Below are positions 1 through 64,000 of a DNA stretch of 64,000 bases, piece by piece. Numbering within the stretch: the stretch's first letter is position 1; every line of letters starts with the position of its first letter. The stretch comes from a virus, in the IMG/VR virus record IMGVR_UViG_3300044632_000653. One strand, given 5' to 3'. The translations under genes were made by a program, and so were the position numbers. Under the pieces are notes generated by a model. It saw only the letters and a list, made by a program, of their open reading frames with translations. It searched no databases and was not told where the DNA came from.

Positions 1-288
1 TCCTCTGTTATTCTCCAATCATCACCCGATCATCACCCATCACCGCCATGGATCCCTCCTCCAAGCATCTCCCATCTTCCCTCCCGTCTTCCCTCCCTCT
101 TTCCCAAAGAAAATCGAAGACCCCCCCTCCCCCCACGGGGGTGGGTTCATCCGTTTACCTCCCCTACCCTCAAAAATTTTCTTGCCGTGACGAGCGTTTT
201 TACAGGTTGAACTCCAACTTTCCCGATGTCACTCCCGATGGCACTCTCAACGGAGACAGAGAATCTAAATAAGAAAGGAAACCCCTCG

Positions 289-759
289 GTGAAGAATCCC
301 CTGACCGTCCTGATGTCCCTGCGATACCACGCCACTCGGAAGAAGCCGTTGGTCTACTCCTTCGTCCCCGAGTACTCCGATGCCATGCGTCCTCTCACCT
401 ACACGGTGGCGAGGGAGCCCATGGAGGTCGAGACCGTCCTCCCCGATGGCAAGGAGACCAAGAACAGGGCGGCTGTCGGCGACATCGTCATGTGCGGGAT
501 CAGCCGTGAGAAGTATGTCATCCGCAGGGAGAAGTTCCCCTCGCTCTACACGGGCACGGTCGGCGAGAGGGTCACGGTGGCGCAGCAGTCCCGTGAGGTC
601 GCACGGTACACGGGGAAGGACACCCTCCACTTCAAGGCTCCTTGGGGTGAGGACATGGTCGTGAAGACGGGCGACTATGTCGTGAAGGATGGCGGGGGCG
701 GCGGTCACTACAGGATCGCCAAGTCGGAGTTTGAGCGGACATACGAGCCGATCCCGTGA
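289..759 (+). CDS. PGDYG-like protein (two repeated beta modules)
   Basis: Two similar halves (AVGDIVMCGISREKYVI / PWGEDMVVKTGDYVV...YRIAKSEFERTY); GTG at 289 follows TAAATA (266-271) and AAGGA. Confidence 0.55.
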   Translation: MKNPLTVLMSLRYHATRKKPLVYSFVPEYSDAMRPLTYTVAREPMEVETVLPDGKETKNRAAVGDIVMCGISREKYVIRREKFPSLYTGTVGERVTVAQQSREVARYTGKDTLHFKAPWGEDMVVKTGDYVVKDGGGGGHYRIAKSEFERTYEPIP

Positions 760-780
760 GAACCCGTGGAACGGACGGGC

Positions 781-1310
781 ATAGATAAGGTATCGAAAGG
801 AACTCCAATGACCAACGAGAATCAAATCACCACCGCCACCATGCGGAACCTTGTCGAGGCTGCGAACGGGATCAACGAGGTCCACGGCGGCATCCTCCCC
901 TCCAAGCCCAATCTTGAAACACGCTTCAAGGCTGCGATTGCTCATAGGAAAACCCTTGAGGATCTCGAAGCGAAGATGGAGTTGTCCATGCGGCGACTGA
1001 AGGAGGAGATGATCAAACTTGAGAAGGCGAACAATTCCCTTCTCGTCCCTGTTTTGGACACACTTCGCAACAACGAAATTCTACCGAAGTCCATTTCCGT
1101 AGAGGCGCAGAGGCGAATCAAGGAGTGTCAGGCTGCTTGCAACGAAGTTCGCCTCGCTAGCGAGATGGTGGGTACCCATTTGTCCTCCATGAGCAATACT
1201 TGGAAGAAGTTGAACTGACGGGTATAGATAAGGTATCGAAAGGAACTCCAATGACCAACGAGAATCAAATCACCACCGCCACCATGCGGAACCTTGTCGA
1301 GGCTGCGAAC
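781..1310 (+). repeat. 87-bp exact direct repeat (781-867 and 1224-1310): late promoter + RBS + 20-codon leader
   Basis: atagataaggtatcgaaaggaactccaATGaccaacgag...gctgcgaac is identical in both copies. Confidence 0.95.
808..1218 (+). CDS. Coiled-coil protein with type-B leader MTNENQITTATMRNLVEAAN (putative internal head protein)
   Basis: ATG after AAGGA RBS and TAGATA promoter; leader shared with the next gene. Confidence 0.65.
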   Translation: MTNENQITTATMRNLVEAANGINEVHGGILPSKPNLETRFKAAIAHRKTLEDLEAKMELSMRRLKEEMIKLEKANNSLLVPVLDTLRNNEILPKSISVEAQRRIKECQAACNEVRLASEMVGTHLSSMSNTWKKLN

Positions 1311-1736
1311 ATGATCGGCAACGGGATCGACGAAGACATGACCGAGGGACTTCGGACGGTAGCGAAGTTCTACACCATGCCACTCGGTTTGCAGGTCGAG
1401 TTCAGGTTCGACCCGTCCAAGCCCAAGGAGGTGATATCGGTATCGGGTGGAACGAGCCGCAAGGTGCCGACCGAGTTGGTATTGGGATGGATTGCCTCCT
1501 ACAAGCACATCGATGACATGACGAGGACTGAACTCAACGGGGACAAGAGCCACTACGCTGTTCCCGACATGGACCACGGTCACTCGCCCGAGTTCGTCAT
1601 CGGTCCTTACTGGAGCAAGTTGTTCCTCAACAGACAGGGAAAGACTTCGATAAAGCACACCTTCCCCGATGTGTATGTCTATCCCCATTGGCTGAAGCGG
1701 ATCAGGGAACTGCTGACGGTCAAAAGACTTCCATGA
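1251..1736 (+). CDS. Hypothetical protein with identical type-B leader (putative internal head protein)
   Basis: Same promoter/RBS/leader cassette, unrelated cargo. Confidence 0.65.
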   Translation: MTNENQITTATMRNLVEAANMIGNGIDEDMTEGLRTVAKFYTMPLGLQVEFRFDPSKPKEVISVSGGTSRKVPTELVLGWIASYKHIDDMTRTELNGDKSHYAVPDMDHGHSPEFVIGPYWSKLFLNRQGKTSIKHTFPDVYVYPHWLKRIRELLTVKRLP

Positions 1737-2173
1737 AGACCTTCGTCTCCTACATCTCCGAGAACGCCCCCGAGGGGGCACCGAAGCCCGAGCGCAAGAT
1801 CGGCAAGGTCAAGTATTGGATGAACTTGACGGACAAGCAGGACGGCGAGGAGCCTTTTCGGGAGGTCGAGTACACCCGCAAGGTGAAGTCCGACACCGTG
1901 CCGAACGCCCATTGGTACTTCCTTGGTGACACCCCGATGTCGGGGATGACTAGGGGAGAGAGGCGTTACAGGGCGGCGGTCGTTTTGCTCATCGACACCC
2001 ATGGAATCTTCCTTGCTACGGTGAAGGAGGATGCCAAGATATCCAAGGGCAACTACGGCAGGTGGCAGTCGGGGGACTTTTGGACGGACAACTTCACCGC
2101 CGCCAAGCGGCATGCCGAGGACCTCGCCCTTCGCCGACTACAGCGAGAACAGCAACCGAAGCCAAAGGCATGA
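1733..2173 (+). CDS. Putative internal head protein, leader MKTFVSYISE
   Basis: 10-aa leader resembling the T4 IP capsid-targeting sequence MKTYQEFIAE; ATGA overlap with upstream stop. Confidence 0.7.
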   Translation: MKTFVSYISENAPEGAPKPERKIGKVKYWMNLTDKQDGEEPFREVEYTRKVKSDTVPNAHWYFLGDTPMSGMTRGERRYRAAVVLLIDTHGIFLATVKEDAKISKGNYGRWQSGDFWTDNFTAAKRHAEDLALRRLQREQQPKPKA

Positions 2174-2553
2174 AGACCTTCGTCTCCTACATCTCCGAGG
2201 CTGCGAAGCCTAGTCGTACCGTGCCCTACCGTTGGAGTGCGACGGATACGCAGCATGCCATGAACTACACTCGGACGATGCCGTCATCCGTTCCGAACGC
2301 CAAGTGGTATGTGGTCGATGGATCATACGACAAGGAGAAGAAGGACTACCGCCTCCTCCGTGACGGGGTGGTAATCGCTCATATCAGGTATCACCCGAGC
2401 GAAGGCGTGTGGCGATGGGAAACCATCCACAGCGCACCTAGAGGTGGATTGGGGATGGGTAGGCACGACAAGGGGAAGTATGTGTCTAGTAAGCCCCTCG
2501 CCCTTTCATTAGCGGAGAAGCAGATCATCGAAAGGGAGAGGACCGCAGGATGA
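2170..2553 (+). CDS. Putative internal head protein, leader MKTFVSYISE, partial paralog of previous gene
   Basis: First 30 nt identical to the gene at 1733; shared YTR...VPNAxWY motif. Confidence 0.7.
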   Translation: MKTFVSYISEAAKPSRTVPYRWSATDTQHAMNYTRTMPSSVPNAKWYVVDGSYDKEKKDYRLLRDGVVIAHIRYHPSEGVWRWETIHSAPRGGLGMGRHDKGKYVSSKPLALSLAEKQIIERERTAG

Positions 2554-2942
2554 AGGACTTCCACGGATTCATCTCCGAGGCTCCCGTCTCGTACACCGCA
2601 GTCATGCTCGACCAACGGAGCCATGACCTTCTCATGTCGAGGATGCGTCCTCACATGCCCGAGGGATGGAAGGTGTACGCCCACCACATGACGATGCACA
2701 TGGGAGCGGCGAAGCCCGAGGACAGGGTCGGGCAGTCCGTGACCATCGTCGCAGACGCATGGGCGGCTGACGAGCGCACGGTCGCCGTGAGGGTCACGGG
2801 TCACCCGAGCAGGAACAGGACCCCGCATGTGACCGTGGCTGTCAATGCCGCTGCGGGTGCGAAGCCCAAGGACAGCAACCTCCACACGGAATGGAAGCCG
2901 ATGCCTCCGCTGAGGCTGACGGGCACCGTGGGAGAGGCTTGA
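2550..2942 (+). CDS. 2H phosphoesterase with capsid-targeting-like leader MKDFHGFISE
   Basis: Two HxT motifs (HMT, HVT) about 47 aa apart. Confidence 0.75.
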   Translation: MKDFHGFISEAPVSYTAVMLDQRSHDLLMSRMRPHMPEGWKVYAHHMTMHMGAAKPEDRVGQSVTIVADAWAADERTVAVRVTGHPSRNRTPHVTVAVNAAAGAKPKDSNLHTEWKPMPPLRLTGTVGEA

Positions 2943-3013
2943 AGCGCAAACCCCACAGGCTCCTCCTCTTATGTGCCTTCCTCTAAGTAGGGCAAAGCAC
3001 CTTTGGAGGAAGC

Positions 3014-4345
3014 ATGCACAGGATCATCTCGTCCTTCTGCGCCATGGCTCTCGTAGCCTTCGCAGCCGTCACGACCGCCGCAGCGCAGGTGGTCGTGCCC
3101 CCGAGCATCGTCACGCAGCCCGATGGAACCCTGCGGTTGGTCCCCGTGCCACCCGCAACGGTGTACACCCCGTATGTGATCGACCCGAGCATCAAGTACA
3201 GGCTCGTCATGGAGTCGGGTTGGTCGAACGCCGATTGGCAGGGCAAGACCCGCAACGGTCAGGTCGCCTTGAAGGACCGTGAGATCACGGTTGACCTGAT
3301 GGCGATGCCGCTGACGAGGACCGCCGTGATCGACGGCAAGACCGTGACCCTCTTCAGCGTCTTCCGCTCGGCGGATGTCTGCATCGGTTGGGACAACACG
3401 AAGTTGGAACTCCTCCCGCTCGGTCCCCAAGGGACGGCGTTCGACGCATCCGTCTTCAACGGGTCGAAGTCGAGGTTGGACCGCATCTCCCCCGCAGAGG
3501 GCGAGGGCTCCGCTCAGGGTGTCGCAGTCCTCCATGCCGAGGTCCTGCCCCCGCCGCAGGAGAGGACCCCCGCACTCCGACCCGACTACTACAGGTGGAA
3601 CATGGGAGGATTCCTGTGGCAGGGCGGCTACCGACTCGTAGCCAAGTTGCGGTTCCGAGTGCGGGATGACTTCTACTACCCTGTGCAGTCGAGGACCGAC
3701 ATACGGATCCTCCCCACCGTCTCCCATGGCGGTGTCGAGTACGCCACCAAGATCGACGGGAGCCCGACCAAGGGGACGAATGTCCTCGGCGAGACGAGGA
3801 GCAGCGTGAACGGCATCCTCTTCGGTGTCGGTCCCGAGTACAAGGTCACCCACTCGCTCGTCGCTCCCGCCGTCAAGGCGAAGGTCGGCGACATCGTTCC
3901 CGTGAAGGTACTCGTATCCTCCGAGACCAAGCCGCAGCGGCTGCACTCGGTCGCCACCAACTTCGCATGGGATCCGTCCAAGTTGGAGTTCATGGGCATC
4001 TCCACCACGGGATCGCTCTCGTTCCAACAGAACAACCTTCCCTTCGTGGGGGCGGGGAACATCAACGAGGCGACCGTGCCCAAGGACGGGACGGCTGCGC
4101 ACAATTGGCTGTGCCGCCTCGGGACGAGGACCGTGGTCACGGGCGGCGGTCTCGTCGCCACGCTGAACTTCAAGGTCGTGTCGGAGTTCGACACGGCGGC
4201 GGTCGAGATCCTCGGCAAGGACGATCCCCGACTCGTCGGCGTGTTCGTGTTGGACGAGTCGGGCATCCTCGGCAGCGACATCCCAGGCGTCTTCGTCACG
4301 GGAACGAAGGTCAATGCCGTCGTGAAGGGTCCTCTCTCGCCGTGA
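3014..4345 (+). CDS. Secreted protein with two cohesin-like beta-sandwich domains
   Basis: Sec signal peptide ending AAA-Q; repeated pattern ITVDL..ADVCIGWDNTKLELL..VAKLRFRV / VGDIVPVKVLV..NFAWDPSKLEF..VATLNFKV. Confidence 0.6.
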   Translation: MHRIISSFCAMALVAFAAVTTAAAQVVVPPSIVTQPDGTLRLVPVPPATVYTPYVIDPSIKYRLVMESGWSNADWQGKTRNGQVALKDREITVDLMAMPLTRTAVIDGKTVTLFSVFRSADVCIGWDNTKLELLPLGPQGTAFDASVFNGSKSRLDRISPAEGEGSAQGVAVLHAEVLPPPQERTPALRPDYYRWNMGGFLWQGGYRLVAKLRFRVRDDFYYPVQSRTDIRILPTVSHGGVEYATKIDGSPTKGTNVLGETRSSVNGILFGVGPEYKVTHSLVAPAVKAKVGDIVPVKVLVSSETKPQRLHSVATNFAWDPSKLEFMGISTTGSLSFQQNNLPFVGAGNINEATVPKDGTAAHNWLCRLGTRTVVTGGGLVATLNFKVVSEFDTAAVEILGKDDPRLVGVFVLDESGILGSDIPGVFVTGTKVNAVVKGPLSP

Positions 4346-4386
4346 TCCATGGGTGATCGATGGTTTCACGGGGATACATACTTCCC

Positions 4387-4698
4387 GTGAGGTCGTTCAA
4401 GTCATACATCTCCGAGGGACCGTACTCGTTCAAGGACTTCAAGGATCCTTGGGCTGTCATGTCGCCCGAGGACCGCAAGGAAGCGAACCGCCTGTTCAAG
4501 GCGGCGATGAAGGCGTTCCCTTCCTCCATGCGGCAGAAGGAACTGCAAGCCAAGTTGTTCGCCCTCCTCGACAAGTATGGGATAGGGAAGACAAAGGTTG
4601 CCGAGGATTGGTCGAAAGAGTACAAGGCTTCGATCAACTGCAACAACCCCAAGGGCTTCTCGCAACGGGCGCATTGCCAAGGCAGGAAAAAGGGATGA
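4387..4698 (+). CDS. Putative internal head protein (MRSFKSYISE) with C-terminal WSKxYKxSINCNNPKGFSQRAHC module
   Basis: GTG 6 nt after TACATA; CTS-like leader; VAE site before the basic Cys module. Confidence 0.65.
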   Translation: MRSFKSYISEGPYSFKDFKDPWAVMSPEDRKEANRLFKAAMKAFPSSMRQKELQAKLFALLDKYGIGKTKVAEDWSKEYKASINCNNPKGFSQRAHCQGRKKG

Positions 4699-5999
4699 AG
4701 TCATATCACGAACTCGTAATGTTCCTTGAGAACAGCGGTGTGATGAGGTTCACCGAGCGTGGACTCTCGTCCTATCTCAGTTCGGCAGAGCGCATGGTCA
4801 AGGATGCTCAGGCGAGGAGCGGAGACTTCGCACGGATGCAGGACGCACAGATCGCAGCAGTCCTCGGGCATCTCATATCCCATATCACCCGAATCGTGAA
4901 CACCGTTCCGAAGGACACGGATCCGAAGGCAGTCGGCATCGCACGGAAACTCCTCTCGCTCGGCGGCAAGGCTGCGAGCGTCAAGAAGGCATTCGATGAC
5001 CTCAGCCGCAGCGGTGCGGCGATTGCTGCGAGGATGACCTCCGAACTGCAAGGCAAGTACGACATGCGGTTTGAGTCATATGATGGAGCGCATCCCTACG
5101 AGATTGAGCGTGATCGGATCACCAAGGAAACAGTAGCCGCAGCAAAGGCAAGGGGATCGTCAAGGACGCAGGGAGAGAAACTTGCCAAGATAGAGATAGA
5201 ACGATGGAAGAAGGCAGAAGGCAAACACTTGTATTCCGACTTCACGAACCGACAATTTCGTGCAGCAACGGATCAGGAGAAACGAAACGAAGAGCGTGAA
5301 GCGCAAGCAAAGCAAGAAATCTCCCGAATGTTCTCTGATGCTGACAGGCTACTTGTAGCCGCAGGGTTCAAGTTGGAGCGTGGTCCTCAAGGCGGAAGCC
5401 AGTCACGCTATTACACCGATGGTAAAATCAAGGTCCGTATTTCGGACCACGAAGTTCCCATGACTGCGGAGCGTCAACACAACAGGACGGTCAGCGGCAG
5501 GAATCCATGGTTTGAATTCATATTTGGTGAACGAGATAGAGCAGGTGTCCTACGAGTGAATCCGAAGGAGTTGCAGCACTTGCGTGATTGGATTGGTGAT
5601 CTGAAGGAAATGCGATCCGAATCCCACGACCCCAAGCACATTGACGAGACTGCCTACGGAGTGTTCTCCAACTACCTCGGTTCCTCCATGATGTCGTTCG
5701 TGCAGACGAAACAGCATGAGTTGGATCGCAGGACCGACAAACTCACGAAGGCTCTCGCCCGTGTGCATGCACAAGGGGCTGCGGGAGTCCAAAGGGACCT
5801 CGGCTTGCCATTCGCACAGGTCAGCCTCGACGGGGTGGAGTTCCGTCCGCACAGGGGTGGCGTGAGGAAACTCCTCGTCCGATTCAACCCGAACGGGACC
5901 CTCGGGATCAACGCCGATGGGAAGACGGTGGCGAACTCCGCAGCCCTGCGTGACATCGGTCCCCTCATGGCGAAGATCGTCGGCGGCGGATTCGCATAA
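4695..5999 (+). CDS. Multi-module putative internal head polyprotein (MKSYHELVMFLE)
   Basis: CTS-like leader; segments separated by RFES / RSES..IDE; middle segment more AT-rich. Confidence 0.6.
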   Translation: MKSYHELVMFLENSGVMRFTERGLSSYLSSAERMVKDAQARSGDFARMQDAQIAAVLGHLISHITRIVNTVPKDTDPKAVGIARKLLSLGGKAASVKKAFDDLSRSGAAIAARMTSELQGKYDMRFESYDGAHPYEIERDRITKETVAAAKARGSSRTQGEKLAKIEIERWKKAEGKHLYSDFTNRQFRAATDQEKRNEEREAQAKQEISRMFSDADRLLVAAGFKLERGPQGGSQSRYYTDGKIKVRISDHEVPMTAERQHNRTVSGRNPWFEFIFGERDRAGVLRVNPKELQHLRDWIGDLKEMRSESHDPKHIDETAYGVFSNYLGSSMMSFVQTKQHELDRRTDKLTKALARVHAQGAAGVQRDLGLPFAQVSLDGVEFRPHRGGVRKLLVRFNPNGTLGINADGKTVANSAALRDIGPLMAKIVGGGFA

Positions 6000-6075
6000 G
6001 ATCACCGCATAAACGCAGAAACTGAAGACGAACCCCCTTGATGGTTATCGGTAATGAGTGGTAACCTCACAGACC

Positions 6076-6756
6076 ATGAACAAGACTTTCATGCGTAACC
6101 TTGCCGAGAACATCGCCCTCAACTCTCTTCGCCACGGCGGTCTCCTGCCGAAGCATCAGGTCATCGTGGACCGTCAGGACTCGGACCCATCCACGGTCCT
6201 CGGCAAATGGGACGGGAAGATTCCGTTCGGTCCACCTGCACCAAACGCAAGTGTGGAGACCGTCATGGAACTCAACCACATCGTTGAAGGTCAGACACTC
6301 GCATCGAAGGAAGAGATCGAATTCAGTCTCTCTATCGACAAGCCGAGGAACCACTACGAATGGTGGAGCAGGGAGGTCGAGTCCCTCACGGGCAGGAGGC
6401 ACTCACCCGACAGGCTCTACATGATCGCCGACATGGCTGAGGGATTCCTCCTGCGGCTGAAGGCGCACTTCGACCGACCGAGACCGTATCAACTCGGTCC
6501 CCACCTCGGGAAGCGCATCCACATGTTCCTGCCCGACCCGAGGACACCTTCGTATCCATCGGGTCACTCGTTCGACGCATACCTGATCGCACTCACACTC
6601 AGCGACGAGCATCCCGAGCATCACGAACGCCTCTTTGAACTCGCCGACACAGTCGGGGTTACGAGGATCATCGGGGGAGTCCACTACTCCTCCGACATCA
6701 CGGCGGGTCGCAACGCCGCCATCATCGCACACCGCATCATCAAGGGAATGAAATGA
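6076..6756 (+). CDS. PAP2 / acid phosphatase family protein
   Basis: Motifs K(AHFD)RPRP, PSYPSGH, R..GGVHYSSD. Confidence 0.85.
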   Translation: MNKTFMRNLAENIALNSLRHGGLLPKHQVIVDRQDSDPSTVLGKWDGKIPFGPPAPNASVETVMELNHIVEGQTLASKEEIEFSLSIDKPRNHYEWWSREVESLTGRRHSPDRLYMIADMAEGFLLRLKAHFDRPRPYQLGPHLGKRIHMFLPDPRTPSYPSGHSFDAYLIALTLSDEHPEHHERLFELADTVGVTRIIGGVHYSSDITAGRNAAIIAHRIIKGMK

Positions 6757-7064
6757 CAACCCCGAGCCCGAGGGACACCTTCGATGTGGACGATCCGTTC
6801 GCAGAGAACTTCTCGTTTGAGGTGACCGACAATCCCGAGGAGATCGTTCGCACCGTCGAGGGGAAGATGGAGACGCAGCGTGACGCTGCGATCAGGATCC
6901 ATGCGGAGAGCATGGCGCAGGTCGAGAAACTCATACTCCCCCTGCTCAACAACCTGATGAAGAACCCCGACAAGGCGTACATCAAGTGGGAGAATAGGGT
7001 CCCCGCAATCAAGACGCAGATCTCCAAGATCACGGCGATCACCCGCAAGCCGCTCGACTGCTGA
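6753..7064 (+). CDS. Conserved T4-like phage hypothetical protein
   Basis: ILPLLNNLMKNPDKAYIKWENR motif; ATGA coupling. Confidence 0.6.
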   Translation: MTTPSPRDTFDVDDPFAENFSFEVTDNPEEIVRTVEGKMETQRDAAIRIHAESMAQVEKLILPLLNNLMKNPDKAYIKWENRVPAIKTQISKITAITRKPLDC

Positions 7065-7065
7065 A

Positions 7066-7100
7066 ATAAGAAGACCCCCCGTGCGCAACGAGGGGTCTTC
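7066..7100 (-). terminator. Intrinsic terminator hairpin (U-tract on minus strand)
   Basis: aagacccc..ggggtctt stem preceded by aaataag. Confidence 0.55.
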
Positions 7101-7182
7101 CGATTATAGCCCCGCTAGTTCGGGGACTTTATGGCGAGTTTTACTTCGCCTCACGATGCCTTCTAGTTGGCACGGTGCGGTC

Positions 7183-7217
7183 GCCTGTCCGTGGGTACCC
7201 GTGGACGGGCTCTTTTC
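7183..7217 (+). terminator. Intrinsic terminator
   Basis: gcctgtccgtgg-gtac-ccgtggacgggc stem (G.U pairs favour + strand) followed by tctttt. Confidence 0.6.
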
Positions 7218-7288
7218 CCTTGCATGTATGTATGGAGGTCGAGAGGTGGGGATGCTCTAAATACTCCACACATACGAAAGGGAAATCC

Positions 7289-7555
7289 ATGTACATCGAC
7301 CGCAGGACATTGAGGCAGTTGGTTGAGTCGGCGAACGGCATCGGCGACACATCCACACGACAGATCACCGAGGGCTATGAGAAGAAGATCATCTCTTACC
7401 TTGAGGATGGGGGCTTCAAGAAGGGCGACGCATGGTTCGACATGGGAACCCTTTATGTGAGCAGCAAGGGCTTGGTCGAAAAGGCGAAGACCATCCTCAA
7501 GAAGAAGAGGGACATTTTTGAGTTGCCGAAGATCGTCGTGGACAAGACCTCGTAA
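7289..7555 (+). CDS. Small protein with type-B leader (MYIDRRTLRQLVESANGIG..ITE)
   Basis: TAAATA at 7258-7263, RBS; leader similar to 808, 1251 and 21928. Confidence 0.65.
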   Translation: MYIDRRTLRQLVESANGIGDTSTRQITEGYEKKIISYLEDGGFKKGDAWFDMGTLYVSSKGLVEKAKTILKKKRDIFELPKIVVDKTS

Positions 7556-7567
7556 GGATCCGACACC

Positions 7568-7885
7568 ATGAAGAACTACCGTGAGTTCATCACCGAGACC
7601 TTCGATTCCTTCAAGGTGTTCAAGCACAAGGCGAACGCCAACGAGGAGGATTCCGAGTACGGCATCAGGGCTCTGATCCGATACACCCATGTTCTTCCCT
7701 CGGGTGAGAAGACGGTCATCACCTCTCTCTTTCCTCCGATCCAACTGAGGACAACGGACAACAAATACCAGTTCAATCGCCATCTCAACGCAATGGTTGC
7801 GAGTCTCAAGGCTGAAGGCAGGGAGATCCTCGGCATCCACATGAGAGGTGATCCACTCTACGACAGGCTTATGAAAAGGGGGTAA
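7568..7885 (+). CDS. Putative internal head protein, leader MKNYREFITE
   Basis: Close match to T4 IPII/IPIII leader MKTYQEFIAE. Confidence 0.7.
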   Translation: MKNYREFITETFDSFKVFKHKANANEEDSEYGIRALIRYTHVLPSGEKTVITSLFPPIQLRTTDNKYQFNRHLNAMVASLKAEGREILGIHMRGDPLYDRLMKRG

Positions 7886-7888
7886 GAC

Positions 7889-8959
7889 ATGGCAGTACTC
7901 AAGCACTACAACCCGATCACGCACGACATCTACCACTACCCGTTCCCTGCGAATCAGACGAGCGGAGGGGTCACGCCTGATGGCTACAGCAGCGAGTCTC
8001 AGACCTACGGCATCGTGGATTGGTCGGGCACCCGTTGCCTCGACCGCTACCTCTGTAGGGCGATTGGTAACAGCCCCTTCCTCACGATTCCCTACGACAT
8101 CACAAGCGTGAACTTTTGGAACCAATGCACCTATGCAGCGGTGCTGATCAGTCCACGCCATGCCCTCGTCTGTCAGCACTTCCGTGGAGCGCACAGCGAC
8201 CCGAACATCAACACGGGAGGAATCAGGTTCTTTGGCAAGGGGGGCAGCATGTACGAGAACAGGGTGACCCGTGTGTACCTTGATGTCGGACCCGACCTGA
8301 CGCTGCTTGAGTTCCTTCAGCCGTTCCCCGATGCGGATCTCAAGATCTACAACAGGATCGCAGACCCGCTCTACATCCCCTCAGGGACTCCCCTGTGGAC
8401 CAAGGACAGCAACGGCAAGGTATACAAGACGGTGTTCGACAAGGCGAACTACAACCCCAACACAGATGACACCTACGGCTACTCGTTCCGTCCGTCCCTC
8501 GACGGTGTGAACGACGGCGCATATCAGAACGGTACCCTCGCCATCTTCGTCGGCGACTCTGGTTCGCCCGTGATGGTCCGTGACTCATACGGCGAAACCG
8601 TATTCGTAGGACTTCAGTACGGCGGTCAGTCGATCAACCGTGCCACCTTCAGCCGCTTGGTGTCGATCCTTGCTCCCTTCAACTACTCCTTGGAGCATGT
8701 GAAACTCTCCGCTAAGAAGGAAGACATCAATCAGGATGGCAAGGTTGATGCGGAGGACCTTGCCCGTGTCCTCGCTAGTTGGGGTCAGACGAAGGATCCG
8801 TTCTCGGACATGGACGGAGACGGCAAGGTCGATGGCATCGACATCAGTCTCCTGATGAATGCGTGGGGCTCGTACACGATTCCTACTAGCGCACAGTCCA
8901 CGATTCAGCCGCCGATCATCCCTCCTCCCACGGAAACGAACACGAAGCCTCGCTCCTGA
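7889..8959 (+). CDS. Trypsin-like serine protease with C-terminal dockerin-like (EF-hand pair) domain
   Basis: AVLISPRHALVCQH (His), PDLTL (Asp), GDSGSP (Ser); tandem DINQDGKVDAEDLARVLASWG / DMDGDGKVDGIDISLLMNAWG at about 8720-8870. Confidence 0.8.
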   Translation: MAVLKHYNPITHDIYHYPFPANQTSGGVTPDGYSSESQTYGIVDWSGTRCLDRYLCRAIGNSPFLTIPYDITSVNFWNQCTYAAVLISPRHALVCQHFRGAHSDPNINTGGIRFFGKGGSMYENRVTRVYLDVGPDLTLLEFLQPFPDADLKIYNRIADPLYIPSGTPLWTKDSNGKVYKTVFDKANYNPNTDDTYGYSFRPSLDGVNDGAYQNGTLAIFVGDSGSPVMVRDSYGETVFVGLQYGGQSINRATFSRLVSILAPFNYSLEHVKLSAKKEDINQDGKVDAEDLARVLASWGQTKDPFSDMDGDGKVDGIDISLLMNAWGSYTIPTSAQSTIQPPIIPPPTETNTKPRS

Positions 8960-9016
8960 ATGGACTTGCTTGCGGTGAATGGACCACCGATTCACCGCAA
9001 ACTTGCGGCGAACCCC

Positions 9017-9045
9017 TTGCGTGTCGGGGTTTGATATCGTATCCT
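9017..9045 (+). promoter_or_regulatory. Putative sigma70-type early promoter
   Basis: TTGCGT-17 nt-TATCCT, ATG 7 nt downstream. Confidence 0.4.
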
Positions 9046-9052
9046 TTCCGAA

Positions 9053-9262
9053 ATGAAACCAGCCGCCGCCTTCCTTCAGTTGATCCTCGTCGGATCGTTC
9101 CTCTGTTGTGCGCTCTACTTCATCCTCAGCGGAGCCATGTTCTCCCTCGGAGGGTTCATAGGGTGGATCGTCGTTTCCACCCTTATGACGATCATCGTCA
9201 CGGTGGCACTCCTGCCGCTGATCCTGTTGGTGGCGTTCATCGGCTACCTCCTCGGCTTCTGA
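9053..9262 (+). CDS. Small membrane protein
   Basis: Almost entirely hydrophobic, 2 likely TM helices. Confidence 0.6.
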   Translation: MKPAAAFLQLILVGSFLCCALYFILSGAMFSLGGFIGWIVVSTLMTIIVTVALLPLILLVAFIGYLLGF

Positions 9263-9343
9263 CCAAATTTTCGACATGTCGGCTTCAAGTGCGGTTCTTG
9301 AAGCCGATAGAGACATCACGATCAACCGCTTGGAAGATCGATT

Positions 9344-9631
9344 ATGCCACGACCACGAAAGCGAGTATCCCTCGACTACGCCGCCATCACCGAGGCACTT
9401 GACCGAGGAGAGGTGTTGAAACTCAAGGATCTCGCCAAAGCCCATGGAACATGCGCACCTGTCATCAAGCGTCTCTTGGAGGAACACTACGGGGATTCCG
9501 TATCGTTCGTCTACGGTCGCAATGGCGGTGTCCTTCGGAGCCAATCCGCACCCGAGTGGCTCAAGGCAAAGCAGGGTTCTTGGGTTGGATACACCCCGAT
9601 ACCGTCCCCGCAACTGTCAGGGACATCCTAG
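9344..9631 (+). CDS. Hypothetical protein, possible HTH DNA-binding
   Basis: LKLKDLAKAHGTCAPVIKRLL helix-turn-helix-like pattern. Confidence 0.5.
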   Translation: MPRPRKRVSLDYAAITEALDRGEVLKLKDLAKAHGTCAPVIKRLLEEHYGDSVSFVYGRNGGVLRSQSAPEWLKAKQGSWVGYTPIPSPQLSGTS

Positions 9632-9646
9632 TGTGATGTAAACTTG

Positions 9647-10027
9647 ATGCTCCGTCCCCGACAGTTCAACTTCCTCGCCGCCTTTGAGGCGGTTCACGGT
9701 CAGCCCGACTATGTGTCCCGACAGACTCTCTTGGAGTTTTGCGAGAAGCATGGCGGGACGAGCGGACCTTTCGGACACACCATCCGATGGCCTGCGTGGC
9801 TGACCTACAACCAAGGCACCGACCGTCCATACAAGTCCCTTCGCAGGGGTCAGTTCCGTATGACGGCGGCTTGGGAAGAGTACAACGCATGGAGGAGCCA
9901 ACGAAATGTTGCGACCCCCGATGCGCAGTCCCTTCCTGCCTCGGGCGGCGAGGAAACTTTTGTCCACAACCCCGAGCAATCGGGTAATCAAGGCAACTCC
10001 TCTGTGGAGGGGGTTGGAAACGCATGA
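9647..10027 (+). CDS. Hypothetical protein
   Basis: ORF in tandem + strand array. Confidence 0.5.
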   Translation: MLRPRQFNFLAAFEAVHGQPDYVSRQTLLEFCEKHGGTSGPFGHTIRWPAWLTYNQGTDRPYKSLRRGQFRMTAAWEEYNAWRSQRNVATPDAQSLPASGGEETFVHNPEQSGNQGNSSVEGVGNA

Positions 10028-10428
10028 GCATGGAACGCTCAGAAGGGAAGCCCATGGCAACCATGGCAACCAATGGACGGAATGTGAAGGTCAGGAACCG
10101 CAGCCGAATCGCTGCACAGAACCTCATGGAAGGCGACGAGTGCCTTCGCCGAGGAGAACCCTCGGTTCGTGTGGTTCGCATTCAGCGCACCGAGACCGCC
10201 TTCAGCGGCACGGTGAAGGTCACCTACGACAACGGTGAGACGCAGCGGTACAACTGGGACGAGCGAGTCTCCATCGTTGAGACTCCCGAGCGTCATCGGT
10301 ACCGTCGCAACTCGCTTCGCCGCAACGGTTATCAGAACTACCTCGTTGTCCGTGCGGTGAAGTCCTCGCCGACCACGACCCCGACCCCCAAGCGCAAGCC
10401 GAAGAGCAAGCGCACCACCCGCCGCTGA
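10024..10428 (+). CDS. Basic hypothetical protein (SH3-like beta barrel possible)
   Basis: ORF coupled to previous gene; Arg/Lys-rich tail; followed by terminator. Confidence 0.55.
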   Translation: MSMERSEGKPMATMATNGRNVKVRNRSRIAAQNLMEGDECLRRGEPSVRVVRIQRTETAFSGTVKVTYDNGETQRYNWDERVSIVETPERHRYRRNSLRRNGYQNYLVVRAVKSSPTTTPTPKRKPKSKRTTRR

Positions 10429-10456
10429 TCTTTCCGCCACCAAGGATCTCGGTACG

Positions 10457-10488
10457 ACAGACCCCCACTCGGGGGTCTGTTCTTTTTT
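10457..10488 (+). terminator. Intrinsic terminator
   Basis: acagaccccc-actc-gggggtctgt followed by tcttttt. Confidence 0.85.
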
Positions 10489-10520
10489 GCAACATTTTCT
10501 TCGATACTTGCTCCGATGGG

Positions 10521-10548
10521 TTGACAGACCCTAGGGGTTTGCTATCTT
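10521..10548 (+). promoter_or_regulatory. sigma70-type early promoter
   Basis: TTGACA-16 nt-TATCTT with extended -10 TG. Confidence 0.7.
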
Positions 10549-10573
10549 TTAGGTGAAGGAAAGGCACCTCCCC

Positions 10574-11431
10574 ATGACCACCTCACTCACCAACCCCACC
10601 AAAACCCTCCCGAGCGTGACCTCCACCGACACCATCATCAAGGTGACCGAGCGCACCTATGGTGGGGTCACCCACCCGATGTGGGACGGCTGCGGGTTCT
10701 CTGTCGAGTCGGATCTGCCGAGAGTGACCAAGGCGGTTGCTGAACTCCTCAACAACCCGAACCATGAGGTCCTCGCCGTCGAGTCCTACGAGAGCGAGAA
10801 CTACGACACCTACCCGCATACGGATATGGATGTGGCTCACACCACAACGAAGTCGGTGGGTCTCCGAGTCACCTACTTCGACGGCAGGAAGGTTGATTCG
10901 GAGTGGTTCATCACCCTCACCGTCAGGGGTCACGGTCTCACTACGAGGCGATACGAAAGGGTTCACGATGAGGTGAACGATGTCATCAACGAGATCCTCC
11001 GAAACCAACACGGGTACACGAACGCCGTCGAACAGATCCTCCTCTCGGTGCGAGAGAAGTTGAGCAACCTGACCCTGCCTCGCCTTGAGGAGATCCGAAC
11101 GGTTGCGGTCAACGCCTTGGTCGAGGATCAGACCGCCTTGGTTCGCACTCGGATGACCGCTCCCGAGAAGATCGTCAAGGGAGTCAAGGTCACGGTCGCC
11201 CGAGGTCGCAAGGTCCCTGTCGGAACGACGGGAACCGTGATTTGGAGGGGTCAAGGTCAGTACGGATGGCGAGTCGGAGTCAAGGACTCGACCGACACGG
11301 TGCATTGGACTGCGCTCACGAATGTGGATGTGGTCCTTGACGATGCCGTCGTGGCGGCGACCGCCCTCGCCGAGGCGAAGACCGAGTACAACCGCAGCCT
11401 CGCCAAGTTGTTCGGTCCCACCCGAGCGTGA
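10574..11431 (+). CDS. Early hypothetical protein with C-terminal SH3/KOW-like segment
   Basis: Own promoter, AAGGA RBS; VTVARGRKVPVGTTGTVIW motif. Confidence 0.6.
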   Translation: MTTSLTNPTKTLPSVTSTDTIIKVTERTYGGVTHPMWDGCGFSVESDLPRVTKAVAELLNNPNHEVLAVESYESENYDTYPHTDMDVAHTTTKSVGLRVTYFDGRKVDSEWFITLTVRGHGLTTRRYERVHDEVNDVINEILRNQHGYTNAVEQILLSVREKLSNLTLPRLEEIRTVAVNALVEDQTALVRTRMTAPEKIVKGVKVTVARGRKVPVGTTGTVIWRGQGQYGWRVGVKDSTDTVHWTALTNVDVVLDDAVVAATALAEAKTEYNRSLAKLFGPTRA

Positions 11432-11508
11432 CATAAACGAGATCCTTTCCCCGACCCTCCGTGAGCCTTGGTTCACGGGGGGTTTCTTCATGGCTAAATA
11501 TGAAAGCC

Positions 11509-12330
11509 ATGTATCACTATCAACGAGTAAGGGTCGCCGAAGCCGAGCGCATCGCTGCCGAACTGAAGAAGTCCTCCGAGTTCCATCCGATCTCCGATGG
11601 TTGGGAAGGGAAACTCGCCGAGGATTTGGCTACGAAGTCGGTCGATCCAAAGCAGTTCCCGAATCCCCTGCCGAGCGGCAAGGGATACGAGTTCCTCACC
11701 AAGGGACTCCGAGACGGCGACCAAGCCGATGACCGAGTGAAGGCTCGGAACGACACGATCCCTGCGAAGAACCTCAAGCCATCGCAGATGGACATCTACC
11801 TGTCGAAGGCTCTCGGCATGGCAATCGGAGGCGTGAAGGGCGGCAACCTCGCTGCGATCATCAGCCTTGACAACCACATCCTCGACGGTCACCACCGTTG
11901 GGCTGCGACGATGTTCTCCGATCCATCGGCGACCGTCACGGGCATCAGGATCGGTCTTCCCATAGGCGATCTCATACCCGTTCTGCGTTCGGTCGGTGAT
12001 GCCTACGGAAACCCGAGGCGAGGTGCGCCGAGCGGCGACATCAGCATCTACGACGCTAGCGACAAGGATGTAATCGATGCCGTCGTGAACGGCAAGGGGA
12101 TGGACCCGAGGTTCTACAACCATGACAAGGCTATGACTTGGCTCGACAGCATCGGCGGCGAGGCGTTCCTCGTCCAACGGTTCCGAGCCCTCAAGGGCAC
12201 CCGTCCACCGAGCGGAGCCCCGAACCGAATCAACATGCCCGTCATCGATGCCGAGAAAAACCAACATGTCAAGGCGGCTACCGCCATCGGCACGGGCAAG
12301 ATCGATGTCGTGAAACCCTACGGAAAGTGA
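11509..12330 (+). CDS. ParB/Srx-like domain protein
   Basis: LKPSQ...IISLDNHILDGHHRWAA motif; TAAATA at 11495-11500. Confidence 0.75.
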   Translation: MYHYQRVRVAEAERIAAELKKSSEFHPISDGWEGKLAEDLATKSVDPKQFPNPLPSGKGYEFLTKGLRDGDQADDRVKARNDTIPAKNLKPSQMDIYLSKALGMAIGGVKGGNLAAIISLDNHILDGHHRWAATMFSDPSATVTGIRIGLPIGDLIPVLRSVGDAYGNPRRGAPSGDISIYDASDKDVIDAVVNGKGMDPRFYNHDKAMTWLDSIGGEAFLVQRFRALKGTRPPSGAPNRINMPVIDAEKNQHVKAATAIGTGKIDVVKPYGK

Positions 12331-12337
12331 GGTCGTG

Positions 12338-12463
12338 ATGGCACGGAGTAGCAAGGGCGGATTCAAGCGCAGGTCCCTGCGGCAGAGGAAGGCTGAACTC
12401 GCCATGAAGACAGTCAACCGCAAGCGCAACTTGGCAGGTTGCGGCAAGGAGAAGCATGTCTGA
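12338..12463 (+). CDS. 41-aa basic peptide MARSSKGGFKRRSLRQRKAELAMKTVNRKRNLAGCGKEKHV (below ORF-track cutoff)
   Basis: GAGG RBS; fills the gap between flanking genes; very Arg/Lys-rich. Confidence 0.5.
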   Translation: MARSSKGGFKRRSLRQRKAELAMKTVNRKRNLAGCGKEKHV

Positions 12464-12794
12464 CATCATCTCACAGGCGATGGGCATCCTCGGCGGCAAG
12501 AAGAAGGATGGTCCACCCGCACCCGCAACCACGCCACAGCGACCTCTTGTGGAGCAGTCCCCCGTGCGCACGGGCGCACCCACGCCCACGCCCACGCACG
12601 GGCGCACACCCACGCAAGTGCGTGACCGCCTGACGAGCGTCGAGCGGAAGGTGGTGGGCGAACTCGCAAGGTTCGCAGCACTCCACGCACAGATCATTGA
12701 GATCCGTCAGCGGATGGAGCAGGGCGAGAGCCACGGGCTCGTTGAGAGCCGCCTTGAGGACACGCTCCGCATCGCTAAGATCACCGTGAAGTGA
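12456..12794 (+). CDS. Hypothetical protein containing a GCAC repeat cluster
   Basis: AGGAG RBS; coiled-coil C-terminus. Confidence 0.6.
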   Translation: MSDIISQAMGILGGKKKDGPPAPATTPQRPLVEQSPVRTGAPTPTPTHGRTPTQVRDRLTSVERKVVGELARFAALHAQIIEIRQRMEQGESHGLVESRLEDTLRIAKITVK

Positions 12795-12844
12795 TCTTGA
12801 CCTGACGGCTAAAACCGAGCGGACATCCACCGATAGATACCACA

Positions 12845-13003
12845 AACCACCGTGATGCCTCGCTAGCAGGGCTATGTTCACGGGCAAGGCATCTCGTAAG
12901 GGTGCCGTGGGTGGTTGGAAGCGGTTCCCCACCCTTTCGTTGAAGCCCCACGGGAGATAGCATCTCCCGTCCGACCCCCCTTGGATCCGAGGGGGGTTTC
13001 TTC
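12845..13003 (+). ncRNA. Candidate structured ncRNA (late promoter to terminator)
   Basis: TAGATA at 12834-12839, four hairpins, then cccccc/gggggg terminator; no convincing ORF. Confidence 0.4.
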
Positions 13004-13039
13004 ATTGCTAAATACTCCCAATCAGGAGTTTGAACAGCC

Positions 13040-15337
13040 ATGATGAATGACATTCAGCGCAGGATCCTCGCAGAAGCGATCAAGTACGGCGGCAGCAACA
13101 TCTCGGTCCCCGAGCAGATGGCGAAGATGATCAACGAGTCTCCCGTCCTCACGGGCGGCGAGGCTGCACCCACGCTGTTCGGATGGGGCAAGCATCAGTT
13201 TGAAGCCAAGTTCCGTGAACTCCTGACGAGGATGGGGTTTGAGCGAGGCATCATCCACATGAAGACCGAGGGTCAGGAGATGAAGATGTACTTCGCCAAC
13301 GCTGCGAAGGCTCGGGACTTCGTGGTCGCTTTCAATGGTCTTGCCCGTCGCAAGAGCATGGGATCGGTCGCATCGGTCGCCACGCAGTTCAACAAGATCA
13401 AGGTACCCACGGGGACCAACGCCATCGTCAGCCTCGACCTCACGATGATCCGTGGCGAGTCGCTCGACATCGAAGGCACCGACCTCTACGAGTGGTTCAC
13501 AGGCGACAGCATCACCGAGGAGCCTCTCAACGAAGGCGGCGTGAAGGCTGCGCTTGAGGACTTCATGTATTCGCTGCCCAAGGCTGCGATTGCCGAAATC
13601 AAGCCGTTGATGACGGGCAAGCGTGGTCCTGTCGAGCATGCCATGCGACTCGCTTCGATCACGGCGATTCTGAACAAGCACGGCGTTGCCAAGAAACTGA
13701 TGGGGTACAACACCGCCAATCTCGTCAGCGATTACTTCAACACCTTCCATGGCGAGTCCGTCAAGGAAGAAGTTGAAGTCCAAGAGGAGTACTACTCTAG
13801 GGCAATCAATGAACCCCAATTCATACCCGCAAAGCATCTCTATGAATCGTTTTTCAAAACCCTCAAGGATGAGAAACTACCATTCGATAAAGGACAAGCA
13901 GAAAAATCCCTTGAGTATGTGTTTGCCTTGTCATTGAATGTCAAGTCTAACTGGAGCAAGTACATCAAGAATCAGGGAGACTTGATCCGTGAGGCGATGA
14001 CTCACTACATGAAGGCGATGCGGGTGGGTGGAGTGATTGAGCAACTGTCCGAACAGCAACAGGTCATCGGCAAGTATCGCTTCACATCGTTCACCGAAGG
14101 CAGCATCAGCGGATGGCTGATCAGCGTACAGGGCATCGGTGAGGTCGGCTTTATCCAAGCACCCGCCAAGAGGAACAGCAAGACTACTGTTGCTCCACAC
14201 AGGGTGTACAAGACCAAGGGACAGTCGGAAGGCGATCCCAAGTTGGTGCTGACTGCATATCCCGATAGCGGCACAAGACTTGTGGGTGGACTTGTAGACA
14301 ACAAGGAGATTCGTTTCGCTCCCCGTCAACTCCTCAAGGCTGTCGCCATGTGGATGGACAAGCATGGCAAGACGATGACCGAAGAAGTTGAGATCACAGA
14401 GTCTCAGGATTTCCTATTGGAACTGAGTGCCGACGATCCCGACATTGAGAAGGCAGACAGAGATCTTAGAGAGAGGGAACTGTCACAAATTGGGCAGTTC
14501 ATTCGGAGTCTGCCCAAGAATGCGATTCGTGAACTCAGAAAACATTGTCATGTTTATGGCAGTAGTTATTCGGGTGAATATACACGCCCACCAAATAAAC
14601 TCAAAGCCATCAACTCTATTCTCAAGAAGTATGGAATTCCCCAAGAGGTAGTGTTGGATCCTAAATTTCCCCGTATCAAAGACCGAGTTGACAAACTTGT
14701 TTACGATCATTTGGATAGGGTGAGACCCGCAACCTTCCGTGTCATGGGCGGTGCTGAGACAATGATTCGTAACGATATTGCAAATGGGGCAATATCAATG
14801 TCGGGATCAAATTGGCAAAGCGTTTTTGATGATGGGGCAAATCAGGAACATTCGGGCCATTTCATTGTTCTCACCAAGAACTACAAGAACAAGTATTCTC
14901 CTAGAGATACTATTAGTGTCGATTGGAAAACAGAGGAGATGCTTGCCCGTGAACTACGAAGACTTCCAAATGCAAAGATGCCCGAAATAAAACTTGGTGC
15001 CAAGACAACTTGGTCGGCTCCATCGGTTGGTGGGGGTGGCACCCCCATGGGTGGGGGTGGCGAGATGACCATTATCGCCATAAAGGAACAGGTCGAGATG
15101 GTGAGCGAGTACCACCGCCGTGGCGGCTACCGCTCGACCTCGTACTCGGGCGACCCCCGTTGGATTACCGCCAAGTATGCGGGTAGGGACTCGCACGGCA
15201 AGCCTTTCAAGGCGGGTGAAAGGGTCCTGTACTTCCCGAACGGCAAGAAGTTCTACACGGGAGCGGAGGCAGAAAAGGCGTGGCTTGAGTTCCTCTCTGC
15301 CAAGGGCGACGAAGAAGGCATGCCGTTCGCCCGTTGA
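13040..15337 (+). CDS. Mosaic 765-aa putative internal head polyprotein
   Basis: TAAATA at 13009, AGGAG RBS; modules separated by acidic linkers (ITEEPLNE, VKEEVEVQEE, MTEEVEITE, IKEQVEMVSE); internal AT-rich blocks. Confidence 0.65.
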   Translation: MMNDIQRRILAEAIKYGGSNISVPEQMAKMINESPVLTGGEAAPTLFGWGKHQFEAKFRELLTRMGFERGIIHMKTEGQEMKMYFANAAKARDFVVAFNGLARRKSMGSVASVATQFNKIKVPTGTNAIVSLDLTMIRGESLDIEGTDLYEWFTGDSITEEPLNEGGVKAALEDFMYSLPKAAIAEIKPLMTGKRGPVEHAMRLASITAILNKHGVAKKLMGYNTANLVSDYFNTFHGESVKEEVEVQEEYYSRAINEPQFIPAKHLYESFFKTLKDEKLPFDKGQAEKSLEYVFALSLNVKSNWSKYIKNQGDLIREAMTHYMKAMRVGGVIEQLSEQQQVIGKYRFTSFTEGSISGWLISVQGIGEVGFIQAPAKRNSKTTVAPHRVYKTKGQSEGDPKLVLTAYPDSGTRLVGGLVDNKEIRFAPRQLLKAVAMWMDKHGKTMTEEVEITESQDFLLELSADDPDIEKADRDLRERELSQIGQFIRSLPKNAIRELRKHCHVYGSSYSGEYTRPPNKLKAINSILKKYGIPQEVVLDPKFPRIKDRVDKLVYDHLDRVRPATFRVMGGAETMIRNDIANGAISMSGSNWQSVFDDGANQEHSGHFIVLTKNYKNKYSPRDTISVDWKTEEMLARELRRLPNAKMPEIKLGAKTTWSAPSVGGGGTPMGGGGEMTIIAIKEQVEMVSEYHRRGGYRSTSYSGDPRWITAKYAGRDSHGKPFKAGERVLYFPNGKKFYTGAEAEKAWLEFLSAKGDEEGMPFAR

Positions 15338-15355
15338 AACATTCAATAAGATCGT

Positions 15356-15391
15356 AAACCCCCTGCCGCTCAACGGCGGGGGTTTTCATTT
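15356..15391 (+). terminator. Intrinsic terminator
   Basis: aaaccccctgccg..cggcgggggtttt. Confidence 0.75.
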
Positions 15392-15488
15392 GCTATCTTT
15401 TCCTAGCCTAAAGATAGCGTTCGCCAAGGCGACAGTCAGGCATAAGTAACCGCACCCCCATGTCGGGGGCCCAATACAAGGAGCAGTA

Positions 15489-16256
15489 ATGATCAAGCAG
15501 AGCATCTTGGGGGTTGGCATCGCCGCCACCCTCACGACCGCCGCCCTCGCACAGGGCAGCAGCACTCAGGACGAGCCGTCGATCAAGGCGGCAGTCTCGG
15601 ACATCAAGTGGTCGATCAACGAGAACTTCGGCTACTACACCTTCGACGGTGGAGAGGATCTCCTCGCATTCGACACGACCTTCGCACTCTCGTTGAACGA
15701 GGACACCGAGGTGTTCGTTTCGATCCCCGTGTACAATCAGGGAGATGAGACCAGCATCGCAAACCTCGCTGTCGGTGGTGAGTTCGTCGCCGCAAAGGGA
15801 ACCGATGGTCTCCTCGGGGAGTGGGACCTCTCTCTTGGCGGCGGTGTGTATCTTCCTGTTGGCTCGGAGACTTTCGATTCGTCCAATGTGGACCCGTTCT
15901 TCACGGGCGAGTTCGGCTGCAAGGCTTGGGTGTTCGACTTCACCCAAACCGCAGAGTTCCGCTTCGTTGGGGGCGGTGCCTACATGCCGTGGCTCGGTGC
16001 GAAGACCGACTCGGATGTCCTCACCTTGGGTAGCAACCTCGGCTACAAGTGGGGCGAGTTCGACCTCGCCGCCGAACTGACGCAGATCTACTACATCGAT
16101 GCGAACGAGGAGCAGATCTTCCTCGGTCCTGTCGTGTCGTGGAGCCCGAACAACACGGTGTCCATCGAAGCCAAGGTGGACTTCCCCATCACGCAGAACA
16201 CCTCGACCCCCGAGACCGACATGGTCGTTGGCGTTGGTCTCGGCATCAAGTTCTGA
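15489..16256 (+). CDS. Outer-membrane beta-barrel protein
   Basis: Signal peptide ending ALA-Q; alternating amphipathic strands; C-terminal GVGLGIKF beta-signal with terminal Phe. Confidence 0.8.
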   Translation: MIKQSILGVGIAATLTTAALAQGSSTQDEPSIKAAVSDIKWSINENFGYYTFDGGEDLLAFDTTFALSLNEDTEVFVSIPVYNQGDETSIANLAVGGEFVAAKGTDGLLGEWDLSLGGGVYLPVGSETFDSSNVDPFFTGEFGCKAWVFDFTQTAEFRFVGGGAYMPWLGAKTDSDVLTLGSNLGYKWGEFDLAAELTQIYYIDANEEQIFLGPVVSWSPNNTVSIEAKVDFPITQNTSTPETDMVVGVGLGIKF

Positions 16257-16301
16257 ACCATGTACATCAACCCGAACAACCTCAAGAAGGAACCTGAAAA
16301 G

Positions 16302-16460
16302 ATGAAGACGAACAACGAGTGCTGCCCGACCAAGTCGGGCTTCTGTTGGAAGAACCCCGTTCATGTGGTCCTCTTCCTCGCCGTCCTGCCGTTTGCCCTG
16401 AACGGGCTCAACACGGTGTGGACCGCCGTTCAAACCGCCATCACCACGATGACCAAGTGA
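16302..16460 (+). CDS. Small membrane peptide
   Basis: AAGGA RBS; CCP..FCW followed by a hydrophobic helix. Confidence 0.55.
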   Translation: MKTNNECCPTKSGFCWKNPVHVVLFLAVLPFALNGLNTVWTAVQTAITTMTK

Positions 16461-16501
16461 ACCAAAACCCCGCCCCGCAAGGGTGGGTTAGCCTTGGCAA
16501 G

Positions 16502-16540
16502 GACAGGGAGGGAGCCTTCGGGTTCCCTCCCTTGTCTTTT
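16502..16540 (+). terminator. Intrinsic terminator
   Basis: gacagggagggagcc-ttcg-ggttccctcccttgtc followed by tttt. Confidence 0.9.
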
Positions 16541-16559
16541 GGAAACCATAAATACTCAT

Positions 16560-16856
16560 GTGAAGACCTTCAGCGAGTACATCATGGAGACCAACACCAC
16601 GGCAAACCTGATCTATGCGGGGACGGACTTTGCCGTCGATGATGTCGGGGGAGACTTCGATGTCGAGGACTACGAATCCGAAGACCCCGAGGACCGCAAG
16701 AAGATGAAACCGTGGGAAGTGGAGAACGCCGAGGAAGCGAACCGCCGCAGGAACCACATCCTGCAGTGGCTGAAGGCAGCGGGGGCAAATCAATCCAAGG
16801 CGGTGACCGACAAGAGTTTGCCGCTCACACCCGAATGGCAGTCGAGGACACGATGA
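16560..16856 (+). CDS. Putative internal head protein, leader MKTFSEYIME
   Basis: GTG 5 nt after TAAATA; CTS-like leader. Confidence 0.7.
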   Translation: MKTFSEYIMETNTTANLIYAGTDFAVDDVGGDFDVEDYESEDPEDRKKMKPWEVENAEEANRRRNHILQWLKAAGANQSKAVTDKSLPLTPEWQSRTR

Positions 16857-17797
16857 AGTCTTACCAGCATTTCATAAACGATCTCAACGAGATGAAGAAC
16901 ATAGGTGACGGCGACTGCATGGTGGTCGCCGCACAGATGTTGGTCTATCAGTCGTTCGGACCACACGCCGACATCGTGAACAAGGACTCCGTTCTCGTCC
17001 ATGCCCTCGTCAGGGGTCAAGGCAAGGCGAAGGGTCTCCGATTCGCCCACGCATGGGTCGAGACGGGTGACACGGTTTACGACTACAGCAACGGCAACAA
17101 GATAGCGATGCCGAAGGATGTCTACTACGCCATCGGCGGGGTGAAGGCCAAGCAGAAGGGTGCCTACTTCACATACACGCTGAAGGAAGCGAAGAAGAAG
17201 TTGCTCTCGACGGGTCACTACGGTCCTTGGGATCTTGACGAAAGCCTTGAGGAGAACAAGATCTCGGATCCCCGAGGGATCGGTCGGAAGAGGCTGCGGC
17301 TGTCCCCGAAGATGACCGATTTCCTCAAGACGAAGTTGACCGAGGCGATCATCACGGGTCGCCCGACCACGGGCATGCGCACGGGCGGGGGTGTGCGCTC
17401 CCTCGCACCCGCACAGCCGCAGGAGCATTCGTTCGTGTCGTGGAACGATCTCAAGCGGCTTGAGTCCATGCTTGATGCGCTCTTCGCACAGGCGGGTCTC
17501 GACATCGCCTTCACCAAGCACTTCTGGGAACGAATCAATGGAAGCCGTGGCTACGGTGGTACGGTTTCGATCCCCGAGTTGCAGGATGCCTTCCGCAAGA
17601 CCTTCTCCAAGTACGCACAGCAGATCAAGGGGAAGTCGGTGAATTGGAAGGCAATCATCCTCGACATCGGCAAGGACCACCTCAACATGCCCTTCGTCCT
17701 CAATTGGAGCCCACAGGAGAAGGAGATGTCCATCGTCGCCCTCACGGCGATGAAGAAGCGCAACTTCATGGCATCCGAGCCCAAACTCCCCGTCTGA
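16853..17797 (+). CDS. Two-domain putative internal protein: papain/transglutaminase-like domain + RelE/BECR-like domain
   Basis: Leader MKSYQHFINDLNE; GDC...HAWVE triad pattern; second module FTKHFWERINGSR after LTE. Confidence 0.55.
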   Translation: MKSYQHFINDLNEMKNIGDGDCMVVAAQMLVYQSFGPHADIVNKDSVLVHALVRGQGKAKGLRFAHAWVETGDTVYDYSNGNKIAMPKDVYYAIGGVKAKQKGAYFTYTLKEAKKKLLSTGHYGPWDLDESLEENKISDPRGIGRKRLRLSPKMTDFLKTKLTEAIITGRPTTGMRTGGGVRSLAPAQPQEHSFVSWNDLKRLESMLDALFAQAGLDIAFTKHFWERINGSRGYGGTVSIPELQDAFRKTFSKYAQQIKGKSVNWKAIILDIGKDHLNMPFVLNWSPQEKEMSIVALTAMKKRNFMASEPKLPV

Positions 17798-17800
17798 ACC

Positions 17801-17983
17801 ATGGAAGACCGAATCATCAACCGAGGGAAGGATTGGTTCGCCTTTACGAAGAGCATGGCTGACTACATGGTGAAGCCCATCCCGAGGAAGTTGCGGGGAG
17901 AGCCGAAGACCAAGGGAATCGCCAACGACACCCGACAGGCGCAGCACTCACCGACGAAGAATACGACAAGGATGCGACTCTAA
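17801..17983 (+). CDS. Small basic hypothetical protein
   Basis: Fills gap; TAATG coupling to the next gene. Confidence 0.5.
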   Translation: MEDRIINRGKDWFAFTKSMADYMVKPIPRKLRGEPKTKGIANDTRQAQHSPTKNTTRMRL

Positions 17984-19371
17984 TGAAAACCTACTTCGAC
18001 CTACGACAGGACCTACGACAGCAGAACCCCGATCAAGCCGAACTCATCGCCGAGCAGTTGAACCGCTACCTTGAGGAGAAGGCACTCGTCCTCGGGAAGG
18101 GCGAGAACTACGGACAGGCGGTCATCCTTGCGGGTGGTGCGGGATCGGGCAAGTCTTTCGCCGTCAGCAACTTCATGCAGGGGGAGAAGTTCAAGGTGTT
18201 CAATGTGGACTCACTCAAGGACACCCTGCTCTCCATCAGGGATCGTTTGAAGCGAGTCCCTGACATGCAACTCTCGGGAGGTATCAAGAGCGTCGTGCAA
18301 GCGATCCAAGACCTCAACCTGAGGAAGCCAAAGGATGTGGGCACCCTTCACATGATAGCGAAGAAGTTGGGTGGCAGGGGTCCAAATGACTCCACGATGA
18401 TTGGCAGGGTCGTTGGCAAGGTCGATGACACCAACTTCCACAAGCAGGAGGACATCCTCTCGCTGAAGGAACTGATCAAGGACTTCAATGTCGATCAGAA
18501 GAATCAGATCATGTTCTTCGCCGACAAGACCAAGAGCGTCAAGCCGAATGTGATGTTCGATGTGACGCTCAAGGACATCGGTGCGCTGCATAGTGAACTC
18601 GGTGGAGAGTTCGGCATCATCCAACTCCTCAAGATGGCGGGATATGCACCCGAGAACATCCACATCGTTTGGATCCTCACGGACTACCGCATCGCCATGC
18701 GGCAGAACCTCACCCGCAGTCGTGTCGTGGCATCGGACATCTTCTTCGCCACGCACCTCGGCGCAAGCGGAACCATGCGGGACATCGTCTTCAAGAACTA
18801 CTCAAGCCTCGGGATCAACGGCGATATCGCCGTCATCCTCGGAGGCGGCAAGGGACAAGTCGAGTTTGAGGTTGGCAAGTCCTATGGACCCGATACGAAG
18901 TCCACCGAGGGGACTCCTCTCCTCAAGGGCGGTCTCAAGGGGAAGTCGTTCACCGTGACCTCTGCGAACAAGTTGACGCTTCCTGTGTTCATCGACTTCC
19001 GCTACTACAGGCTGAAGAAGGCAGGTGACCGTTCGATCAACCGAGAGGCTCTTCAGTCGATCCACGATGCGATCAGCAAGATGGCACCGAGCGGGAAGAC
19101 GGGTGCGGCGGCTGCACAGGCGCAGGTCGTGCGGAAAATAATGAGCGACTTCAACGGGGCGCAGAAACTGATCTTGCAGATGCTCCAGCGAGGTGTCTCG
19201 GTCGAGCAGATCAAGAGCGAGTACAGGAGGAAGTTCCCTCCCCTCAAGCCGATCCACCCCGAGACGGCTGCTGCACTCGGTCTCTCCGAACTTGAGTACA
19301 AGCCCGTACTCGACCAACGGGTGGCTGACATCCTCGGTTTGAAGGTCGGGGAGTACAAGTTGAGGAGTTGA
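17983..19371 (+). CDS. P-loop kinase (AAA_33/zeta-toxin-like fold) with MKTY leader
   Basis: AVILAGGAGSGKS Walker A, NVD, VMFDVT, RQNLTRSRVV lid; LEE site before the domain. Confidence 0.75.
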   Translation: MKTYFDLRQDLRQQNPDQAELIAEQLNRYLEEKALVLGKGENYGQAVILAGGAGSGKSFAVSNFMQGEKFKVFNVDSLKDTLLSIRDRLKRVPDMQLSGGIKSVVQAIQDLNLRKPKDVGTLHMIAKKLGGRGPNDSTMIGRVVGKVDDTNFHKQEDILSLKELIKDFNVDQKNQIMFFADKTKSVKPNVMFDVTLKDIGALHSELGGEFGIIQLLKMAGYAPENIHIVWILTDYRIAMRQNLTRSRVVASDIFFATHLGASGTMRDIVFKNYSSLGINGDIAVILGGGKGQVEFEVGKSYGPDTKSTEGTPLLKGGLKGKSFTVTSANKLTLPVFIDFRYYRLKKAGDRSINREALQSIHDAISKMAPSGKTGAAAAQAQVVRKIMSDFNGAQKLILQMLQRGVSVEQIKSEYRRKFPPLKPIHPETAAALGLSELEYKPVLDQRVADILGLKVGEYKLRS

Positions 19372-19424
19372 CGGAAACGGATGAAAACTTCTGCCTGTTG
19401 GGCGATTATGCCGATGAGGGACAC

Positions 19425-19964
19425 ATGAAACGACAACCTCTAGCCCGACATCTCCTTGAATCAAATCTCGCCTTGACCCGTGAGAACTCGGCGTTCATAG
19501 ACTATCTCGTCTCGTTTGAAGCGACGATCCATTCGATCCAATCTCACGCAAAGGCGACGGGAATCGTTGAGTTGGATCGTCTCTCCGAGTTGCGGAGGCA
19601 GTTGCAGTCGGTCATCACGGCGACCGAGGACCGCCGCATCGCCAACACGGGACGAAAGGATGCACCCGACCTCGCTGACCTCAACAAGACGGTGCAGCAG
19701 GACGAGGGGATCAAGTCGTACCTCTACAACATCGACATCGATCCCGTGAAGTACGACAAGATGCTCGGCAAGATGCTTGATGACATGTTCAAGCCGCCGA
19801 CCAACAAGGAACCGCCGCCACCTCCTCCACCGCAGACCTACGACGGTGCGGTGTACTTCTTCAAGTCGATCAACTGGGGCAAAAACTTCGGCGGCGACCT
19901 TGAAGGCGAGTGGCAGGATTATCAGGACGAAGAAAATCCCGAAGATCCTCTTGACGAACGGTGA
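19425..19964 (+). CDS. Hypothetical protein
   Basis: GAGG RBS; ORF in array. Confidence 0.55.
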   Translation: MKRQPLARHLLESNLALTRENSAFIDYLVSFEATIHSIQSHAKATGIVELDRLSELRRQLQSVITATEDRRIANTGRKDAPDLADLNKTVQQDEGIKSYLYNIDIDPVKYDKMLGKMLDDMFKPPTNKEPPPPPPPQTYDGAVYFFKSINWGKNFGGDLEGEWQDYQDEENPEDPLDER

Positions 19965-19986
19965 AGCGTAGAGTATCGTATCGTAT

Positions 19987-20280
19987 ATGAGCGATACCAA
20001 GATTCTCACCGAAGACGAAAAGACCCTGCGTAACGAGATCATCTCCGCTCTCAAGCGGGGAATCGTCACCGTCCACTTCACCAAGGTGGATGGGACGCAG
20101 AGGACCATGCGCTGCACCCTCTCCGATGCGGTGCTGCCCCCGAAGCCCGAACCCGATCCGTCCAATCCGTTGCCTCCGAAGTCGAAGCGTCCCCCCACGA
20201 ATGTGGTGGTGTGGGACACGGAGAAAGAGGAGTGGCGATCATTCAACCTCCGCAGCGTGACGGCTTGGCAACCCGAGTGA
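19987..20280 (+). CDS. WYL_2/SH3-like T4-type protein
   Basis: VTVHFTKVDGTQRTMRCTL...VVWDTEKEEWRSF; TTGACG-17-TATCGT promoter upstream. Confidence 0.75.
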   Translation: MSDTKILTEDEKTLRNEIISALKRGIVTVHFTKVDGTQRTMRCTLSDAVLPPKPEPDPSNPLPPKSKRPPTNVVVWDTEKEEWRSFNLRSVTAWQPE

Positions 20281-20287
20281 TCCTCTA

Positions 20288-20361
20288 GCCCTCCTAGTTC
20301 AGTTGGATAGAACAGCGGTTTCCTAAACCGCAGGTCGCAGGTTCAAGTCCTGCGGGGGGCG
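20288..20361 (+). tRNA. tRNA-Arg(CCT)
   Basis: Acceptor gccctcc/ggggggc, anticodon arm gcggt-ttCCTaa-accgc, T-arm gcagg-ttcaagt-cctgc. Confidence 0.95.
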
Positions 20362-20363
20362 TT

Positions 20364-21368
20364 ATGAACGACGAGAACAACCCACTAACGGTCTCCACGG
20401 CGAAGGTCGCCTGCCTCACGACGCATGCCACGGATGCCGTGATGAATAGCATCCTCGGCAACGGGTGGGAGGACATCATCATCCCTCGGCGCATCGTGCC
20501 GCCAAACGGCTATCCATCCCCGAAGTTGTGGTGGGCGCAATGGGCGATGAAGATGGCGGTCATCCGAGAACCCGAATATAACACCCCCGAGCGCAAGCGT
20601 GACACGGACATGTTCTCGTACACCGAGAGGAAACTGCGAGGGGTTGATGGTCCCACCTACTTCCTCTCCAACGAACTCATCGATGCACTCGACCGCACCG
20701 ATGTTGAGAACACCATGCCGATGGAGGAACTGCGGTTCCCCCACGAAGGAATGCTCTTTGTCCTGCCGACCGCTCGACGGTTCGCCGAAATCAACGGCGT
20801 GTTCGGCTCCATGTCGCATGTCACTATGTTCACCATCTCACAGATGGATCATGTGAATTTTGGGAAGTCCTACATCGTGACCTTCCTCGACAACGAGGGG
20901 GTTTCATCCCATGCTCACTACCCCTGTCGAGGAACTTACGCAGAGCAGATGTCTGAGTTTGGGAGCGAGTTCTGTTGCAACACCGAAGATGCACTAGAGG
21001 CATTCAGGCGTGAGTTCAACATCGAAGTCAACCCCAATCAATTAGAGGCAGACAAGTGGCAGAACGGAATGGTCGTGAGAATGGCATGGAAGATTCTCTG
21101 CGCCATGAACTGCACGAACGACATCGTGAGGGTCGGTGGCGGTGTGTGCCGTGAGGCGAGGACGAAGAAGGGCAAGACACGCCCCGCCCTGTGGAACCCG
21201 ATCATCCTCGACCTCGGCGAGAGGATCCGCACCGAAGGAGAAGACTCCTCGGGCGCAGGTGTGAAACTGCATTGGAGGCGGGGGCACTTCCGTCGCCAAG
21301 TCTGCGGAGTCGGCAGGGCGCAGCGCAAGACGATGTGGATCAAGCCGCACAAGGTCGGGTCCCTCTAA
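20364..21368 (+). CDS. Hypothetical protein with C-terminal HWRRGHFRRQ..WIKP motif
   Basis: Motif common in phage hypothetical proteins. Confidence 0.65.
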   Translation: MNDENNPLTVSTAKVACLTTHATDAVMNSILGNGWEDIIIPRRIVPPNGYPSPKLWWAQWAMKMAVIREPEYNTPERKRDTDMFSYTERKLRGVDGPTYFLSNELIDALDRTDVENTMPMEELRFPHEGMLFVLPTARRFAEINGVFGSMSHVTMFTISQMDHVNFGKSYIVTFLDNEGVSSHAHYPCRGTYAEQMSEFGSEFCCNTEDALEAFRREFNIEVNPNQLEADKWQNGMVVRMAWKILCAMNCTNDIVRVGGGVCREARTKKGKTRPALWNPIILDLGERIRTEGEDSSGAGVKLHWRRGHFRRQVCGVGRAQRKTMWIKPHKVGSL

Positions 21369-21376
21369 ATACAACC

Positions 21377-21931
21377 ATGCTGACCCTTACGGAAGCCATA
21401 CTCAAGGCGAACCCCAAGTCGCAGATCTACTGCGACATGGACGGGGTACTCGTTGACATCATCGGCGGCATCTGTTCTGCCGATGGGAAGCCCCGATGCA
21501 GCGAGACCGACTTTGAGGACTACTTGGAGCGCAACAAGAAGAAGTTCGACTCGGAGCATCCGAGGATCTTCGCAAGGCTCCCGTGGATGAAGGACGGCAA
21601 GGGGCTGTGGTCGTACATCTCGCAGTTCTCGGCAAACATCCTCTCGGCACATACGGTTTCATGGCAACCGACGAGCAAGGAAGACAAGATGGTATGGATC
21701 AAGCGTGAGATGCGACCCTTGCCATCAAGGATCCACATCCTGCTACGCCATCAGAAGCGTGAGTACGCCGTACAGGATGACGGCACACCGAACATCCTGA
21801 TCGATGATTGGGAGCAGAACATCGTTGAGTGGAAGGCTGCGGGTGGGATCCCCATCCATCATAAGAATGCCGCCACCACGATTGCCACGCTCAAGAAGTT
21901 GGGATTCAATAAGGGGAGAAAGACAGCATGA
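21377..21931 (+). CDS. HAD-family 5'(3')-deoxyribonucleotidase-like
   Basis: IYCDMDGVL, ILSA, K, ILIDD motifs; ATG 5 nt after TAAATA. Confidence 0.85.
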   Translation: MLTLTEAILKANPKSQIYCDMDGVLVDIIGGICSADGKPRCSETDFEDYLERNKKKFDSEHPRIFARLPWMKDGKGLWSYISQFSANILSAHTVSWQPTSKEDKMVWIKREMRPLPSRIHILLRHQKREYAVQDDGTPNILIDDWEQNIVEWKAAGGIPIHHKNAATTIATLKKLGFNKGRKTA

Positions 21932-22554
21932 ACAGGGACACCTTGAAAAACCTCACCGAGGCTGCGAACGACATCGGCACCATGAGGGTGCTTGACGAGG
22001 CATCGCTGTCTCGGCTCTACCAACACACGCTCGACAGGAACATCGGCATCATCACCGCCTTCCGTGGTCGCTATCCCGTCTCCGAGAACAAGGCTAGGAA
22101 CTCCAAACTCCAAGCCGAGATCCGTGCTGCGGGGTTCGGGTTCTACCGAGTCGATGGTCACTACATCGAAGGGTACGGTTCCGAGGTCTCCAAGGATGTG
22201 AAGGAACAGGCGTTCCTCGTCATCGGGGACAAGGGAGATGACAAGGGTAGGCTCAAGGGATTCCTGCGCAAGGCGGGTGCGAGGCACAACCAAGACTCCG
22301 TTCTGTACAAGTCGTTCGACGGCAAGGCTGTCCTGATCGGCACACAGGGCAAGGACGAGGACGGCAACCCCGTCGAGTTCCCAGGTCTCGGCAAGGAGTT
22401 CTCCGTGGGCGAGTTCAAGCCCATGAAGGTCTCGCAGTTCTACTCCAAGATGAAGGGCAAGCCTTTCGTGTTTGAGTCGTACCAAGAAGCGGACACCTTC
22501 AACAGCGCATGGTTGAGGCATCTGATGGCGGGGAAAGAGCCATCGGCGAAGTAG
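21928..22554 (+). CDS. Conserved T4-like hypothetical protein with type-B leader
   Basis: MNRDTLKNLTEAANDIG..LDE then SLSRLYQH..IITAFRG..N..RN..L. Confidence 0.7.
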   Translation: MNRDTLKNLTEAANDIGTMRVLDEASLSRLYQHTLDRNIGIITAFRGRYPVSENKARNSKLQAEIRAAGFGFYRVDGHYIEGYGSEVSKDVKEQAFLVIGDKGDDKGRLKGFLRKAGARHNQDSVLYKSFDGKAVLIGTQGKDEDGNPVEFPGLGKEFSVGEFKPMKVSQFYSKMKGKPFVFESYQEADTFNSAWLRHLMAGKEPSAK

Positions 22555-22617
22555 CCCAACGGCAGAGGCATTCGATTCAAAATCGAACTAGTGTGGGTTC
22601 GACTCCCACCTTCGCTA
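22545..22617 (+). tRNA. tRNA-Leu(CAA), short variable loop
   Basis: Acceptor ggcgaag/cttcgct, anticodon arm ttcga-ttCAAaa-tcgaa, T-arm gtggg-ttcgact-cccac. Confidence 0.9.
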
Positions 22618-22629
22618 CTAGGAGGAATC

Positions 22630-22854
22630 ATGGCATACATTGCAGGTCAAGGCTACAGGGACGGCTACAACGACCGAATGTCAGGTAACCCAAACAGGTA
22701 CCCGTTCGGCATGACTTCTGCCACATCCGACAGTAGGGTGTATTGGGACGAGTACCTGACGGGATACGCCGAGGCGAACACCAAGGTGTTGCAGGATGCC
22801 CGTCACAGCGTGAATGAGATCCACGGAAGCATGGGTCGCTACCTCATCGAATAG
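22630..22854 (+). CDS. Small hypothetical protein
   Basis: GGAGG RBS; GYxDGY..Y..GY motif. Confidence 0.6.
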   Translation: MAYIAGQGYRDGYNDRMSGNPNRYPFGMTSATSDSRVYWDEYLTGYAEANTKVLQDARHSVNEIHGSMGRYLIE

Positions 22855-22862
22855 ATACGAAC

Positions 22863-23228
22863 ATGACCGTCATCACCACCCTACTCACCCTTCAGTCCCA
22901 ACTCCGTGTCTTCCATTGGCAGACAAAGTCGTATGCCGAGCATAAGGCACTCGGGAGACTCTACGAGACTCTCGACGGACAGATCGATGAGTTCGTGGAG
23001 ACCTTCTCGGGACGCTACGGTGTCCCCGCAGCCAAGGATTCCTACAAGTTGACCTTGGTGAACTACAAGGACAACGCAGGGGTGGTCGAAATCCTCGACC
23101 AAGCCATCTCGTACATGACCAAAGATGTCCCGTCCCTCCTCAAGACCGAGGACACGGATCTCCTCAATATCAGGGACGAGATGATCGGAGCGATCAATCG
23201 GACGAAGTATCTCCTCCGTCTCAAGTAA
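22863..23228 (+). CDS. Ferritin/Dps-like protein (DUF5856-type)
   Basis: FHWQTKSYAEHKALGRLYETL..IDEFVE; ATG 5 nt after TAGATA. Confidence 0.8.
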   Translation: MTVITTLLTLQSQLRVFHWQTKSYAEHKALGRLYETLDGQIDEFVETFSGRYGVPAAKDSYKLTLVNYKDNAGVVEILDQAISYMTKDVPSLLKTEDTDLLNIRDEMIGAINRTKYLLRLK

Positions 23229-23233
23229 ACCAA

Positions 23234-23591
23234 GGGGTCGATCAGGTATCGAATCCATGAAGACCGATGAGTGATGCGCCACGGGAAACCATGCTAGACC
23301 CGTAAAAGTGTATGGAAACCATAACTGCCAAGTTCAATGTGCAGCCCCGTCAGCGTCTCGCTCTCGCAGCCTGACCCCGACGAATCGTCTTCCCGACTCC
23401 CTTGAGGAAGACGATCAGACCAAGGGATAGGTCGCAGGGAGTCGGGAAGCCGACTGCGACCGAGATCAAAGATCCCGAAACTGAACCCGTTCAGTCGCTC
23501 TCGGCGGCGGGTCAGTACAAGCGAGGGCTATTGGCGTAGTAGGCACCACGGTAGGCATGAGATCACGGGGGTTCGATTCCCCCCGACTCCA
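23234..23591 (+). ncRNA. ssrA: tmRNA; tag (A)AKFNVQPRQRLALAA at 23327-23374
   Basis: 5' GGGGTCG pairs with 3' CGACTCC-A including G3.U; T-arm gggg-gttcgattc-cccc; ATAACT-GCC resume context; tag ends LALAA-stop. Confidence 0.93.
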
Positions 23592-23592
23592 T

Positions 23593-23663
23593 TCGCCTGT
23601 TGTGTAAAGGTAGCACAGAAGACTTTGATTCTTCCAGTCTTGGTTCGATCCCAAGCGGGCGAG
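23593..23663 (+). tRNA. tRNA-Gln(TTG)
   Basis: Acceptor tcgcctg/cgggcga, anticodon arm gaaga-ctTTGat-tcttc, T-arm cttgg-ttcgatc-ccaag. Confidence 0.93.
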
Positions 23664-23672
23664 TTCACAGCA

Positions 23673-23996
23673 ATGGCATACAAGTTCACCACCAAAAGTC
23701 GATACGGTCAACTGCGAACCATCACCCTCCTTGATGAGCAGCGTGGAGTGTTCAAGGTCTCGGGTCCCTCGGAGTTCTCCCGTGGGGGCGAGGACATGTT
23801 CGACTTTGAAGGTGGACCCTTCTACTGCGTGGACTTCGACTTCCATGGCATCGGTACCGTCCTCTCCGTGACGATCCCATGTCAGGAGGAGCGAGAGGCG
23901 AACTGCTTCCACGAACCGACAGTCTTGGTCACGGTGAGGCTCTCATCGAAGGGCAAGAAGGAGATCAAGAAATGGCAAAAGGAAAACTATGGGTGA
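23673..23996 (+). CDS. Hypothetical protein
   Basis: FTTKSRYG..DFEGGPF motif. Confidence 0.55.
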   Translation: MAYKFTTKSRYGQLRTITLLDEQRGVFKVSGPSEFSRGGEDMFDFEGGPFYCVDFDFHGIGTVLSVTIPCQEEREANCFHEPTVLVTVRLSSKGKKEIKKWQKENYG

Positions 23997-24672
23997 TCAC
24001 GGTCAAGAGCAACTCGACGGACAAGGGCTACCTAGTGGTGAGCCACGGTGTTGTGGCGGTGTATGCAAGCGAACGGGATGCAGCCAAGGAGGCGAAGTGG
24101 CTGAACGACTTCCATCGAAGGATCGGATCTGGGACGCAATACACCCCGAGTCGGTGGCAGGAGGATCGGGGGTACAGGACATCGCTTCAGAGTCCGATTT
24201 CCGAGAGCGAGTCCGACAACTCCATGAGGACATGGTCCGAGCCAAGGAAAAGCGTCGGGAAGAGATCGAAGCAGCGCACCCCCGAGTATTCGGAGGCGGC
24301 ACCAAGTGCGTCGATTCCGACCGACCTCTCGGAACTGTTCGTTGGGAATTTGGCTACGGATGGGACGAACTTGTAACGACCCTCATCAACACCATCGAAG
24401 GGGAGATCGACCGAGATCCCTCCCTGACCGAGGGAGACACTCCGTTCGCCATCGTTGAGATGAAGGAGAAGTTCGCACAACTCCGCATCTACACGCAGGG
24501 TGGGAACAGCCGCATCCGTGGTGTCATCTCGTTCACCGAGTACCTCTCCTCGGGTACCTGCGAGATCTGCGGCGGCGTGGGTCATCCCCATACCTCGGGT
24601 CATTGGCTGAAGACCTTCTGTGACGAGTGCGGTGTCCTCTACAAGTACACGCCTGTGAAGTCGGATAAATAA
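23989..24672 (+). CDS. Conserved phage protein with GW..L / KEKFxxLRxY and Zn-ribbon motifs (true start probably downstream)
   Basis: GYGWDELV, EMKEKFAQLRIY, CEICG..CDEC. Confidence 0.6.
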   Translation: MGDHGQEQLDGQGLPSGEPRCCGGVCKRTGCSQGGEVAERLPSKDRIWDAIHPESVAGGSGVQDIASESDFRERVRQLHEDMVRAKEKRREEIEAAHPRVFGGGTKCVDSDRPLGTVRWEFGYGWDELVTTLINTIEGEIDRDPSLTEGDTPFAIVEMKEKFAQLRIYTQGGNSRIRGVISFTEYLSSGTCEICGGVGHPHTSGHWLKTFCDECGVLYKYTPVKSDK

Positions 24673-24680
24673 GTCCGACC

Positions 24681-25097
24681 ATGGCGAAACGAGAGATCGT
24701 CAACACGGCGAAGCAGTTTCGCTGCCGCACACGCACCTGCGCCCCCTCCTCGGAGGCGAAGGCACTCATAGCGTCGAAGTTGGGGGCTCGGGGAAAGTCG
24801 AAGTCCAAGGGCTACGACGAGATCCTTCAGTTGGTCGAACTGATGAAAGAGTCGAATGTTTGGGGTGCGGGACTAAAAGGATACCTATTCCGAGGCGATA
24901 TCAGCACGGGGATGAAGAGTGCCATCACTTCGTTCGCCGTATCGAACGGATGGCAGATCACCCTCGGCAGACGGATCGTGAAGTACGGAATCATCATCCG
25001 AGGCGGCAAACTCAACAAGCGGCATCTCTTGATCTTCGGAAAGTACCGAGGCAAGGGCATGACTAGCAAGGCTTACTGTTCTCTCACAATCATCTGA
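24681..25097 (+). CDS. Basic hypothetical late protein
   Basis: TAAATA at 24666-24671. Confidence 0.6.
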   Translation: MAKREIVNTAKQFRCRTRTCAPSSEAKALIASKLGARGKSKSKGYDEILQLVELMKESNVWGAGLKGYLFRGDISTGMKSAITSFAVSNGWQITLGRRIVKYGIIIRGGKLNKRHLLIFGKYRGKGMTSKAYCSLTII

Positions 25098-25108
25098 GGA
25101 TCTTCGAC

Positions 25109-25591
25109 ATGGACATCACCTTTACCGACGCTCGCTCCAAGAGGGCGAACACCTTCAACGCCATTCAGTCCTGCTCCATCGTGAGCCTCTTCTTCGCACT
25201 TGTCTCGTTCTGTGCGGTGGCATGGTCGCTCTTCATGGTCTTCACCACGGAGGAGTTGGGCAAGCCCGTCGCTGTCGGCGGCATCGGTGTCCTCCTTCTC
25301 CTCTGCTCGTACCTCATCTCCAACCTCGCCAAGGCGGTCCAGGCGAAGGTCGCCGACGATGACCGAAGGCAGCAGGAGCAGGACATGATCGACATGATGG
25401 AGAGGATCGAAGACCGCTGCAAGGATGCCGACGATGGGCTGACGGAGCGGATCGATGAAGTCGAGGCGAGGTTGGAGGACAGGATCAACGAGGTGAACCG
25501 TGACCTCTCCCATCAGATGAGCCAAGACAACGAGAACATTTGGCGCAACCTGCATGAAGTTGAAATGAAGGTTTCCGACCGCAAGAAGTGA
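25109..25591 (+). CDS. Two-TM membrane protein with coiled-coil tail
   Basis: Two hydrophobic helices followed by acidic heptad repeats. Confidence 0.7.
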   Translation: MDITFTDARSKRANTFNAIQSCSIVSLFFALVSFCAVAWSLFMVFTTEELGKPVAVGGIGVLLLLCSYLISNLAKAVQAKVADDDRRQQEQDMIDMMERIEDRCKDADDGLTERIDEVEARLEDRINEVNRDLSHQMSQDNENIWRNLHEVEMKVSDRKK

Positions 25592-25612
25592 GCGGCGAGA
25601 TCGTCTGCGTGT

Positions 25613-25651
25613 AGGGCGAAGGGGGCTAAACCCCTTTCGCCCTTTTCTTTT
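25613..25651 (+). terminator. Intrinsic terminator
   Basis: agggcgaagggg..cccctttcgccct followed by tttctttt. Confidence 0.8.
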
Positions 25652-25662
25652 GGAGCAAGCAC

Positions 25663-25917
25663 ATGACATTGCCATACGAACGAGTCAACGCAGTCATCAA
25701 CACAAGGAAGTTCCTGCTGACCCTGCTGTTCCCCTCGTTGACCCCGAGGGTACCGAGGGACATCCGCATGGAGGCGAGGCGGCTCCTCAAGCACTACCCG
25801 TGGGACGGCGAAGCGCAAGCATTAGCAACGGAATTTCCCGAAGGCAAGCGCAAGGCACAAAAGAACACACGCAAAGGTCGAAGAAAGCAGAAGCCAACCA
25901 AGGAGCAAGACCTGTGA
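25663..25917 (+). CDS. BPSL0761-like small protein
   Basis: MTLPYERVNAV..TRKFL..TPRVP..IR..ARRLLKHYP. Confidence 0.7.
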   Translation: MTLPYERVNAVINTRKFLLTLLFPSLTPRVPRDIRMEARRLLKHYPWDGEAQALATEFPEGKRKAQKNTRKGRRKQKPTKEQDL

Positions 25918-26594
25918 CCAAGACAAAGATCAAGATCAGTCCCGAGACGCTGAACATCCTCAAGAACTTCGCCACCATCAACAGCAACCTCCATGTGAAG
26001 GTGGGAAGCACCATCAACACGGTGTCTCCGTCCAAGACCGTACTCGCCGAGGCACAGGTCAAGGAGGCGTTCGACACGGAGTTCGGCATTTGGGACATGG
26101 GCAAGTTCCTCTCGGTGGTTAGCCTGTTCAAGGACCCCGAGTTTGAGTTTGAGTCCACGCATGTCTTGGTCGGGGACTCAGGCAAGGCTTCCGTCAAGTA
26201 CTACTTCAGCGACCCGAGCCTCCTCACCAAGGAGGACAGGAAGATCGTGATGCCGAAGGTCTCGGTGTCCTTCCAACTGACCAAGGACGATCTCGGCTCC
26301 CTGATGAAGGCTGCGTCCGTCCTACAGGCTCCCGACATGTGCGTCGAGGCTTGCGGTGAAGGCATCTGCCTCCGTGTCTGCGACAAGAAGGACCCGACTG
26401 CGCACAGTTGGTCCCTCGGGATCGACAGCACCGAACACAACGGTTCGTTCCGCTCTTGGTTCAAGGTGGAGAACCTCAAGATGATCCCCGCAGACTACTC
26501 GGTGGAAATCGGCGAGAAGCGTGTCGCCAAGTTCACGGGTGCGGCGGTCTCCTATTGGGTCGCCATGGAATCCGACAGCAGCAACAAGGCTTGA
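25914..26594 (+). CDS. gp45: Sliding clamp
   Basis: KISPETLNILKNFATINSNL..FGIWDMGKFL..FKVENLKMIP.DY; GTG start after AGGAG. Confidence 0.93.
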   Translation: MTKTKIKISPETLNILKNFATINSNLHVKVGSTINTVSPSKTVLAEAQVKEAFDTEFGIWDMGKFLSVVSLFKDPEFEFESTHVLVGDSGKASVKYYFSDPSLLTKEDRKIVMPKVSVSFQLTKDDLGSLMKAASVLQAPDMCVEACGEGICLRVCDKKDPTAHSWSLGIDSTEHNGSFRSWFKVENLKMIPADYSVEIGEKRVAKFTGAAVSYWVAMESDSSNKA

Positions 26595-26595
26595 C

Positions 26596-27528
26596 ATGAA
26601 AGACCTCCTCGTAGAGAAGTACCGACCGAAGAAGGTCTCGGACTGCGTCCTCCCAAAGGGACTGTCCGAGACCTTCTCGGATATCGTGAAGTCGGGAGAC
26701 ATCCCGAACATGATCCTGTGCGGCGGCGCAGGGTGCGGCAAGACCACGGTCGCCCGAGCCATATGCGACGAGTTGGGGAGGGACCTCCTCTTCATCAACG
26801 CATCGGAGGACGGCGGCATCGACACCCTGCGGACACGGATCAGGCAGTTCGCCTCTTCCGTCTCCCTCAACGGGGGTGTCAAGGTTGTCGTGCTTGACGA
26901 AGCCGACTATCTGAACCCGCAGTCCACCCAACCCGCCCTCCGTGGATTCATGGAGGAGTTCGGGTCGAACTGCCGATTCATCCTCACCTGCAACTTCAAG
27001 AACAGGATCATCGAACCCCTGCACAGCCGATGCACGGTCATCGACTTCAGGATCCCTGCCAAGGAAAAGACCCACATGGGTCAGGAGTTCTTTGAGCGGC
27101 TCAAGGGGATCCTCAAGGCAGAGGGCATCGAATACGACGCTCCCGTCTTGGCTCAACTCATCATCAAGCACTTCCCCGATTTCCGCCGTGTCCTCAACGA
27201 GGTGCAGCGGTACTCGGTGTCGGGCTCGGTCGATGCGGGGATCCTCGTCACATCGGACATCGCCATGGATTCGCTCGTCAAGGCACTCAAGGCGAAGTCC
27301 TTTGGAGACATCCGCAAGTGGGTCGTGGAGAACTCGGACAAGGACATGGCGCATGTCTTCCGCAGGATCTACGAGACCATGCTCGACTCGTTGCAGCCCT
27401 CGTCGGTCCCACAGGCTGTCATCACCCTGTCGGAGTACCAATACAAGTCTGCCTTCGCCGCCGATCAGGAACTCAACCTCGCCGCCTGTTGCGTGGTGCT
27501 TGCCTCGGAATGCACCTTCAAAGCCTAA
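26596..27528 (+). CDS. gp44: Clamp loader large subunit
   Basis: LVEKYRP, GGAGCGKTT, LDEAD, SRC, FPDFRR. Confidence 0.96.
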   Translation: MKDLLVEKYRPKKVSDCVLPKGLSETFSDIVKSGDIPNMILCGGAGCGKTTVARAICDELGRDLLFINASEDGGIDTLRTRIRQFASSVSLNGGVKVVVLDEADYLNPQSTQPALRGFMEEFGSNCRFILTCNFKNRIIEPLHSRCTVIDFRIPAKEKTHMGQEFFERLKGILKAEGIEYDAPVLAQLIIKHFPDFRRVLNEVQRYSVSGSVDAGILVTSDIAMDSLVKALKAKSFGDIRKWVVENSDKDMAHVFRRIYETMLDSLQPSSVPQAVITLSEYQYKSAFAADQELNLAACCVVLASECTFKA

Positions 27529-27554
27529 ATACGGGCGACGAAGGGGGGCATCCG

Positions 27555-28286
27555 ATGGTCGTGAAGAGCCTCAATGATCTGTCGATTTCGATCCATGAGA
27601 TCGGTCAGCGGTATCAGATCCAATCCTACATCGAAGAGTTTCGGCAGTCGCTCGGCGAGGAGGTCGGGGACAGGTTTTGGGATGACTTCGACTCCACGGT
27701 CAGGACCGTCTCCGTTGGCGAGGTGGTCAATCCTTTGGAGAAGATCATGCTGCTGTCGAGCATGATCACCGACGATCAGTTGGAGAAGGTTTCCAAGATC
27801 AACCAACGCCTTGAGAGGAAGTACTCGTACAGCGGCTTCATCAAGGAATGCAGCAACGCCCGACAGACATTCCTGCGTGAGCGGCACAACTACTTCTCCA
27901 CCAAGGTCGCCAAGAAGCACTCCGACGAAAGCGGCAACGGAGGTCTCGGGACCTATTTCGATGTCACGGGGATGACCGATGTCATGCTCGCCGAGTGGCT
28001 CGACGCAGCCCTGTCTGCGGTGTACCCGAACCACATCGACATCGAATACGAGGACATGGGTGGGAAGCGCATCAAGACCAAGATCGCCCACCGAGTGTGT
28101 GTGGTCGGTAGGGATTATGTCGAAGCCCCCCTGATCGACCGATACCACGGGTCGAACGCCTACGACCAATTCCTCCTGCACAGCGTCTACGACATCAAGA
28201 AGCACAAGTGGATCTATGTCCCCATGCGGCTGATCGTCAGCCTCAAGTCGGATGACATCGACCTAGACGGCGTGAATATCCCATGA
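27555..28286 (+). CDS. Hypothetical protein inserted between gp44 and gp62
   Basis: TAAATA at 27526-27531; G-rich RBS. Confidence 0.65.
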   Translation: MVVKSLNDLSISIHEIGQRYQIQSYIEEFRQSLGEEVGDRFWDDFDSTVRTVSVGEVVNPLEKIMLLSSMITDDQLEKVSKINQRLERKYSYSGFIKECSNARQTFLRERHNYFSTKVAKKHSDESGNGGLGTYFDVTGMTDVMLAEWLDAALSAVYPNHIDIEYEDMGGKRIKTKIAHRVCVVGRDYVEAPLIDRYHGSNAYDQFLLHSVYDIKKHKWIYVPMRLIVSLKSDDIDLDGVNIP

Positions 28287-28675
28287 GCCAACGACTCTCC
28301 CCCTTCGATTTCATCAAGAGCATCAACGAGAAGTCGGGCAACCTCATGGAGGTCAGCCCCGATGTCGAGCGGGACTACATCCCGTTCATGGTCAACAGGG
28401 GGCTGTCGTTCAGCCCCGACACGGTCCTGTATGCCAACGAGATGAATCGTCTCCCCTTCACCGAAAGGCGCATGCAGTACGACTACCTCTACGCCTCGGT
28501 CAGGCGCAGGAAGCGTTTCGACAAGTGGGTCAAGCCCGAGGAGAAGGACGAGGAACTCGTACAGTCGGTGATGGCTCGGTACGGGATTGGTAGGAAACGG
28601 GCTGACGAATACATCTCGCTCCTAGACCAAGAGGCACGGGAGAAGATCCTCAAGGCTAGGGGAGGATCACGCTAA
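28283..28675 (+). CDS. gp62: Clamp loader small subunit
   Basis: PFDFIKSIN..YIPFMVNRGLS..DTVLYANEMN..QYDYL..RKRF.KW.K. Confidence 0.93.
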   Translation: MSQRLSPFDFIKSINEKSGNLMEVSPDVERDYIPFMVNRGLSFSPDTVLYANEMNRLPFTERRMQYDYLYASVRRRKRFDKWVKPEEKDEELVQSVMARYGIGRKRADEYISLLDQEAREKILKARGGSR

Positions 28676-28699
28676 ATACTCCAAACAGAGTTATGACCC

Positions 28700-29134
28700 G
28701 TGAATGAGATCGTGGACAAACTAGTCGAGGTCACCCTACCGAGCCCCGATGCCTTCCTCAAAGTCAGAGAGACCCTCACTCGGATAGGCATCTCGGCGAA
28801 GGAGGGGAAAAAACTGTGGCAGTCCTGCCATATTTTGCACAAGAGAGGTCGATATTACATCGTCCACTTCAAGGAACTGTTCCTATTGGACGGTCTCTCC
28901 ACCGACTTCTCCGAGTCTGACAGGGCTCGTCGCAACACGATCACAGGTCTGCTAGAGCAATGGGGTCTCATCAAGGTCGTTGATCCGACCCGCATCAAGG
29001 AGCCGACCTGCTCCATCGGGCACTTCAAGATCCTGCCTCACTCGCAGAAAGCCGAGTGGGAACTCATACCCAAGTACAGGATCGGTCTCCGCAAAAAGCG
29101 TGAGGGATCCGATCCACCCTCCGAACCCGACTGA
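28700..29134 (+). CDS. regA: Translational repressor RegA
   Basis: FLKVRETLTRIGI..LWQSCHILHKRGRYYIVHFKELF.LDG. Confidence 0.96.
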   Translation: MNEIVDKLVEVTLPSPDAFLKVRETLTRIGISAKEGKKLWQSCHILHKRGRYYIVHFKELFLLDGLSTDFSESDRARRNTITGLLEQWGLIKVVDPTRIKEPTCSIGHFKILPHSQKAEWELIPKYRIGLRKKREGSDPPSEPD

Positions 29135-29148
29135 ATCGATTCTTTATT

Positions 29149-29682
29149 ATGAACTGCGTGATCCTCGGCTACAAGAAACTGCATCCCGAAGCCTTCGCTC
29201 CCGTCTATGCGACGGAGGACTCGGCGTGTTTCGACATCCGTCTCTGTCTACCCGCAGGTTACAGGGATGTCGATGTTTGGACACAGTCGAACATGCCGTC
29301 GAAGGCGTGGGCTTGGTTGGAGCAGCCCGACCAACCTCCCACGCTGACCGTCCAACCTGGCGACAGGGTCCTGTTGCCGACCAAACTGATCCTCGACATC
29401 CCCAAGGGCTACTCCGTGCGGCTGCACATGCGCTCGGGACTCGCCCTCAAGAGCGGTCTGATGCTCTCCAACTGCGAGGGTGTCATCGACTCCGACTACA
29501 CGCAGGAACTGATGGTTCCCGTAACGAACACAAGCAAGGCAACTCTTGCGCTTCGGCACGGTGATCGCATCTGCCAAGGCGAAATTGTGGAGAAGATCTC
29601 AACGGTCTTCTGCCAAGTGGACGATGTGATTGACAGAGGGACCACCCGCAACGGGGGCTTCGGCTCGACAGGAAAGGCATGA
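29149..29682 (+). CDS. dut: Trimeric dUTPase
   Basis: SACFDI, RSGLA, GVIDSDY, GDRICQ, RNGGFGSTG. Confidence 0.95.
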   Translation: MNCVILGYKKLHPEAFAPVYATEDSACFDIRLCLPAGYRDVDVWTQSNMPSKAWAWLEQPDQPPTLTVQPGDRVLLPTKLILDIPKGYSVRLHMRSGLALKSGLMLSNCEGVIDSDYTQELMVPVTNTSKATLALRHGDRICQGEIVEKISTVFCQVDDVIDRGTTRNGGFGSTGKA

Positions 29683-29686
29683 CGAG

Positions 29687-30130
29687 ATGAACAGAGAAGA
29701 ACTCCTAAAGAACCACGAACGCCTCTGCGGGATGGCACTTGACCTGATGAAGAGGAAAAACCACGACTACGCAGGTCGTGGAGGCGAGTCGCCGTTCGCT
29801 AACTTCACCCGATGCGAGGCTATGGGCATCTGCTCCACCGAGCAGGGTTTCCTCGTCCGTCTCACGGACAAGATGTCACGCCTGTCATCCTTCATCGAAG
29901 CGGGTACCCTACAGGTCAAGGACGAGTCCGTCGAGGACACGATCCTTGATGTCATCAACTACGCCGTCCTGTTCCAATCCTACCTCCAAGAAAAGAAGGA
30001 GAAGATCCATGAGAGTCCCGTCAACGCTTCTCACAACGGTGTTCATCTCAACGATCATCATCGGAACGGCAGGGTTCAGCGAACCCTCAGCGTGGGGTAC
30101 ATCTCCCACCACGGTCTCGGCTCGGATTGA
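29687..30130 (+). CDS. Nucleotide-modification-associated domain 1 (DUF1599-like) protein
   Basis: KNHDYA..PFANF..VRLTDKMSRL..ESVEDTILDVINY. Confidence 0.8.
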   Translation: MNREELLKNHERLCGMALDLMKRKNHDYAGRGGESPFANFTRCEAMGICSTEQGFLVRLTDKMSRLSSFIEAGTLQVKDESVEDTILDVINYAVLFQSYLQEKKEKIHESPVNASHNGVHLNDHHRNGRVQRTLSVGYISHHGLGSD

Positions 30131-30500
30131 CAGCAATGTCGATCTGATCCTCCCTGCATTGGCGAAGGTCGAGTCGAGCAACAACCCCAACGCCGTGGGC
30201 GATGGCGGAAAGGCAATCGGGATCTATCAGATCCATTGGGCGTATTGGAAGGACGCAACGGACCACGACAAGTCCATCGGCGGCTCCTATCGGGATTGCT
30301 TCGATCCCGTCTACGCAGAGAAGATCGTTCGTGCCTACCTCGCACGGTACGCACCGAAGAATGCGACTCTTGAACAACTCGCCCGTATCCACAACGGAGG
30401 CGGGATGATCCTCAAGAAGCAGCATTCGACCAAGGAGAAGGACAAGAAGGCGTGGAAGAACACCACCGCCTATTGGAACAAGGTGAAGAAGGAACTGTGA
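30009..30500 (+). CDS. Lysozyme/transglycosylase-like protein with N-terminal signal or anchor
   Basis: ALAKVES.N..AVGD.G.AIG.YQI...YW.D..ARIHNGG. Confidence 0.8.
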   Translation: MRVPSTLLTTVFISTIIIGTAGFSEPSAWGTSPTTVSARIDSNVDLILPALAKVESSNNPNAVGDGGKAIGIYQIHWAYWKDATDHDKSIGGSYRDCFDPVYAEKIVRAYLARYAPKNATLEQLARIHNGGGMILKKQHSTKEKDKKAWKNTTAYWNKVKKEL

Positions 30501-30928
30501 TGCCGAAGATCGTGTTGGTGACGGGAGGGTTCGATCCCCTCCACTCGGGACATCTCTCGTACCTCAAGGCTGCGAGTGAGTTGGGTGACCGCCTCGTAGT
30601 GGGAGTGAACTCGGACGCATGGCTCACCCGAAAGAAGGGCAAGCCGTTCCTCCCGTTCTCGGAGAGGGCGCAGATCGTGGAGGCGATCAGATGGGTCTGC
30701 CACACGATCCCGTTCAACGACGATGACGGCAGCGCAAAGGCAGCGATCCTCGCCACCCGAAGGATGTATCCCGATTGGCACATCGTATTCGCCAACGGAG
30801 GCGACAGGACCCAAGAGAACATCCCCGAGATGAATGTGGACGATGCGAACATCTCCTTCATCTTCGGTGTCGGCGGCGAGGACAAGCGGAACTCCTCAAG
30901 TTGGATCCTCAAGACATGGCAAGGATGA
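30500..30928 (+). CDS. Cytidylyltransferase-like (HIGH) nucleotidyltransferase
   Basis: GGFDPLHSGH, FANGGDR, K.NSSSWIL. Confidence 0.9.
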   Translation: MPKIVLVTGGFDPLHSGHLSYLKAASELGDRLVVGVNSDAWLTRKKGKPFLPFSERAQIVEAIRWVCHTIPFNDDDGSAKAAILATRRMYPDWHIVFANGGDRTQENIPEMNVDDANISFIFGVGGEDKRNSSSWILKTWQG

Positions 30929-30932
30929 CTGC

Positions 30933-31679
30933 GTGACCTCGGAGATCCACCACAACGAGGCTCTCATATTCCTTGAAGCCGAGCCATCCGAGAAGTACGA
31001 CTTCGTCTATCTCGACCCACCGTACTACTGTCAGAGGGACTTCTCGGAGTTCAACGACAGGTGGTCGGGTATTGACGAGTACATGGGCATGCTCTCGCCT
31101 GTGTTCAGCGAGGTGCGCCGTGTCCTCAAGCCGCACGGCAACATCTGCATCCATGTGGATTGGCATGCCGCCCATCATGTGCGCCTCTGCCTAGACCGAG
31201 CGTTCGGTGAGGGCAACTTCCGCAACGAGATCATTTGGTGCTACGCCTCGGGTGGGGCATCGAAGCGTCACTTCTCACGGAAGCACGACAACCTGTTCGT
31301 CTATGCCAAGGATGCCGACCTCTGCCGTTTCAACCTGATCCGTGAGCCGTATCCCCGTGACTACGGCGACAGGGAGGGCTTCCACCCTGACGGTCGAATA
31401 ATGAACGATTGGTGGCAGATCGGGATCCTGTCCACGACCGCCAAGGAGCGGAACGGGTATCCGACGCAGAAACCATTGGAACTTCTTGAGCGTCTGATGA
31501 AAGCCTACACGAATGGAGGCGATCTAGTCCTTGACCCCATGTGCGGCTCGGGCACCACTTTAGAGGCGGCGTTGCGTCTCGGCAGAAGTTCAGTCGGAGT
31601 GGATAAGAACCCTGCGGCGGTTTCGACCGCCAAGGCAAGGGTCGAGCGGTGCGTGGGTCTGAACGGACTCATGGAATGA
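30933..31679 (+). CDS. DNA methyltransferase (beta class, DPPY)
   Basis: YLDPPY, YPTQKP, LDPMCGSGTT. Confidence 0.92.
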   Translation: MTSEIHHNEALIFLEAEPSEKYDFVYLDPPYYCQRDFSEFNDRWSGIDEYMGMLSPVFSEVRRVLKPHGNICIHVDWHAAHHVRLCLDRAFGEGNFRNEIIWCYASGGASKRHFSRKHDNLFVYAKDADLCRFNLIREPYPRDYGDREGFHPDGRIMNDWWQIGILSTTAKERNGYPTQKPLELLERLMKAYTNGGDLVLDPMCGSGTTLEAALRLGRSSVGVDKNPAAVSTAKARVERCVGLNGLME

Positions 31680-32743
31680 CCGAAGACTCCCGCTACCGCA
31701 TCATCGAAGGCGACTGCATCAAGGGAATGAAGACGCTGCCTGACTGCTGCGTTCACACCTGCATCACCTCGCCGCCGTACTTCGGACTTCGTGACTACGG
31801 CAAGGAAGATCAGATCGGTCTTGAGGAGACTCCCGATCAATATGTCGCCAAGATGGTCGAGGTGTTTCGTGAGGTTCGGAGGGTTCTCCGTGACGATGGA
31901 ACCGTGTGGCTGAACTTGGGTGACTCGTACTCCGCAGGAGGCAGGGGCAAGGGACAGGATGGAAGCATCCAACAGGGAAACAAGGGTTCCATGACGGGAG
32001 CCGTGTTCAACTCATGGAAGGTCGAAGGCTTCAAGAACAAGAACCTCTTGGGCATTCCTTGGCGTGTAGCCTTTGGTTTACAGGCTGACGGTTGGTACTT
32101 GAGGCAGGACATCATTTGGTCGAAGCCAAACCCGATGCCCGAGTCTGTGACCGACCGTTGCACCAAGTCACATGAGTACATATTCCTCCTCACCAAGTCG
32201 CAGAAGTACTACTACGACTATGAGGCGATCAAGGAGCCACTTGCTGAAGCATCGTTCGGTGGTATTGGCGGCAAACGCAACAAGCGTTCCGTTTGGACTG
32301 TGACCACCAAGCCGTTCCGTGGAGCGCACTTCGCCACCTTCCCGAAGGACTTGATCGAACCTTGTGTCCTTGCAGGTACGAGCGCACATGGGTGTTGCTC
32401 CAAGTGCGGTCAACCATACGAGCGTGTGATGGAGAAGACGGGCGAGTTCCAACGCCGTTGGTCAACCAACAACGCAGAAGGCTCTCCCTACGAGACTCAG
32501 TCGAGCATGCAGAAAACCTACAGGACTGCGGGATGGTCTGTCGATTGTCCCTGTGGATGCAGCGCACCCGTAGTCCCCTGCACGGTGCTTGATCCGTTCA
32601 CGGGCAGCGGAACCACCTGTGTCGTGGCGTTGAACCACGGCAGGAAGTTCATCGGCACCGAGTTGAACCCCGAGTACATCAAGATCGCAACCGACAGGAT
32701 CGCCGACGAGGCACCGATGAACCTCATGGATGTGATGGTGTGA
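31676..32743 (+). CDS. DNA methyltransferase (beta class, SPPY; N4-C type likely)
   Basis: TSPPY, HFATFP, LDPFTGSGTT. Confidence 0.92.
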   Translation: MTEDSRYRIIEGDCIKGMKTLPDCCVHTCITSPPYFGLRDYGKEDQIGLEETPDQYVAKMVEVFREVRRVLRDDGTVWLNLGDSYSAGGRGKGQDGSIQQGNKGSMTGAVFNSWKVEGFKNKNLLGIPWRVAFGLQADGWYLRQDIIWSKPNPMPESVTDRCTKSHEYIFLLTKSQKYYYDYEAIKEPLAEASFGGIGGKRNKRSVWTVTTKPFRGAHFATFPKDLIEPCVLAGTSAHGCCSKCGQPYERVMEKTGEFQRRWSTNNAEGSPYETQSSMQKTYRTAGWSVDCPCGCSAPVVPCTVLDPFTGSGTTCVVALNHGRKFIGTELNPEYIKIATDRIADEAPMNLMDVMV

Positions 32744-35274
32744 AGCCTTTCTACACCGCCGTCAACACCAAGGGCAGCAGGATCCTCCACAGAGGGTACG
32801 ACGAGAGCGGTCGGAGGCTCCATGAGTCGCTGACATTTCGACCCACGCTCTTCGTGACCACGGGCAAGCCGAAGCCCTCGTCGTGGAGGACAATCGACGG
32901 CAAGGCTGTCGATCCCGTGGACTTCGACACCATGTACGAGGCTAGGCAGTTCTCCTCGGAGTACCGTGGTGTCGGCGGTCTCGGGGTCTACGGCGACATC
33001 GACTCGGAGTTTCAGTTCATCGCAGACAGGTACGGCAGCGAGGGGGAGATGCCATACGATCCCTCGGTGATCCGTGTCCTGTCCCTCGATATTGAGGTCG
33101 AGAGCGAGGATGGATTCCCATCCGTTGACGATCCCCGAGAGAGGGTGAACGCCATCACGCTCATCCAAGGGAGCAAGGTCCACGCTCTCGGGCTCGGCGA
33201 CTTCTCCGTCGATGGAGTGACATGCCACTCGTTCAACGACGAGGCAAGTCTCCTCCACCGATTCCTCGACCTGTGGGAGGAACTCGACCCTGACATCATC
33301 ACGGGATGGAACGCCCAATTCTACGACATCCCGTACCTGTACAACAGGATCAGCAGGGTGCTTGGGAGCAAGGCGGTGAAGCGATTGTCCCCGTGGGGCG
33401 AGATCCGCACCCGCAAGGTGGTCGTGATGGACAGGGAGAATCAGGTCTACGACCTCGCAGGTATCTCCATACTCGACTACTACGACCTCTACAGGAAGTT
33501 CACCTTCGTGACCCGTGAGTCGTACAAGTTGCAGCACATCGCAATGATCGAACTCGGCGAGGGCAAGATCGACTACTCGGATGTGGGAACCCTCTCGGAC
33601 CTGTACAAGCAGGACTTTCAGAGGTTCATGGAGTACAACATCAAGGACACCAGACTTGTCATCCAACTAGAGGACAAGTTGAGGCTGATCGAACTCGCCC
33701 AAGCCCTTGCGTACAGCGCACGGACGAACCTTGACGATGTCTTCTCGCAGGTGCGGATGTGGGACAGCATCATCTACCACTACCTGCGGACGAAGAGGAT
33801 CGCCATCCCCCCGAAGCCATCGGTCGAGAAGCGTGAGCAGTTCGCAGGGGCGTATGTCAAGGAGCCGAAGCCGAACACCTACGAATGGGTGGCATCCTTC
33901 GACCTCGACAGCCTCTATCCGCACCTCATCATGCAGTACAACCTGTCCCCCGAGACCCTTGTCGAGGAGAGGATCCCCGACATGACTGCGGACACCCTCC
34001 TCGCCGAACCCGAGAGGTTCACGGGCGCACTCGCACGGGCGCACGGGGAGAACCTCTCCGTGGCGGGGAACGGAACCATGTACCGCAGGGACATCCATGG
34101 ATTCCTGCCCGAACTCATGGAGACGATGTACAGGCAGCGCAAGGAATACAAGAGGCTCTCGGTGGATGCCAAGGGGTGGCTCAAGAAGAACGCCGACACC
34201 GCCTCGCCGCAGCAGGTCCTTGAGAAGAAGAAGGAAGTCAGCAAGTACCACAACTTCCAACTCGTCCGCAAGGTTCAGTTGAACAGCGCATTCGGTGCGA
34301 TGGGGAACCAGTACTTCCGCTACTACGACCTTCGCATCGCAGAAGCGATCACATGGTCGGGCAAGTTGTCGATCAAGTGGATCGAACAGAAGTTGAACCG
34401 CTTCCTCAACAAGACATGTGGCACCGAGTCCCACGACTATGTGATCGCATCGGACACCGACTCGGTCTACCTCCATCTCGGTCCATTGGTCTCCAAGGTG
34501 GTGGGCGACAAGCCCCCGAAGGAGACCGTGCAGTTCCTCAACAAGTCCTGCAACGAGATCATCCTGCCCCGCATCTCCAAGTGGTACGGGGAACTGTCGG
34601 ACACGATGAACGCCTATGCGAACCGCATGAGCATGAAGCGGGAGAACATCGCCATGCGTGGTCTGTGGGCGGCGAAGAAGCGGTACTGCCTCGCCGTACA
34701 CATGGGAGAGGACGATGTGTACATGGAGGAGCCCGACATCAAGGTGACGGGGCTTGAGGTCGTTCGCTCATCGACACCGCAGGTGGTTCGCAGCAGTCTC
34801 CATGAGGCTATCAGGCTGATCCTCACCTCCGACGAAGGTGCGCTGCGCTCGTTCGTGGACCGATTCCACGACGAGTTCATGTCGCTGTCGGTGCATCAGA
34901 TCTCGTTCCCCCGAGGCTGCAACAACCTTGACGAGTACGCCGATGCCGCCGCCATCTACAAGAAGTCAACCCCCATCGCAGTCAAGGGCGGTCTCCTGTA
35001 CAACCACCTCGTCAAGACGAAGAGGCTCACGAAGTCCTATCCTCTGATCAGGGAGGGCGACAAGATCAAGTTCTGCTACCTCAAGGAGCCGAACCCGATC
35101 CGTGAGCATGTCATCTCCTTCGTGACCGCCCTTCCCGACGAGTTCGGCTTGGAGCAGTACATCGACAGGGAGACGCAGTTCGACAAGGCTTTCCTTGAGC
35201 CGCTCAAGAAACTGCTCGACATCGTCGGGTGGAGCGTGGAAGACAAGGCTAGCCTCGACACCCTCTTCGGCTGA
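32740..35274 (+). CDS. gp43: Family B DNA polymerase
   Basis: DIEV exonuclease, FDLDSLYP, K..LNS.FG, SDTDS, KKRY. Confidence 0.97.
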   Translation: MKPFYTAVNTKGSRILHRGYDESGRRLHESLTFRPTLFVTTGKPKPSSWRTIDGKAVDPVDFDTMYEARQFSSEYRGVGGLGVYGDIDSEFQFIADRYGSEGEMPYDPSVIRVLSLDIEVESEDGFPSVDDPRERVNAITLIQGSKVHALGLGDFSVDGVTCHSFNDEASLLHRFLDLWEELDPDIITGWNAQFYDIPYLYNRISRVLGSKAVKRLSPWGEIRTRKVVVMDRENQVYDLAGISILDYYDLYRKFTFVTRESYKLQHIAMIELGEGKIDYSDVGTLSDLYKQDFQRFMEYNIKDTRLVIQLEDKLRLIELAQALAYSARTNLDDVFSQVRMWDSIIYHYLRTKRIAIPPKPSVEKREQFAGAYVKEPKPNTYEWVASFDLDSLYPHLIMQYNLSPETLVEERIPDMTADTLLAEPERFTGALARAHGENLSVAGNGTMYRRDIHGFLPELMETMYRQRKEYKRLSVDAKGWLKKNADTASPQQVLEKKKEVSKYHNFQLVRKVQLNSAFGAMGNQYFRYYDLRIAEAITWSGKLSIKWIEQKLNRFLNKTCGTESHDYVIASDTDSVYLHLGPLVSKVVGDKPPKETVQFLNKSCNEIILPRISKWYGELSDTMNAYANRMSMKRENIAMRGLWAAKKRYCLAVHMGEDDVYMEEPDIKVTGLEVVRSSTPQVVRSSLHEAIRLILTSDEGALRSFVDRFHDEFMSLSVHQISFPRGCNNLDEYADAAAIYKKSTPIAVKGGLLYNHLVKTKRLTKSYPLIREGDKIKFCYLKEPNPIREHVISFVTALPDEFGLEQYIDRETQFDKAFLEPLKKLLDIVGWSVEDKASLDTLFG

Positions 35275-35291
35275 CCGTCCTAAATACGGTC

Positions 35292-36041
35292 ATGCAGCCC
35301 ATCGGCAAGTTCCTGACTAAGGATGTCCGACATCCCCATGTCCACCTGTGCTTCGATGACCACTCGGTCTCGCATTGGCACGGGACGAGGGGAATCTTGA
35401 AGCGGCACAGGGCTAGGGCGGTCTTCTATGTCGATGGATTCCATCTCCTCGGCGAGGAGGAGATCGACATGCTCCATGACCTCCGCTCCGATGGTCATGT
35501 CATAGGTTGCCACGGAAAGATGCACCGTGACGCTCTCTCCTACAGCAAGCGGTATGGGATCGACAGGTACATCGATGACGAGGTGATCCCTGCCATGGAG
35601 GAGATGGTGGAGGCGGGATTCGACCCCACCCACTTCGCCTTCCCCTACACCAAGTTCGATGATGCCCTGTTTGCGGAGGTGGATCGGCTGTTCTGCTTCG
35701 TCCGCTCGGGAAACGAAGGGACGATTCTCTCAGGTGGCAGGACCCTGCCTCTGATGTCGATGATGGATACGCAGCGCAAACCCACGGAATCTAGGATTCG
35801 TGGCGGGGATCTGAATGGGGCGATTGAAACAATCAGGGCAGGGGTCGAAGAAGGGGTGAGTCCTGTCATCATTTTCCACGATGTCCGACCCGTGGGCGCA
35901 CCTGCGCACACGGGTACCCACGCACGGGCGCATGTGACCCCCGAGGAGTTGGACACCGTGTTGGAGGCGATCACGGACTCGGGGTACTCATACGAGACAT
36001 TCGACGGTTTGTGTGAGAGTTCCCCTGACATGGACGAGTGA
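35292..36041 (+). CDS. Polysaccharide deacetylase (NodB-like)
   Basis: LCFDD, IGCHG..H, FAFPY, IIFHD; ATG 5 nt after TAAATA. Confidence 0.8.
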   Translation: MQPIGKFLTKDVRHPHVHLCFDDHSVSHWHGTRGILKRHRARAVFYVDGFHLLGEEEIDMLHDLRSDGHVIGCHGKMHRDALSYSKRYGIDRYIDDEVIPAMEEMVEAGFDPTHFAFPYTKFDDALFAEVDRLFCFVRSGNEGTILSGGRTLPLMSMMDTQRKPTESRIRGGDLNGAIETIRAGVEEGVSPVIIFHDVRPVGAPAHTGTHARAHVTPEELDTVLEAITDSGYSYETFDGLCESSPDMDE

Positions 36042-36071
36042 ACGCCTAAATCATTCTGCGAGGTCTACAAC

Positions 36072-37106
36072 ATGAACTTTCTGAAGTCTCTCGTCAAGAG
36101 CAGCGGCAACGAGTACGCAGCCATCGCCAACGAAGGTCTTGAGTCCGATGTGTCGGGCTTCATCGACACGGGTTCCTACGCATTCAACGCACTCGTCTCG
36201 GGAAGCCTCAAGGGAGGCATCCCGAACAACAAGATCCTCGGCATCGCAGGTGAGTCCGCAACGGGCAAGACCTACTTCGCCCTCGGAGTCGCAGCGCAGT
36301 TCCTCAACGACAATCCCGAGGGCGTGATCCTCTACTTCGACAGCGAACAGGCTGTGACGAGCGAGATGATCATCAGCCGTGGGCTCGACAAGAACCGTGT
36401 GGCTGTGTTTCCCATCGCCACGGTCGAGCAGTTCCGCCATCAGGTCCTTCAGATCCTCGACAACTACGGCAAGTTGGAGAAGTCGGAGCAGAGGGCGACC
36501 ATGATCGTCCTCGACTCGCTCGGCATGTTGTCCACCTCAAAGGAGATGAACGACTCGGCGGAAGGCAAGGAGGTCCGTGACATGACCCGCAGTCAGGTCA
36601 TCAAGTCCGTGTTCCGCACGGTGACCCTCAAGTTGGGCAAGTACAACATTCCCTTGATCGTGACGAACCACACCTACGATGTCGTGGGTGCCTATGTCCC
36701 CACCAAGGAAATGGGCGGCGGAAGCGGTCTCAAGTACGCAGCCACCACCATCGTCTACCTGTCGAAGAAGAAGCACAAGGTCGATGACGAGGTGGTCGGC
36801 AACATCATCCATTGCAAGACGCAGAAGAGCCGCCTGACGAAGGAGAACCGCTCCATCGATGTCCTGCTGAACTACGACAGCGGTCTCGACCGCTACTACG
36901 GACTGATCAATCTCGGAATCGATCACGGCATCCTCAAGAAGGTGTCGAACAAGATTCAGTTCCCTGACGGCAGGTCAGACTTTGAGTCGAGGATCAACAA
37001 GGATCCGCAGAAGTGGTTCACCGACGATGTCATCAAGGCGTTGGACGAAGCCGCTGCCAAGGAGTTCAAGTACGGTCAACAGGAAGCGGGGGATGATGTC
37101 GAATAA
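36072..37106 (+). CDS. uvsX: RecA-like recombinase
   Basis: GESATGKT, DSLGML, DMTR, MGGGSGLKYAA. Confidence 0.95.
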   Translation: MNFLKSLVKSSGNEYAAIANEGLESDVSGFIDTGSYAFNALVSGSLKGGIPNNKILGIAGESATGKTYFALGVAAQFLNDNPEGVILYFDSEQAVTSEMIISRGLDKNRVAVFPIATVEQFRHQVLQILDNYGKLEKSEQRATMIVLDSLGMLSTSKEMNDSAEGKEVRDMTRSQVIKSVFRTVTLKLGKYNIPLIVTNHTYDVVGAYVPTKEMGGGSGLKYAATTIVYLSKKKHKVDDEVVGNIIHCKTQKSRLTKENRSIDVLLNYDSGLDRYYGLINLGIDHGILKKVSNKIQFPDGRSDFESRINKDPQKWFTDDVIKALDEAAAKEFKYGQQEAGDDVE

Positions 37107-37629
37107 GAAACAGGACAAGACCTTTCTCATAGACGGGTTCGATGGTGCCTTCGTGGGAGGACTCCGCAAGTTCGGTCAGACATTGCCCATCGCAGTCTAC
37201 GACTACGACAAGGTGATGGAGATCGTGATGTCGAGTGGAATCTCCGACGAGGACGATGCCGCAGAATACATTGAGTTCAACATCCTCGGTGGGTATCTCG
37301 GCGAAGGCACCCCCTGCATGATCTTCCCTTGCTCCCTGCGTGAGTTTACGGAGGAGTGTGGTGATGACCTCGACCCGTCCGTGATGGAGCGTGACTTCGG
37401 CGACGAGGATCCGAACGCATACCCCGACGAAGACAACATGACGGAGAGGGAGCGCATGTTGTACCGTCAGGCGATCAGCGACTTCTGCCTGAACTTCATC
37501 CGCTATGTAAAGGAAACGAACCCCAAGGTGTACTCCCTCGCCAAGGACTACGCCAAGGACTACTCGGGCAACTCCGTGGTCGAGTTCGTTGACATCGAAG
37601 AAGAAGAGGATGGGAAGAAGCAGCCATGA
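37093..37629 (+). CDS. Conserved phage hypothetical protein
   Basis: DGFD.AF.G..AVYDY.K..EY.EFNI.G.Y.GE.TP. Confidence 0.7.
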   Translation: MMSNKKQDKTFLIDGFDGAFVGGLRKFGQTLPIAVYDYDKVMEIVMSSGISDEDDAAEYIEFNILGGYLGEGTPCMIFPCSLREFTEECGDDLDPSVMERDFGDEDPNAYPDEDNMTERERMLYRQAISDFCLNFIRYVKETNPKVYSLAKDYAKDYSGNSVVEFVDIEEEEDGKKQP

Positions 37630-38417
37630 GGATGGTCATCAAGTTCCCTACGAGGGGGCGACCCGAAAAGTTCATCTCTGTACTGAACAGGTACATCAAC
37701 TTCCTTTCGGGCATGCACGAAGTCAAGTTCGTCATCTCGTTCGATCACGACGATCCGACGATGAACAACGACAACATGTGGTCCGTCTTCAACCGACTGA
37801 ACGCTCAGTTGGAAGGCAAGATCCTCCCTGTGTGCGGGAAGTCCACGGGCAAGATCTCCGCTATCAACGCCGACCTAGACAGGGTCGTGTCCTTCAGACC
37901 CGATGTGATCCTTCTCGCATCGGATGACATGATCCCCGTCCACGGCGGCTACGACGATGTCATCGCCAAGGCTATGGCGAAGTTCTTCCCCGACACGGAC
38001 GGGGTCCTCCACTTCAACGACGGATTCTCGGGGCAGAACAGGCTGATCACCCTGTCGATCCTCGGTCGCAAGTACCTCGACAGGTTCGGGTACCTCTACT
38101 ACCCAGGCTACAAGTCGGTGTTCTGCGACAACGAGTTCACCGATGTTGCGAGGATGCTCGGCAAGGTCGTGTACATCGACCATGTCATCATCCAACACCA
38201 ATGGGTCGGTGCGGTCAATCCCAACGATGCCCTCCACCGCCGCAACGAGTCGGTGGAGATGTACGAGCATGATAAGGCGGTCTATCTCGACCGAGCCTAC
38301 AACAATTTTCATCTGAAGCCTGAGGAGATCGTGAATGCCTTGGTCATATCGCCACAAGTTGTCGATTCTCATCCCGACCCTAATCGAACGGAAGGACTCC
38401 CTTCAGTCGCTCCGTGA
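37626..38417 (+). CDS. GT-A (GT2-like) glycosyltransferase
   Basis: KFPTRGRP, SDDM DxD-like motif, DNE. Confidence 0.8.
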   Translation: MRMVIKFPTRGRPEKFISVLNRYINFLSGMHEVKFVISFDHDDPTMNNDNMWSVFNRLNAQLEGKILPVCGKSTGKISAINADLDRVVSFRPDVILLASDDMIPVHGGYDDVIAKAMAKFFPDTDGVLHFNDGFSGQNRLITLSILGRKYLDRFGYLYYPGYKSVFCDNEFTDVARMLGKVVYIDHVIIQHQWVGAVNPNDALHRRNESVEMYEHDKAVYLDRAYNNFHLKPEEIVNALVISPQVVDSHPDPNRTEGLPSVAP

Positions 38418-38931
38418 GGAACTCGACCGTCAGGTCGGGAAGCGCAATGTCGAGGTCCTCCATTGCGCCGACAATCGACAGATGACCATCGGTCAGAAGA
38501 GAACCATGCTCCTCACGCAGTCCTCGGGGGAGTATGTCGCCTTCATCGATGACGATGACCTGCCGAGCCAAGACTACATCGACAAGGTTCTGAACGCCCT
38601 GTCCAAGAACCCCGACTGCTCGTCCCTCACGGGAGAGATCGTGTTCTCTGACGGGTACAGCCGTCCGTTCATCCATTCCCTCCGCTACGACAGGTGGATC
38701 GATGACCATGAGGGCAGGGTCTACTACCGACCCCCGAACCACCTCAACGCCGTGCGGAGGTCCATCGCCGTGCAGGTGGGGTTCCCGCCGTGGAACAGCG
38801 GCGAGGACAGGTCGTTCAGCATGGGGATCCGCCACCACCTCAAGACCGAGGAATGGATCGACGGAGTGATCTACAACTACAAGTGTCGCAAGACTTTTGA
38901 AGAGACCCACAACCATCAGGTGACACGATGA
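38335..38931 (+). CDS. GT2 glycosyltransferase
   Basis: LSILIPT, GEYVAFIDDDD, GED. Confidence 0.85.
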   Translation: MPWSYRHKLSILIPTLIERKDSLQSLREELDRQVGKRNVEVLHCADNRQMTIGQKRTMLLTQSSGEYVAFIDDDDLPSQDYIDKVLNALSKNPDCSSLTGEIVFSDGYSRPFIHSLRYDRWIDDHEGRVYYRPPNHLNAVRRSIAVQVGFPPWNSGEDRSFSMGIRHHLKTEEWIDGVIYNYKCRKTFEETHNHQVTR

Positions 38932-39572
38932 ATGTGGTGTCCTTCAGTCTTTGGGGCGACAAACCCAAGTACACCATCGGTGCGATCCGCAACGCCGAAC
39001 TTGCCTCCTCTTGGTATAGGGGCTGGACCTGCCGTTTCTATTGCGACGAGGAGACGGTGCCCGAGAAGATCCTCGACACCCTCGACAGCATGCCCAACTG
39101 TGAAGTGGTGAGGATGGGTGTGTCGGTCGAGCCGCATTGGTCGATGTTCTGGAGGTTCTACGCAGCCGAGGATCCCTCCATCGACTGCGTCGTGTTCCGT
39201 GACACCGATTCCAGGATCGGACAGCGTGAAGTGATGGCTGTGCAGGAATGGATCTCCTCGGGCAAGGGATTCCATGCGATGCGAGACCATCCTCAGCACG
39301 GAACTCCCTTGTGCGGCGGAATGTGGGGTGTCCGTGGCGGGAAACTCAAGGAGATCCGATCCATGATTTCCAACTACTACGCCAAGGGACTTACCAAGAC
39401 AGCCCTCTTCGGCATCGACCAAGACTTCCTCACGCACAGCGTGTGGTCCTTGGCTAAGGAGGATGTCGTGCAGCATGACGAGTTCTTCGCCAAGGTTCCT
39501 TTCCCGCTCCCCCGTGATTCCAAGCACTTCGTCGGACAGGTGTACGACGAGAACGACAATCCACAGTACTGA
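38928..39572 (+). CDS. Putative glycosyltransferase
   Basis: SFSLWG..Y..GAIRN, MFWRF, RDTDSR, GGMWG, DQDFL. Confidence 0.65.
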   Translation: MNVVSFSLWGDKPKYTIGAIRNAELASSWYRGWTCRFYCDEETVPEKILDTLDSMPNCEVVRMGVSVEPHWSMFWRFYAAEDPSIDCVVFRDTDSRIGQREVMAVQEWISSGKGFHAMRDHPQHGTPLCGGMWGVRGGKLKEIRSMISNYYAKGLTKTALFGIDQDFLTHSVWSLAKEDVVQHDEFFAKVPFPLPRDSKHFVGQVYDENDNPQY

Positions 39573-39574
39573 CC

Positions 39575-40459
39575 ATGAACATCCTCATCATCCAAGAGCG
39601 TGGACACCACGAACAAAACCGTGACTTCAGGGAGTCGTGCTGCCTGAAGAGATCATTCGATTCCATGGGTCATGGCTGCGTCGTGTGGGGAAAGGGTCAC
39701 GAAGGCTTCCCGACCCTCCCCGACTTCGACTCATACGACCTGATCATCAACCTTGAGAACTACGGCGACGAGTGGATGCCCAACCTCTCCTCGACACGGA
39801 AGCCGATCAAGATGGTGTGGTGCATCGATGCCCATGTGCGTGGCACCGCACCATACGAGAGGATCTTCTCCGAGGGCAAATACGACATCCTCGCCCATGC
39901 GACGAGGGATTTCGTGAGGCTCCCTCATCACCGATGGCTCCCCAACTGCACCGACCACAGGATGATCTTCCCGCTACCCGATGTGGCGAAGACTCATGCC
40001 ATGGGCTTCTGCGGCAATCATGTCACCCCCGAGCGCAAAAGGGCTGTGGATACCCTGACGAGCGTGTTCGGTCTGAAGCAGGACATCTTCGTGATCGGCA
40101 ACGACATGGTGCGGACGATCAATTCGTACCGTATCCACTTCAACATGAACATCGCCAACGACATCAACTACAGGTCGTTTGAAACCCTCGCATGTGGAAC
40201 GGTGCTTCTCACAGACAGGAATCCGCAGTACAAGGACCTCGGGTTTGAGGACGGTGTCAACTGCCTCATGTACGACAGGGGCGAGTACTCGGGCGACATC
40301 CGTTCGTTGATATCGAAGGTCACTTCCGCAATGGGCATGCGTCCCGAGACCCTCGCTGCCATTGGAAATGCAGGAAGGGAACTCTTCCTGTCGAAGCACA
40401 CCTATGACCACAGGGCAGAGAAAATTTTGTGGTGGTTGGATATGGGAGGTAGGGTATGA
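39575..40459 (+). CDS. GT-B (CgeB/Glyco_trans_1_2-like) glycosyltransferase
   Basis: NYRSFETLACG.VLLT..HTYDHRA. Confidence 0.8.
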   Translation: MNILIIQERGHHEQNRDFRESCCLKRSFDSMGHGCVVWGKGHEGFPTLPDFDSYDLIINLENYGDEWMPNLSSTRKPIKMVWCIDAHVRGTAPYERIFSEGKYDILAHATRDFVRLPHHRWLPNCTDHRMIFPLPDVAKTHAMGFCGNHVTPERKRAVDTLTSVFGLKQDIFVIGNDMVRTINSYRIHFNMNIANDINYRSFETLACGTVLLTDRNPQYKDLGFEDGVNCLMYDRGEYSGDIRSLISKVTSAMGMRPETLAAIGNAGRELFLSKHTYDHRAEKILWWLDMGGRV

Positions 40460-41157
40460 GTAATTCGACACTCTACATCCATCACCATCTAGGGATGGGT
40501 GATCACATCATTTGCAACGGTCTTGTTCGCAGTTTGGTGGGCAACAAGGCTGACAATGTCACCCTGTTTGTGAGGACGAACAACTTTCCCCGTGTACAGA
40601 GGATGTATGACGATGACCCGAGGATTGACTACGCAATCGTTCCTGCGGAGGGGAACGAGTGTGGTTTCGTTGACGAGTACACCCGTCACCGTCAGGGCAC
40701 CCTTCTCCGTTTGGGGTTCGACCAACTCCACAAGAGTCCCACGCTGAACTTCGATCAGGTCTTCTACATCTACGCTGGTGTACCTTTCAGTAATCGATGG
40801 GACAAGTTCTTCGTCAAGAGGGATCCTGATGGGGAGTCGAAGGCGATTGCAAAGTTGAATCCCACAGGAGAGCCCTACATGTTCGTCCATGACGATTCAT
40901 CCCGAGGGTTTCTGATCAATCCACCGAATCCGAGAGGACTGAAGGTGATCAAGAACGATGTTTCCGTGGGTATATTCGACATGATTGGAGTGCTTGAGGG
41001 TGCGGAGGAAATCCATTGCATGGAGAGTTCGTTCCGATGCCTCATTGAGAGCGTTCCCTCCATTACATGCCCCCTGTTCCTTCACAAGATGGTGAGGTTC
41101 GCCAACCAACCCAATCCCGCCCTGTCATTGGGAAGGAAGAGGTGGGTCGAGGTATGA
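40456..41157 (+). CDS. Putative glycosyltransferase (GT-B-like)
   Basis: HHLGMGDHIICNGLVR..AEEIHCMESSF. Confidence 0.6.
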   Translation: MSNSTLYIHHHLGMGDHIICNGLVRSLVGNKADNVTLFVRTNNFPRVQRMYDDDPRIDYAIVPAEGNECGFVDEYTRHRQGTLLRLGFDQLHKSPTLNFDQVFYIYAGVPFSNRWDKFFVKRDPDGESKAIAKLNPTGEPYMFVHDDSSRGFLINPPNPRGLKVIKNDVSVGIFDMIGVLEGAEEIHCMESSFRCLIESVPSITCPLFLHKMVRFANQPNPALSLGRKRWVEV

Positions 41158-42053
41158 GTCGGTCATACAGCAGGATCCTCTTCTTCAACGACTGCAACAA
41201 CGGCGACAACCACTACAGCCGACAGTTCTTGCGCCACATCTCTTCCTTGGTGGGGGTGGATTGTGCATACTCGCACTTTCGTTGCGACCGAATACTCGCC
41301 GACCTTCCGATGCGTCTCATCAGGGTTGACACCCGACCTCTTCATCAGGAGTCCTTTCATCTCAACGCTGACGGCACTCTCTTTATGAACACATGGGTGG
41401 GTCATCAAAACTTCAAGTGGTTCACCCCGAACGGCTGCACCCTCCACAACAACTACAGGATGTTCTCCGACAACTGCAAGGCGATAGGGGTGACCCTACC
41501 TCCCGAGGTCGAGTGCATCCCCACCATCGACTACGCAAGGTTGGGCATCCTCGGCTCGGTGCAGGTTGACAGGAACATACTCGTATCCAACGGACCCTGC
41601 GCTTCGGGACAGGCTTACAACTTCGACATGAACCCCGTTGTCGAGGCACTTGCGGATAAGCATCCGTCATGTCGTTTCTTCGTCACCGACCCTTTCACCA
41701 CGAACAGGGTCAACATTTTTGATGCGAACAAGACTGTCTCCGCTCCGATGGGGAAGTCCAACTTGGTCGAACTTTCACACTTCTCCCTGTCCTGTCCGAT
41801 CATTGTCGGGAGAGGCAGCGGTCCATTTTGCTTCTCCCATGTGCGTGAGAATCTCATGGATCCCGAGAAGACTTTCATTGTGTTTGGCAACGGTGCCCCT
41901 GAAGGTCATTGGGTGACGATGGCAGACTACAACCTTCCTCAACATGCAAAGCAGTTGTGGGGCGAGTGTCATGTCAACGGCACGGGAGACTGTTTTTCCC
42001 TCGCATTCGACATGATCGACGGAGAGATCAATGCCAAGTTTGGTAGTCGGTAG
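41154..42053 (+). CDS. Putative glycosyltransferase (GT9-like)
   Basis: NGD..SR.F; IIVGRGSGPF. Confidence 0.5.
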   Translation: MSRSYSRILFFNDCNNGDNHYSRQFLRHISSLVGVDCAYSHFRCDRILADLPMRLIRVDTRPLHQESFHLNADGTLFMNTWVGHQNFKWFTPNGCTLHNNYRMFSDNCKAIGVTLPPEVECIPTIDYARLGILGSVQVDRNILVSNGPCASGQAYNFDMNPVVEALADKHPSCRFFVTDPFTTNRVNIFDANKTVSAPMGKSNLVELSHFSLSCPIIVGRGSGPFCFSHVRENLMDPEKTFIVFGNGAPEGHWVTMADYNLPQHAKQLWGECHVNGTGDCFSLAFDMIDGEINAKFGSR

Positions 42054-42867
42054 TACCTCCCAACTCGCACGGTACTTCCCTCGGGATTTCGTCCGCATTT
42101 CCTCTAGGGACATGGACCTCGACTCGCTCTCCGAACAGGAGTGGGACGAAGTCTACATCTGCTTCGCCGAACAGAGGACCTACCTAGCCAACAGCGACTC
42201 CCCTGATGTCGAGCGCATCTTCCACGACACGAATGTCGTGAGGACGATGGAGGTCATTGATGCCCTGCATCCTGTTTGTCGGAGGATCGTGTACTACTCC
42301 ACGGCTGAACTTTGGAATGCAACTTCGGGTCCCGTCGCCCCATCGGACCCATACACATTCCATGAAAACCACTACACGAAATCCAAGAGCAGCGTCTCGC
42401 TCCTGTTGCGTGACAAGGTCAAGTATCCGAAGGTGACGGTAGCCCATCCGTTCAACTTCAACAGCGTTCACCGAGGGGGCGAGTATCTGTTCGGCAAGAT
42501 CTTCCGATCAATAGTGACCGAGTCCCCCGTCGCCATCGGCGATGTCGATTACTACAGGGAGATCCTGCATCCCACCATGGTGGTCAAGGCGACATTGGAC
42601 TCCACGGAGAACGACCCTTTGGGTACGGACATCGTCATCGGCTCGGGCAGACTCGTCCATGTCGGGGACTTCATACGAAAACTCTACCTTCGATTTGGGA
42701 TGGACATGGACAAAATGGCGATCAGGGACCCACAGAATCCTCCCCGACCGTCGATATACCGCAAGTGCCTTTTCTATTCGCACAGGCACGATCCCCGATT
42801 TTCGGAGGAAGCCGTGATCAACCTCCTTACCTACGAACTATCTACTGTGAAGGAATTTTCGACATGA
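42031..42867 (+). CDS. NAD-dependent sugar epimerase/reductase-like SDR
   Basis: YSTAEL, Y..SK, PFNFNS, IG.VDYYR. Confidence 0.65.
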   Translation: MPSLVVGSTSQLARYFPRDFVRISSRDMDLDSLSEQEWDEVYICFAEQRTYLANSDSPDVERIFHDTNVVRTMEVIDALHPVCRRIVYYSTAELWNATSGPVAPSDPYTFHENHYTKSKSSVSLLLRDKVKYPKVTVAHPFNFNSVHRGGEYLFGKIFRSIVTESPVAIGDVDYYREILHPTMVVKATLDSTENDPLGTDIVIGSGRLVHVGDFIRKLYLRFGMDMDKMAIRDPQNPPRPSIYRKCLFYSHRHDPRFSEEAVINLLTYELSTVKEFST

Positions 42868-43220
42868 GCAACGACATCGCCCTGACAATCGAAGATGCCA
42901 TCAGGCATAAGGTCCATGAGACGCTTCGTCTTTCGGGATCCAATCCTCCCGAACTTCCCGACAATCTCGTCGCTACCGACAACCTCGGTGAAGTGATTGA
43001 GAAACTCTGCATCCTCCACATCCGTACATGGTTCCTTGAGGACATGGTAGGTGTCGCAAAGACGGACGAAGAGGTCGCCTCCTTGAAGAGGAAGATCGAC
43101 ATCTGCTTCAAGCAGAAGAGACCGCAGTACATCCAAGCGATCAACCGCATGGTTGACGATGCGGTGATCAACCAAAGGCGCATCACGGAAGACTCCGTGA
43201 AGATCTACAAGGGGAACTGA
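42864..43220 (+). CDS. Small helical protein (DUF4254-like)
   Basis: LGEVIEKL.ILHIR.W.LED..R...IQAIN. Confidence 0.55.
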   Translation: MSNDIALTIEDAIRHKVHETLRLSGSNPPELPDNLVATDNLGEVIEKLCILHIRTWFLEDMVGVAKTDEEVASLKRKIDICFKQKRPQYIQAINRMVDDAVINQRRITEDSVKIYKGN

Positions 43221-44389
43221 TGATTCACCCAATTACCTTGGTGCGTGACACCATCGATCAGGATGACATCGGTTCCTTGATCGAATGGCTCAAAACCAAC
43301 CCACGCCTCACCAAGGGGGTGAAGACGGTTGAGTTTGAACAGGCGTGGAGCGGTTGGCTCGGCTGCAAGTACTCCGTGTTCGTGAACTCGGGCTCATCTG
43401 CGAACCTTGCCATCCTGTACGCCCTCATCATCTCGGGTAGGCTTAGGAACAAGAAGGTGGTGTTCCCCTGCCTCTCTTGGGTCACCACCGTGGCACCTGC
43501 CATCCAACTCGGGCTTGAACCGATCCTTTGCGAGACGGACAGCCGCAACCTCGGGATCGATGTCGCAGAGTTTGAGAAGATCTGCGAGCGGGAGAGTCCC
43601 GCTGCCGTGATGATCGTGCATGCACTTGCCTTCCCCAACGACATGCGGGGCATCAGGGAGGTGTGCGAGAAGTACGGTGTGATCCTGCTTGAGGACTCAT
43701 GCGAGAGCGTGGGTACCTTGGTGGATGGAAAGAAGACAGGCACTTTCGGTCTTGCCTCTTCGTTCAGCACATACTACGGTCACCACTTCTCGACCATCGA
43801 AGGCGGCTTCGTCTGCACCGATGACTACGAGTTCTACAACATCGTCAAGAGCATCCGATCCCATGGATGGTCTAGGGACCTTGACGAGGTGACCCGTAGA
43901 GATCTCCAACTGAAGTACGGGATCGATGACTTCAGGAACCTCTACACCTTCTACCATGCGGGATTCAACCTGCGCTCGACGGACCTACAGGCGTTCATCG
44001 GGATCAGTCAGTTGGAGAAACTCGACCGCTTCTGCGAGATGCGCTACGAGAACCTGCTGACATACGACAGGCTGATCCGAAACCCGTATTGGAAGATCGA
44101 CATCTCGCAGTTCGACTTCGTGTCCAACTTCGCATACCCCGTGATCCATCCCCTGTCTGCGACGATGGTCGAGAAACTGACGGCAGCGCATGTCGAATGC
44201 CGACCGTTGATAGCAGGAAGCATCTCAAGGCAACCGTTCTTCTACGAGAGGTATGGAAAGAAGGCGTATCCGTTCTCGGATCGCATCCACGACCACGGCA
44301 TCTACCTACCGAACAACCCGACGATGACAGAGGACGAAATCAACATGGTGTCCAACATCATCAACGGAGTCACATCACATCCGAGTTGA
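43220..44389 (+). CDS. DegT/DnrJ family PLP enzyme, ColD-type 3-dehydratase
   Basis: VNSGSSAN, EDSCE, STYYGHHFSTIEGG (His in place of the usual Schiff-base Lys). Confidence 0.85.
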   Translation: MIHPITLVRDTIDQDDIGSLIEWLKTNPRLTKGVKTVEFEQAWSGWLGCKYSVFVNSGSSANLAILYALIISGRLRNKKVVFPCLSWVTTVAPAIQLGLEPILCETDSRNLGIDVAEFEKICERESPAAVMIVHALAFPNDMRGIREVCEKYGVILLEDSCESVGTLVDGKKTGTFGLASSFSTYYGHHFSTIEGGFVCTDDYEFYNIVKSIRSHGWSRDLDEVTRRDLQLKYGIDDFRNLYTFYHAGFNLRSTDLQAFIGISQLEKLDRFCEMRYENLLTYDRLIRNPYWKIDISQFDFVSNFAYPVIHPLSATMVEKLTAAHVECRPLIAGSISRQPFFYERYGKKAYPFSDRIHDHGIYLPNNPTMTEDEINMVSNIINGVTSHPS

Positions 44390-44404
44390 AAGAGGAAAAG
44401 CAGC

Positions 44405-45091
44405 ATGTCGCTTATTGACCTGAATCAAAAACCTCTACCTCTGTCGATACACATCCTCACCACATCTCTGAACAGGGATAGGCATCAGTCTATTCTGAAC
44501 ACATGGCTCAAAGATTTCTACGACTATGTGTTCTACACCGATTTCACTTCTGAAATAGGAAATCAAGTAGAACTTACCACGAACACGGAGTACCACTCCA
44601 ATGGGGAAAAGCACATTCTTGAAGTGAATAGAATCGTGAGGGAGAAGATCCACAACGATTACCAATGGTTCTATTTCTGCGATGATGATACGGTCCCCAA
44701 CATATCAAGGATCTTGGACTACTGTCGTACCGCAGACCGAAGTAAGGTTCATGCTTGGACGGACACCTGTTGGGCAGAGGATCCGACTTTACTATCCGTT
44801 TCGGGTGGTGCTGGATATCTCGTTCCTTCTGAAGTATTCCAAGGAAGGACACCCCCAAGGCTGAAACGGATCGTGTGGTCCGATGTTCAATTTGCTCTGT
44901 GGCTGCGAGAGAACGGCATACCGTTGCAACACAATTCCGAGTTCAAGCACAACATCCCATCTCAGTTCGGAATCGACATTTCCACGGTGGAGGGCAGGAA
45001 CTTGGTGAGGGAACACATGTCTTTCCACTATGTCAAGAACCACGAACTGCGATCTGCGATATGGGAAATCTACAACACACCCAAGGAATGA
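44405..45091 (+). CDS. Fringe/GT31-like glycosyltransferase
   Basis: TW, WFYFCDDDT, SGGAGY, SDV, SFHY; AT-richer than flanking genes. Confidence 0.7.
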   Translation: MSLIDLNQKPLPLSIHILTTSLNRDRHQSILNTWLKDFYDYVFYTDFTSEIGNQVELTTNTEYHSNGEKHILEVNRIVREKIHNDYQWFYFCDDDTVPNISRILDYCRTADRSKVHAWTDTCWAEDPTLLSVSGGAGYLVPSEVFQGRTPPRLKRIVWSDVQFALWLRENGIPLQHNSEFKHNIPSQFGIDISTVEGRNLVREHMSFHYVKNHELRSAIWEIYNTPKE

Positions 45092-45110
45092 AGATATGGG
45101 ATTGCAATCC

Positions 45111-45201
45111 ATGAAGACTCTCGTCACAGGCGCAGCAGGATTCAAAGGACGAGATCGGCATGGTTTCAGACATCGTCAACAGCGTCACATTGGAGAAATG
45201 A
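45111..45201 (+). pseudogene. Deletion scar: epimerase N-terminus fused to DegT-like C-terminus
   Basis: MKTLVTGAAGF then, in another frame, KDEIGMVSDIVNSVTLEK*, resembling the end of 43220 (EDEINMVSNIINGVT). Confidence 0.7.
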
Positions 45202-45768
45202 ATGGACCACATTTACACACAGCCGCAGTTTGGAGAGAATTGGTTTACCTATCCGAACCTCTACTCACAATTTGTCCGTGAACTGCCAAGCGGTTCCAAG
45301 ATGGTGGAGGTTGGTTGTTGGAAGGGAAAGAGCATCGCCTACCTCGGGGTCGAGATCATCAACTCAGGGAAGGACATCCATGTCCATGCCATCGACACTT
45401 GGGAGGGATCGCCAAACGAACCTCCACATCAGCAGGATGTCTATGTCCGAACGGGGAAACTCTATCAGTTGTTCCTGTCGAACATCTCCCCCGTCTCTTC
45501 CGTGGTGTTTCCCGTGAAGGTCGCTTCGGTCGAGGGCGCAAAGAGGTATGCCGATGAGTCCTTGGATGTCGTGTTCATCGACGCATGCCACACCTATGAG
45601 TGCGTCAAGGAGGACATTGCAGCATGGCTTCCGAAGGTGAAGAAAGGCGGCTACCTTGCGGGACATGATTACCCTTGGAGCCATGAGGATGCCGTAAAGA
45701 GAGCGGTGGATGAGAGCGTTTCTCCAATCCAAGTCACCGAGGGATGTTGGGTCTATAAGAAAAGGTAA
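45202..45768 (+). CDS. Class I SAM methyltransferase (Methyltransf_24-like)
   Basis: VEVGCWKGKS, IDTW, FIDACHTYE, GHDY. Confidence 0.88.
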   Translation: MDHIYTQPQFGENWFTYPNLYSQFVRELPSGSKMVEVGCWKGKSIAYLGVEIINSGKDIHVHAIDTWEGSPNEPPHQQDVYVRTGKLYQLFLSNISPVSSVVFPVKVASVEGAKRYADESLDVVFIDACHTYECVKEDIAAWLPKVKKGGYLAGHDYPWSHEDAVKRAVDESVSPIQVTEGCWVYKKR

Positions 45769-45773
45769 TCAAG

Positions 45774-46679
45774 ATGAATGCCATGGTCACAGGTGCGGCG
45801 GGCTTCATCGGCTCGCATATGGTCGATCTCCTACTGAACCACAGGCACTCGGTTGTCGCCGTAGACAACGAGAGTTCAGAGTCGCATGCCAAGTTTCATT
45901 GGAACCCGCTTTGTGATAACAGATTGTCTGATGTTTGCGACCTCACGCCACTCGACTTCGACGGTGTGGATGTGGTGTTCCATATGGCGGCTGAAGTCAG
46001 CATCCCGAAGTGCATGGCACACCGTGATCAGGCTTTCAGCACCAATGTGATCGGAACATGGAATGTCCTCGACTGCGCACAGAAGGCGGGAGTGCGTCGG
46101 CTCGTCTTCTCGTCCACCTCGGCGATCTACGGAGTCAGGGCAAGCGGTTTCTCTCCTCCTGTGAAGGAGACTGATTCCATCGACTGCCCGAACAACTACG
46201 CAACGAGCAAGTTCATCGGGGAGCAGTTGTGCAAGCAGTACTCTCTTCTCCACGGACTCGACACGGTGTGCCTCAGGTACTTCAATGTCTTCGGCGAGAG
46301 ACAGGCTGACAGGGGGTCATATAGCCCCGTCATCGCATCGTTCCTGCGGATGCGAAGGGAAGGCAAGCCCCTCCTCATATTTGGAGATGGTCATCAGTCG
46401 AGGGACTATGTCCATGTCTCGGATGTGGTCAGGGCGAACCTCATGGCGGCTGACCATCCCCACGCCCTCCACGGTGAGGCAGTCAACATCGGAAGTTGGC
46501 GGTCTTCGTCGGTACTAGAGATCGCCCGTGTAATATCCCCCGACGAAAGGTCGATATGCTTCATGCCGAAGCGTGAGGGTGAGGTCAGGCATTCGTTGGC
46601 TGACTGTGGCAAGGCTGCTTCCCTGTTCGGTTGGAAGGCAAAGACGGATGTGATGGATTGGATACGGAATGCAACCTAA
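45774..46679 (+). CDS. NAD-dependent epimerase/dehydratase
   Basis: VTGAAGFIGS, SSTSAIYG, YATSK, RYFNVFG. Confidence 0.92.
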   Translation: MNAMVTGAAGFIGSHMVDLLLNHRHSVVAVDNESSESHAKFHWNPLCDNRLSDVCDLTPLDFDGVDVVFHMAAEVSIPKCMAHRDQAFSTNVIGTWNVLDCAQKAGVRRLVFSSTSAIYGVRASGFSPPVKETDSIDCPNNYATSKFIGEQLCKQYSLLHGLDTVCLRYFNVFGERQADRGSYSPVIASFLRMRREGKPLLIFGDGHQSRDYVHVSDVVRANLMAADHPHALHGEAVNIGSWRSSSVLEIARVISPDERSICFMPKREGEVRHSLADCGKAASLFGWKAKTDVMDWIRNAT

Positions 46680-48144
46680 CACGGACAAGATCGAAGTCGC
46701 CATCCTCAGAAGCCTCCTGCACCTGTCGGAGTTCACTCGACGGGTGCTTCCCTTTTTGAAGGAAGCCTACTTCCACGATCCCTGCGAGAAGAGGCTGTTC
46801 CTCACGATCTCGGAGTTCACCTCCAAGTACAACGCACCGCCGACCGAGGAGGCACTCAGCATCATCCTCGGTCAGCAGGACGGGATGTCCCAAGGCGAGT
46901 ACGACGAATGCGTTCGACTTCTGCCTCTCCTTGGCGAGCCTCAAGAGCATCCCGACCTCCAATGGCTCATCGATCAGACGGAGAAGTTCTGCAAGGACAA
47001 GGCGGTCTACAACGCTCTCATGGAGTCCGTCGAACTCCTTGACGAGAAGCGGTCGAAGGGGAGGTCCAAGGCTGCTATCCCCGAGATCCTCAAGGAAGCC
47101 CTCAGTATCTCATTCGATGAACACATCGGTCACGACTTCATTGAGGATGCCGAGCGGCGGTACGAGTTCTACCACAAGGTGGAGAAGAAGACACCGTTCG
47201 ACCTCGACATGTTCAACAAGATCACCAACGGCGGGGTGCCCGACAAGACCCTCAATGTGATCCTTGCGGGAACTGGTGTAGGCAAGTCCCTGTTCATGTG
47301 CCACCACGCCGCCAACTGCCTCTCGCAGAGCAAGAATGTCCTCTACATCACCTGCGAGATGGCTGAGGAGAGGATCGCCGAGCGCATCGATGCGAACCTC
47401 ATGGACATCACATTGGATGACCTCAAGAAGTTGCCGATGGATGTGTACGCCAAGCGGCTCTCCAAGGTCACGGCGGGGATCACGGGCAAGTTGTTGATCA
47501 AGGAGTACCCCACGGCATCGGCGAACGCAGGGCACTTCCGACACCTCCTTGACGAACTGCGGCTGAAGAAGGACTTCAAGCCCGACATCATCTTCATCGA
47601 CTACCTCAACATCTGCGCCTCGGTGAGGTTCAAGCCTGGAGCGAATGTCAACTCCTACACCTACATCAAGGCGATTGCGGAGGAACTCCGAGGTCTCGCC
47701 GTGGAGATGGCGGTGCCGATCTTCACGGCAACACAGACCAACCGCTCGGGGTTCGGCAACACGGATGTTGACCTGACCGACACATCCGAGTCGTTCGGAC
47801 TTCCCGCCACCGCCGACTTCATGTTCGCACTCATCGCCACCGAGCAGTTGGACGAACTCGGTCAGGTCATGGTGAAGCAACTCAAGAACCGCTACAACGA
47901 TGTCGCCACGAACCGAAAGTTCGTGGTCGGAATCGACCGTGCCAAGATGAAGTTGTTCGATGTCAGCGATCCAACGGCGAACCTCGTCAACGCAGCCGTG
48001 AACGACGATGACGATCCCGCCCCCGTGCGCCCACGCCCCCACGCACACGGGCGCACGGGCGTGAACGCATGCGCACCCACACGGGCGCACGGGCGCACGG
48101 GCGCACGGAAACCACCCATCGATGATGACGATGGATGGACCTGA
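46669..48144 (+). CDS. gp41: Replicative DNA helicase
   Basis: AGTGVGKS, IKEYPT, IDYLN, ATQTNR, SESFGLPATAD, QLKNRY. Confidence 0.97.
   Translation: MQPNTDKIEVAILRSLLHLSEFTRRVLPFLKEAYFHDPCEKRLFLTISEFTSKYNAPPTEEALSIILGQQDGMSQGEYDECVRLLPLLGEPQEHPDLQWLIDQTEKFCKDKAVYNALMESVELLDEKRSKGRSKAAIPEILKEALSISFDEHIGHDFIEDAERRYEFYHKVEKKTPFDLDMFNKITNGGVPDKTLNVILAGTGVGKSLFMCHHAANCLSQSKNVLYITCEMAEERIAERIDANLMDITLDDLKKLPMDVYAKRLSKVTAGITGKLLIKEYPTASANAGHFRHLLDELRLKKDFKPDIIFIDYLNICASVRFKPGANVNSYTYIKAIAEELRGLAVEMAVPIFTATQTNRSGFGNTDVDLTDTSESFGLPATADFMFALIATEQLDELGQVMVKQLKNRYNDVATNRKFVVGIDRAKMKLFDVSDPTANLVNAAVNDDDDPAPVRPRPHAHGRTGVNACAPTRAHGRTGARKPPIDDDDGWT
48016..48108 (+). repeat. GCACGGGCGCAC-based repeat cluster in helicase tail (related clusters at 12561, 17355, 34020, 35889, 57193)
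   Basis: Tandem cacgggcgcac units. Confidence 0.85.
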
Positions 48145-48248
48145 CCTGCACATGGACGGGTGCCTGAATCGGAAAAAGGTGGTCGCTTATAACGGCCCTC
48201 ATGTGGGTTCGATCCCCACCCCGTCTACTCATAGATACGGAAAATACC

Positions 48249-49406
48249 ATGCTCACATTCAAGGAAGTCGGCACCACAGAGATCACCCGCAACAAGCACC
48301 TCCCCCATGTCGAGGACCTCATGTTCCTTGAGGGAAAGGGAGGTCTCGCCTCCTCGCTCCACATCCTCGCCGAGGTGATGCGTCAGTCCGATGGCATCAG
48401 GATGTCGGTGAAGTGGGATGGTCGCCCCGCCATCGTGTGTGGGATCAATCCCGAGAACTCCAAGTTTTTCGTCGGCACGAAGGCGGCGTTCAACAAGGAT
48501 GTCCGTGCGTTCGACACCAAGGATGGGATCATGGCGGGGGTGGAGAACCCCGACCTCGCCGAGAAGTTGGTCGAGTGCCTCGCATGGCTCCCTAGCCTCG
48601 GCATCCGAGGTGTCGTGCAAGGCGACCTCCTGTTCACCTCCGATTCCATCACGGTCACCGAGGAGGAGGTGGCGTTCCAACCCAACGCCATCAGGTACTC
48701 GGTCGGAAGGAACACCGCCGTGGGCAAGGCGATCAGCAACGCCAAGTTGGGTGTCGCCTTCCATACGGTCTACGAGGGCAAGACCATGGGATCGCTCACG
48801 GTCTCCTCGTTTGGATTCGACCCTTCCATGGTCGCACAGGATTCCCCCGTTTGGTTCCCGAGCATCTCCGTACACACCCTCACGGAAAGCACTCCACTTG
48901 AGAACGCCACCAATGAGGCGAGGCTCCACTACTGCGAGGAGCAGTCGGAGAAGGTCGGGCAGTTCCTCGGGACCATGCTCTCAAACAAGGAACTCGTCCC
49001 CTTCCTCTCCCCCTACATCAACGCCACGGTCATGGCGAACATCTCGGAGTGTTCGGCACGGGGTCTTGCCCTCTACATCGAAACCAAGGTGGGCAAGGAG
49101 ATCCTCAAGTTGAAGACCGACAAGGGCAGGTCGGACAAGAAGGCACTAGCAGACCGCCTGATCAACTTCACCGAGGTCTACGCCAAGCAGTTCGATACGG
49201 CGTTTCTCCTACATAGGAAGATGGCTCTCGTAAAGGAATCTCTCCTCCAAAGGGTGCCTCTTACCGAGTTCCGCCATCACTTTGTCGATGCCGAGGGCAT
49301 GCGACCGACCGAGCCCGAGGGAATCGTCGTGAGTGAGTCCAAGAGAGCCGTGAAGTTCGTGACACGGTCACGGTTCTCGGCGCAGAACAGGAAGGTAAAC
49401 GGGTGA
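48249..49406 (+). CDS. Conserved T4-like phage protein (DUF6267-like; ligase-type KxDG motif)
   Basis: NKHL.HVED, SVKWDG.PAIVCG, FFVGTK, QGDLLF, PEG.V; TAGATA at 48232. Confidence 0.75.
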   Translation: MLTFKEVGTTEITRNKHLPHVEDLMFLEGKGGLASSLHILAEVMRQSDGIRMSVKWDGRPAIVCGINPENSKFFVGTKAAFNKDVRAFDTKDGIMAGVENPDLAEKLVECLAWLPSLGIRGVVQGDLLFTSDSITVTEEEVAFQPNAIRYSVGRNTAVGKAISNAKLGVAFHTVYEGKTMGSLTVSSFGFDPSMVAQDSPVWFPSISVHTLTESTPLENATNEARLHYCEEQSEKVGQFLGTMLSNKELVPFLSPYINATVMANISECSARGLALYIETKVGKEILKLKTDKGRSDKKALADRLINFTEVYAKQFDTAFLLHRKMALVKESLLQRVPLTEFRHHFVDAEGMRPTEPEGIVVSESKRAVKFVTRSRFSAQNRKVNG

Positions 49407-52400
49407 AAGGTTTCTCCACACACATCAGCGAGCGTGGTCCGAGGGACACCGCAGTCTTCTCGTTCGGGCGCATGAATCCTCCGACAACGGGACATGGTGT
49501 GGTGGTGGACACGGTCGTTGAGGAGGCTAGGGCTCTTGATGCCGATCACTTCGTCTTCCTCTCCCGCACACAGGATGCAAAGGTGAACCCCCTCTCGACC
49601 GAGAAGAAGGTCGAGTACATGAAGGCGTTCTTCCCGAATACAAACATCTCCACCGAGGCTACGAACCCCTTCGATGCCGTCCTGCATCTCTGCGACATGG
49701 GATACAAGAACATCGTCCTCGTCACGGGAGATGATCAACAGGCTGACTACGAGCGCATCCTGAAGTACAAGGGAACGGTCGCCGCCAAGGATCCAAAGGG
49801 AAGGTCCTACTCGTTTGAGTCGTTCCGAGTCCGTGTGGCGGGGGAGCCCCGCTCCAAGGATTCGACGGGACTCGCAGCCGTGGGTGCGACCGATGCCCGT
49901 GAGGCGGCTTTCAGAGGCGACTTCGCCGCATTCTCCGCACTCATCCCCACCGAGGACGGTCTCCTCAAGGAGCGGCTCTACAACGATGTCCGCAAGGGTC
50001 TCGGTCTCAACGAGGAGTATGTCGAGGAGGCTCGGGAGAACGGAGACAAGGTCACCATCCTCGCCCTGACATCCTCGGACAAGGATCTCTCGGACACGAT
50101 TGAGAAGATGGGGGAGATCTGCAAGAAGCGCAAGATCCCCTTCTATGCCGTCAAGACGAAGAAGGCGCAGATCGACCTGTCGAGCGTCGTGGCGAAGAAG
50201 ATCACCATCAAGAACTATGACGGCGAAGGCAAGGATGTGACCATCGTTCCGAGCGACACGATAGCAATCGTCCGTGGCGGGGTTATGAACAGCGAGGTCG
50301 GGGTTGCGATCCTCACCATCCTTCAGAACAACGGCGTGTTCATGGTGAACGAGAAGGGGGGTATGGAACTCTGCGCCAACAAGTTGGAGACCGCCATCGC
50401 CCTCAAGAAGCACGGTCTGCCCCACCCAAAGACCGCCTATGTCTCTAGCGAGGCGAACATCGAAGCCGCAGTCAAGGAGATCGGGGGCAAGTTTCCCGTC
50501 ATCTGCAAGACCCTGACGGGTGCCGAGGGCATCGGTGTCTCCAAGATCGAAAGCATGGAGAGCCTCAAGAGCGTCCTACAGACGCTTTGGAAGTTCGGTG
50601 CCGAGATCATCATCCAAGAGTTCCTCCCCGACTTCAAGAACGATGTCCGCAGCATCGTCCTCAACGGCAAGATCTTCGCCTGTGCCAAGCGTGACAAGGC
50701 ACCGAAGGACTTCCGCACGAACATCGCCCGTGGATCGAAGGGCGGCTCGTTCCAACTCTCCGACGAGGAGATCAAGTTGGTCGAGCAAGCCGCTCGGGTG
50801 AGCAAGTGCTACTATGTCGGAATCGACCATGTCATCAACGATGGCAAGCCGTACATCATTGAGATGAACGCAAGCCCTGGCAGCGGCAACATCTACTACC
50901 GCTACTACGAGGACGGCAAGGGCAAGGACAATGTCAAGGGCGAGGAGTTGGTCGAGGACTTCCTTGACCACATCCTTGTCAAGGCAAATTGGAAGTTGTT
51001 CTCAAACCTCGCAGTCCGTGAGACGGTGAAGGTCGATGGCGTGGAGTACCAAGCCAAGATCGACACGGGGAACAGCGGCTACAACATGATCCATGCCACG
51101 GAGATCAAGGACAACGGCGACCACACCGTCACCTTTAGGCTCCCGAGCGGCAAGAAGGTGACGAAGAAGATCATCAGCCGCATCAGCGTGAAAAGCGGGA
51201 TCGGGGAGAAGAAGCGTCTCGTCGTGCTGATGGACATCGACTTCCACGGGAAGCACTATCCGAACATCAAGTTCTCCCTCGGCGACCGAAGCCACATGTC
51301 GAGCAAGGTCCTCGTCGGTCTCCGATTCCTCGGACAGACGGGCAGCGTGGTTGACCCCGCCGATGCCATCTATCCTCAACCCGACCCCAAGAAGAAGGGG
51401 GTGACCGAGGAGGAGGAAGAGGAGGAGGAGATCTCGGAGATGTCTGCGGTCGAGGTGAAGGACGCAGCCAAGGAGATCATCACAAGCCCGTTGGTGGCGA
51501 CCAAGGTATTCGCTCTCGCCAACAAGAAGAAAGTGCTGACTCCCGAGGCTTTCAAGAAGGAAGTTGAGACAACGAAGCAGGAAATCCTCGCCCACGCATA
51601 CAAGGTCACGGGCGCATCCGTGACCTTGAACATGTTCCTACAGAAGACCATGTTGGGCAAGTTCTTGGTGAAGATCCTCGACAAGGTCCTCATCCAAGGA
51701 ACCATCGACCCCGTGATTGTGGGGAAGGCTCTCCACTCGGCTATTCCGTATCTCGGCATGGGCGACGATGTCGATGGCAATCCCCTCGTCGAAGCCGATG
51801 TCACCAAGGGCAAGAAATTCAAGACCAAGTCGGGCAAGACGAGGAAGTCGCCCGAGGACAAGACCTCGGGTCTCCCGAAGAAGTATGTCTCGGGATTGAG
51901 CAAGGGCGAGGCGAAGACCCGAAGCAGGGAACTCGCCAAGCGGAAGGACATGCCCGATGACGATCCCAAGACTTGGGAGTTCGTGAATCCACGGGAGAAA
52001 AAGATGAAGACGAAGCCGTCGAAGTACACGACGCTGTTCAAGAAACTCGCCAAGAAGGGCAAGGTCAAGGCTATCAAGAGCGGCTACGAGCATGACGAGG
52101 CTTTGGAGCGGCTGTGGTCCATTGACGAGTCCCAAGAGACGAACTCGTCCAAGTTGAGGCTAGCCATCGCCTACGAGGACCGATGCCGTGAGCGAGGCAT
52201 GTCGGAGGCTACCGAACTCGTCAGGGCGTACATCGAACAACTCAAGGAAGTCCGCAACGAAGAGATCGGCACGGACGAGCCCACCACCATTGACGAGGAC
52301 TTCGACTACCTGCTGATGGAGGTGAGTCCTCCTAGCGGACCCGCCCGTCGATTCTCCAAGAAGGAGAAGGTCAAGGCTCAGTTCAAGAAGAGGTACGGCA

Positions 52401-53005
52401 AAGATTGGAAGCAGGTCTTCTACGCCACGGCATGGAAGATGCACGGCAAGTCCGAGTCGGTCGTGGTCGCCGACGAATGGCTTGCCGAGGCTGACAGGAT
52501 CCACGGCGTGATGAAGTGGACCTCCTTGAGCAAGCGTGGTCCCCTTGAGATAGGCAGCGACGAGATCGTCAAGACCTACAAGCGTGACACTCCAGGTGAG
52601 CGTGAGCGTCTCAAGGAGGAGGGCGGCGAGGAGATCGATGACGAGAAGAGGCGGCTCTACAAGGAGTGGCAGAAACTCGTCAACATGTCGGGCAAGGAGA
52701 TCCAATCGTTCCTCGACTCCGATGGTGGCGAGGAGGCGGGATTGAGCCGCAAGGAGGCGGGTAAGGCGGGAGCGGGTGGCAAGAAGATCACCAGCGGTCG
52801 TGACTCTGCCCGTGCGATCATCCGAATGCTCGACACCCCGATGGTGAAGTGGAGTGCCAACGATTGGAAGTGGGCGGGTAAGCAAGTCAACTTCATCTCC
52901 CGCATGAAGGGTGCGAAGGGCGGCATGCGTGACGAGAAGGGTCGCCCCACCCGCAAACTCCTAGCACTCAAGGTTTGGGGTCACAACCCCGAGAAGAAAG
53001 GCTGA
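49403..53005 (+). CDS. 1200-aa polyprotein: CTS-like leader, HIGH-type nucleotidyltransferase, RimK-like ATP-grasp ligase, retropepsin-like (RimB-type) protease, poly-Glu, small basic modules, DUF3140-like C-terminus
   Basis: MKGFSTHISE; FGRMNPPTTGH; NKLET..P.T..FPVICK..G.EGIGV..QEF..DVR..FRTN.ARG..GID..EMNASPG; AKIDTGN; E8 at 51407-51430; LVNMS..SGRDS..WGHNP. Confidence 0.85.
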   Translation: MKGFSTHISERGPRDTAVFSFGRMNPPTTGHGVVVDTVVEEARALDADHFVFLSRTQDAKVNPLSTEKKVEYMKAFFPNTNISTEATNPFDAVLHLCDMGYKNIVLVTGDDQQADYERILKYKGTVAAKDPKGRSYSFESFRVRVAGEPRSKDSTGLAAVGATDAREAAFRGDFAAFSALIPTEDGLLKERLYNDVRKGLGLNEEYVEEARENGDKVTILALTSSDKDLSDTIEKMGEICKKRKIPFYAVKTKKAQIDLSSVVAKKITIKNYDGEGKDVTIVPSDTIAIVRGGVMNSEVGVAILTILQNNGVFMVNEKGGMELCANKLETAIALKKHGLPHPKTAYVSSEANIEAAVKEIGGKFPVICKTLTGAEGIGVSKIESMESLKSVLQTLWKFGAEIIIQEFLPDFKNDVRSIVLNGKIFACAKRDKAPKDFRTNIARGSKGGSFQLSDEEIKLVEQAARVSKCYYVGIDHVINDGKPYIIEMNASPGSGNIYYRYYEDGKGKDNVKGEELVEDFLDHILVKANWKLFSNLAVRETVKVDGVEYQAKIDTGNSGYNMIHATEIKDNGDHTVTFRLPSGKKVTKKIISRISVKSGIGEKKRLVVLMDIDFHGKHYPNIKFSLGDRSHMSSKVLVGLRFLGQTGSVVDPADAIYPQPDPKKKGVTEEEEEEEEISEMSAVEVKDAAKEIITSPLVATKVFALANKKKVLTPEAFKKEVETTKQEILAHAYKVTGASVTLNMFLQKTMLGKFLVKILDKVLIQGTIDPVIVGKALHSAIPYLGMGDDVDGNPLVEADVTKGKKFKTKSGKTRKSPEDKTSGLPKKYVSGLSKGEAKTRSRELAKRKDMPDDDPKTWEFVNPREKKMKTKPSKYTTLFKKLAKKGKVKAIKSGYEHDEALERLWSIDESQETNSSKLRLAIAYEDRCRERGMSEATELVRAYIEQLKEVRNEEIGTDEPTTIDEDFDYLLMEVSPPSGPARRFSKKEKVKAQFKKRYGKDWKQVFYATAWKMHGKSESVVVADEWLAEADRIHGVMKWTSLSKRGPLEIGSDEIVKTYKRDTPGERERLKEEGGEEIDDEKRRLYKEWQKLVNMSGKEIQSFLDSDGGEEAGLSRKEAGKAGAGGKKITSGRDSARAIIRMLDTPMVKWSANDWKWAGKQVNFISRMKGAKGGMRDEKGRPTRKLLALKVWGHNPEKKG

Positions 53006-53008
53006 CCG

Positions 53009-53269
53009 ATGAAGAACTTTGGGGGAATCAAGAAGGACATCATGGAAGCCCGCATCGCCGCCTTGGAGAAGAAGGCGAAGAAGAGCGGCATCCCATACGG
53101 CATCCTAAAGAAGGTCTACGACAGGGGAATGGCTGCATGGAAGGGGGGTCACCGTCCAGGTGCCACCTCACACCAATGGGCATTTGCCCGTGTCAACTCG
53201 TTCATCGTGGGCGGGAAGACCCGCAAGACCGCCGATGCCGACCTTTGGAAGAAAGCCAAGGGCGGTTGA
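53009..53269 (+). CDS. DUF5824-like small basic protein with leader MKNFGGIKKDIME
   Basis: KKSGIPYGILKKVYDRG.AAW..GHRPG....QWA.ARVNSF. Confidence 0.75.
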   Translation: MKNFGGIKKDIMEARIAALEKKAKKSGIPYGILKKVYDRGMAAWKGGHRPGATSHQWAFARVNSFIVGGKTRKTADADLWKKAKGG

Positions 53270-53300
53270 TCGCTAAATAGAAAGCACTAGGAGAGTCAGT

Positions 53301-54179
53301 ATGTCCATGTTTCACAATCCATTCAACTCCAAGGTCGTAGCCGACATCACCAAGTTCCTCAACGAGCATCGCAACGATGTGAGGATCAATCCTTGCCTTG
53401 ACGAGGCTGCGAAGGAGGCTGCGGGGGGCATCGACCTCGACGGAATGCTGATTGAGGAGAAGAGGGCGGTCCTCCGACTCGCCTTCAACGAGGCTGTCGG
53501 TAAGTGCGGCTGCAAGGGCACGAACCAAGAAGCAAACGAGTTCACGGCTGCGTTTGAGAGGCATGTCGAGGAAGGCAAGAAGTTGCCGCCCGAGTTCCTA
53601 AAGAACATCGAAAAGAAGAAGAAGGAAGCGAAGGCGAAGAAGGAGTCGGTCGAGGAGGGTGAGCATCGCCGCCCTTTTGACCGCTTGGACGAGGCATACG
53701 CCCTAGAGGGCTTTGCCCAACCGACTGAGAAGGAACTCAGGAAGTTGGTGAAGTATTTTCAAACGATACTCAAAGACCCGAAGAAACTGAAGGCGAGCGG
53801 ATTCGACAAGAAAGAGGCAGAGGAAAACCTTGAGGATGCGCTTCACATGATCAAAACCATGGAAGAGTTCGCCAAGGACTTTGCAGCAACCAAGGCTAAG
53901 GTCAAGGAATCCTTCGATGTGACCGAGTTGGGCGAGGCGAAGGCTTCGTCCACTATCGAATTCTCTCTCATGTCGAAGGACTTCGATGGAATGGAATCCG
54001 CCCACGACTCCCTCCCTAGGAGGTTGAAGTCGATGCAGACGGGATCGGGCATGGCGTTGGGGAGCGGGATGCGTGACCACGGCTACGAGTGCAAGTCGAA
54101 GTCCGACATGGATGCCATCGTCGCCCACTACAAGAAGAAGGTAAAGAGCCTGACCGTCAAGAAGCACTCTGCGGAGTAG
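53301..54179 (+). CDS. Putative internal head/scaffold-like polyprotein
   Basis: TAAATA at 53274, AGGAG RBS; many L/V-x-E sites; Lys/Glu-rich. Confidence 0.6.
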   Translation: MSMFHNPFNSKVVADITKFLNEHRNDVRINPCLDEAAKEAAGGIDLDGMLIEEKRAVLRLAFNEAVGKCGCKGTNQEANEFTAAFERHVEEGKKLPPEFLKNIEKKKKEAKAKKESVEEGEHRRPFDRLDEAYALEGFAQPTEKELRKLVKYFQTILKDPKKLKASGFDKKEAEENLEDALHMIKTMEEFAKDFAATKAKVKESFDVTELGEAKASSTIEFSLMSKDFDGMESAHDSLPRRLKSMQTGSGMALGSGMRDHGYECKSKSDMDAIVAHYKKKVKSLTVKKHSAE

Positions 54180-54185
54180 GTCGGG

Positions 54186-54413
54186 GTGACCGAGGCTGCG
54201 AAGAAGCAGTCTTTCTCTGACCTCTTGATGAAAAAGGCAACGAGGAAGAAGGAGCCTTGGGAAGAGGCTTACTACAAGTGGTTCGATGGCGTGTCGATTG
54301 GAATCTTTGACATGGGTAAGGTTGCCAAGGAGATTCAGGCTCTTATCGCAGCGAAGGCGAACCTTGATGTCGAGATGCCGAAACTTGTGAAGAAGTACGG
54401 CAAGAACAACTAG
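54186..54413 (+). CDS. Small hypothetical protein
   Basis: ORF in late array. Confidence 0.5.
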   Translation: MTEAAKKQSFSDLLMKKATRKKEPWEEAYYKWFDGVSIGIFDMGKVAKEIQALIAAKANLDVEMPKLVKKYGKNN

Positions 54414-54452
54414 GATTCGGACGGCTGCTAAATACCGCAAAGGGAGAAACAG

Positions 54453-55223
54453 ATGGCACTTTGGAACAAGTTTGACAGGGAAGAGTCCAAGCCGACTTGG
54501 CTGAACGCAGCACAGAAGATCAACTGTGTTCGCACCATCAAGGGATGGGAACTTCCGCTCGACGGCACCTCGCTTGGCGGTCAACTTCAGGGCAAGTTGG
54601 GCACGACGGCATCGGTTCCGAACATGGAACTCCTTGTCGCCATTCCGCTCGACTTTTCCACCACGGGCGTGACCGACGCTTACTACGCCAACCGCAGCAT
54701 CACCGCCGCAGGTGCGACCTACGGCACCGATGTGCCGAACTACCGTCCCTACTTCACCTGCCCCTTCAGCGGGGATGGTCCGACCGAGGGTGGTTTCAAC
54801 AGCGCAGGTCTGTCCTTCACCACCTCGGTGGCGGGTTCGGGCACCACGGGCGCAGGAAACTACGCCGTCAACGGCTACGGTGTCTCCACTCTGAACTTCC
54901 CCGCCTCGGCGACGGCTTACATCAAGATCGTCGCCAACGATGTGAACTTCACCCACAACCTCACCTTCAGCGAGGTCACCGATCCGTTCGGTGCGCAGGG
55001 CAACATCGTGCAGGGATCTGCGCTGTTGGTCGCAAACAATGTCCCGACCGCAGTCTACGAGACCTTCTTCGGACCCACCTCGGCGTTCAACAACAATGTC
55101 GCCGTGTTCAAGGTCAACAGGGCGGGTGCCACCGCTGCCAACCGCTCGGTCACCCTCCGTGTGACCGATGCGGGATCGGGAAGCCTTACCGCCGACACCA
55201 CCTTCAAGGTGTCCTTCGTCTGA
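54453..55223 (+). CDS. Virion structural protein
   Basis: MALW N-terminus; Thr/Gly/Ala-rich Ig-like end; TAAATA at 54429. Confidence 0.6.
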   Translation: MALWNKFDREESKPTWLNAAQKINCVRTIKGWELPLDGTSLGGQLQGKLGTTASVPNMELLVAIPLDFSTTGVTDAYYANRSITAAGATYGTDVPNYRPYFTCPFSGDGPTEGGFNSAGLSFTTSVAGSGTTGAGNYAVNGYGVSTLNFPASATAYIKIVANDVNFTHNLTFSEVTDPFGAQGNIVQGSALLVANNVPTAVYETFFGPTSAFNNNVAVFKVNRAGATAANRSVTLRVTDAGSGSLTADTTFKVSFV

Positions 55224-55234
55224 TAGGAGTCACC

Positions 55235-55726
55235 ATGAAGTCGTTCAAGGAACTGCGCAAGACCATCAACGAGAGTTCGTATCCTTCGGCGTTCGACGCT
55301 GCGGGAACTAGGGGTCGTGTCGGTCCTCAGGACAGCGACAACTCGTTGGAGTTCGGTCGGAACCTCGCCGACCTGTCGAGGCAGTCCATCGCTAGGATCA
55401 ATACCTACCTCGGAGCCCTCGGAGCCAAGCCGTACATCAATCCGATGGAGGCTTTGAAGCAAGCGCAGGGTCGCCTTCAGATGGTCGGTCTCGACTTCCA
55501 CATCCCCAAGGACTTCTGCACCACGGTCGAGGAGTCCGAGACCACCAACACCTTCCCCCTGACCCGATTCGGGGGAACCCTTAGGTCGGATGGCACCACC
55601 TACGGATACGAAATGGATGACGGGATCACCCCTGTCCTCGGTCATGGCTTGATGATGCAGGTCGAGACCCAACGGCTCACGAACGGTCTCATCCAAGTGC
55701 AAGCCATGGTGGTCCCCTCCACCTAA
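55235..55726 (+). CDS. Virion protein with leader MKSFKELRKTINE
   Basis: AGGAG RBS; CTS-like leader. Confidence 0.7.
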   Translation: MKSFKELRKTINESSYPSAFDAAGTRGRVGPQDSDNSLEFGRNLADLSRQSIARINTYLGALGAKPYINPMEALKQAQGRLQMVGLDFHIPKDFCTTVEESETTNTFPLTRFGGTLRSDGTTYGYEMDDGITPVLGHGLMMQVETQRLTNGLIQVQAMVVPST

Positions 55727-55744
55727 AGAACTCTTGAGTATGGG

Positions 55745-56131
55745 ATGTATGAGCCGCTGACGGAAGACAACTACATCCGTTTCGCCATGAAGCACTACGA
55801 TAATCCCCTCTGCAAGGGGGTTGCGGAGTTTGAAGATGACATGGCGAGGCTCGTCTACCTCAAGAGGCTGTTCAGGCGGTACAGGAAAACGGGAGTCCTT
55901 CGGGAACGCCTGATCCTCAACCACATCATCGTCTTCTGCAATGTGTTCGGGGTCGAGGCGGGATGCCGCCTCCTCTTCCATCGCATCGAATCCGACCTCC
56001 ACTACATACTGAAGACCTTCCTCGTATACCTCGGGTATCTGCCCGAAGGACAGCCGAAGTTTAGGCTTGAGGTCGATGTCCTAGCCATGGTGATGGACAT
56101 GGGAATCATCCAACGGCTGAGGGGAATCTGA
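55745..56131 (+). CDS. Conserved T4-like phage protein
   Basis: FAMKHYDNP.C...EF..D..R..Y.KRL..RLILNH.I...NVFG. Confidence 0.8.
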   Translation: MYEPLTEDNYIRFAMKHYDNPLCKGVAEFEDDMARLVYLKRLFRRYRKTGVLRERLILNHIIVFCNVFGVEAGCRLLFHRIESDLHYILKTFLVYLGYLPEGQPKFRLEVDVLAMVMDMGIIQRLRGI

Positions 56132-56796
56132 TGTCATCCGTCGTAGACCTACTGATCTCATACAAGTTCGCACAGATCCTTGCCACTCCATGGAATCAGA
56201 TGGAGGCTTACAGGTTGGGGATCATCGATGCGGGGGGCAAGATCCTCAAGCCTCGGGCTAGCCTCAAGACAGCCGAGGAAAAGAAAGCGTATCCCTCGGT
56301 CTTCTACACCTTGGCTTGGAACATCAAGCGATTGCTTGAGTTCAACTCGCCGTGTCTCCTCGGAAAGGGCATCAACCTAGCCAACCGCAGCGAGTTCGCA
56401 GTCAGGACGATCCTCCTCAAGGAGTACTGCGAGAGGCAGGGAGCCGATCCAAATCTGATCGAAAGGTTGGTTTCGGAGGAACTCGACCGAAAAGGTCTGC
56501 TCCTATGGACGATGAATGAAGAGACGCAGCCCGTGGCAATCGAAGCGGGGTCCTATCGCATCCGTGGTCGAAGGGTCGCCCTCGACAGCCAACTGCTACC
56601 CACAGACGAGTTCTTCGGGTTCCCGATCTACAGGCTCGGGAGCCTGATCTTCACGATCAACGATGTCCAAGAGGACGCTCCTGCGAATGCGGTCGGACAT
56701 GGCAACATCGCAGGTACATCACCAGGTCAGGAACCACCAGGTCGCCGAGGTCTGCTCTTCAAGCGGAAGATCAGGCGACAGGCTTCTTCTGGCTGA
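56131..56796 (+). CDS. Conserved T4-like phage protein
   Basis: TPW....AY.LGIID..G; C-terminal EDAPAN..G.G.IAG. Confidence 0.7.
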   Translation: MSSVVDLLISYKFAQILATPWNQMEAYRLGIIDAGGKILKPRASLKTAEEKKAYPSVFYTLAWNIKRLLEFNSPCLLGKGINLANRSEFAVRTILLKEYCERQGADPNLIERLVSEELDRKGLLLWTMNEETQPVAIEAGSYRIRGRRVALDSQLLPTDEFFGFPIYRLGSLIFTINDVQEDAPANAVGHGNIAGTSPGQEPPGRRGLLFKRKIRRQASSG

Positions 56797-56916
56797 ACCG
56801 CTATGTATGCGGCTGTTTAGCCGTAAAAGTCGTAAAATCAAGAATCCCATAAGATTGTATTCAGCAAGTCCTTGTGGGGCTTAGTTCTCATACACTTATG
56901 GTTTGATCCTATAACT

Positions 56917-57951
56917 ATGCCTCTGTTTCTCGACACCAAGTACATCAACATGCTCTCGCCGAAGTTGGAACGCTTCGCATGGAAGAAGCCGAACCATCTC
57001 GCCGTATGCAGGTGTCCCATCTGCGGGGACTCCAAGAAGAACGGCAACATCTGTAGGTTTTACTTCTACGAGAAGAAGGGGTCGTTCTCCGTCAAGTGCC
57101 ACAACTGCGACTACGGAGCCTCCCTCGGGTGGTTCCTCAAAGGGTTCGATGGAAACCTTCACAGGCAGTACACCTTTGAGGTTCTAAAGGAGACGGGGTC
57201 GCACACGCACGGACGCACGGGCGCACACACGCCCACGCACGGACCCGCACACCCGCATGCCCGTGCGGGGGAGAGCCCGATCCTCAAGGAGATACCGAGG
57301 CTCTGCGATATGTCCGATACCCACGAAGCGGTTGTGTGGGCTAGGAAGAGACGCATACCCACCGAGGCGATGTGCCGCCTCTACTACGCCGATGACTACT
57401 CGGAATGGGCGAAGGGCATCGATCCCGAGATCAAGATCCCATCCGAGGGCAGGGTTGTCATCCCGATCCTCGACCCCGAGGGGAGGTTGGTGGGTGCCCA
57501 AGGCAGAACACTCGTCAAGACGAGCGGCATCCGATACATCACCGTCAAGGCTGATAAGGACTCGGACAAGATGTGGTATGGGATGGACAGGGTCGATCCA
57601 CGAAAGCCCGTGACGGTGGTCGAAGGTCCAATCGACAGCCTGTTCCTTGACAACGCCGTGGCGATGATCGGTCTGTCGAACGCCCTCAACATACCCGAGA
57701 GGCTGAAGGATGCCGAACTCAGGTACGCCATCGACAACGAGCCCCGAAACCGTCAGGTGGTCGCTGCGATGGAGATGATCGCCGAGAGCAGCCATTCCAT
57801 CTGCGTTTGGTCGGACAGGGTTGCGGGGTACAAGGACATCAACGACATGGTCCTCTCGGGCATGACGAGATCCATGATCGAAGCCGAGATCGCAAGAAAT
57901 TCCCATCGTGGGATCGCTGCACATGTTGCGATCAAGAAGTGGCATAGATAG
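56917..57951 (+). CDS. gp61: DNA primase
   Basis: CPICGDS..CHNC Zn finger; VVEGPIDSLFL, DNEPRN, KDINDM TOPRIM motifs. Confidence 0.96.
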   Translation: MPLFLDTKYINMLSPKLERFAWKKPNHLAVCRCPICGDSKKNGNICRFYFYEKKGSFSVKCHNCDYGASLGWFLKGFDGNLHRQYTFEVLKETGSHTHGRTGAHTPTHGPAHPHARAGESPILKEIPRLCDMSDTHEAVVWARKRRIPTEAMCRLYYADDYSEWAKGIDPEIKIPSEGRVVIPILDPEGRLVGAQGRTLVKTSGIRYITVKADKDSDKMWYGMDRVDPRKPVTVVEGPIDSLFLDNAVAMIGLSNALNIPERLKDAELRYAIDNEPRNRQVVAAMEMIAESSHSICVWSDRVAGYKDINDMVLSGMTRSMIEAEIARNSHRGIAAHVAIKKWHR

Positions 57952-57967
57952 CACGGAGGACTGCACC

Positions 57968-58324
57968 ATGAACCCCGATGAAACCCCCGAAGACCTTGAC
58001 GAGACCGAGTGGAGCCCGAGCGATGATCCCACGGACTACCCCGAGTTTTGGCAAGGACACGATTCCGACATCACTCCCGCAGCCGACATCATCGACAAGG
58101 TCCTCGGCGGCGAGGCGAGCGATGCGAAGGATGCGATCTACGCCGCCCTCTACAACAAGGTGGGGGAGCGGATCGACGGTCTTCGCTCGGAGTTGAGGGA
58201 CGAACCCAACGACATCTCCTCCGAGGTCGGCGACATGGGACTAGATGACAACGACATCGGCGACGATGTCGATGGCTCGGCGTGGGAAGAGACCGTTTCC
58301 GACGAATCCGACACCGAGGAGTGA
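57968..58324 (+). CDS. Acidic protein, gp67-like prohead core candidate
   Basis: IIDKVL....SDAKDAI.AALY.KV.ERID..R motif; TAGATA at 57945. Confidence 0.45.
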   Translation: MNPDETPEDLDETEWSPSDDPTDYPEFWQGHDSDITPAADIIDKVLGGEASDAKDAIYAALYNKVGERIDGLRSELRDEPNDISSEVGDMGLDDNDIGDDVDGSAWEETVSDESDTEE

Positions 58325-58330
58325 TCCACC

Positions 58331-59053
58331 TTGGAAGATCAGCCCCTGAAGATCCCTGTCCTCGACAAGGGATTCGTGCAGTATGTGTCGCACATGGGAG
58401 ACGATCTCACGGTGGTCAACGCCGCCCGTGTGTCGTTTCACAAGGAGAGCGAGTGGGACACCGAGCGTGATTGGCGTGGGGTGGCGTTGAGCGAGACGCT
58501 CCTTGAGCGTGACCGCAAACTCATCGAATACCTCGCCAAGCACCGCCATTGGACCCCGTTCGCCCATCCGCAGATCACCCTGCGGATCAAGGCACCGATC
58601 TCCATCCGTACACAACTGTTCAAGCACAAGCAGGGATTCGTGGAGAACGAGGTGTCACGCCGTTATGTGAACGAGACACCCGAGGTCTACATCCCCGATT
58701 GGCGCACGGCTCCCGTCGATGGGACGAAGCAGGGTTCGGGTGGATTCGTGGAGCAGACCGACAGCCGTCGTGGAGCAGCAGACTACCTCTATCGGGATTC
58801 GGTGGAGAAGTGCATGGATGTCTACGAGTCGTTGATCGCCCAAGGCATCGCTCCCGAACAGGCTCGGTTCGTGCTGCCTCAAGGAACCTATACGGAATGG
58901 TGGTGGACGGGATCGCTGTCAGCCTATGCAAGGGTGTACACCCAACGCTCGGACTCCCACGCACAATGGGAGGTGCGGGAGTACGCCGCTGCGATGGGCA
59001 AGATTATCTCTCCCCTGTTTCCCGTGTCATGGAACGCCCTGACAACCCTCTGA
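58331..59053 (+). CDS. thyX: Flavin-dependent thymidylate synthase
   Basis: VVNAARVSF, HWTPF, QLFKHK, NEVSRRY, PEQAR.VLP, HAQWE. Confidence 0.95.
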   Translation: MEDQPLKIPVLDKGFVQYVSHMGDDLTVVNAARVSFHKESEWDTERDWRGVALSETLLERDRKLIEYLAKHRHWTPFAHPQITLRIKAPISIRTQLFKHKQGFVENEVSRRYVNETPEVYIPDWRTAPVDGTKQGSGGFVEQTDSRRGAADYLYRDSVEKCMDVYESLIAQGIAPEQARFVLPQGTYTEWWWTGSLSAYARVYTQRSDSHAQWEVREYAAAMGKIISPLFPVSWNALTTL

Positions 59054-59076
59054 CCTGTTCCTAAATATCCAAACGG

Positions 59077-60645
59077 ATGTCGGGTCGATTTCGCTACATC
59101 AAGGACTACCGAGAGGATGAAGATCCTCAGAAGAAGCACCCGATCAACGAGGAGCCCGATGTTCCGTCAACCCCGAGCAAGGGAGAGGACGGACTCCCAG
59201 GCATTCGTGGTCCCCGAGGTCCCAAGGGCGACAAAGGCGAACAAGGTCCGCAAGGACTTGTAGGCGAACGAGGCGAACGAGGCGAACGAGGTCTCCAAGG
59301 TCTGCATGGACTGAGGGGAGAGCGAGGTGAGCGTGGAGAGCAAGGTTCCCAAGGTCCGCAAGGTGAGAAGGGAGCCACGGGTTCCCAAGGAGTCCAAGGC
59401 GAAAGAGGACTTCAAGGATTGGCAGGGGAAAAGGGAGCGCAGGGCGAGAGGGGAGATATCGGGGCGCAGGGACCCGAAGGTCCGCAGGGACCTGTTGGCG
59501 AACGAGGAGAACGAGGCGAACGGGGAGAGCAAGGTCCCCAAGGAGCCGAAGGTCCCCAAGGTTTCCAAGGTCCGCAAGGAAACGAAGGTCCCCAAGGTCC
59601 CCGTGGAGAGCGTGGGGAAAAGGGAGAGCAAGGCGATCAAGGAGAGCGAGGCTCTCAAGGCGTTCAAGGAGTTGCAGGACAGGCTGGGCCTATAGGTCCA
59701 CAAGGTCCGCAAGGCGAGAGAGGTGCCACGGGAGACTCGGGCGTTCTCTCGGTTCAGTATCCGCTGAAACTCGACCCCGACCGCAAGCATCTCACAATCG
59801 ATCTGTCGAAGATCAAGCCGACCACGCCGATCCTCTACGACGGCGGCGGCGGTCTTGGCGAAGCATTCAAGTTCATCTCCGTGTCGGGTCAGTCGGGTCT
59901 GACTGCCGTTCAGTACGACAAGGAGACCCTGACCCTCGTTGCGGGTAACAACATTACCCTCACGACAGATCCCAACAGCAACTCCATCACGATCAATGGT
60001 TCAGGTGGCGGCGGTACAGGTTCGGTTGGCGGCATAACTGGAGACTATGTCTCGGGAATCAATGGTCTCACGGGCGCACTCGGGCTCACAGTCGGGGGCA
60101 ACATCACCCTGACCATGACGGGAGCGAACAACAAGACATTCCGCCTGTATGTCAAGCCCCCCGCCACAGTCAAGGGACAAGCGGGTGCCCTCGCCTTCAC
60201 CGATACGAACGCTCCATTTGAGGGGGACGGGTCGGATCTCGGAGCAGACAACGCCCTCAAGTACAACTACCTGTCCGATCTCTCGTTTGAGGCTCCAGGT
60301 TCGATCAAGTTCGGCACCACCTTGGCGGGGTCCTATTTGGAGTTCCCCGATGGCACCACACAGGACACGGCAGCAAAGTGCTGCCCGATTCCAATAGCGA
60401 CAACGGGATCGACGGGTGTCGCTTCCTTCGATGGGGAGCAGTTCAATGTCTCCACGACGGGACATGTCACGATAAGGACGGGGATCAAGGCGGGAAACCT
60501 CATCGTCTTGGGGTCGAGTCTTATCTTCGGTGTGGGAGGGACAGGAGCCTTGCCTGCCCTCGACGGTTCCGCATTGACGGGAGTCGATGCCAAATACCTT
60601 CAAGGCAAGACCCCTCGGCAGATCACCGATGGTGGCACATTCTGA
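59077..60645 (+). CDS. Collagen-like tail fibre protein
   Basis: Long Gly-X-Y tract (about 59190-59740); TGVASF motif; C-terminal DGGTF. Confidence 0.85.
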   Translation: MSGRFRYIKDYREDEDPQKKHPINEEPDVPSTPSKGEDGLPGIRGPRGPKGDKGEQGPQGLVGERGERGERGLQGLHGLRGERGERGEQGSQGPQGEKGATGSQGVQGERGLQGLAGEKGAQGERGDIGAQGPEGPQGPVGERGERGERGEQGPQGAEGPQGFQGPQGNEGPQGPRGERGEKGEQGDQGERGSQGVQGVAGQAGPIGPQGPQGERGATGDSGVLSVQYPLKLDPDRKHLTIDLSKIKPTTPILYDGGGGLGEAFKFISVSGQSGLTAVQYDKETLTLVAGNNITLTTDPNSNSITINGSGGGGTGSVGGITGDYVSGINGLTGALGLTVGGNITLTMTGANNKTFRLYVKPPATVKGQAGALAFTDTNAPFEGDGSDLGADNALKYNYLSDLSFEAPGSIKFGTTLAGSYLEFPDGTTQDTAAKCCPIPIATTGSTGVASFDGEQFNVSTTGHVTIRTGIKAGNLIVLGSSLIFGVGGTGALPALDGSALTGVDAKYLQGKTPRQITDGGTF

Positions 60646-60674
60646 CATAGATACCCCAAAGGAAAAAAACAACC

Positions 60675-62549
60675 ATGCCCCGTGAAAGCACGATAACAGT
60701 ACTGCGGTCCACCACCACCGATGTCCCAACAGGACTGACCTTCGGTGAAATTGCGTATTCCGATCTGAACGGTAAGTTCCACATTGGTAAGGGTGATGGA
60801 ACTAGCCTGTGGATCGGCGCACAGATCACAGCAGGAGACATCACCACCAACAGTCAGTACATCGTGCCGACGCAATCGGCGGTCAAGTCCTATGTTGACG
60901 GTGTTGTCGGCGGCGGTGGTGCGGTTGTCAACACGGTCAACGGCACGGGCGGCAACATCGTTGTCACGGGCGACAACGGTGCCGTGATCAAGGTCACATC
61001 GGGAGCGACGAACACCATATCGGCTCGTCTTGCGACCACAAGCGTCACGGGTGTCGCCTCATTCACTAGCGCAGACTTCACGGTTTCCGCTGTGGGTGCG
61101 GTAGGTCTGAAGGATGTTGTCCGCAGCGTCAACGGTCTCACAGGCACAGTAACGATCACAGGTGACGGCGGGTCTCTGATCGGTCGCACCAACAACAGTT
61201 TCACGAACAGGCTTGCCGACGCATCGGCAACGGGTGTCGCCTCTTTCAGTTCGACCTACTTCTCGGTTTCCTCGGGCGCAGTAAGCCTTGCCTCGGCATA
61301 CCAAGCCACGGGTGACACGGTCATCACGGTTGTGGGATCGGGAATCGCCATCTCGACCTCGGGTAAGACGGACACCCTTTTCAACATCGGTGTCACGGGC
61401 TTCAACGGTCTCACGGGAAGCATCACGGTCACAGGTGACGGCGGCTCGTTGATCGGTCTTGACAACAACAAGTTCACGAACAGGCTTGCGACCACGGGTG
61501 TGACAGGTGTCGCCTCGTTCAACGCCACTAGGTTCTCGGTGACGAACGGTGCCGTTGATCTTGCTGCCGCCTATCAAGCCACAGGCGACACGGTCCAAGC
61601 GGGATCGGGAATTGCCATTGGATCGGGCAAGACGATCACAAACATCGGTGTCACGGGCTTCAACGGTCTCACAGGCAACATCACGGTCACGGGAGATGGT
61701 GGATCTCTCGTCGGTCGTGACAACAACAAGTTCACCAACAGGCTAGCAGACACCTCGGTCACAGGTGTCGCCTCGTTCAACTCGACCTACTTCACGGTTT
61801 CTAGCGGTGCGGTGAGCCTCGCATCGGCATACCAAGCCACGGGCGACACGGTCATCACTACGGCGGGATCGGGAATTGCCATCTCGACCTCGGGCAAGAC
61901 GGACACGCTTTTCAACATCGGTGTCACGGGCTTCAATGGACTGACAGGCAACATCACGGTCACAGGTGACGGCGGCTCGTTGATCGGTCTTGACAACAAC
62001 AAGTTCACGAACAGGCTTGCGACAACGGGTGTGACGGGTGTAGCCTCGTTCAACTCGACTCACTTCTCGGTGTCGAGTGGTGCCGTGTCCTCGACGGGTA
62101 TCACCGTCAAGGCAAGCACAAGCGACACAGGAACCACGCTGAATCTCGGTGGAACCCTCACCATCACGGGAACTGCGTCTCAGGTCTCGGTGAGCAGGTC
62201 GAACACAGAGTTCACTATCGGTCTTCCGAACGACATCACGATCCCTGGCAACCTCACCGTCAATGGAACGGTGGTCACGGCGAATGTCGATTCGTTCGTT
62301 GTCGAGGACCCGCTCATCATGCTTGGTACAGGCAACGCAGCGGACAGCGTTGACCTCGGATTCTACGGTCAGTACACAAGCAGCGGAAAGCGATTCGCAG
62401 GAATCTTCAGGGACGCTTCCGACAGCGGCAAGTTCAAGTTCTTCACGGGACTCTCGGGTGGAGTCGAACCCACCACATTCGTGAACGATTCGGGATCTGG
62501 ATACACGATGGCAACGGTGGTTGCGAGGATCGACGGCGGAACTTTCTGA
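60675..62549 (+). CDS. Repeat-rich tail fibre protein
   Basis: N-terminal RS..P..L..GEIA; 86-91 aa Thr/Gly repeats; VEDPLI; C-terminal DGGTF. Confidence 0.85.
   Translation: MPRESTITVLRSTTTDVPTGLTFGEIAYSDLNGKFHIGKGDGTSLWIGAQITAGDITTNSQYIVPTQSAVKSYVDGVVGGGGAVVNTVNGTGGNIVVTGDNGAVIKVTSGATNTISARLATTSVTGVASFTSADFTVSAVGAVGLKDVVRSVNGLTGTVTITGDGGSLIGRTNNSFTNRLADASATGVASFSSTYFSVSSGAVSLASAYQATGDTVITVVGSGIAISTSGKTDTLFNIGVTGFNGLTGSITVTGDGGSLIGLDNNKFTNRLATTGVTGVASFNATRFSVTNGAVDLAAAYQATGDTVQAGSGIAIGSGKTITNIGVTGFNGLTGNITVTGDGGSLVGRDNNKFTNRLADTSVTGVASFNSTYFTVSSGAVSLASAYQATGDTVITTAGSGIAISTSGKTDTLFNIGVTGFNGLTGNITVTGDGGSLIGLDNNKFTNRLATTGVTGVASFNSTHFSVSSGAVSSTGITVKASTSDTGTTLNLGGTLTITGTASQVSVSRSNTEFTIGLPNDITIPGNLTVNGTVVTANVDSFVVEDPLIMLGTGNAADSVDLGFYGQYTSSGKRFAGIFRDASDSGKFKFFTGLSGGVEPTTFVNDSGSGYTMATVVARIDGGTF
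61158..62100 (+). repeat. Tandem 258-273 bp repeats in the fibre gene, shared with the next gene
   Basis: TGDGGSL units start at 61158, 61431, 61689 and 61962; same blocks recur at about 62920-64000. Confidence 0.9.
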
Positions 62550-62581
62550 TTCCGTGACGAGAAGGGGATTTTCGTTTCGAT

Positions 62582-64000
62582 ATGGCTCGACAAGAGACAA
62601 TCAAGATACTTCGATCCGAGGTCCCCTCGGCGACTCCTTCCCTCACAGCAGGTGAGATCGCCGTCAACATCGCAGACCGCAGACTTTTCGTGGGAGGTAC
62701 GGGAGGTACCTCCGACAGGGTCACCTTCAGGGACGAACGCTCGACCGTTTGGTCGGTCAACAGCCTCACGGGCTCGGTGACTCTTGGTGTGGGTCAACTC
62801 TCGGATGTGAATCTTGAGGATCCACCCGAGCAATATCAGTTCCTGCAATGGAACGGAGTTGACGAGTGGAGACCCGCATACGCAGTCACCTCCCTCAACA
62901 CCCTGATTGGTTCCGTCACGCTCACAGGTGACGGTGGGTCCCTGATCGGTCGTACTAACAACAGTTTCACCAACAGGACTGCGACCACGGGTGTGACGGG
63001 TGTGGCATCGTTCCTGTCAGACCACTTTACGGTGAGTGGAACGGGACATGTCAGCAGCAAGGGTGTCATCACGATCAACAACACGGCACCCGATGCGAAC
63101 GGCAACTTCAATGTTGCGGCTGCGACCGTGGTGACGGGTGACGGTGGATCCCTTATCGGAGACGGTGTCGCAATCCGAGCAAGGGTTGCCACTACAGGAA
63201 TCACGGGTGTCGCTTCCTTCGATTCAGGCGACTTCGCTGTGAGCCTAGAAGGAGTTGTCACAGTCAAGAATGGCGGAATCGGCAACGCTCAACTTGCGAA
63301 CTCCTCAATCACCTTCCGTGATTCTGTTCAAACCACAGAAGTGGCTTCTTTAGGAGATACCTTTACCCTTACAGGTGGACCTGGAATTTCTGTTCGGGAA
63401 GTTACTACTGACACATTCGCATTCCAAGGAATAACTGCAACAGATAGCGTTCTCGGTGTCGCCTCGTTCAACTCGACCTACTTCACGGTTTCTAATGGTG
63501 CCGTTGATCTTGCTGCCGCCTACCAAGCCACAGGTGACACGGTCATCACAGTCGCAGGATCAGGCATCGCCATCTCGACCTCGGGCAAAACGGACACCCT
63601 TTTCAACATCGGTGTCACGGGAATCGGATTTGGCTCCGATGTTGGACTGACGGGCAAGGTCAACATCACGGCAGGATCGAATATCACGATCACCCAATCG
63701 GGGAACCTCATCACATTCAGCGGCGTGGCTCAACAGGTAACAGCCGTTACGGGTGATGGTGCATCTATTGTCGGCAAGGACAACTCCAACATTACCGCAA
63801 GGCTTGCAACCGCAAGTCTGACAGGTGTCGCCTCATTCAACTCGACATACTTCTCGGTCGCTAGCACGGGTCATGTGACCCTCGCCTCGGCATATCAAGC
63901 CACGGGTGACACAGTCATCACGGTTGCGGGATCAGGCATCGCCATCTCGACCTCGGGCAAGACGGACACCATCTTCAACATCGGTGTCACGGGCTTCAAC
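62582..64000 (+). CDS. Repeat-rich tail fibre protein (runs off the window)
   Basis: MARQETIKILRSEVPSATPSLTAGEIAVN..; same repeat units; absent from the ORF track, presumably because it has no stop in the window. Confidence 0.85.
   Translation, partial: MARQETIKILRSEVPSATPSLTAGEIAVNIADRRLFVGGTGGTSDRVTFRDERSTVWSVNSLTGSVTLGVGQLSDVNLEDPPEQYQFLQWNGVDEWRPAYAVTSLNTLIGSVTLTGDGGSLIGRTNNSFTNRTATTGVTGVASFLSDHFTVSGTGHVSSKGVITINNTAPDANGNFNVAAATVVTGDGGSLIGDGVAIRARVATTGITGVASFDSGDFAVSLEGVVTVKNGGIGNAQLANSSITFRDSVQTTEVASLGDTFTLTGGPGISVREVTTDTFAFQGITATDSVLGVASFNSTYFTVSNGAVDLAAAYQATGDTVITVAGSGIAISTSGKTDTLFNIGVTGIGFGSDVGLTGKVNITAGSNITITQSGNLITFSGVAQQVTAVTGDGASIVGKDNSNITARLATASLTGVASFNSTYFSVASTGHVTLASAYQATGDTVITVAGSGIAISTSGKTDTIFNIGVTGFN

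Follow-up and report, generated by a model that had tools for sequence, protein, structure and literature searches.

A T4-type N-terminal leader as a probable capsid-targeting tag on unrelated genes of a T4-like phage

Why should genes for unrelated proteins begin with nearly the same ten residues? The question is raised by a 64-kb stretch of phage DNA (the window), a fragment without head module from a T4-like myovirus of 57% GC that is a relative of the Kyanoviridae. [quoted passage not shown] T4 ipII and ipIII encode the N-terminus MKTYQEFIAE (PMC8442874), as was verified for both genes in NC_000866. Comparison contigs included G001 to G005, among which G002 is the nearest near-complete relative (93% complete) and G001 is a 61.7-kb relative, likewise a fragment without head module.

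Seven plus-strand open reading frames, at 1733, 2170, 2550, 4387, 7568, 16560, and 49403, open with M-[KR]-x-[FY]-x-x-[FYH]-I-x-E, and all seven exact leaders reported in the first-pass annotation were recovered (Table 1). The expression [KR]x[FY]xx[FYH]IxE matches seven times over the six frames of the window, each time directly after a plus-strand start codon. The enrichment at gene starts that the annotation had offered as a check is pronounced: the equivalent DNA pattern is observed seven times, against 0.01 expected from shuffles. The same pattern occurs three times in the whole T4 genome and once or twice in each of four whole Kyanoviridae genomes, and the claim of a repertoire larger than that of T4 holds by this count. 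Three of the seven starts are GTG; the matching codon is ATG in G001 for 4387 and in G002 for 16560, and at 49403 the GTG is the sole start upstream of the essential FGRMNPP strand. Because gp43 too starts with MKPFY, MKxF alone is not diagnostic. By sequence, at least seven unrelated genes, and probably ten or more, are tagged.

Table 1. Leader-bearing and associated features of the window
Coordinates	Strand	N-terminus and product	Remarks
1733..2173	+	MKTFVSYISE; 136-aa basic protein, fold unassigned	Leader retained in G001 orthologue; no family in Pfam and PHROG searches
2170..2553	+	MKTFVSYISE; body distantly paralogous to that of 1733	Leader identical to that of 1733 at 30/30 nt
2550..2942	+	MKDFHGFISE; 2H-phosphoesterase-like domain	Two HxT motifs; Pfam tRNA_lig_CPD, E 9e-5
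4387..4698	+	MRSFKSYISE (GTG); small basic protein, conserved tail ...SINCNNPKGFSQRAHCQGRKKG	TACATA 6 nt upstream
4695..5999	+	Variant leader MKSYHELVMFLE; 434-aa basic protein	G003 orthologue canonical
7568..7885	+	MKNYREFITE; 95-aa basic protein	PHROG 2667 "internal head protein," residues 1-31, E 3.8e-4
16549..16554	+	Late-promoter core TAAATA	One of 13 on plus strand; 0 on minus strand
16560..16856	+	MKTFSEYIME (GTG); 88-aa acidic protein	TAAATA 5 nt upstream
16853..17797	+	13-residue leader MKSYQHFINDLNE; putative papain/transglutaminase-like Cys-His domain and C-terminal domain, fold unassigned	
17983..19371	+	MKTYFDLRQD...; zeta-toxin-like P-loop kinase	Walker A GGAGSGKS
21377..21931	+	MLTLTE; HAD-type phosphatase	Leader-bearing in relatives; TAAATA 5 nt upstream
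48249..49406	+	Weak leader-like MLTFKEVGTTE; DUF6267 protein	Pfam E 5e-73, profile from residue 15; TAGATA 11 nt upstream
49403..53005	+	MKGFSTHISE (GTG); 1200-aa protein with cytidylyltransferase, RimK ATP-grasp, RimB-type protease, and DUF modules	
53009..53269	+	13-residue leader MKNFGGIKKDIME; DUF5824 basic protein	G002 orthologue begins MKNYKSLKQDITE
55235..55726	+	13-residue leader MKSFKELRKTINE; 150-aa acidic protein	

Conservation within the leader follows a pattern familiar from T4. About 50 homologues of the 16853 protein open with M[KR]xFxx[YFH][ILV]xE immediately before GDGDCM. In an entropy profile of 40 of its homologues, leader positions 1, 4, and 10 never vary, entropy is low at 7, 2, and 8, and positions 3, 5, 6, and 9 are free. 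Mutational data on the T4 CTS assign residues 4 and 7 to targeting and residues 8 and 10 to processing by gp21 (PMC9026906). The conserved positions (1, 2, 4, 7, 8, and 10) match the T4 targeting and cleavage determinants. The 7568 leader is identical to the T4 sequence at seven of ten residues, and its orthologues carry MKNFHEFVTE in G001 and MKSYKDYISE in G002. The 16560 leader is likewise retained in the G001, G002, and G003 orthologues. Some orthologues lack I-x-E, including the G004 cytidylyltransferase (MKRFAIQGEE) and the G002 orthologue of 4387 (MKSFLQFMEG).

Looser versions of the leader had been listed at six further genes, and they fare unequally. At 16853, 53009, and 55235, [IL]xE falls at residues 11-13 and is kept in orthologues; judged by these, the three leaders are one conserved 13-residue variant. 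The 55235 leader is near-invariant in G001, G002, and G003, and the residues that follow it diverge. At its position 10 the 16853 leader carries Asp, and a new L-N-E comes next; in T4, Asp10 in the leader prevents processing (PMC9026906). Orthologues support two more: that of 4695 in G003 begins with the canonical MRTFANYLTE, and the 17983 family retains an N-terminal MKT[FY], with canonical leaders in its distant members only (these begin MKTFSQHLTE). The sixth, at 48249, is weak: ML[ST]F is its only conserved part, the conserved cleavage site is missing, and the orthologue in cyanophage S-SM1 has no leader. A HAD-type phosphatase gene (21377) has leaders elsewhere, MKSFLHHINE in G002 and MNGFNEHLLSE in G004.

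Leader and cargo do not always travel together. At the nucleotide level 1733 and 2170 have identical leaders, whereas the aligned stretch right after them is about 35% identical. In G001, the 2170 body stands at a different locus behind the leader MRSFKSYISE, and the 2550 domain follows another domain in a fusion protein, joined to it by an internal leader copy, ENFHAFINE. The leader loci are hypervariable between close relatives, among which, on these comparisons, leaders and cargo recombine as separate modules.

The annotation had also suggested testing for linkage to late promoters, and strand-specific boxes bear such linkage out. TAAATA lies mostly 5-25 nt ahead of starts, those of tail-fibre genes included, and 16560 is the first gene past a terminator (16505-16532) and a late promoter. 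Further sites heading leader operons lie at 1225 (TAGATA), 7258, 48232, 54429, and 4375 (TACATA), and all leader genes sit in operons headed by TAAATA/TAGATA boxes. Late expression alongside the tail-fibre genes is predicted from these boxes, and several boxes, at 5 nt from a start codon, imply mRNAs that would be leaderless or nearly so.

The cargo is diverse, although not every label first given to it stands. The domain at 2550 is 2H-like: it has HHMTMH and PHVTVAV, and its score against Pfam tRNA_lig_CPD is 22.4 bits, below the cut-off of 23; a sequence search for a relative of solved structure found none. Alignments to its 928 homologues begin at residue 11-15, standalone members are leaderless, and in 31 of the best 150 homologues the domain is a module of proteins of 600-2300 aa. 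A zeta-toxin-like kinase at 17983 is supported by homologues at 30-38% identity that carry Pfam PF06414 (zeta toxin); the window protein itself has no Pfam match at E <= 0.01. The nucleotidyltransferase/RimK label of 49403 is upheld by Pfam matches to cytidylyltransferase, RimK, Zn_protease, DUF3140, DUF5824, and DUF6321. For 16853, C22, H66, and D77 of the N-domain are invariant, and the best structural matches to this domain in a model of the protein (pLDDT 73) are LapG, NTAQ1, SseI, and protein glutaminase, with Z of 4.4-5.7, below a safe threshold. The papain-like label is weak, and a RelE-like label for the same protein found no support. Ten of 12 leader proteins have a pI above 9 (median 9.5 versus 6.8 for other genes, p = 0.003); the acidic exceptions, 16560 and 55235, are unlike T4 internal proteins.

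One family of tagged proteins connects with virion data. Leader-bearing orthologues of 49403 occur in G001-G003, Melnitz, C48C1, and the cyanophages S-SM2, S-SSM7, and S-SM1. The cyanophage proteins belong to T4-GC190, are orthologous to the N-terminal domain of 49403, are encoded at the corresponding position after gp41, and begin with MKKFSAFLNE (S-SM1), MKSFFQFLSE (S-SM2), and VKSFGQFLTE (S-SSM7). They differ from 49403 in their length of about 390-460 aa and in lacking the RimK and protease modules. In its passage on T4-GC190, Sullivan et al. (2010, PMC3037559) lists SSM1_190, the S-SM1 member, as detected by mass spectrometry of purified virions, and that passage mentions neither the leader nor a link to the T4 CTS. 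A tag on this core cyanophage gene would explain the presence of an apparent metabolic enzyme in cyanophage virions.

The explanation that we consider likely is that the leader is a T4-type CTS, a separable loading tag on many unrelated cargo proteins. Tagged proteins would be produced late in infection, and the N-terminal half of the leader (Lys2, the aromatic residue at 4, the aromatic residue or His at 7) would attach them to the prohead scaffolding core. The prohead protease gp21 would then cleave after (I/L)-x-Glu at residues 8-10, or 11-13 in the longer variant, and the mature, mostly basic proteins would remain in the head with the DNA, probably entering the host alongside it. This clade would have put the tag on small basic proteins, a 2H-like phosphoesterase, a papain-like hydrolase, a zeta-toxin-like kinase, and a 1200-aa cytidylyltransferase/RimK/protease polyprotein, with tag and cargo swapped by recombination at the tag boundary. 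Core binding, cleavage, head retention, injection, and any effector role are what we infer from the leader. Neither the window nor G001 contains gp21 (in both fragments the head module is missing); G002 and G005 encode it (Peptidase_S77, E 1e-33 in G002, where the head module runs gp20-gp21-gp22-gp23). The phage of the window presumably has it too, given its status as a T4 core gene and its presence in G002.

Comparative evidence thus gives good support to the proposal of the first-pass annotation that a T4-type tag loads unrelated cargo: the conservation pattern, the virion-detected orthologue, the shuffling, the late promoters, and the basic cargo all speak for it. Its principle is not new, since the CTS is already described as a general loading signal for diverse proteins in T-even phages (PMC3012670, PMC9026906).

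It is unlikely, by our estimate, that the tagged proteins are instead parts of the prohead core or scaffold, cut by gp21, which serve assembly or DNA condensation and are then degraded, expelled, or inert rather than injected as effectors. T4 core proteins are likewise cut at (I/L)-x-E, and the scaffold is mostly degraded (PMC8442874); moreover, the proteins at 1733, 2170, 4387, 7568, 16560, and 55235 are small, basic or acidic, and without enzyme signature. Several other cargo proteins are enzymes, however, with homologues in giant phage proteins whose delivery into the host has been predicted (PMC5512222), and the hypervariable loci suit host-interaction genes better than assembly parts.

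Less probable still is a role of the shared N-terminus at the level of nucleic acid or translation, as an enhancer for late mRNAs that initiate poorly or a patch of homology for cassette recombination. Recombination junctions do fall at the leader end, and many leader genes show no clear Shine-Dalgarno sequence, start with GTG, overlap an upstream stop, or lie 5 nt from a box. Conservation nevertheless concerns amino acids at particular positions, codon changes being synonymous or conservative, and these positions are the protein-level determinants of T4; the motif spans 57% GC phages, AT-rich cyanophages, and T4, and an internal copy is kept in the G001 fusion protein, where a role in initiation is impossible. 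A chance or start-picking artefact of high-GC sequence, for which only the general abundance of spurious open reading frames in the window speaks, is refuted by the count of seven where 0.01 is expected, with every match at a frame start of the coding strand, and by conservation among the orthologues of four related contigs and in over 50 homologues from databases.

Taken as a T4-type CTS system, the set shares with the T4 internal proteins the ten-residue M-K-T-(Y/F)-x-x-(F/Y)-I-x-E, the (I/L)-x-E cleavage motif, late genes, cargo that is for the most part small and basic, mature parts unrelated to one another behind a common tag, and loci that are hypervariable among relatives. Unlike T4, with three pattern matches in its whole genome, the window has at least seven strict and about five variant tags in 64 kb, a 13-residue variant, and multi-domain enzyme cargo of up to 1200 aa, and its clade is a distant relative of the Kyanoviridae at 57% GC. 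T4 Alt ADP-ribosyltransferase is, as is only predicted for the window proteins, a head-loaded enzyme that is trimmed by the prohead protease and accompanies the DNA; the enzymes predicted in the window are instead a nucleotidyltransferase, an ATP-grasp enzyme, a kinase, a phosphoesterase, and a Cys hydrolase, and we know of no MKTYQEFIAE-type leader at the start of Alt.

Polyvalent proteins of phages and conjugative elements are multi-domain effectors for which packaging and injection have been predicted (Iyer et al. 2017, PMC5512222). Similarly, 49403 strings several domains together, and the 2H-like domain of 2550 turns up as a module of proteins of 600-2300 aa, whereas most domains in the window are encoded by genes of their own, each behind a T4-type tag; no MuF, portal, or zincin MPTase fusion was among the domain matches in the window. 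The phiKZ-like jumbo phages, such as SPN3US, carry many head-internal proteins that are processed by a gp21-related protease and ejected into the host (PMC5694885, PMC7411985). A similarly large head-internal set with gp21-type processing is predicted for the phage of the window. The phiKZ-like prohead proteases cut after (S/A/G)-x-E, the propeptides removed are long and dissimilar, and to our knowledge the ejection proteins share no ten-residue N-terminal tag.

The CTS of T4, familiar from textbooks and used as a tool in biotechnology, is as far as we know described almost exclusively from T-even coliphages. Here the tag is conserved, with its functional positions unchanged, in a distant T4-like clade of high GC and in a core gene of cyanophages. 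New are the large number of tagged genes, the enzymes and the polyprotein among their products, and the distance of the clade; the principle being known, the finding extends known biology and overturns none. More tentatively, it is possible that in this freshwater T4-like clade, and by extension in marine Kyanoviridae, the CTS is a plug-and-play label for a pre-made enzyme kit that is injected and acts before phage gene expression. If so, the kit would comprise the cytidylyltransferase/RimK/protease polyprotein, the zeta-type kinase, the Cys hydrolase, and the 2H phosphoesterase, with a HAD nucleotidase in relatives, and its targets may include nucleotide-signal or RNA-targeting host defences; the conserved "core" cytidylyltransferase of cyanophages would be an injected rather than a metabolic enzyme. 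With the tag as a simple sequence rule, packaged proteins could be predicted across thousands of T4-like genomes from uncultured phages, and the tagged genes form a shortlist of candidate first-minute effectors.

The window contains seven genes that open with the decapeptide M-[KR]-x-[FY]-x-x-[FYH]-I-x-E, all at the positions reported in the first-pass annotation (1733, 2170, 2550, 4387, 7568, 16560 and 49403). Translation in six frames yields seven copies of [KR]x[FY]xx[FYH]IxE, all of them directly after the ATG or GTG of a + strand open reading frame (ORF), and the degenerate DNA pattern for the leader gives 7 matches where 0.01 are expected, bearing out the anticipated enrichment at gene starts. 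Searched in the same way, the complete T4 genome has three matches (in ipII, in ipIII, and in ORF 61.1, a small reading frame), and each of four complete Kyanoviridae genomes has one or two; by this one yardstick, the 64-kb window is richer in tags than those entire genomes, as had been claimed with respect to T4. T4 ORF 61.1 (NC_000866, 18966-19130; 54 amino acids, hypothetical) begins with the CTS-like (capsid targeting sequence-like) decapeptide MKTFKEFIKE and is flanked by primase 61 and helicase 41, an interval that in the window houses the leader cluster at 48249-55726.

Searches of the phage collection with segments of the window, at both nucleotide and protein level, returned no close relative, and no cultured phage is close in DNA. 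Among IMG/VR records, G001 (61.7 kb) is near-identical (90-98% identity), G002 is a 168-kb, 93%-complete genome whose gp43 is 64% identical to that of the window, and G003 and G004 are further relatives. These comparisons make the GTG starts of leader genes credible, because the codon at 4387 is ATG in G001 and that at 16560 is ATG in G002; the GTG of 49403 is credible because it is the sole start upstream of the strand preceding the nucleotidyltransferase motif. The + strand of the window carries nearly all real genes, with high third-position GC; from the look of their N-termini, we take the gene at 36072 to be UvsX-like and that at 46669-48144 to be a gp41-like helicase. GC falls to about 0.54 between 40000 and 48000, where AT skew is also lower.

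The N-terminus of T4 ipII and ipIII, MKTYQEFIAE, is the CTS that is removed by the prohead protease gp21 (PMC8442874). In T4, targeting depends mainly on residues 4 and 7 and processing on residues 8 and 10, and an Asp at residue 10 leaves targeting intact but prevents cleavage (PMC9026906). The family of gene 16853 allows a comparison with these results: about 50 full-length homologues (50-72% identity) start M-[KR]-x-F-x-x-[YFH]-[LIV]-x-E, and their leaders directly abut the conserved GDGDCM of the mature domain. Across 40 aligned leaders, positions 1, 4, and 10 never vary, entropy is low at positions 7, 2, and 8, and positions 3, 5, 6, and 9 are nearly free, which is the pattern that the T4 experiments would predict. 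In the 16853 leader of the window itself, residue 10 is Asp and the next three are L-N-E, and the predicted cleavage site reads as displaced by three residues. The orthologues of 53009 and 55235 keep this layout of 13 residues (M-K-x-F/Y ... I-x-E at 11-13). Among the looser leaders first proposed, those of 16853, 53009, and 55235 stand as a 13-residue variant with orthologues, whereas that of 48249 is unsupported outside the immediate clade. Residues 1-31 of the 7568 protein match a PHROG family annotated "internal head protein," and tblastn of this protein against phages gave only matches with E > 1. I-x-E is lost in the G004 cytidylyltransferase and in the G002 orthologue of 4387. An MKxF start is no proof of a leader by itself, since gp43 starts MKPFY.

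All 13 copies of TAAATA in the window are on the + strand, and 10 of them sit 5-25 nt ahead of a start codon; TAGATA (7 on the + strand, 1 on the - strand) is placed similarly, and boxes of this type precede the tail-fibre genes 59077 and 60675. The T4 late promoter box is TATAAATA, and we read the boxes of the window as a probable shortened form of it. Linkage of the tag to late promoters, and a higher frequency on late than on early or replication genes, had both been proposed as tests of the packaging reading; at the level of sequence, every leader gene lies within a late-box unit, and no replication gene in the window is tagged. Strong hairpin terminators stand immediately 5' of four late boxes. 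These terminator-promoter units recall the PeSL cassettes of T4-like phages, although PeSL cassettes carry early promoters and the units of the window late ones.

Principal features of the window, with predicted cargo and the standing of each assignment
Feature	Coordinates	Genes in unit	Assignment	Standing
Late box	1225	1251, 1733, 2170, 2550	2550: 2H-like phosphoesterase	Moderate (two HxT motifs, Pfam just under cut-off)
Late box (TACATA, weaker)	4375	4387, 4695
Late box	7258	7289, 7568
Late box	16549	16560, 16853, 17801, 17983	16853 N-domain: papain/transglutaminase-like hydrolase; 17983: zeta-toxin-like P-loop kinase	16853 weak (invariant C22/H66/D77, Z 4.4-5.7); 17983 moderate (Walker A, homologues with PF06414)
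Late box	48232	48249, 49403, 53009	48249: DUF6267; 49403: cytidylyltransferase + RimK ATP-grasp + RimB-type protease + DUF3140/5824/6321; 53009: DUF5824	Firm (all three)
Late box	54429	54453, 55235
Terminator-promoter unit	7183-7263		Hairpin 7183, late box 7258
Terminator-promoter unit	12973-13014		Hairpin 12973, late box 13009
Terminator-promoter unit	15360-15448		Hairpin 15360, late box 15443
Terminator-promoter unit	16505-16554		Hairpin 16505, late box 16549
DNA polymerase	32740-35274		T4-type; 48% identical to Kyanoviridae gp43
Primase	56917-57951		gp61-type
Tail fibres	from 59077		Collagen-like

Several TAAATA boxes (e.g., 16549, 21366, 35281, 22852) end just 5 nt before the start, without a Shine-Dalgarno sequence, and this spacing is kept in G002 orthologues; it suggests that some late mRNAs could be leaderless or nearly so. 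A second N-terminal motif, [RK]-x-L-x-E-[AS]-[AI]-[NK] (e.g., TMRNLVEAAN, TLRQLVESAN, RRILAEAIK, LKNLTEAAN), occurs five times in six frames (808-860, 1251-1303, 7289-7340, 13040-13085, and 21928-21975), always within the first 8-17 residues of an ORF directly downstream of a late box. It is kept in G002 and may represent a second class of propeptide with an L-x-E cleavage site. Leader-holding late operons also encode a signal-peptide protein (3014-4345) with a Pfam Cohesin match (E 1e-5) and a 356-amino-acid protein (7889-8959) with a Dockerin_1 match (E 3.6e-9).

Comparison of the window with G001 shows recombination at the boundary of the tag. In G001, the body of the 2170 protein is preceded by the 4387 leader and followed by the conserved C-terminal tail of the 4387 protein, and the 2550 body is fused behind a new 189-residue domain by way of an internal leader copy, ENFHAFINE; at 2550, 98% nucleotide identity between window and G001 resumes exactly after the leader. 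The resulting 318-amino-acid protein (1451-2407 of the G001 reverse complement) comprises the leader MKNFHTFIAE, the 189-residue domain (absent from the window), ENFHAFINE, and the 2H-like domain, and is a natural case of two cargoes joined in one polyprotein, with a candidate cleavage site inside it. In the window itself, the leaders of 1733 and 2170 are identical at 30 of 30 nucleotides, but the two genes are only about 35% identical over the aligned stretch that follows. Database relatives of the 2550 2H-like domain number 928, and they align only from residue 11-15 on; 92 relatives are standalone proteins without any leader, and 31 of the top 150 are modules within proteins of 600-2300 amino acids, which resemble the polyvalent proteins predicted to be packaged (Iyer et al., PMC5512222). 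In the window, the HAD phosphatase at 21377 opens with MLTLTE, but its counterparts in G002 and G004 carry leaders (MKSFLHHINE and MNGFNEHLLSE, respectively). The 4387 tail (...KEYK.SINCNNPKGFSQRAHCQGRKK; 4600-4698 in the window, about 162853-162930 in G002) marks the 3' junction of the G001 cargo swap. Judged by eye, its nucleotides seem far more conserved between window and G002 than the 64% gp43 protein identity suggests; possible readings of the tail are a small module with Cys residues or a boundary of recombination.

The leader proteins are basic, as are the T4 internal proteins (median pI 9.5 versus 6.8 for other genes, p = 0.003), with 16560 and 55235 as acidic exceptions. The cargo functions first proposed fared unequally: NTase/RimK is firm, 2H and P-loop kinase are moderately supported, and the Cys-protease-like label is weak. 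No significant match to the 2550, 16853, and 17983 proteins came from sequence searches of the PDB. For the 16853 model, Foldseek found no match at E <= 0.001, and VIA-align matched the N-domain only weakly, to papain-like structures, and the C-domain to none that is RelE-like, so the RelE-like label was dropped as structurally unsupported. Sub-threshold ESM Atlas leads for the 1733 protein, including Tad6 at 0.78, were set aside.

A link to the virion comes from the 49403 protein (1,200 amino acids), whose N-terminal domain is a member of T4-GC190, a core cytidylyltransferase family of cyanophages; both genes occupy the same position, after gp41. Family members begin MKKFSAFLNE in S-SM1, MKSFFQFLSE in S-SM2, VKSFGQFLTE in S-SSM7, and MKKFSEIIEA in Melnitz, and the C48C1 frame upstream of the annotated start reads IKNFSQYLLE. 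Sullivan et al. detected the T4-GC190 protein in purified S-SM1 virions, and their supplementary table scores it as structural (148256-149419; PMC3037559). Over the entire S-SM1 genome, the leader pattern has a single + strand match, which is the T4-GC190 gene; tag and virion presence therefore coincide in one relative with proteomics. The RimK-like protein of YerA41 is also marked particle-associated, but carries little weight because the same particle proteome lists many replication enzymes. In the 49403 protein, 13 of 16 internal [IL]xE sites are conserved in four orthologues, which is uninformative because these are 71% identical; conserved sites with variable P2 at domain borders (202, 795, 971, 1027) no more than hint at internal processing. 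Three database homologues (P0168, P0172, and P0184; 676-804 amino acids) combine a leader, a cytidylyltransferase domain, and a zeta-toxin-like kinase domain in a single chain; genes that are separately tagged in the window thus occur fused in other phages.

Counted among the T4 core genes, gp21 was not found in G001, which, like the window, is without the head module. G002 encodes a Peptidase_S77 protein (E 1e-33) inside a gp20 ... gp21-gp22-gp23 block, from which, together with the core status of gp21, we safely infer that the phage of the window has gp21. The mechanism is predicted to be that of the T4 CTS/gp21 system. Published work already describes explicitly how the CTS enables T4-like phages to load a diversity of proteins (PMC3012670, PMC9026906), so the loading principle is known; a full-text search for "capsid targeting sequence" in connection with cyanophages returned incidental mentions only. 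New elements are the clade, a leader variant of 13 residues, cargo that includes enzymes and a polyprotein, a tag count of at least 7 strict and about 5 variant copies within 64 kb, direct evidence that tags and cargo are shuffled and fused, and the recognition that a virion-detected core cytidylyltransferase of cyanophages bears the tag.

Follow-up and report, generated by a model that had tools for sequence, protein, structure and literature searches.

Short GC-rich repeats recur within unrelated genes of an uncultured T4-like phage, those for DNA polymerase (gp43), helicase (gp41) and primase (gp61) among them, which raises the question of what these repeats are and what keeps them there. 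The window, the whole 64,000-nucleotide stretch analysed, comes from a genome with 57% GC; it encodes all three of these proteins and carries all of its identified genes on the + strand. Four tRNA genes and one tmRNA gene are present (Table 1). The sequencing runs that match the window are lake-water metagenomes, its helicase is only about 60% identical to those of the nearest cultured phages, and the relatives compared below are incomplete IMG/VR contigs. In other lake-water runs, contigs reach across both the helicase and the primase repeat with 0–1 letters different, and diverged relatives carry orthologous repeats, which together rule out an assembly artefact.

The first-pass annotation had described seven clusters of a 12-mer and its variants, mostly in linkers or tails, with a core translated in three frames. 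All seven clusters were confirmed with their positions and enclosing genes, as was the reading in three frames, and the preference for linkers and tails is supported. Every copy of the 12-mer lies inside a cluster, but only four of the seven clusters contain one; it is absent from those at 17355, 35889 and 24724. The clusters are better described as in-register dinucleotide tracts, which in the window are 20–92 bp long and are built almost solely from CG, CA/TG and CC/GG steps in a single register. The published B-to-Z energies of the CG, CA, TG, CC and GG steps are 0.7, 1.3, 1.3, 2.4 and 2.4 kcal/mol, respectively (Table 1 of PMC3024258). These are the cheapest anti-syn steps, and across the genomes compared the tracts keep them in one register over 20–140 bp. 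With a Z-score built on these energies, the six main clusters take the top six places in the window (14–48, the next segment scoring 12), and step frequencies in the tracts follow the energy table closely (Spearman −0.95). Perfect purine–pyrimidine alternation did not single out the six clusters in the window; tolerance of CC/GG is required.

Table 1. Tracts, RNA genes and candidate partner or host-indicating genes of the window.
Feature	Position	Strand	Z-score	Context
Tract	12559–12632	.	34	112-aa gene of unknown function, 12456–12794 (+)
Tract	17360–17437	.	26	Interdomain linker of 314-aa gene, 16853–17797 (+)
Weak tract	24726–24745	.	10	Near start of 138-aa gene, 24681–25097 (+)
Tract	34020–34047	.	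14	DNA polymerase gp43, 32740–35274 (+)
Tract	35889–35936	.	24	Loop of polysaccharide deacetylase, 35292–36041 (+)
Strongest tract	48016–48107	.	48	C-terminal tail of helicase gp41, 46669–48144 (+)
Tract	57200–57271	.	37	Linker between zinc-binding and catalytic domains of primase gp61, 56917–57951 (+)
tRNA-Arg	20288–20361
tRNA-Leu	22545–22618
tmRNA	23234–23594
tRNA-Gln	23592–23664
tRNA-Ile (anticodon UAU)	48154–48228			Directly 3' of gp41; kept in eight relatives including tract-less G004
Protein with dockerin tail	7889–8959
Small winged-helix protein	9344–9631	+
ParB-like gene	11500–12330	+		Does not track with tracts
Small basic DUF5824 protein	53009–53269	+

The tracts are unevenly spaced (1.9–12.1 kb) and lie at no fixed distance from the TAAATA late-promoter cores, of which the window has one per ~5 kb. 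Relatives' versions of the 12559 tract differ by hexamer units (6 and 12 nt). The 17360 tract is orthologous in G002, G006, G007 and G008 and absent from G003 and G004, and the weak 24726 site scores 15–16 in G003, G007 and G009. The helicase tract ends 47 nt upstream of the tRNA-Ile(UAU) gene. A sub-threshold segment at 5756–5785 scores 11 in the window and 16 at the same site in G002, and is possibly a tract in the making. We also note that many small genes, at 1732, 2169, 2549, 7567 and 16559, begin with a common short N-terminal motif (repeat family D9) and often start just 3' of a late-promoter core. Genes for sugar modification, which by sequence resemble glycosyltransferases, aminotransferases, methyltransferases and epimerases, are grouped at 37626–46679 in a block that varies among relatives.

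The repeat had been taken to be polar, with its core always on the + strand. For the longer words this holds: the window has six copies of the 12-mer on the + strand and none on the − strand, and within tracts the 8-mer CACGGGCG is distributed 12:0. It does not hold for the tracts as such, since the inverted hexamer CCCGTG occurs four times inside window tracts and relative G006 has a 140 bp tract inverted with respect to its gene, in the hydrophobic start of a lysozyme-like protein (near a contig end, which leaves the copy number less sure). The Z-type orientation is therefore not fixed. As the identified genes all lie on the + strand, 'same strand' here merely means 'coding strand'. Read from their reverse face, the window tracts would encode 20–37% Cys/Val/Trp/Met/stop, compared with 0–15% as they stand, and the CA-rich face may lie on the coding strand for this reason; the strand bias most likely reflects protein tolerance.

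None of 150 codon shuffles produced a segment scoring at least 20, compared with five observed in the window, so that the frequency of clusters is not explained by the shuffled background. A more constrained null, in which synonymous codons were resampled with local context so as to keep the protein, the codon context and 35 avoided words, gave p ≤ 0.004 for six window tracts and p = 0.04 for the weak 24726 tract; over eight genomes, 32 of 34 tracts reached p ≤ 0.004, these including orthologues that are not independent. Because the 34 tracts had been picked by score, five linkers were redefined by protein alignment. In these, 270 CG steps fall in register and 14 out of register, compared with eight and four in the tract-less relative G004. 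Single changes in the linkers stay Z-compatible in 36 of 57 cases, close to the 51–62% expected (linker edges included). When the codons of CACGGG and CCCGTG were held fixed, 23 of 29 linkers were still Z-favourable at p ≤ 0.016. This masked-word test was weak for the deacetylase tract, with p values of 0.05–0.12 in four of seven cases.

The deacetylase loop is also the best case for selection on the protein, under which His/Thr/Gly/Arg-rich linkers would be favoured and the DNA pattern would be a by-product. Its tract is 48 nt long in every relative, and its peptide is likewise conserved, down to 45–50% overall identity, and is kept in G004. Peptides at the other sites, however, vary widely among relatives, and the peptide-keeping nulls are rejected. 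The explanation is thus refuted except for the deacetylase and 24726 sites, and as a general account we consider it extremely unlikely. The earlier proposal that selection acts on the nucleic acid rather than on the protein is upheld by the constrained null, the silent sites described below and the masked linkers, with the reservation that the deacetylase loop is conserved as protein as well.

Silent sites were compared between tract and background in three separate lineage pairs, giving identities of 85 versus 58%, 90 versus 45% and 83 versus 47% (p = 3e-9 to 2e-6); against tract-less G004 there was no such excess. Over its 48 nt the deacetylase tract does not differ between phages that agree at 58% of silent sites elsewhere. 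Tract DNA is therefore under purifying selection at silent sites, which argues against neutral slippage. Functionless low-complexity DNA, with slippage, micro-inversion and gene conversion filling tolerant linkers with even-length units, would account for the tandem 6-, 8- and 36-nt units, for lengths that vary among relatives and for the loss of tracts in one lineage, and restriction-site avoidance steers codons towards these words. It would leave silent sites less conserved, not more, and is largely refuted by this result; moreover, orthologous tracts are more alike than tracts within one genome, and tracts persist at 45% GC in G005 and G009. We regard this explanation as very unlikely.

Selection might instead act on RNA or on another fold (hairpin, cruciform, G-quadruplex or Z-RNA), or on a translation pause between domains, which the placement in linkers would suit. 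A fold with z ≤ −2 was obtained for five of the 34 tracts and a canonical G-quadruplex pattern for three, all three in the gp41 tail. Most tracts nevertheless fold no better than shuffles (z from −3.1 to +2.1), CA-only tracts are incapable of self-pairing and there is no Rfam match at the tracts, while tract codons are not rare as a class and the orientation can invert. A hairpin or G-quadruplex element was accordingly rejected, with a stem in only five and G-runs in only three of the 34 tracts, and this group of explanations as a whole seems to us highly improbable.

The particular wording of the tracts is linked to the sites that these phages avoid. The window has no occurrence of CGCG, CCGG, ACGT, AGCT or GCACGC, and 35 words of four to six letters are near-absent. 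The avoided set varies: CCGG is tolerated in G003, G005 and G006 and CGCG in G004, G007 and G009, suggesting different host defences. Two adjacent DNA methyltransferase-like genes (30933–32743) are patchy among relatives; a link between them and the tracts was rejected, as tract-bearing G007 has no match to either. With CGCG, ACGT, CCGG and GCACGC purged, (CG)n would be unavailable and the series CG-CA-CG-GG favoured in its place. Successive CG-CG steps occur in tracts only where the lineage tolerates CGCG (26 versus 0). Under the bans of the window CACGGGCG, at 1.27 kcal/mol per step, costs least among units in which every second step is CG; it is not the cheapest overall, CACACG and CATGCG costing 1.10. 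Methylation of CG makes flipping cheaper and, if the phage DNA is methylated, could account for so CG-dense a unit. Of 117 occurrences of CACG, 71 are followed by GG, as are 13 of the 23 in lineages that allow CGCG. CACGGG is thus commoner than Z energy alone predicts, and its predominance even where CGCG is allowed admits a protein that recognises it.

Such a protein, of the phage or of its host, might bind CACGGG or CACGGGCG in B-DNA, the tracts being arrays of sites for genome organisation, replication or packaging and their even register a by-product of 6- and 8-nt duplications. CACGGG or its complement is found in 31 of 34 tracts, mostly above the null, and persists where CGCG is allowed; the new tract in gp43 rewrote an exact 10-mer, and the apparently non-coding tracts of unrelated phages hold the same word. 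On the other hand, three tracts lack any copy, spacers keep both the register and a Z-favourable composition once the words are masked, and copies 6–8 bp apart would present different faces of the helix. Outside tracts the word shows no tract-linked enrichment: the hexamer occurs there 70 times compared with 40–58 expected, about equally in tract-less G004, a mild excess that does not bear out a Chi-like genome-wide signal. Word arrays are the main alternative to Z-DNA, and we consider them possible but rather unlikely.

The ParB-like gene beside the first cluster had been proposed as a partner. It is confined to the closest relatives, and G007 (93% complete, with five tracts) has no match in a search that covered the window's ParB-like protein only; a link between this gene and the tracts is thus not supported. 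DUF5824 has a somewhat different distribution. Besides the small protein in Table 1, a second DUF5824 piece lies at ~51815–52060 inside an open reading frame for 1200 residues. Both pieces are missing in tract-less L205–L207, and every tract-bearer whose contig covers the region has DUF5824, as would suit a word-reading protein; yet outgroups without tracts have it too, and tracts and DUF5824 were lost together only once. On this one co-loss, DUF5824 is a lead only. A fold comparison indicated a small helical protein without a clear match (best Z 5.1), and a literature search found no paper naming DUF5824. The reading frame itself (49403–53005) is a fusion with matches to a RimK-like ATP-grasp, a putative Zn-protease family (PF05618), DUF5824, DUF3140 and DUF6321.

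Comparison of the relatives indicates how the tracts arose. Within a single freshwater clade of T4-like phages, sites are shared in the primase linker, the helicase tail, the deacetylase loop and two unknown genes by relatives with 57–99% primase identity and 43–57% GC, in which units and peptides differ. On a helicase tree two changes account for the distribution of tracts, a single gain and a single loss, and the tract-less lineage (G004/L205) is nested among tract-bearers (SH-aLRT 87; 94 for the clade, in a quick tree). The gp43 tract is young, being absent or weaker in relatives at 79–89% identity, compared with which seven of its 12 residues have been replaced and its length is unchanged. 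The tracts were therefore gained once, are still being added and have been lost in one nested lineage. They are not insertions, as had been thought possible: in gp43 the tract took the place of a segment of equal length, and the primase linker measures 60 nt in relatives whether or not they carry a tract (75 nt in the window).

When 2.9 million viral contigs were scanned for a double motif, there were 27 matches, of which 21 were helicase tails of this clade. In G007 the strong tracts are confined to ~22–63 kb of 168 kb. None of 71 distant T4-like primase loci (897 kb) has a tract and 77 of 80 distant helicase loci have none, but these are a weak control because most are AT-rich; a GC-matched one is provided by tract-less G004 (43% GC) and tract-bearing G005 and G009 (45–46%). 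Long in-register tracts also occur in unrelated phage contigs (L140:1895–1998, L178:6354–6810, L197:4758–4935 and L407:4607–4700), where they are clustered and apparently non-coding, several with the CACGGG word.

Among the options that the first-pass annotation listed, Z-DNA is the best fit. An approximate two-state supercoiling model was applied to a 5 kb domain, with an assumed torsional constant and no competition from melting. In this model nothing flips at a superhelix density of −0.04 and onset falls between −0.04 and −0.05; at −0.05 the tracts reach −4 to −9 kcal/mol, compared with −2.5 at best for the background and G004, so that the tracts would be the first segments to flip. This outcome leads us to read the tracts, with moderate confidence, as supercoil-triggered Z-DNA segments that selection maintains within coding sequence, where they may buffer torsion or offer junctions. 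The phage would place them in linkers as the sole places that tolerate His/Thr/Gly/Arg/Ala/Pro peptides. During infection, co-directional transcription of the region would generate negative supercoiling and cause the tracts to flip, which is the weakest step of the proposal; flippable segments at one per 2–12 kb through the replication-gene region could then act as torsional buffers. Alternatively, B–Z junctions might serve as start sites of recombination-dependent replication. Besides the wording of the tracts, their lack of a fixed distance to late-promoter cores and the confinement of strong tracts to part of G007, further points count against Z-DNA: a related lineage lives without tracts, and the energy ranking would equally fit any word composed of such steps. 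Little has been shown directly in vivo for regulation by Z-DNA in bacteria, where torsional buffering is the leading hypothesis for Z-forming elements (PMC13463272).

A more specific proposal gives Z-DNA a working role during infection: the tracts would flip inside the host cell, where a phage protein with no relation to Z-alpha would recognise them. DUF5824 is the sole lead for this protein, and we regard the proposal as unlikely. If true, it would mean a new kind of Z-DNA reader, in what would be the first phage known to have a functional Z-DNA system. The known readers are Z-alpha systems (ADAR1, ZBP1, poxvirus E3L and giant-virus Z-alpha), with which the small winged-helix protein shares only a generic fold: Z-alpha structures are among its tied best matches (Z 6.4, r.m.s.d. 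3.3, 65 aligned). It is not supported as a reader, as it lacks the Asn/Tyr/Pro/Trp residues that contact Z-DNA and is kept in tract-less G004. There were no PF02295 (Z-alpha) matches in five phage contigs and 61 Phycisphaerales-family genomes, which are incomplete and in which no positive control registered.

The host of the tract-bearing clade is probably a member of the Phycisphaerales, an indirect assignment drawn from the dockerin tail, whose four best cellular matches are all Phycisphaerales genomes. To our knowledge, few phages of this order are known. An outer-membrane-like protein of the window, searched as a further clue to the host, had no cellular match, and the 12-mer is no commoner in five Phycisphaerales genomes than its reversed control.

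The tracts resemble several known elements without matching any. By sequence and modelled energy they would be flipon-like: with the flipons of cellular genomes and eukaryote viruses they share in-register CG and CA/TG steps with CC/GG as tolerated breaks, and by published energies they are long enough to flip at physiological supercoiling (PMC3024258). Flipons, however, are described mostly near promoters or as microsatellites, whereas the phage tracts lie in protein-coding linkers and avoid (CG)n; unlike described flipons, they also show purifying selection at silent sites and a mapped gain and loss. Each of Chi, KOPS, uptake sequences and HIP1 consists of one word enriched throughout a genome, and the first two are polar. 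Like the tracts, they are DNA-level signals that override codon choice in all frames, but the tracts are clustered, degenerate, held in register and invertible. Clustered short repeats near DNA-metabolism genes are shared with parS/ParB and iteron arrays (e.g. T4 oriE), from which the tracts differ in having no constant unit or helical spacing, no adjoining AT-rich unwinding element and a dispensable ParB-like gene. A tree-of-life survey of Z-DNA-forming sequences gives bulk densities, and its text does not mention phages (bioRxiv 10.64898/2025.12.30.697008). Our literature search, with subscription journals outside its coverage, found no report of selected coding Z-type tracts in phages; Z-forming sequences are already known, and it is such tracts in a phage that are undescribed as far as we found.

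It has long been asked what, if anything, Z-DNA does in bacteria and the viruses that infect them, and direct evidence is scarce. In these phages, selection on a Z-type register is sufficiently strong that silent sites have been fixed and residues of polymerase, helicase and primase altered, and restriction-site avoidance can recast a structural DNA signal into an apparent motif. The nested tract-less lineage is a natural loss, and the tracts are short enough to be easily synthesised and tested on plasmids, where the Z-DNA and word models predict opposite outcomes for register-breaking and word-scrambling mutants. Should the word model prove true, the tracts would still be an undescribed DNA signal running through core replication genes; taken as Z-type DNA, they suggest that this clade has an undescribed structural use of its DNA.

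Follow-up and report, generated by a model that had tools for sequence, protein, structure and literature searches.

The 64,000-nucleotide stretch of viral DNA analyzed here (the window) comes from a phage of 57% GC in an uncultured family known from lake metagenomes, whose members span 40% to 59% GC, carry 2 to 18 tRNAs and differ in the sets of sites that they have purged. A gp43 DNA polymerase (32740..35274; phrog_262), 48% identical to those of T4-like cyanophages, and a replication module of gp43, gp44, gp45, UvsX and gp41 place it, by its replication genes, among the T4-like myoviruses. Four lake DNA assemblies gave cover over the window and no joints. Searches for the host with the window's dockerin protease over genome contigs returned one unrelated contig of 38% GC, and Atlas and homologue searches returned phage proteins only; the single host hint is a dockerin_GC match below threshold (E 0.003).

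The genes and RNAs described here all lie on the + strand. The block under study opens with a tRNA-Arg(CCU) that reads AGG (20288..20361; ARAGORN, Rfam 65.6 bits). Directly behind it, as in all records of the clade, lies a gene for a 334-aa protein (20364..21368), with orthologues of 49-67% only in records G003, L077, L079, G008 and G014. A local Pfam search with this gene gave no match; its orthologues in L077, L079 and L080 have a precomputed match to PF26125 (AcrVA2-like). A 5'(3')-deoxyribonucleotidase-like gene (21377..21931; phrog_2643, E 1e-18) is followed by a putative anti-restriction gene of the S-adenosylmethionine (SAM) lyase family, similar to the T3 SAMase (21928..22554; PF23780, 41.5 bits against a cut-off of 28), whose end overlaps the start of a tRNA-Leu(CAA). 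This tRNA reads TTG and is 74 nt long, with no long variable arm (22545..22618; ARAGORN, Rfam-confirmed). The block then continues with a DUF5856 (Dps-like) gene (22863..23228; PF19174, 69 bits; phrog_858), a tmRNA whose tag peptide ends in LALAA (23234..23591; ARAGORN, RF00023 89 bits) and a tRNA-Gln(UUG) that reads CAA and CAG (23592..23664; ARAGORN, under the Rfam gathering score). The original prediction had listed the Leu, Gln and Arg tRNAs; all three are there, but the window holds the tmRNA and a fourth tRNA as well, an Ile(UAU) that reads ATA and is conserved family-wide behind gp41 (48154..48228; ARAGORN, relatives).

Across the whole window (1..64000, both strands), restriction-like words have been eliminated, as judged by Markov observed/expected ratios, codon-aware penalties and simulation. 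As predicted, CCGG, CGCG, ACGT and AGCT are absent (0 copies each, against 346, 273, 209 and 135 expected under the Markov model), and GGCC (6/287) and CCAG+CTGG (42/381) are rare; TTAA stands at 0/10. About 20 further words are depleted, among them CAGTG/CACTG (CASTG) at 1/43 and some 16 hexamers that are nearly gone, none of them named beforehand: GTCGAC 0/66, CACGAG 0/60, GACGAC 0/58, ATCGAG 1/43, CGATCG 0/34, GAGCAC 0/24, TTCGAA 0/18, TCATGA 0/16 and others. Codon-aware log-penalties of the purged words range from -3 to -9, and once composition and codon use are allowed for, the purged sites stand at observed/expected ratios under 0.1. A codon-model simulation without avoidance yields 92-164 copies per 4-mer in half of the genes, where the real DNA has none of AGCT, ACGT, CCGG, CGCG or GGCC. 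The purge extends outside coding DNA, with window-wide zero counts and AGCT in 0 of 150 distinct tRNA genes of the family. GATC, TCGA and CATG, described beforehand as common, are so relative to base composition but not relative to the Markov expectation (0.94, 0.74 and 0.91). A scan for gapped motifs, with power too low for 7-base sites, found no long bipartite (Type I-like) motif. We infer that many host Type II restriction enzymes have long selected on this virulent lake phage lineage. The purged words amount to a prediction of the lake host's methylome and offer a means of finding that host.

The purge distorts codon use. All 71 Leu codons after AG are TTG, 88 of 95 Gln codons after C are CAA, and before GT the codons are GAT for Asp (72/72), AAT for Asn (27/27), TAT for Tyr (29/29) and CAT for His (32/32), which bears out the workarounds foreseen for Gln and ahead of Val. 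In the collagen-like tract (59533..59595), three Gly-Pro-Gln triplets are written ggt-ccc-caa, at 59533, 59551 and 59587, in frame with the ORF at 59077-60645. Gene calls were codon-model calls made in this analysis, with the open ORF at the right end excluded; a segment of the collagen ORF received a wrong-frame call, which touches about 1% of codons. The claim that Lys-Leu and Glu-Leu are written aag-TTG and gag-TTG holds for Leu codons that follow AG, but NAA-CTN is commoner than NAG-TTG for Lys/Glu/Gln-Leu pairs (for Glu-Leu, 17 TTG solutions versus 60), and TTG solves only 37% of cases. The expected dependence of AGG on a preceding C was not borne out (AGG share of Arg 0.32 after C and 0.31 elsewhere, p=0.85). 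We replaced this test by conditioning on blocked codons, and the AGG share rises from 0.23 to 0.33 and 0.58 as none, one or both of CGC and CGG are blocked. The purge rules out the GC-ending codons in many places, which keeps A/T-ending codons in use along with TTG and AGG from the second boxes.

The share of codon use forced by avoidance is estimated at 0.50-0.55 for TTG, 0.57-0.59 for CAA, 0.19-0.26 for AGG and 0.21-0.22 for ATA. Measured against a no-avoidance counterfactual rather than a host genome, TTG, CAA and AGG rank 3, 4 and 7 among 59 codons in avoidance-driven gain, in line with the predicted distortion. The stronger proposal, in which the phage gathered its entire tRNA set to match the forced codons exactly, we consider very unlikely. 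These ranks do speak for it (rank-sum p=0.0013), as do those among 16 family-typical codons (2, 3 and 5; p=0.02) and among nine tRNAs of the ancestral cluster, where the three kept rank 1, 2 and 4 (p=0.024). Gln survived with losses on both sides, and a different, long-arm Leu(CAA) gene in L077 and G025 hints at selection for the anticodon. However, inclusion of Ile raises p to 0.07-0.09 (family pool) and 0.18 (cluster; this retention test assumed that Ile is kept in L077, L079 and L086, where only the values without Ile apply), a fold-change metric gives p=0.27-0.54, and the gain metric was one of five and chosen post hoc. The two top gainers, GAT and GCA, have no matching tRNA in the phage, GAA gains about as much as CAA and yet Glu(UUC) was lost, and ATA is barely forced (gain rank 28-30; share 0.057 versus 0.044 in the counterfactual). 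Other, made-up word sets also lift TTG, CAA or AGG to the top, and the independent tRNA reductions in G025, L086 and G026 are not predicted (p=0.27-0.9).

Comparison with relatives, above all with the sister record G008/G014, largely refutes so exact a fit. A set of 10-18 tRNAs, resembling that of T4, shrinks as GC rises (tRNA number against GC3, Spearman -0.75, n=15, kinship uncorrected), and Leu(CAA), Gln(UUG) and Ile(UAU) are what remains of it. Leu(CAA) is ancestral, and low-GC kin carry the same gene with a UAA anticodon. By array alignment, Gln(UUG), 79% identical to the Gln tRNA of G004/G006, is all that survives here of an ancestral Gly-(His/Ser)-Asn-Gln-Thr-Tyr array. A non-avoiding phage, L194, carries both Leu(CAA) and Gln(UUG). 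Conversely, G008/G014 shares the 4-mer purge, yet Leu(CAA), Gln(UUG) and the tmRNA are missing from its contiguous syntenic block, with no detectable change in codon use: its TTG-solution rate is 0.31 versus 0.38 (p=0.25), and G008 writes CAA after C in 36 of 40 cases without Gln(UUG). G008 retains just Arg(CCU) and Ile(UAU). This record is 20% complete, and the tRNAs of G027 are scattered (in G004 and G026 the window's syntenic region contains every tRNA), so Leu and Gln may have relocated in G008. Gln(UUG) is also missing from the CCAG-depleted G005/G026 and L068/L086, and its presence has no effect on CAA/CAG use among relatives (-0.13, SE 0.19, t=-0.7). The effect of Leu(CAA) on TTG/CTG is not significant (+0.29, SE 0.20, t=1.4), with just 3 of 16 records lacking this tRNA, two of them with Leu(UAA), whereas Leu(UAA) tracks TTA use (+1.6 log2, t=3.3). 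Judged from these sequence comparisons, Leu(CAA), Gln(UUG) and Ile(UAU) are by all appearances inherited leftovers. The family thus separates tRNAs with a codon footprint (Arg; Leu UAA versus CAA) from those without one (Gln).

A Gln tRNA without a footprint is also what one would see if the tRNAs and tmRNA replaced host tRNAs cut by anticodon nucleases or depleted in the course of infection, with codon matches incidental or secondary. Such counter-defence is documented in other phages (PMC10264068; PARIS, PMC11464382; retron evasion, PMC11555353), the block also holds a SAM lyase, an AcrVA2-like gene and a tmRNA, and patchy gain and loss among kin fits shifting host defences. We nevertheless regard it as a rather doubtful explanation: it predicts neither the correspondence of the Arg and Leu anticodons to AGG/AGA and TTA use nor the lower tRNA number at higher GC, and AGCT purging partly explains the sequence departures of these tRNAs.

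The Arg tRNA behaves differently from the leftovers. Arg(CCU) occupies the site that in kin holds Arg(UCU), mostly accompanied by Lys(UUU), and is a derived state confined to the high-GC clade; the window's copy is identical in L001, G003 and L079 and 74-76% identical in L077/G008. Its substitution for Arg(UCU) is restricted to the one clade in which CCGG and CGCG are both purged. In five CCU records, 22-29% of Arg sites have CGC and CGG both blocked, versus 0-6% in 11 UCU records, and AGG makes up 0.30-0.38 of Arg codons in the CCU clade versus 0.04-0.13 in kin. Context-free log2(AGG/AGA) tracks GC3 closely in 13 UCU carriers (r=0.98, residual SD 0.16), and six CCU records lie 2.2-3.1 log2 units above that line; among relatives, presence of Arg(CCU) co-varies with AGG by +2.2 log2 after GC3, on a single phylogenetic event. 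The proposed compensation therefore stands in part, for an Arg(CCU) that coincides with the purging clade but not for Leu(CAA) and Gln(UUG), which are ancestral and absent from the G008/G014 block. Only the Arg tRNA appears, on sequence evidence, to be tied to the purge.

The switch to Arg(CCU) happened once on the tree, and both high GC and the arrival of the neighbouring AcrVA2-like gene confound it. At least three quarters of AGG use is not site-forced, and the clade's AGG/AGA ratio (3.1 log2) lies inside the 2.1-3.9 range of its AAG/AAA, GAG/GAA and CAG/CAA, so that Arg(UCU) propping up AGA in kin would explain the contrast equally well. Plain GC drift, in which the changes from UAA to CAA and from UCU to CCU follow composition and the link to CCGG and CGCG is a coincidence on one branch, draws on the same purine-ending pairs and on a Leu anticodon that follows TTA use and GC. 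We think it unlikely, as GC-matched G025 (GC3 0.75, CCGG/CGCG unpurged) keeps Arg(UCU) with an AGG share of 0.13, and the 0.01-0.24 seen in GC-rich, non-avoiding CCU viruses shows drift falling short of 0.30-0.38.

Unrelated viruses provide mixed evidence. Two complete phages, G035 and G036, picked post hoc, purge CCGG and CGCG; both possess Arg(CCU) and have AGG shares of 45% and 38%. In G035, AGCT and CCWGG are purged as well, yet neither a Leu nor a Gln tRNA is present. G042/G043 purge CGCG and have AGG at 0.20-0.24 with no clear tRNA. Arg(CCU) alone gives no rise in AGG (median 0.077 over 35 viral loci with GC >=0.5). As drift would have it, CCGG+CGCG avoidance is not enriched in CCU carriers across unrelated viruses (1/82 versus 2/70 UCU), a comparison that probable attachment-site tRNAs dilute. 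Rctr197k, the phage with the best match to the Arg tRNA (88%), carries an almost complete tRNA complement and is uninformative.

The two predicted phage methyltransferases are present as orphan genes with intact N6/N4 domains (PF01555 over cut-off): a DPPY-motif enzyme, predicted to be of the N6-adenine type and RsrI/CcrM/MboII-like (30933..31679; 164 bits), and an SPPY-motif enzyme of predicted N4-cytosine type (31676..32743; 162 bits). The suggestion that they cover retained GATC, TCGA and CATG sites fails, since G004 (93% complete), with no N6_N4, D12 or C5 methyltransferase match, keeps these words at 0.91, 0.81 and 0.88. No 4-6-mer is retained in carriers and avoided in non-carriers of either gene. 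GRGCYC is the one candidate for a methyltransferase-kept site: the window, G003 and L079 alone retain it, but G008/G014, with both orthologues, still avoid it.

Taken together, the account that we favor, at a probability of about 55%, combines the purge, GC-linked tRNA loss, inherited leftovers and an exchange of Arg(UCU) for Arg(CCU) driven by the purge. Selection by host Type II enzymes would have removed the sites seen to be missing. AT-richer ancestors with 10-18 T4-style tRNAs would have lost most of them, as the relatives indicate, in the rise to 57% GC; forced TTG and CAA demand may slow loss of Leu(CAA) and Gln(UUG) but does not require either. The joint purge of CCGG and CGCG, blocking CGC and CGG together at about a quarter of Arg sites, would make AGG the leading Arg codon, and the new Arg(CCU) would serve a codon that is probably read poorly in a GC-rich host. 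The methyltransferases and SAM lyase may form separate anti-restriction layers.

Why phages carry particular tRNAs is a long-standing question, for which this family is a natural experiment. Should the Arg result be replicated, host codon bias and anticodon nucleases would be joined by restriction-modification as a third force acting on phage tRNA content. More tentatively, GC-rich phages that purge CCGG and CGCG may be funnelled from CGN to AGG and repeatedly acquire Arg(CCU), restriction pressure selecting the anticodon indirectly. The tRNA-Arg anticodon would then be predictable from avoided sites, which would link two fields that have been treated separately. A literature search, with most subscription literature outside its scope, found no paper tying site avoidance to phage tRNA content.

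The closest cultured relatives, the Synechococcus phages S-RIM8 and WH25-B, share gp43, gp44, gp45, UvsX, gp41, thyX and a tRNA cluster with the window phage, which differs in its polymerase (only 48% identical), its 57% GC and its cohesin, dockerin and beta-barrel genes. Virulent dsDNA phages are known to avoid restriction sites, and a SAM-cleaving enzyme is noted for T3, in a study that does not mention tRNAs and codons (Rusinov et al. 2018, PMC6286503). Like those phages, the window is nearly free of short, mostly palindromic orthodox Type II words and has a gene of a SAM-cleaving family; unlike them, it avoids over 20 words simultaneously in a genome of 57% GC, in on/off patterns that differ between lineages, and its depleted non-palindromic 4-mer CCAG/CTGG is not matched to a known enzyme. 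Codon compensation by phage tRNAs has been summarized (PMC10264068), analyzed in terms of the GC gap (PMC13015707) and described for the Leu(UAA) of Syn9 (PMC11726456). The family resembles these cases in that AT-richer relatives have more tRNAs and Arg and Leu anticodons track codon use; it differs in that the excess codon is G-ending (AGG), in a GC-rich phage, and appears tied to site purging rather than AT richness. As in the counter-defence cases, the window's tRNAs adjoin a tmRNA and anti-defence-type genes and are patchily retained, but the tRNAs involved in PARIS and retron evasion, Lys(UUU) and Tyr(GUA), are the ones lost from the window's block.

We read the tRNAs of this phage as an eroding inherited set in which the Arg anticodon alone is tied to the purging of words, with a probability of roughly 0.55. 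Markov-corrected counts in the window bear out the original prediction that CCGG, CGCG, ACGT and AGCT are essentially absent (0 observed against 346, 273, 209 and 135 expected) and that GGCC (6/287) and CCAG/CTGG (42/381) are rare. TTAA stands at 0/10, CASTG at 1/43 and about 16 hexamers at zero or nearly so, and a codon-aware model gives avoided words log-penalties of -3 to -9. GATC, TCGA and CATG, predicted to be common, are indeed unavoided, at 0.94, 0.74 and 0.91 of expectation. Most avoided words match orthodox Type II sites (HpaII, BstUI, HpyCH4IV, AluI, HaeIII, MseI, SalI, PvuI, BssSI, PstI, XhoI, BstBI, BspHI, HaeII, AcyI, HgiAI). We know of no orthodox Type II site matching CCAG/CTGG, nor of an enzyme for it; this non-palindromic word is ninefold depleted in the window without flanking-base preference, CCTG/CAGG is not depleted there, and in the compared records G025 and G030 only CCWGG is avoided instead. 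AGCT is avoided in 22/22 family records compared and ACGT in 21/22, while CCGG, CGCG and hexamer avoidance is switched on and off by lineage. AGCT, a common sequence in the tRNA D-stem, is missing from all 150 distinct tRNA genes of the family. Of the window's six GGCC sites, one falls inside tRNA-Ile(UAU). We infer restriction as the cause of avoidance, in line with restriction-site avoidance already described in phages (PMC6286503).

The resulting codon detours are real and wider than first stated. In the window genes, Gln after C is CAA in 88/95, confirming its dependence on the neighbouring base; Lys and Glu before CT end in A in every case; and the T ending expected of Asp, Asn and Tyr before Val is universal before GT and extends to His. 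Leu after AG is TTG in 71/71, as proposed for KL/EL, but TTG solves only 37% of K/E/Q-Leu. AGG is not driven by a preceding C, as had been supposed (0.32 of Arg codons after C vs 0.31 otherwise); its share is 0.23, 0.33 and 0.58 with zero, one and two of CGC and CGG blocked by avoided words, and under the matching test TTG rises from 0.06 to 0.55 and CAA from 0.13 to 0.93. Against a fitted no-avoidance counterfactual, GAT is up by 159, GCA by 145, TTG by 115, CAA and GGT by 98 each, GAA by 96, AGG by 94 and ATA by 14. Site avoidance thus distorts codon use, and because TTG, CAA and AGG rank 3, 4 and 7 of 59, the Leu, Gln and Arg tRNAs read strongly pushed codons. Avoidance accounts for 50-55% of TTG, 57-59% of CAA, 19-26% of AGG (mostly not site-forced) and about 21% of ATA use.

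The claim that the set consists of three tRNAs reading exactly the forced codons fails: ARAGORN finds a fourth, Ile(UAU) (48154-48228), whose codon ATA ranks 28-30 by forced gain. Against 16 family-read codons, the match gives p=0.02 for three tRNAs and 0.07-0.09 for four. TTG, CAA and AGG are generic escape codons: invented word sets likewise raise one or another of them to the top. By forced gain, the three retained cluster tRNAs rank 1, 2 and 4 among nine ancestral ones (p=0.024 on one of five metrics, 0.18 once Ile is added), and forced gain fails to predict three independent tRNA reductions in kin (p=0.27-0.9).

Kin at 40-52% GC mostly carry 9-18 tRNAs (one lineage four and probably Ile), typically Arg(UCU), Lys, Leu, Gly, Asn, Gln, Thr, Tyr, Glu and Ile(UAU), and tRNA number drops as GC3 rises (Spearman -0.75, n=15, kinship uncorrected). 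Leu(CAA), Gln(UUG) (23592-23664) and Ile(UAU) are inherited, with 79-85% identity to counterparts in the related records G004 and G006; a 36% GC phage without avoidance, L194, also carries Leu(CAA) and Gln(UUG). The Leu gene (22545-22618, 74 nt) lacks a long variable arm, a form common to most close kin that bears anticodon UAA in low-GC kin and in G005/G026; L077, G025, G031 and G028 have a long-arm Leu(CAA) in its place. Ile(UAU) lies behind gp41 family-wide whatever the ATA use (4-23%), with anticodon UAU, not the lysidine-type CAU; its G025 version is long-armed. A tRNA-like element of about 90 nt with an acceptor-like stem and a T-arm-like hairpin, not called by ARAGORN, is conserved between tmRNA and tRNA-Gln (L002 11660-11760; L079 about 18170-18270; L004 about 12130-12215) and deleted in the window. 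Low-GC kin (L089, L108, L137, L139, L149; G028, G031) also have a tRNA-Ser whose anticodon, ACU, is unusual for bacteria.

That the tRNAs compensate for forced codons is partly supported, by the link between Arg(CCU) and AGG, but Leu(CAA) and Gln(UUG) are missing from this block in a sister lineage without detectable codon change. G008 and G014 are one virus (99.995% identity over 20 kb), of 56% GC and the same clade as the window (polymerase 79%), with the same 4-mers purged. Their syntenic block runs unbroken between Arg(CCU) and gp45 and has no SAM lyase, Leu(CAA), DUF5856, tmRNA or Gln(UUG), although G008 is 20% complete and the Leu and Gln genes could have relocated outside the block. No codon change is detectable in them (TTG solution 0.31 vs 0.38, p=0.25; CAA after C 36/40). 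Gln(UUG) is also absent from CCAG-depleted G005/G026 and L068/L086; once GC3 is allowed for, its presence leaves CAA/CAG unaffected (t=-0.7), and that of Leu(CAA) makes no significant difference to TTG/CTG (t=1.4).

Arg(CCU) (20288-20361) is the only cluster tRNA retained by every member of the 56-59% GC clade. It arose there once, at the ancestral Arg(UCU) site, together with an AcrVA2-like gene (20364-21368) found in every clade record and in no UCU kin. Within the family, elimination of both CCGG and CGCG is confined to this clade, where avoided words block CGC and CGG together at 22-29% of Arg sites vs 0-6% in 11 UCU records and AGG makes up 30-38% of Arg codons vs 4-13%. Context-free log2(AGG/AGA) tracks GC3 in UCU carriers (r=0.98, SD 0.16), and CCU records lie 2.2-3.1 log2 units above that trend. 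In contrast, GC-matched G025, with CCGG and CGCG not purged, retains UCU with AGG at 0.13; CCU carriers outside the family with GC of 0.5 or more have a median AGG of 0.077.

It is a tentative and rather doubtful extension that CCGG and CGCG purging repeatedly selects Arg(CCU), the switch within the family being one event and most AGG use not being site-forced. Arg(CCU) is present in two unrelated complete phages that purge both words, G035 and G036, chosen post hoc, in which AGG reaches 45% and 38%; AGCT and CCWGG are purged as well in G035, where Leu and Gln tRNAs are lacking. Across unrelated viruses, CCGG and CGCG avoidance was not enriched among CCU carriers (1/82 vs 2/70 for UCU), and the CGCG purgers G042/G043 reach AGG 0.20-0.24 without a clear tRNA. 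In G036 (L479-L481; 60 kb), about 50 words are depleted and Arg(CCU) is the only tRNA. G038, a distant relative of 46% GC, has both Arg(UCU) and Arg(CCU) (L482 12213 and 18790; also G039), with ACGT, AGCT and CCGG purged, CGCG not, and AGG at 0.15; it is possibly an intermediate state.

The phage methyltransferases do not appear to cover retained sites, as had been suggested. Of the two PF01555 genes in the window, the first has a DPPY and the second an SPPY motif, and for neither gene was a word found that carriers keep and non-carriers lose; G004 (93% complete) shows no match to N6_N4, D12 or C5, yet retains GATC, TCGA and CATG. GRGCYC (GAGCCC/GGGCTC) is at expectation in the window (34/34), G003 and L079. 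Its count is zero in most kin, clade members L077, G008 and G014 among them, despite orthologues of both methyltransferases in G008/G014. Its retention may reflect either a recent release from selection or a protective enzyme that we did not see. G008 (L230 10710-17933) has four DNA methyltransferase genes in 7 kb, three SPPY paralogues and one DPPY, one of the four inserted between gp45 and gp44; SAM lyase is missing from its usual place.

The window (64 kb, 56.8% GC) is from a T4-like phage with every called gene on the + strand, including gp45, gp44, gp43, UvsX and gp41, and its tRNA block is present in twenty lake-water DNA runs. A sub-threshold dockerin_GC match hints at a possible Phycisphaerales host. 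A cohesin protein, a dockerin-tailed protease and a PF13557-like beta-barrel (3014-4345, 7889-8959, 15489-16256) have homologues that, where found, are phage-borne, and a 1200-aa fusion protein (49403-53005) matches RimK-like ATP-grasp, a putative zinc protease, DUF3140 and DUF6321.

Our literature search found no paper linking site avoidance with phage tRNA content. Codon compensation and the GC-gap trend for phage tRNAs have already been described (PMC13015707, PMC11726456), as has anticodon-nuclease evasion (PMC10264068, PMC11464382, PMC11555353). Compared with T4-like cyanophages, the polymerase shows 48% identity. Finally, a putative SAM lyase gene sits inside the window tRNA block, and may give the phage a second line of defence against systems that depend on SAM, as for T3 (10.1101/2023.02.27.530186; PMC6286503).

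Follow-up and report, generated by a model that had tools for sequence, protein, structure and literature searches.

A putative head-cargo polyprotein with RimK- and RimB-like domains in a clade of uncultured T4-like phages

Introduction

Why should a phage build a ligase and a protease resembling RimK and RimB, a pair known to date solely as a bacterial ribosome-tuning system, into one long protein, and where would such a protein act? The question is raised by an uninterrupted reading frame in the window, as we call the whole stretch of 64,000 nucleotides analysed here (IMG/VR record IMGVR_UViG_3300044632_000653). An earlier note, made from the letters alone, had described this frame as a virion-targeted chain of a nucleotidyltransferase (NTase), a RimK ligase, a RimB-type protease, a tract of eight glutamates (E8) and small basic modules, and had proposed that it modifies host ribosomes at infection or, alternatively, acts inside the head. 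The order that we find is a leader resembling the capsid-targeting sequence (CTS) of T4, a HIGH-superfamily nucleotidyltransferase, a RimK-family ATP-grasp domain, a PF05618 retropepsin, E8 and a series of basic helical modules (Table 1). The explanation that we favour, with a probability of roughly 0.55, is that this is a head-cargo polyprotein of an uncultured T4-like phage clade, which would be processed in the prohead, ejected, and used to glutamylate a host protein.

Results

The polyprotein is a real, conserved protein. Its gene starts with GTG, overlapping the stop of the upstream gene by 4 nt. The protein collection contains 238 homologues and 169 IMG/VR loci carry the family, with the architecture and the gene order gp41-DUF6267-polyprotein-p86-gp61 being repeated at more than 160 of the IMG/VR loci. 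The long antisense ORFs of the GC-rich stretch lack the homologue support seen for the polyprotein. The source is a clade of uncultured T4-like phages, the window phage itself coming from freshwater, and the closest record to the window is a 61.7 kb fragment with 99% identity (G001). The whole polyprotein was found in no deposited phage genome, and a megablast search with 20 kb of the window against deposited phages returned zero matches.

Table 1. Features of the polyprotein gene and its immediate neighbours (positions in the window)
Feature	Position	Strand	Basis and remarks
Degenerate late-promoter-like element	48230-48237	+	One mismatch to [CA]TAAATA core; 12 nt before DUF6267 start (48249)
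DUF6267 gene, KxDG ligase-type motif	48249-49406	+	PF19782, 5.5e-73; translationally coupled upstream, same operon
Whole polyprotein ORF	49403-53005	+	Uninterrupted; 1200 aa, 133.5 kDa, pI 9.1
Capsid-targeting-like leader, 10 residues, ends I-S-E	49403-49432	+	N-terminal pattern, model disorder
HIGH-superfamily nucleotidyltransferase, NMNAT/PPAT-like fold (predicted)	49433-50029	+	phrog_3041/395, AF2 + Foldseek
NTase/RimK junction, two conserved [LIVM]-x-E sites	50006-50029	+	LNE aa 204, VEE aa 209
RimK-family ATP-grasp alpha-L-glutamate ligase	50114-50890	+	PF08443, TIGR00768
RimB-like retropepsin domain, PF05618	51020-51364	+	Profile above gathering score, DTG
E8 and immediate I-S-E	51407-51439 (E8 51407-51430, I-S-E 51431-51439)	+	aa 669-676 (E8), mostly GAG
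Helical, partly hydrophobic module, ends L-V-E	51440-51793	+	aa 680-797; only in ~1200-aa forms
Basic module, DUF5824 N-half and three-helix bundle, ends I-D-E	51794-52297	+	aa 798-965
Two small basic modules, L-M-E/L-A-E/L-K-E bounds	52298-52618	+	aa 966-1029, 1030-1072; sites conserved
DUF3140/DUF6321-like C-terminal module, best conserved	52619-53002	+	PF11338, 4.7e-5; PF19846
p86, basic protein of 86 aa, DUF5824 C-half	53009-53269	+	PF19141, 1.1e-19; pI 10.5

The three enzyme domains

Profile and structure searches run domain by domain bore out all domain calls of the earlier note, the NTase, the RimK ATP-grasp domain and the PF05618 retropepsin lying where it had put them. The NTase (aa 12-208) matches the phage 'cytidyltransferase' families phrog_3041 (4.5e-40) and phrog_395, and its TTGH motif (aa 28-31, 49484-49495), in which G30 and H31 are invariant, has the required (H/T)-x-G-H form. 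Its AF2 model (pLDDT 86) gave 91 PDB matches at E<=0.001 in Foldseek, with NaMNAT, PPAT, NadM and FAD synthetase on top at probability 1.0 and TM 0.5-0.7, which points to a Rossmann-like superfamily fold; a PDB search with the sequence of the domain gave nothing meaningful. The second phosphate-binding motif (ISST-x-x-R type, 49880-49900) is degenerate here, reading G-A-T-D-A-R, while relatives have an S-A-S-K-x-R form, such that only the Arg (R166) of the window version is invariant. At the junction with RimK, the two [LIVM]-x-E sites are kept in 28 of 28 and 27 of 28 sequences, and in RimK-RimB proteins that occur on their own it is the N-terminal leader that aligns with this junction.

The ligase scores 104 bits with PF08443 over aa 238-496 (cutoff 21; 8.8e-30) and 146.6 bits with TIGR00768 (rimK_fam) over aa 238-493 (cutoff 143.4). 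Among 28 diverse homologues, the catalytic and Mg residues of the ATP-grasp fold are invariant (K369, E487, N489) or nearly so (D475). Its best PDB matches are the RimK proteins of Pseudomonas and E. coli, the alignment to the Pseudomonas enzyme running over 209 residues and including the E-x-N and DFR-x-N motifs. With the family profile, RimK proper obtains 110 bits among the solved structures, compared with 49 for ArgX/LysX. The name RimK ligase, as used in the earlier note, is thus upheld by the subfamily model TIGR00768 and fails at the S6-ligase equivalog NF007764, for which 73.3 bits stand against a cutoff of 331. Host ribosomal protein S6 may be taken as the default candidate target of RimK-RimB.

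Directly behind RimK, in all polyproteins as well as in the stand-alone forms, comes the PF05618 domain (aa 540-654; 30.9 bits, gathering score 27). Its catalytic DTG (aa 554-556, 51062-51070) is invariant at D554, T555 and G556, and D[TS]G is kept in 79 of the 84 stand-alone RimK-RimB forms. The family profile matches 9g58 (2e-7), 9g59 and 2pma, with the alignment to 9g58 covering the entire domain. The score for the RimB equivalog NF052261 is 26 bits against 200, and for NF052264 (RloA3) 35 against 210.

Could the NTase and the ligase instead form a small-molecule or nucleotide enzyme, in which the former would activate a cofactor or modified nucleotide and the latter would attach glutamate to it, in DNA hypermodification or in metabolism? 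Glutamylation of cofactors by MptN and CofF is known, as is glutamylated thymidine in some phages. The top NCBIfam equivalog of our ligase is indeed MptN (121 bits), with LysX (97 bits) also above and the S6 ligase behind (73 bits), yet every equivalog score lies far under its own cutoff, and the family profile favours RimK proper. Aminotransferase, epimerase, methyltransferase and glycosyltransferase-like genes are found 3-6 kb upstream, and the DNA of YerA41, a phage with a RimK-RimB homologue, contains hypermodified thymidine. The constant fusion of the ligase to a protease of the poly-Glu type, on the other hand, points to peptide chemistry. Furthermore, relatives with the NTase but without the RimK insert, for which the earlier note had suggested looking, do exist (Melnitz and cyanophages), so that NTase and RimK are not an obligate pathway pair. 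We therefore consider a small-molecule substrate rather improbable.

The glutamate tract and the C-terminal modules

E8 lies exactly where the earlier note had placed it. It starts 16 residues past a conserved VDP that ends the RimB domain (13-19 residues in relatives), and a run of at least six Glu is found in 38 of 119 homologue clusters, in most of which [LIVM]-x-E comes next. RimB cuts runs of at least six contiguous Glu and also cuts an internal E8 linker (PMC11957791). The suggestion that E8 is a RimB site therefore agrees with the specificity of the enzyme. However, 83 stand-alone leader-RimK-RimB proteins do not have the tract, nor do many polyproteins with an intact DTG. Being clade-specific and missing in DTG-bearing proteins, it is best regarded as a feature of the junction and not as the main purpose or substrate of the protease, and self-cleavage at poly-Glu is not a general processing route of the family.

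The remainder of the polyprotein consists of four to six small helical modules, which are basic, as had been noted (pI 8.8-10), and the L-V-E, I-D-E, L-M-E and L-A-E sites listed earlier are present at aa 797, 965, 973 and 1029. In the alignment, the first module (aa 680-797) has the behaviour of an indel cassette, with the aa 797 site kept in 18 of 19 sequences. The second (aa 798-965, pI 9.5) has a weak PF19141 match and a bundle with pLDDT 85-89, and the two that follow have pI values of 9.3-10. The last one has about 60 invariant columns and is also found by itself, in a viral protein of ~132 aa. The AF2 model of aa 817-1200 is poor (mean pLDDT 63, pTM 0.28). Foldseek with the C-terminal module model found no match at E<=0.001 among viral models, VIA-align against PDB representatives gave generic three-helix-bundle matches only (Z <=9.2), which are uninformative for helical bundles, and the Atlas returned only further DUF3140 viral hypotheticals. 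A PDB sequence search with the last 200 residues gave nothing meaningful, and neither did a literature search on DUF6267, DUF3140, DUF5824, DUF6321 and DUF7366 find anything.

Nine [LIVM]-x-E columns are conserved beyond the enzyme cores. Conserved [LIVM]-x-K columns are as many, in K-rich regions, so that the plain count of [LIVM]-x-E is not distinctive. What is informative about the sites is only their placement, at the borders of cassettes and within disordered linkers, and not their number; in the modelled C-terminal part, where 27% of the residues belong to segments with pLDDT <50, all four sites lie in such segments. [LIVM]-x-E is in itself a short and common motif.

Leader and virion detection

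In the T4 CTS, positions 4 and 7 determine targeting and positions 8 and 10 processing; gp21 cleaves after L/I-x-E, and cleavage of this type leaves a C-terminal Glu (PMC9026906). The polyprotein has F4, I8 and E10, and His rather than Phe/Tyr at position 7. The 10-residue pattern (aromatic at 4, I/L at 8, E at 10) starts seven + strand and no - strand ORFs of the window. Besides the polyprotein, these are six small ORFs sharing the leader spacing, one of which matches phrog_2667 'internal head protein' across its N-terminus. Within the family, the pattern fits 73 of 111 N-termini, compared with 7.9% of internal windows, although in about a third of the homologues the leader lacks a [LIVM]-x-E ending. 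Residues 1-11 have pLDDT <50 in the AF2 model and are predicted to be disordered. Two near-complete relatives (168 and 177 kb) encode a Peptidase_S77, the family of gp21.

Virion proteomics exists for homologues of two parts of the chain. S-CREM2 gp154, homologous to the NTase (E 4e-20), has the same type of 10-residue leader and TATAAATA upstream, and was detected by mass spectrometry with three peptides in CsCl-purified virions. The RimK-RimB homologue of YerA41 (gp066) was detected in phage particles, which contained RNR and polymerases too, and the S-CREM2 and YerA41 papers both concede possible carry-over. A literature search for phage RimK in virions found the YerA41 table only, and one for phage 'polyvalent proteins' with RimK, or for the phage 'cytitidyltransferase', found nothing. 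The earlier description as virion-targeted is supported indirectly along several independent lines, by the leader, the conserved cut sites, and the gp21-type protease and late-promoter-like element of relatives, together with the proteomics of homologues in S-CREM2 and YerA41. Taken together, this suggests that the polyprotein is probably loaded into the head, cut up and injected along with the DNA.

If the protein does enter the head, it might also act there, as the earlier note had considered: RimK would extend the C-terminal Glu of the fragments and RimB trim it, tuning the charge of the internal proteins. We hold this to be very improbable. Cleavage of the gp21 type would indeed provide a C-terminal Glu, and the RimK-RimB fragment itself is predicted to have a Glu-rich tail. 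Yet the known substrate of RimK has Glu-Glu at its end and most of the predicted fragments have x-Glu, ATP and free glutamate are not known to be supplied inside the sealed prohead, and RimK-RimB stands alone in phages that have no such polyprotein.

Operon and expression

The replication genes gp41 and gp61 lie on either side of the polyprotein gene, and the late-promoter-like element upstream of its operon is of the type CATAGATA/CTAAATA. The T4 late promoter TATAAATA was not found in the window; instead, CTAAATA is enriched, with 11 copies on the + strand and none on the - strand (0.45 expected). An exact [CA]TAAATA stands 9-32 nt ahead of the DUF6267 start in 26 of 26 relatives, and no exact copy is found within 35287-53272 of the window. 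The DUF6267 protein has a KWDG motif and a weak Atlas lead (RNA_ligase, score 0.76), a PDB sequence search with it gave nothing meaningful, and members of phrog_455 carry it fused to the NTase. On the other side, p86 has its own, looser leader and also matches the C-end of phrog_3041, and its module sits within the NTase polyprotein of Melnitz (gp18). Readthrough into p86, which is in frame 3 nt past the stop in the window, was rejected because p86 is in another frame in a related locus (L009). Rfam gave no RNA family over 47500-54500.

The position within the gp41-gp61 cluster, and the lack of an exact late-promoter element ahead of the gene in this genome, would also suit a self-processing multi-enzyme of the cytoplasm that is never packaged. 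Its retropepsin would cut the acidic tract, as in retroviral polyproteins, and so separate the enzyme half from the basic modules, and the motifs at the N-terminus and of the [LIVM]-x-E type would be incidental. This is in line with the middle-class expression of the YerA41 homologue, with the ability of RimB to cut internal E8 linkers and with the equal frequency of [LIVM]-x-K columns. It is at odds with a leader common to six small ORFs of the window, including the internal-head-protein match, with the late-promoter-like element ahead of the operon in relatives, with the NTase homologue in purified S-CREM2 virions, which bears the same leader, and with the many DTG-bearing polyproteins that have no Glu run. 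An unpackaged enzyme of this kind therefore appears unlikely to us.

Discussion

If the polyprotein is head cargo, the following course can be envisaged. The leader would carry it into the prohead core, where a gp21-type prohead protease would cleave the linker motifs behind their Glu, freeing an NTase of ~22 kDa and a RimK-RimB enzyme of ~52 kDa with a Glu-rich tail, while the basic modules of 5-19 kDa would remain with the DNA. The fragments would be injected into the host together with the genome, and there RimK-RimB would add and trim alpha-linked glutamates at a protein C-terminus. E8, in the clade that has it, would be a junction element that could be cut or trimmed by the protein's own RimB domain, and it might prime RimK as well.

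A wider version of this proposal, which we consider doubtful, is that T4-like and larger phages commonly inject RimK-RimB, here chained to an NTase and basic modules with a poly-Glu tether that times its release. The enzyme would then rewrite a host C-terminus, of S6 or of a defence factor, within seconds of infection, and the RimB-cleavable tether would set the moment at which it is released from the DNA-bound modules. The contigs that bear genes for stand-alone leader-RimK-RimB proteins reach 370 kb.

Should packaging and injection apply, protein polyglutamylation would join ADP-ribosylation by T4 Alt as a head-delivered chemistry of host takeover. Packaging would also mean that a whole string of enzymes and modules, to be cut apart by the prohead protease, can be brought in by capsid targeting of the T4 type; the virion-delivered, multi-domain 'polyvalent proteins' of other phages represent a similar idea. 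Since freshwater and marine viromes commonly contain the polyprotein family, a result from one cultured relative (Mosig, YerA41, S-CREM2 or Melnitz) would bear on many phages.

Comparison with known systems

With Pseudomonas RimABK and the RimBK hybrid of Desulfotalea (DP2392), the polyprotein shares a RimK ATP-grasp ligase and a DTG-bearing PF05618 retropepsin (PMC11957791). It differs in its order, RimK preceding RimB where the hybrid has the reverse, in lacking RimA, in being part of a phage polyprotein and in scores that fall well short of the equivalog cutoffs for RimK and RimB.

S-CREM2 gp154, the virion-associated 'cytidylyltransferase' of a T4-like cyanophage, and Melnitz gp18 have a homologous NTase, the same type of leader and a late promoter. 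Melnitz, a Methylophilales phage, has the same locus behind gp41/DUF6267 and the same modules (p86 and the CW module). In contrast to the 1200 aa of the polyprotein, these proteins have 286 and 650 aa, respectively, and both are without the RimK-RimB insert and poly-Glu. Conversely, the stand-alone RimK-RimB proteins (YerA41 gp066, Pelagibacter phage Mosig gp5 and ~84 metagenomic clusters) have the same fusion order and DTG, and most of the 84 a CTS-like leader, but they lack the NTase, the basic modules and the poly-Glu tract.

The internal proteins IPI-III and Alt of T4 are packaged, processed by gp21 and ejected with the DNA, a course that is predicted for the polyprotein. It differs from them in being a single 133 kDa chain with three enzyme domains and internal cut sites, and in having His at position 7. 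The likeness lies in the 10-residue leader, in which the key position 4 is aromatic and positions 8-10 read I/L-x-E, the basic cargo, the cut sites after Glu and the gp21-family protease in relatives of the window phage, and T4 Alt provides the precedent for an injected enzyme that modifies the host.

The polyprotein and its family

The + strand ORF at 49403-53005 is uninterrupted and encodes a polyprotein of 1200 aa; its GTG start and the upstream gene's stop codon overlap by 4 bases. Homology gave no support to the long antisense ORFs here (57% GC). The earlier note, made from the sequence alone, had described a RimK ligase, a RimB-type protease and a poly-Glu run in one polyprotein, and its landmarks proved accurate: the run of eight glutamates (E8), encoded for the most part by GAG, lies at 51407-51430 (aa 669-676), the DTG of the AKIDTG protease motif at aa 554-556, and the LVE, IDE, LME and LAE sites at aa 797, 965, 973 and 1029. 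The region after the RimB-like domain is lysine-rich (14.7% K) and has weak matches to DUF5824, DUF7366, DUF3140 and DUF6321. Conservation is best in the last ~115 residues of the polyprotein.

In the protein collection, 238 homologues (950-1330 aa) share this domain order, and the family occurs at 169 IMG/VR loci. Among deposited phage genomes, none covers at least 80% of the polyprotein, and the RimK-RimB pair occurs only in Mosig, YerA41 and GN1.

Features of the window and of the polyprotein (aa, polyprotein residues)
Feature	Window	aa	Strand	Remarks
Small leader-bearing ORFs (six, 98-146 aa)	starts 1733, 2170, 2550, 4387, 7568, 16560		+	10-residue T4-CTS-like leader
[CA]TAAATA-like element	48230-48237		+	one mismatch; ahead of DUF6267
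DUF6267 gene	48249-49406		+	KWDG motif
Nucleotidyltransferase (NTase) domain		12-208	+	phage 'cytidyltransferase' families, phrog_3041 4.5e-40
NTase second phosphate-binding motif, degenerate	49880-49900	160-166		G-A-T-D-A-R
RimK-family ligase domain		238-496	+	RimK subfamily model, 146.6 bits vs 143.4
RimB-like domain		540-654	+	PF05618 threshold passed
Stop/start junction to 86-aa gene	53003-53011		+	TGA CCG ATG
CTAAATA copies	265, 7257, 11494, 13008, 21365, 27525, 28672, 35280, 53273, 54428, 59061		+
Collagen-repeat protein, 522 aa	59077-60645		+	four collagen triple-helix stretches; CTAAATA immediately before

The enzyme domains

That the ATP-grasp domain is of RimK type was borne out by the RimK subfamily model; it stays below every equivalog cutoff (MptN, 121; LysX, 97; S6 ligase, 73 bits). 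In a search with the family profile, the best solved relatives were Pseudomonas RimK (110 bits) and E. coli RimK, with ArgX/LysX far behind (49 bits). The RimB-type protease likewise held up, since the domain passes PF05618, matches the retropepsin-like chains 9g58, 9g59 and 2pma, and has a DTG that is invariant among homologues.

The NTase, which contains a TTGH motif, has no match in Pfam and none in the PDB by sequence. Its AF2 model (23 homologues as input; pLDDT 86) matches NaMNAT, PPAT, NadM and FAD synthetase in Foldseek (probability 1.0, TM 0.5-0.7), and because of these matches we regard it as a divergent HIGH-superfamily transferase. The degenerate second phosphate-binding motif is common to the window and its closest relatives, most of the family having S-A-S-K-x-R, and the NTase of this lineage may be weakened or inactive.

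Relatives with the NTase and no RimK insert, as envisaged in the earlier note, do exist: Melnitz gp18 has this NTase but lacks RimK-RimB, and small modules, among them the 86-aa one, come after the NTase. On sequence comparison, this marks the RimK-RimB pair as inserted into an NTase-module protein that is older. A search among shorter proteins yielded 84 clusters of stand-alone RimK-RimB proteins (~460-500 aa), most with a leader closely resembling the T4 capsid-targeting sequence (CTS). In alignments, this leader falls on the polyprotein's internal NTase/RimK junction, which suggests that a RimK-RimB gene with its own leader entered in frame and that the cleavage site of that leader persists internally.

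Homologues differ in the C-terminal half by whole cassettes. Small ones are gained or lost (inserts before the C-terminal module at relative loci L016, L025 and L038; homologues P0014, P0021 and P0041). A 'CW' cassette of ~28 residues with two Cys is shared with Melnitz gp18 and the virion-detected S-CREM2 gp160; a second type of ~40 residues reads G-K-W-V-I...F-F-K. The small cassettes thus resemble shuffled mini-domains in their behaviour.

Leader, predicted cut sites and virions

The first 10 residues of T4 IPIII are enough for capsid targeting, with positions 4 and 7 serving targeting and 8 and 10 processing, and the prohead protease gp21 cleaves after L/I-x-E (PMC9026906). In the 10-residue leader of the polyprotein, position 2 is basic, 4 aromatic, 8 I/L and 10 E; the AF2 model shows residues 1-11 as disordered. 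The pattern is present in 73 of 111 family N-termini versus 7.9% of internal windows. It is also found on six other + strand ORFs of the window and on no - strand ORF; ORF 7568-7882 has an N-terminal match to phrog_2667 'internal head protein', and the six probably form a group of internal head proteins. Peptidase_S77 of the gp21 family is present in two near-complete relatives, of 168 and 177 kb.

Outside the enzyme cores, nine [LIVM]-x-E columns are conserved (aa 10, 204, 209, 679, 797, 965, 973, 1029 and 1072). Their bare count is not distinctive, because conserved [LIVM]-x-K columns are as frequent; the cut-site argument rests on location, not number. In the modelled part, all four sites fall in segments with pLDDT <50, which comprise 27% of residues. 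The products of cleavage would be the NTase (22 kDa), the RimK-RimB enzyme (52 kDa) and basic fragments of 5-19 kDa.

S-CREM2 gp154, annotated as cytidylyltransferase, shares homology with the NTase (27% identity, E 4e-20) and has the same leader type at its N-terminus, with TATAAATA upstream. CsCl-purified S-CREM2 virions contain gp154 (3 peptides, 11.2% coverage); the authors describe such transferases as frequent in cyanophage virions and concede carry-over as possible (PMC10665884). The 473-aa RimK-RimB protein of YerA41 was seen in phage particles, as were RNR and polymerases (PMC7354516).

The E8 tract

RimB trims glutamates off polyglutamylated RpsF, requires at least 6 contiguous Glu, cuts an engineered internal E8 linker, in vitro as well as in vivo, and stimulates RimK (PMC11957791). 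The E8 tract begins 16 residues past the conserved VDP closing the protease domain (13-19 in relatives), and I-S-E directly follows the tract. A run of at least 6 E is found in 38 of the 119 homologue clusters and one of at least 5 in 47, while 52 have at most 3; most of the last group still keep [LIVM]-x-E at the equivalent junction. The DTG is kept in clades lacking a Glu run; the stand-alone proteins retain D[TS]G in 79 of 84 clusters and have a poly-Glu tract in none. The tract is thus a junction feature of one clade and, judged from these comparisons, is ruled out as the main substrate of the protease. Candidate roles for it are a RimB-sensitive tether or tail and, possibly, a RimK primer.

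Gene neighborhood and timing

About 80 loci share the order gp41 helicase, DUF6267, polyprotein, 86-aa protein and, further on, gp61 primase. The KWDG of DUF6267 resembles the KxDG (motif I) that ATP-dependent DNA/RNA ligases and capping enzymes have, and an Atlas search gave a weak lead to RNA_ligase. Its N-terminus is leader-like in relatives (in Melnitz gp16, a 10-residue leader ending I-T-E), and fusions of DUF6267 to the NTase exist in other phages (phrog_455); DUF6267 may be a packaged ligase-like enzyme. The 86-aa gene begins 3 nt past the polyprotein TGA, in the same frame. Since the frames differ in relative locus L009, readthrough is unlikely and the two genes instead look tightly coupled. 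Directly upstream of gp41 (43220-46679), an aminotransferase (phrog_3139), a Fringe-like glycosyltransferase, a methyltransferase-like protein and a nucleotide-sugar epimerase could form a sugar or DNA modification cluster.

CTAAATA occurs 11 times in the window (0.45 expected), always on the + strand and mostly a few to ~30 nt ahead of ORF starts; an ATAAATA (16548) stands before the leader-bearing ORF that starts at 16560. CTAAATA is likely the late promoter core of this phage (compare T4 TATAAATA), and the collagen-repeat protein is probably a late fibre protein. As [CA]TAAATA lies 9-32 nt ahead of the DUF6267 start in 26 of 26 relatives, the polyprotein operon of the family looks like a late one, with weaker evidence in the case of the window's genome.

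Comparison with known systems

T4 CTS cargo and Alt are precedents for single parts of the polyprotein, the virion-associated cyanophage cytidylyltransferase for the NTase, and bacterial RimK/RimB with the RimBK hybrid, whose domain order is opposite, for the ligase/protease pair. Each part thus has a precedent; the novelty is their union in one leader-tagged, site-punctuated polyprotein, together with how widely leader-RimK-RimB genes are spread.
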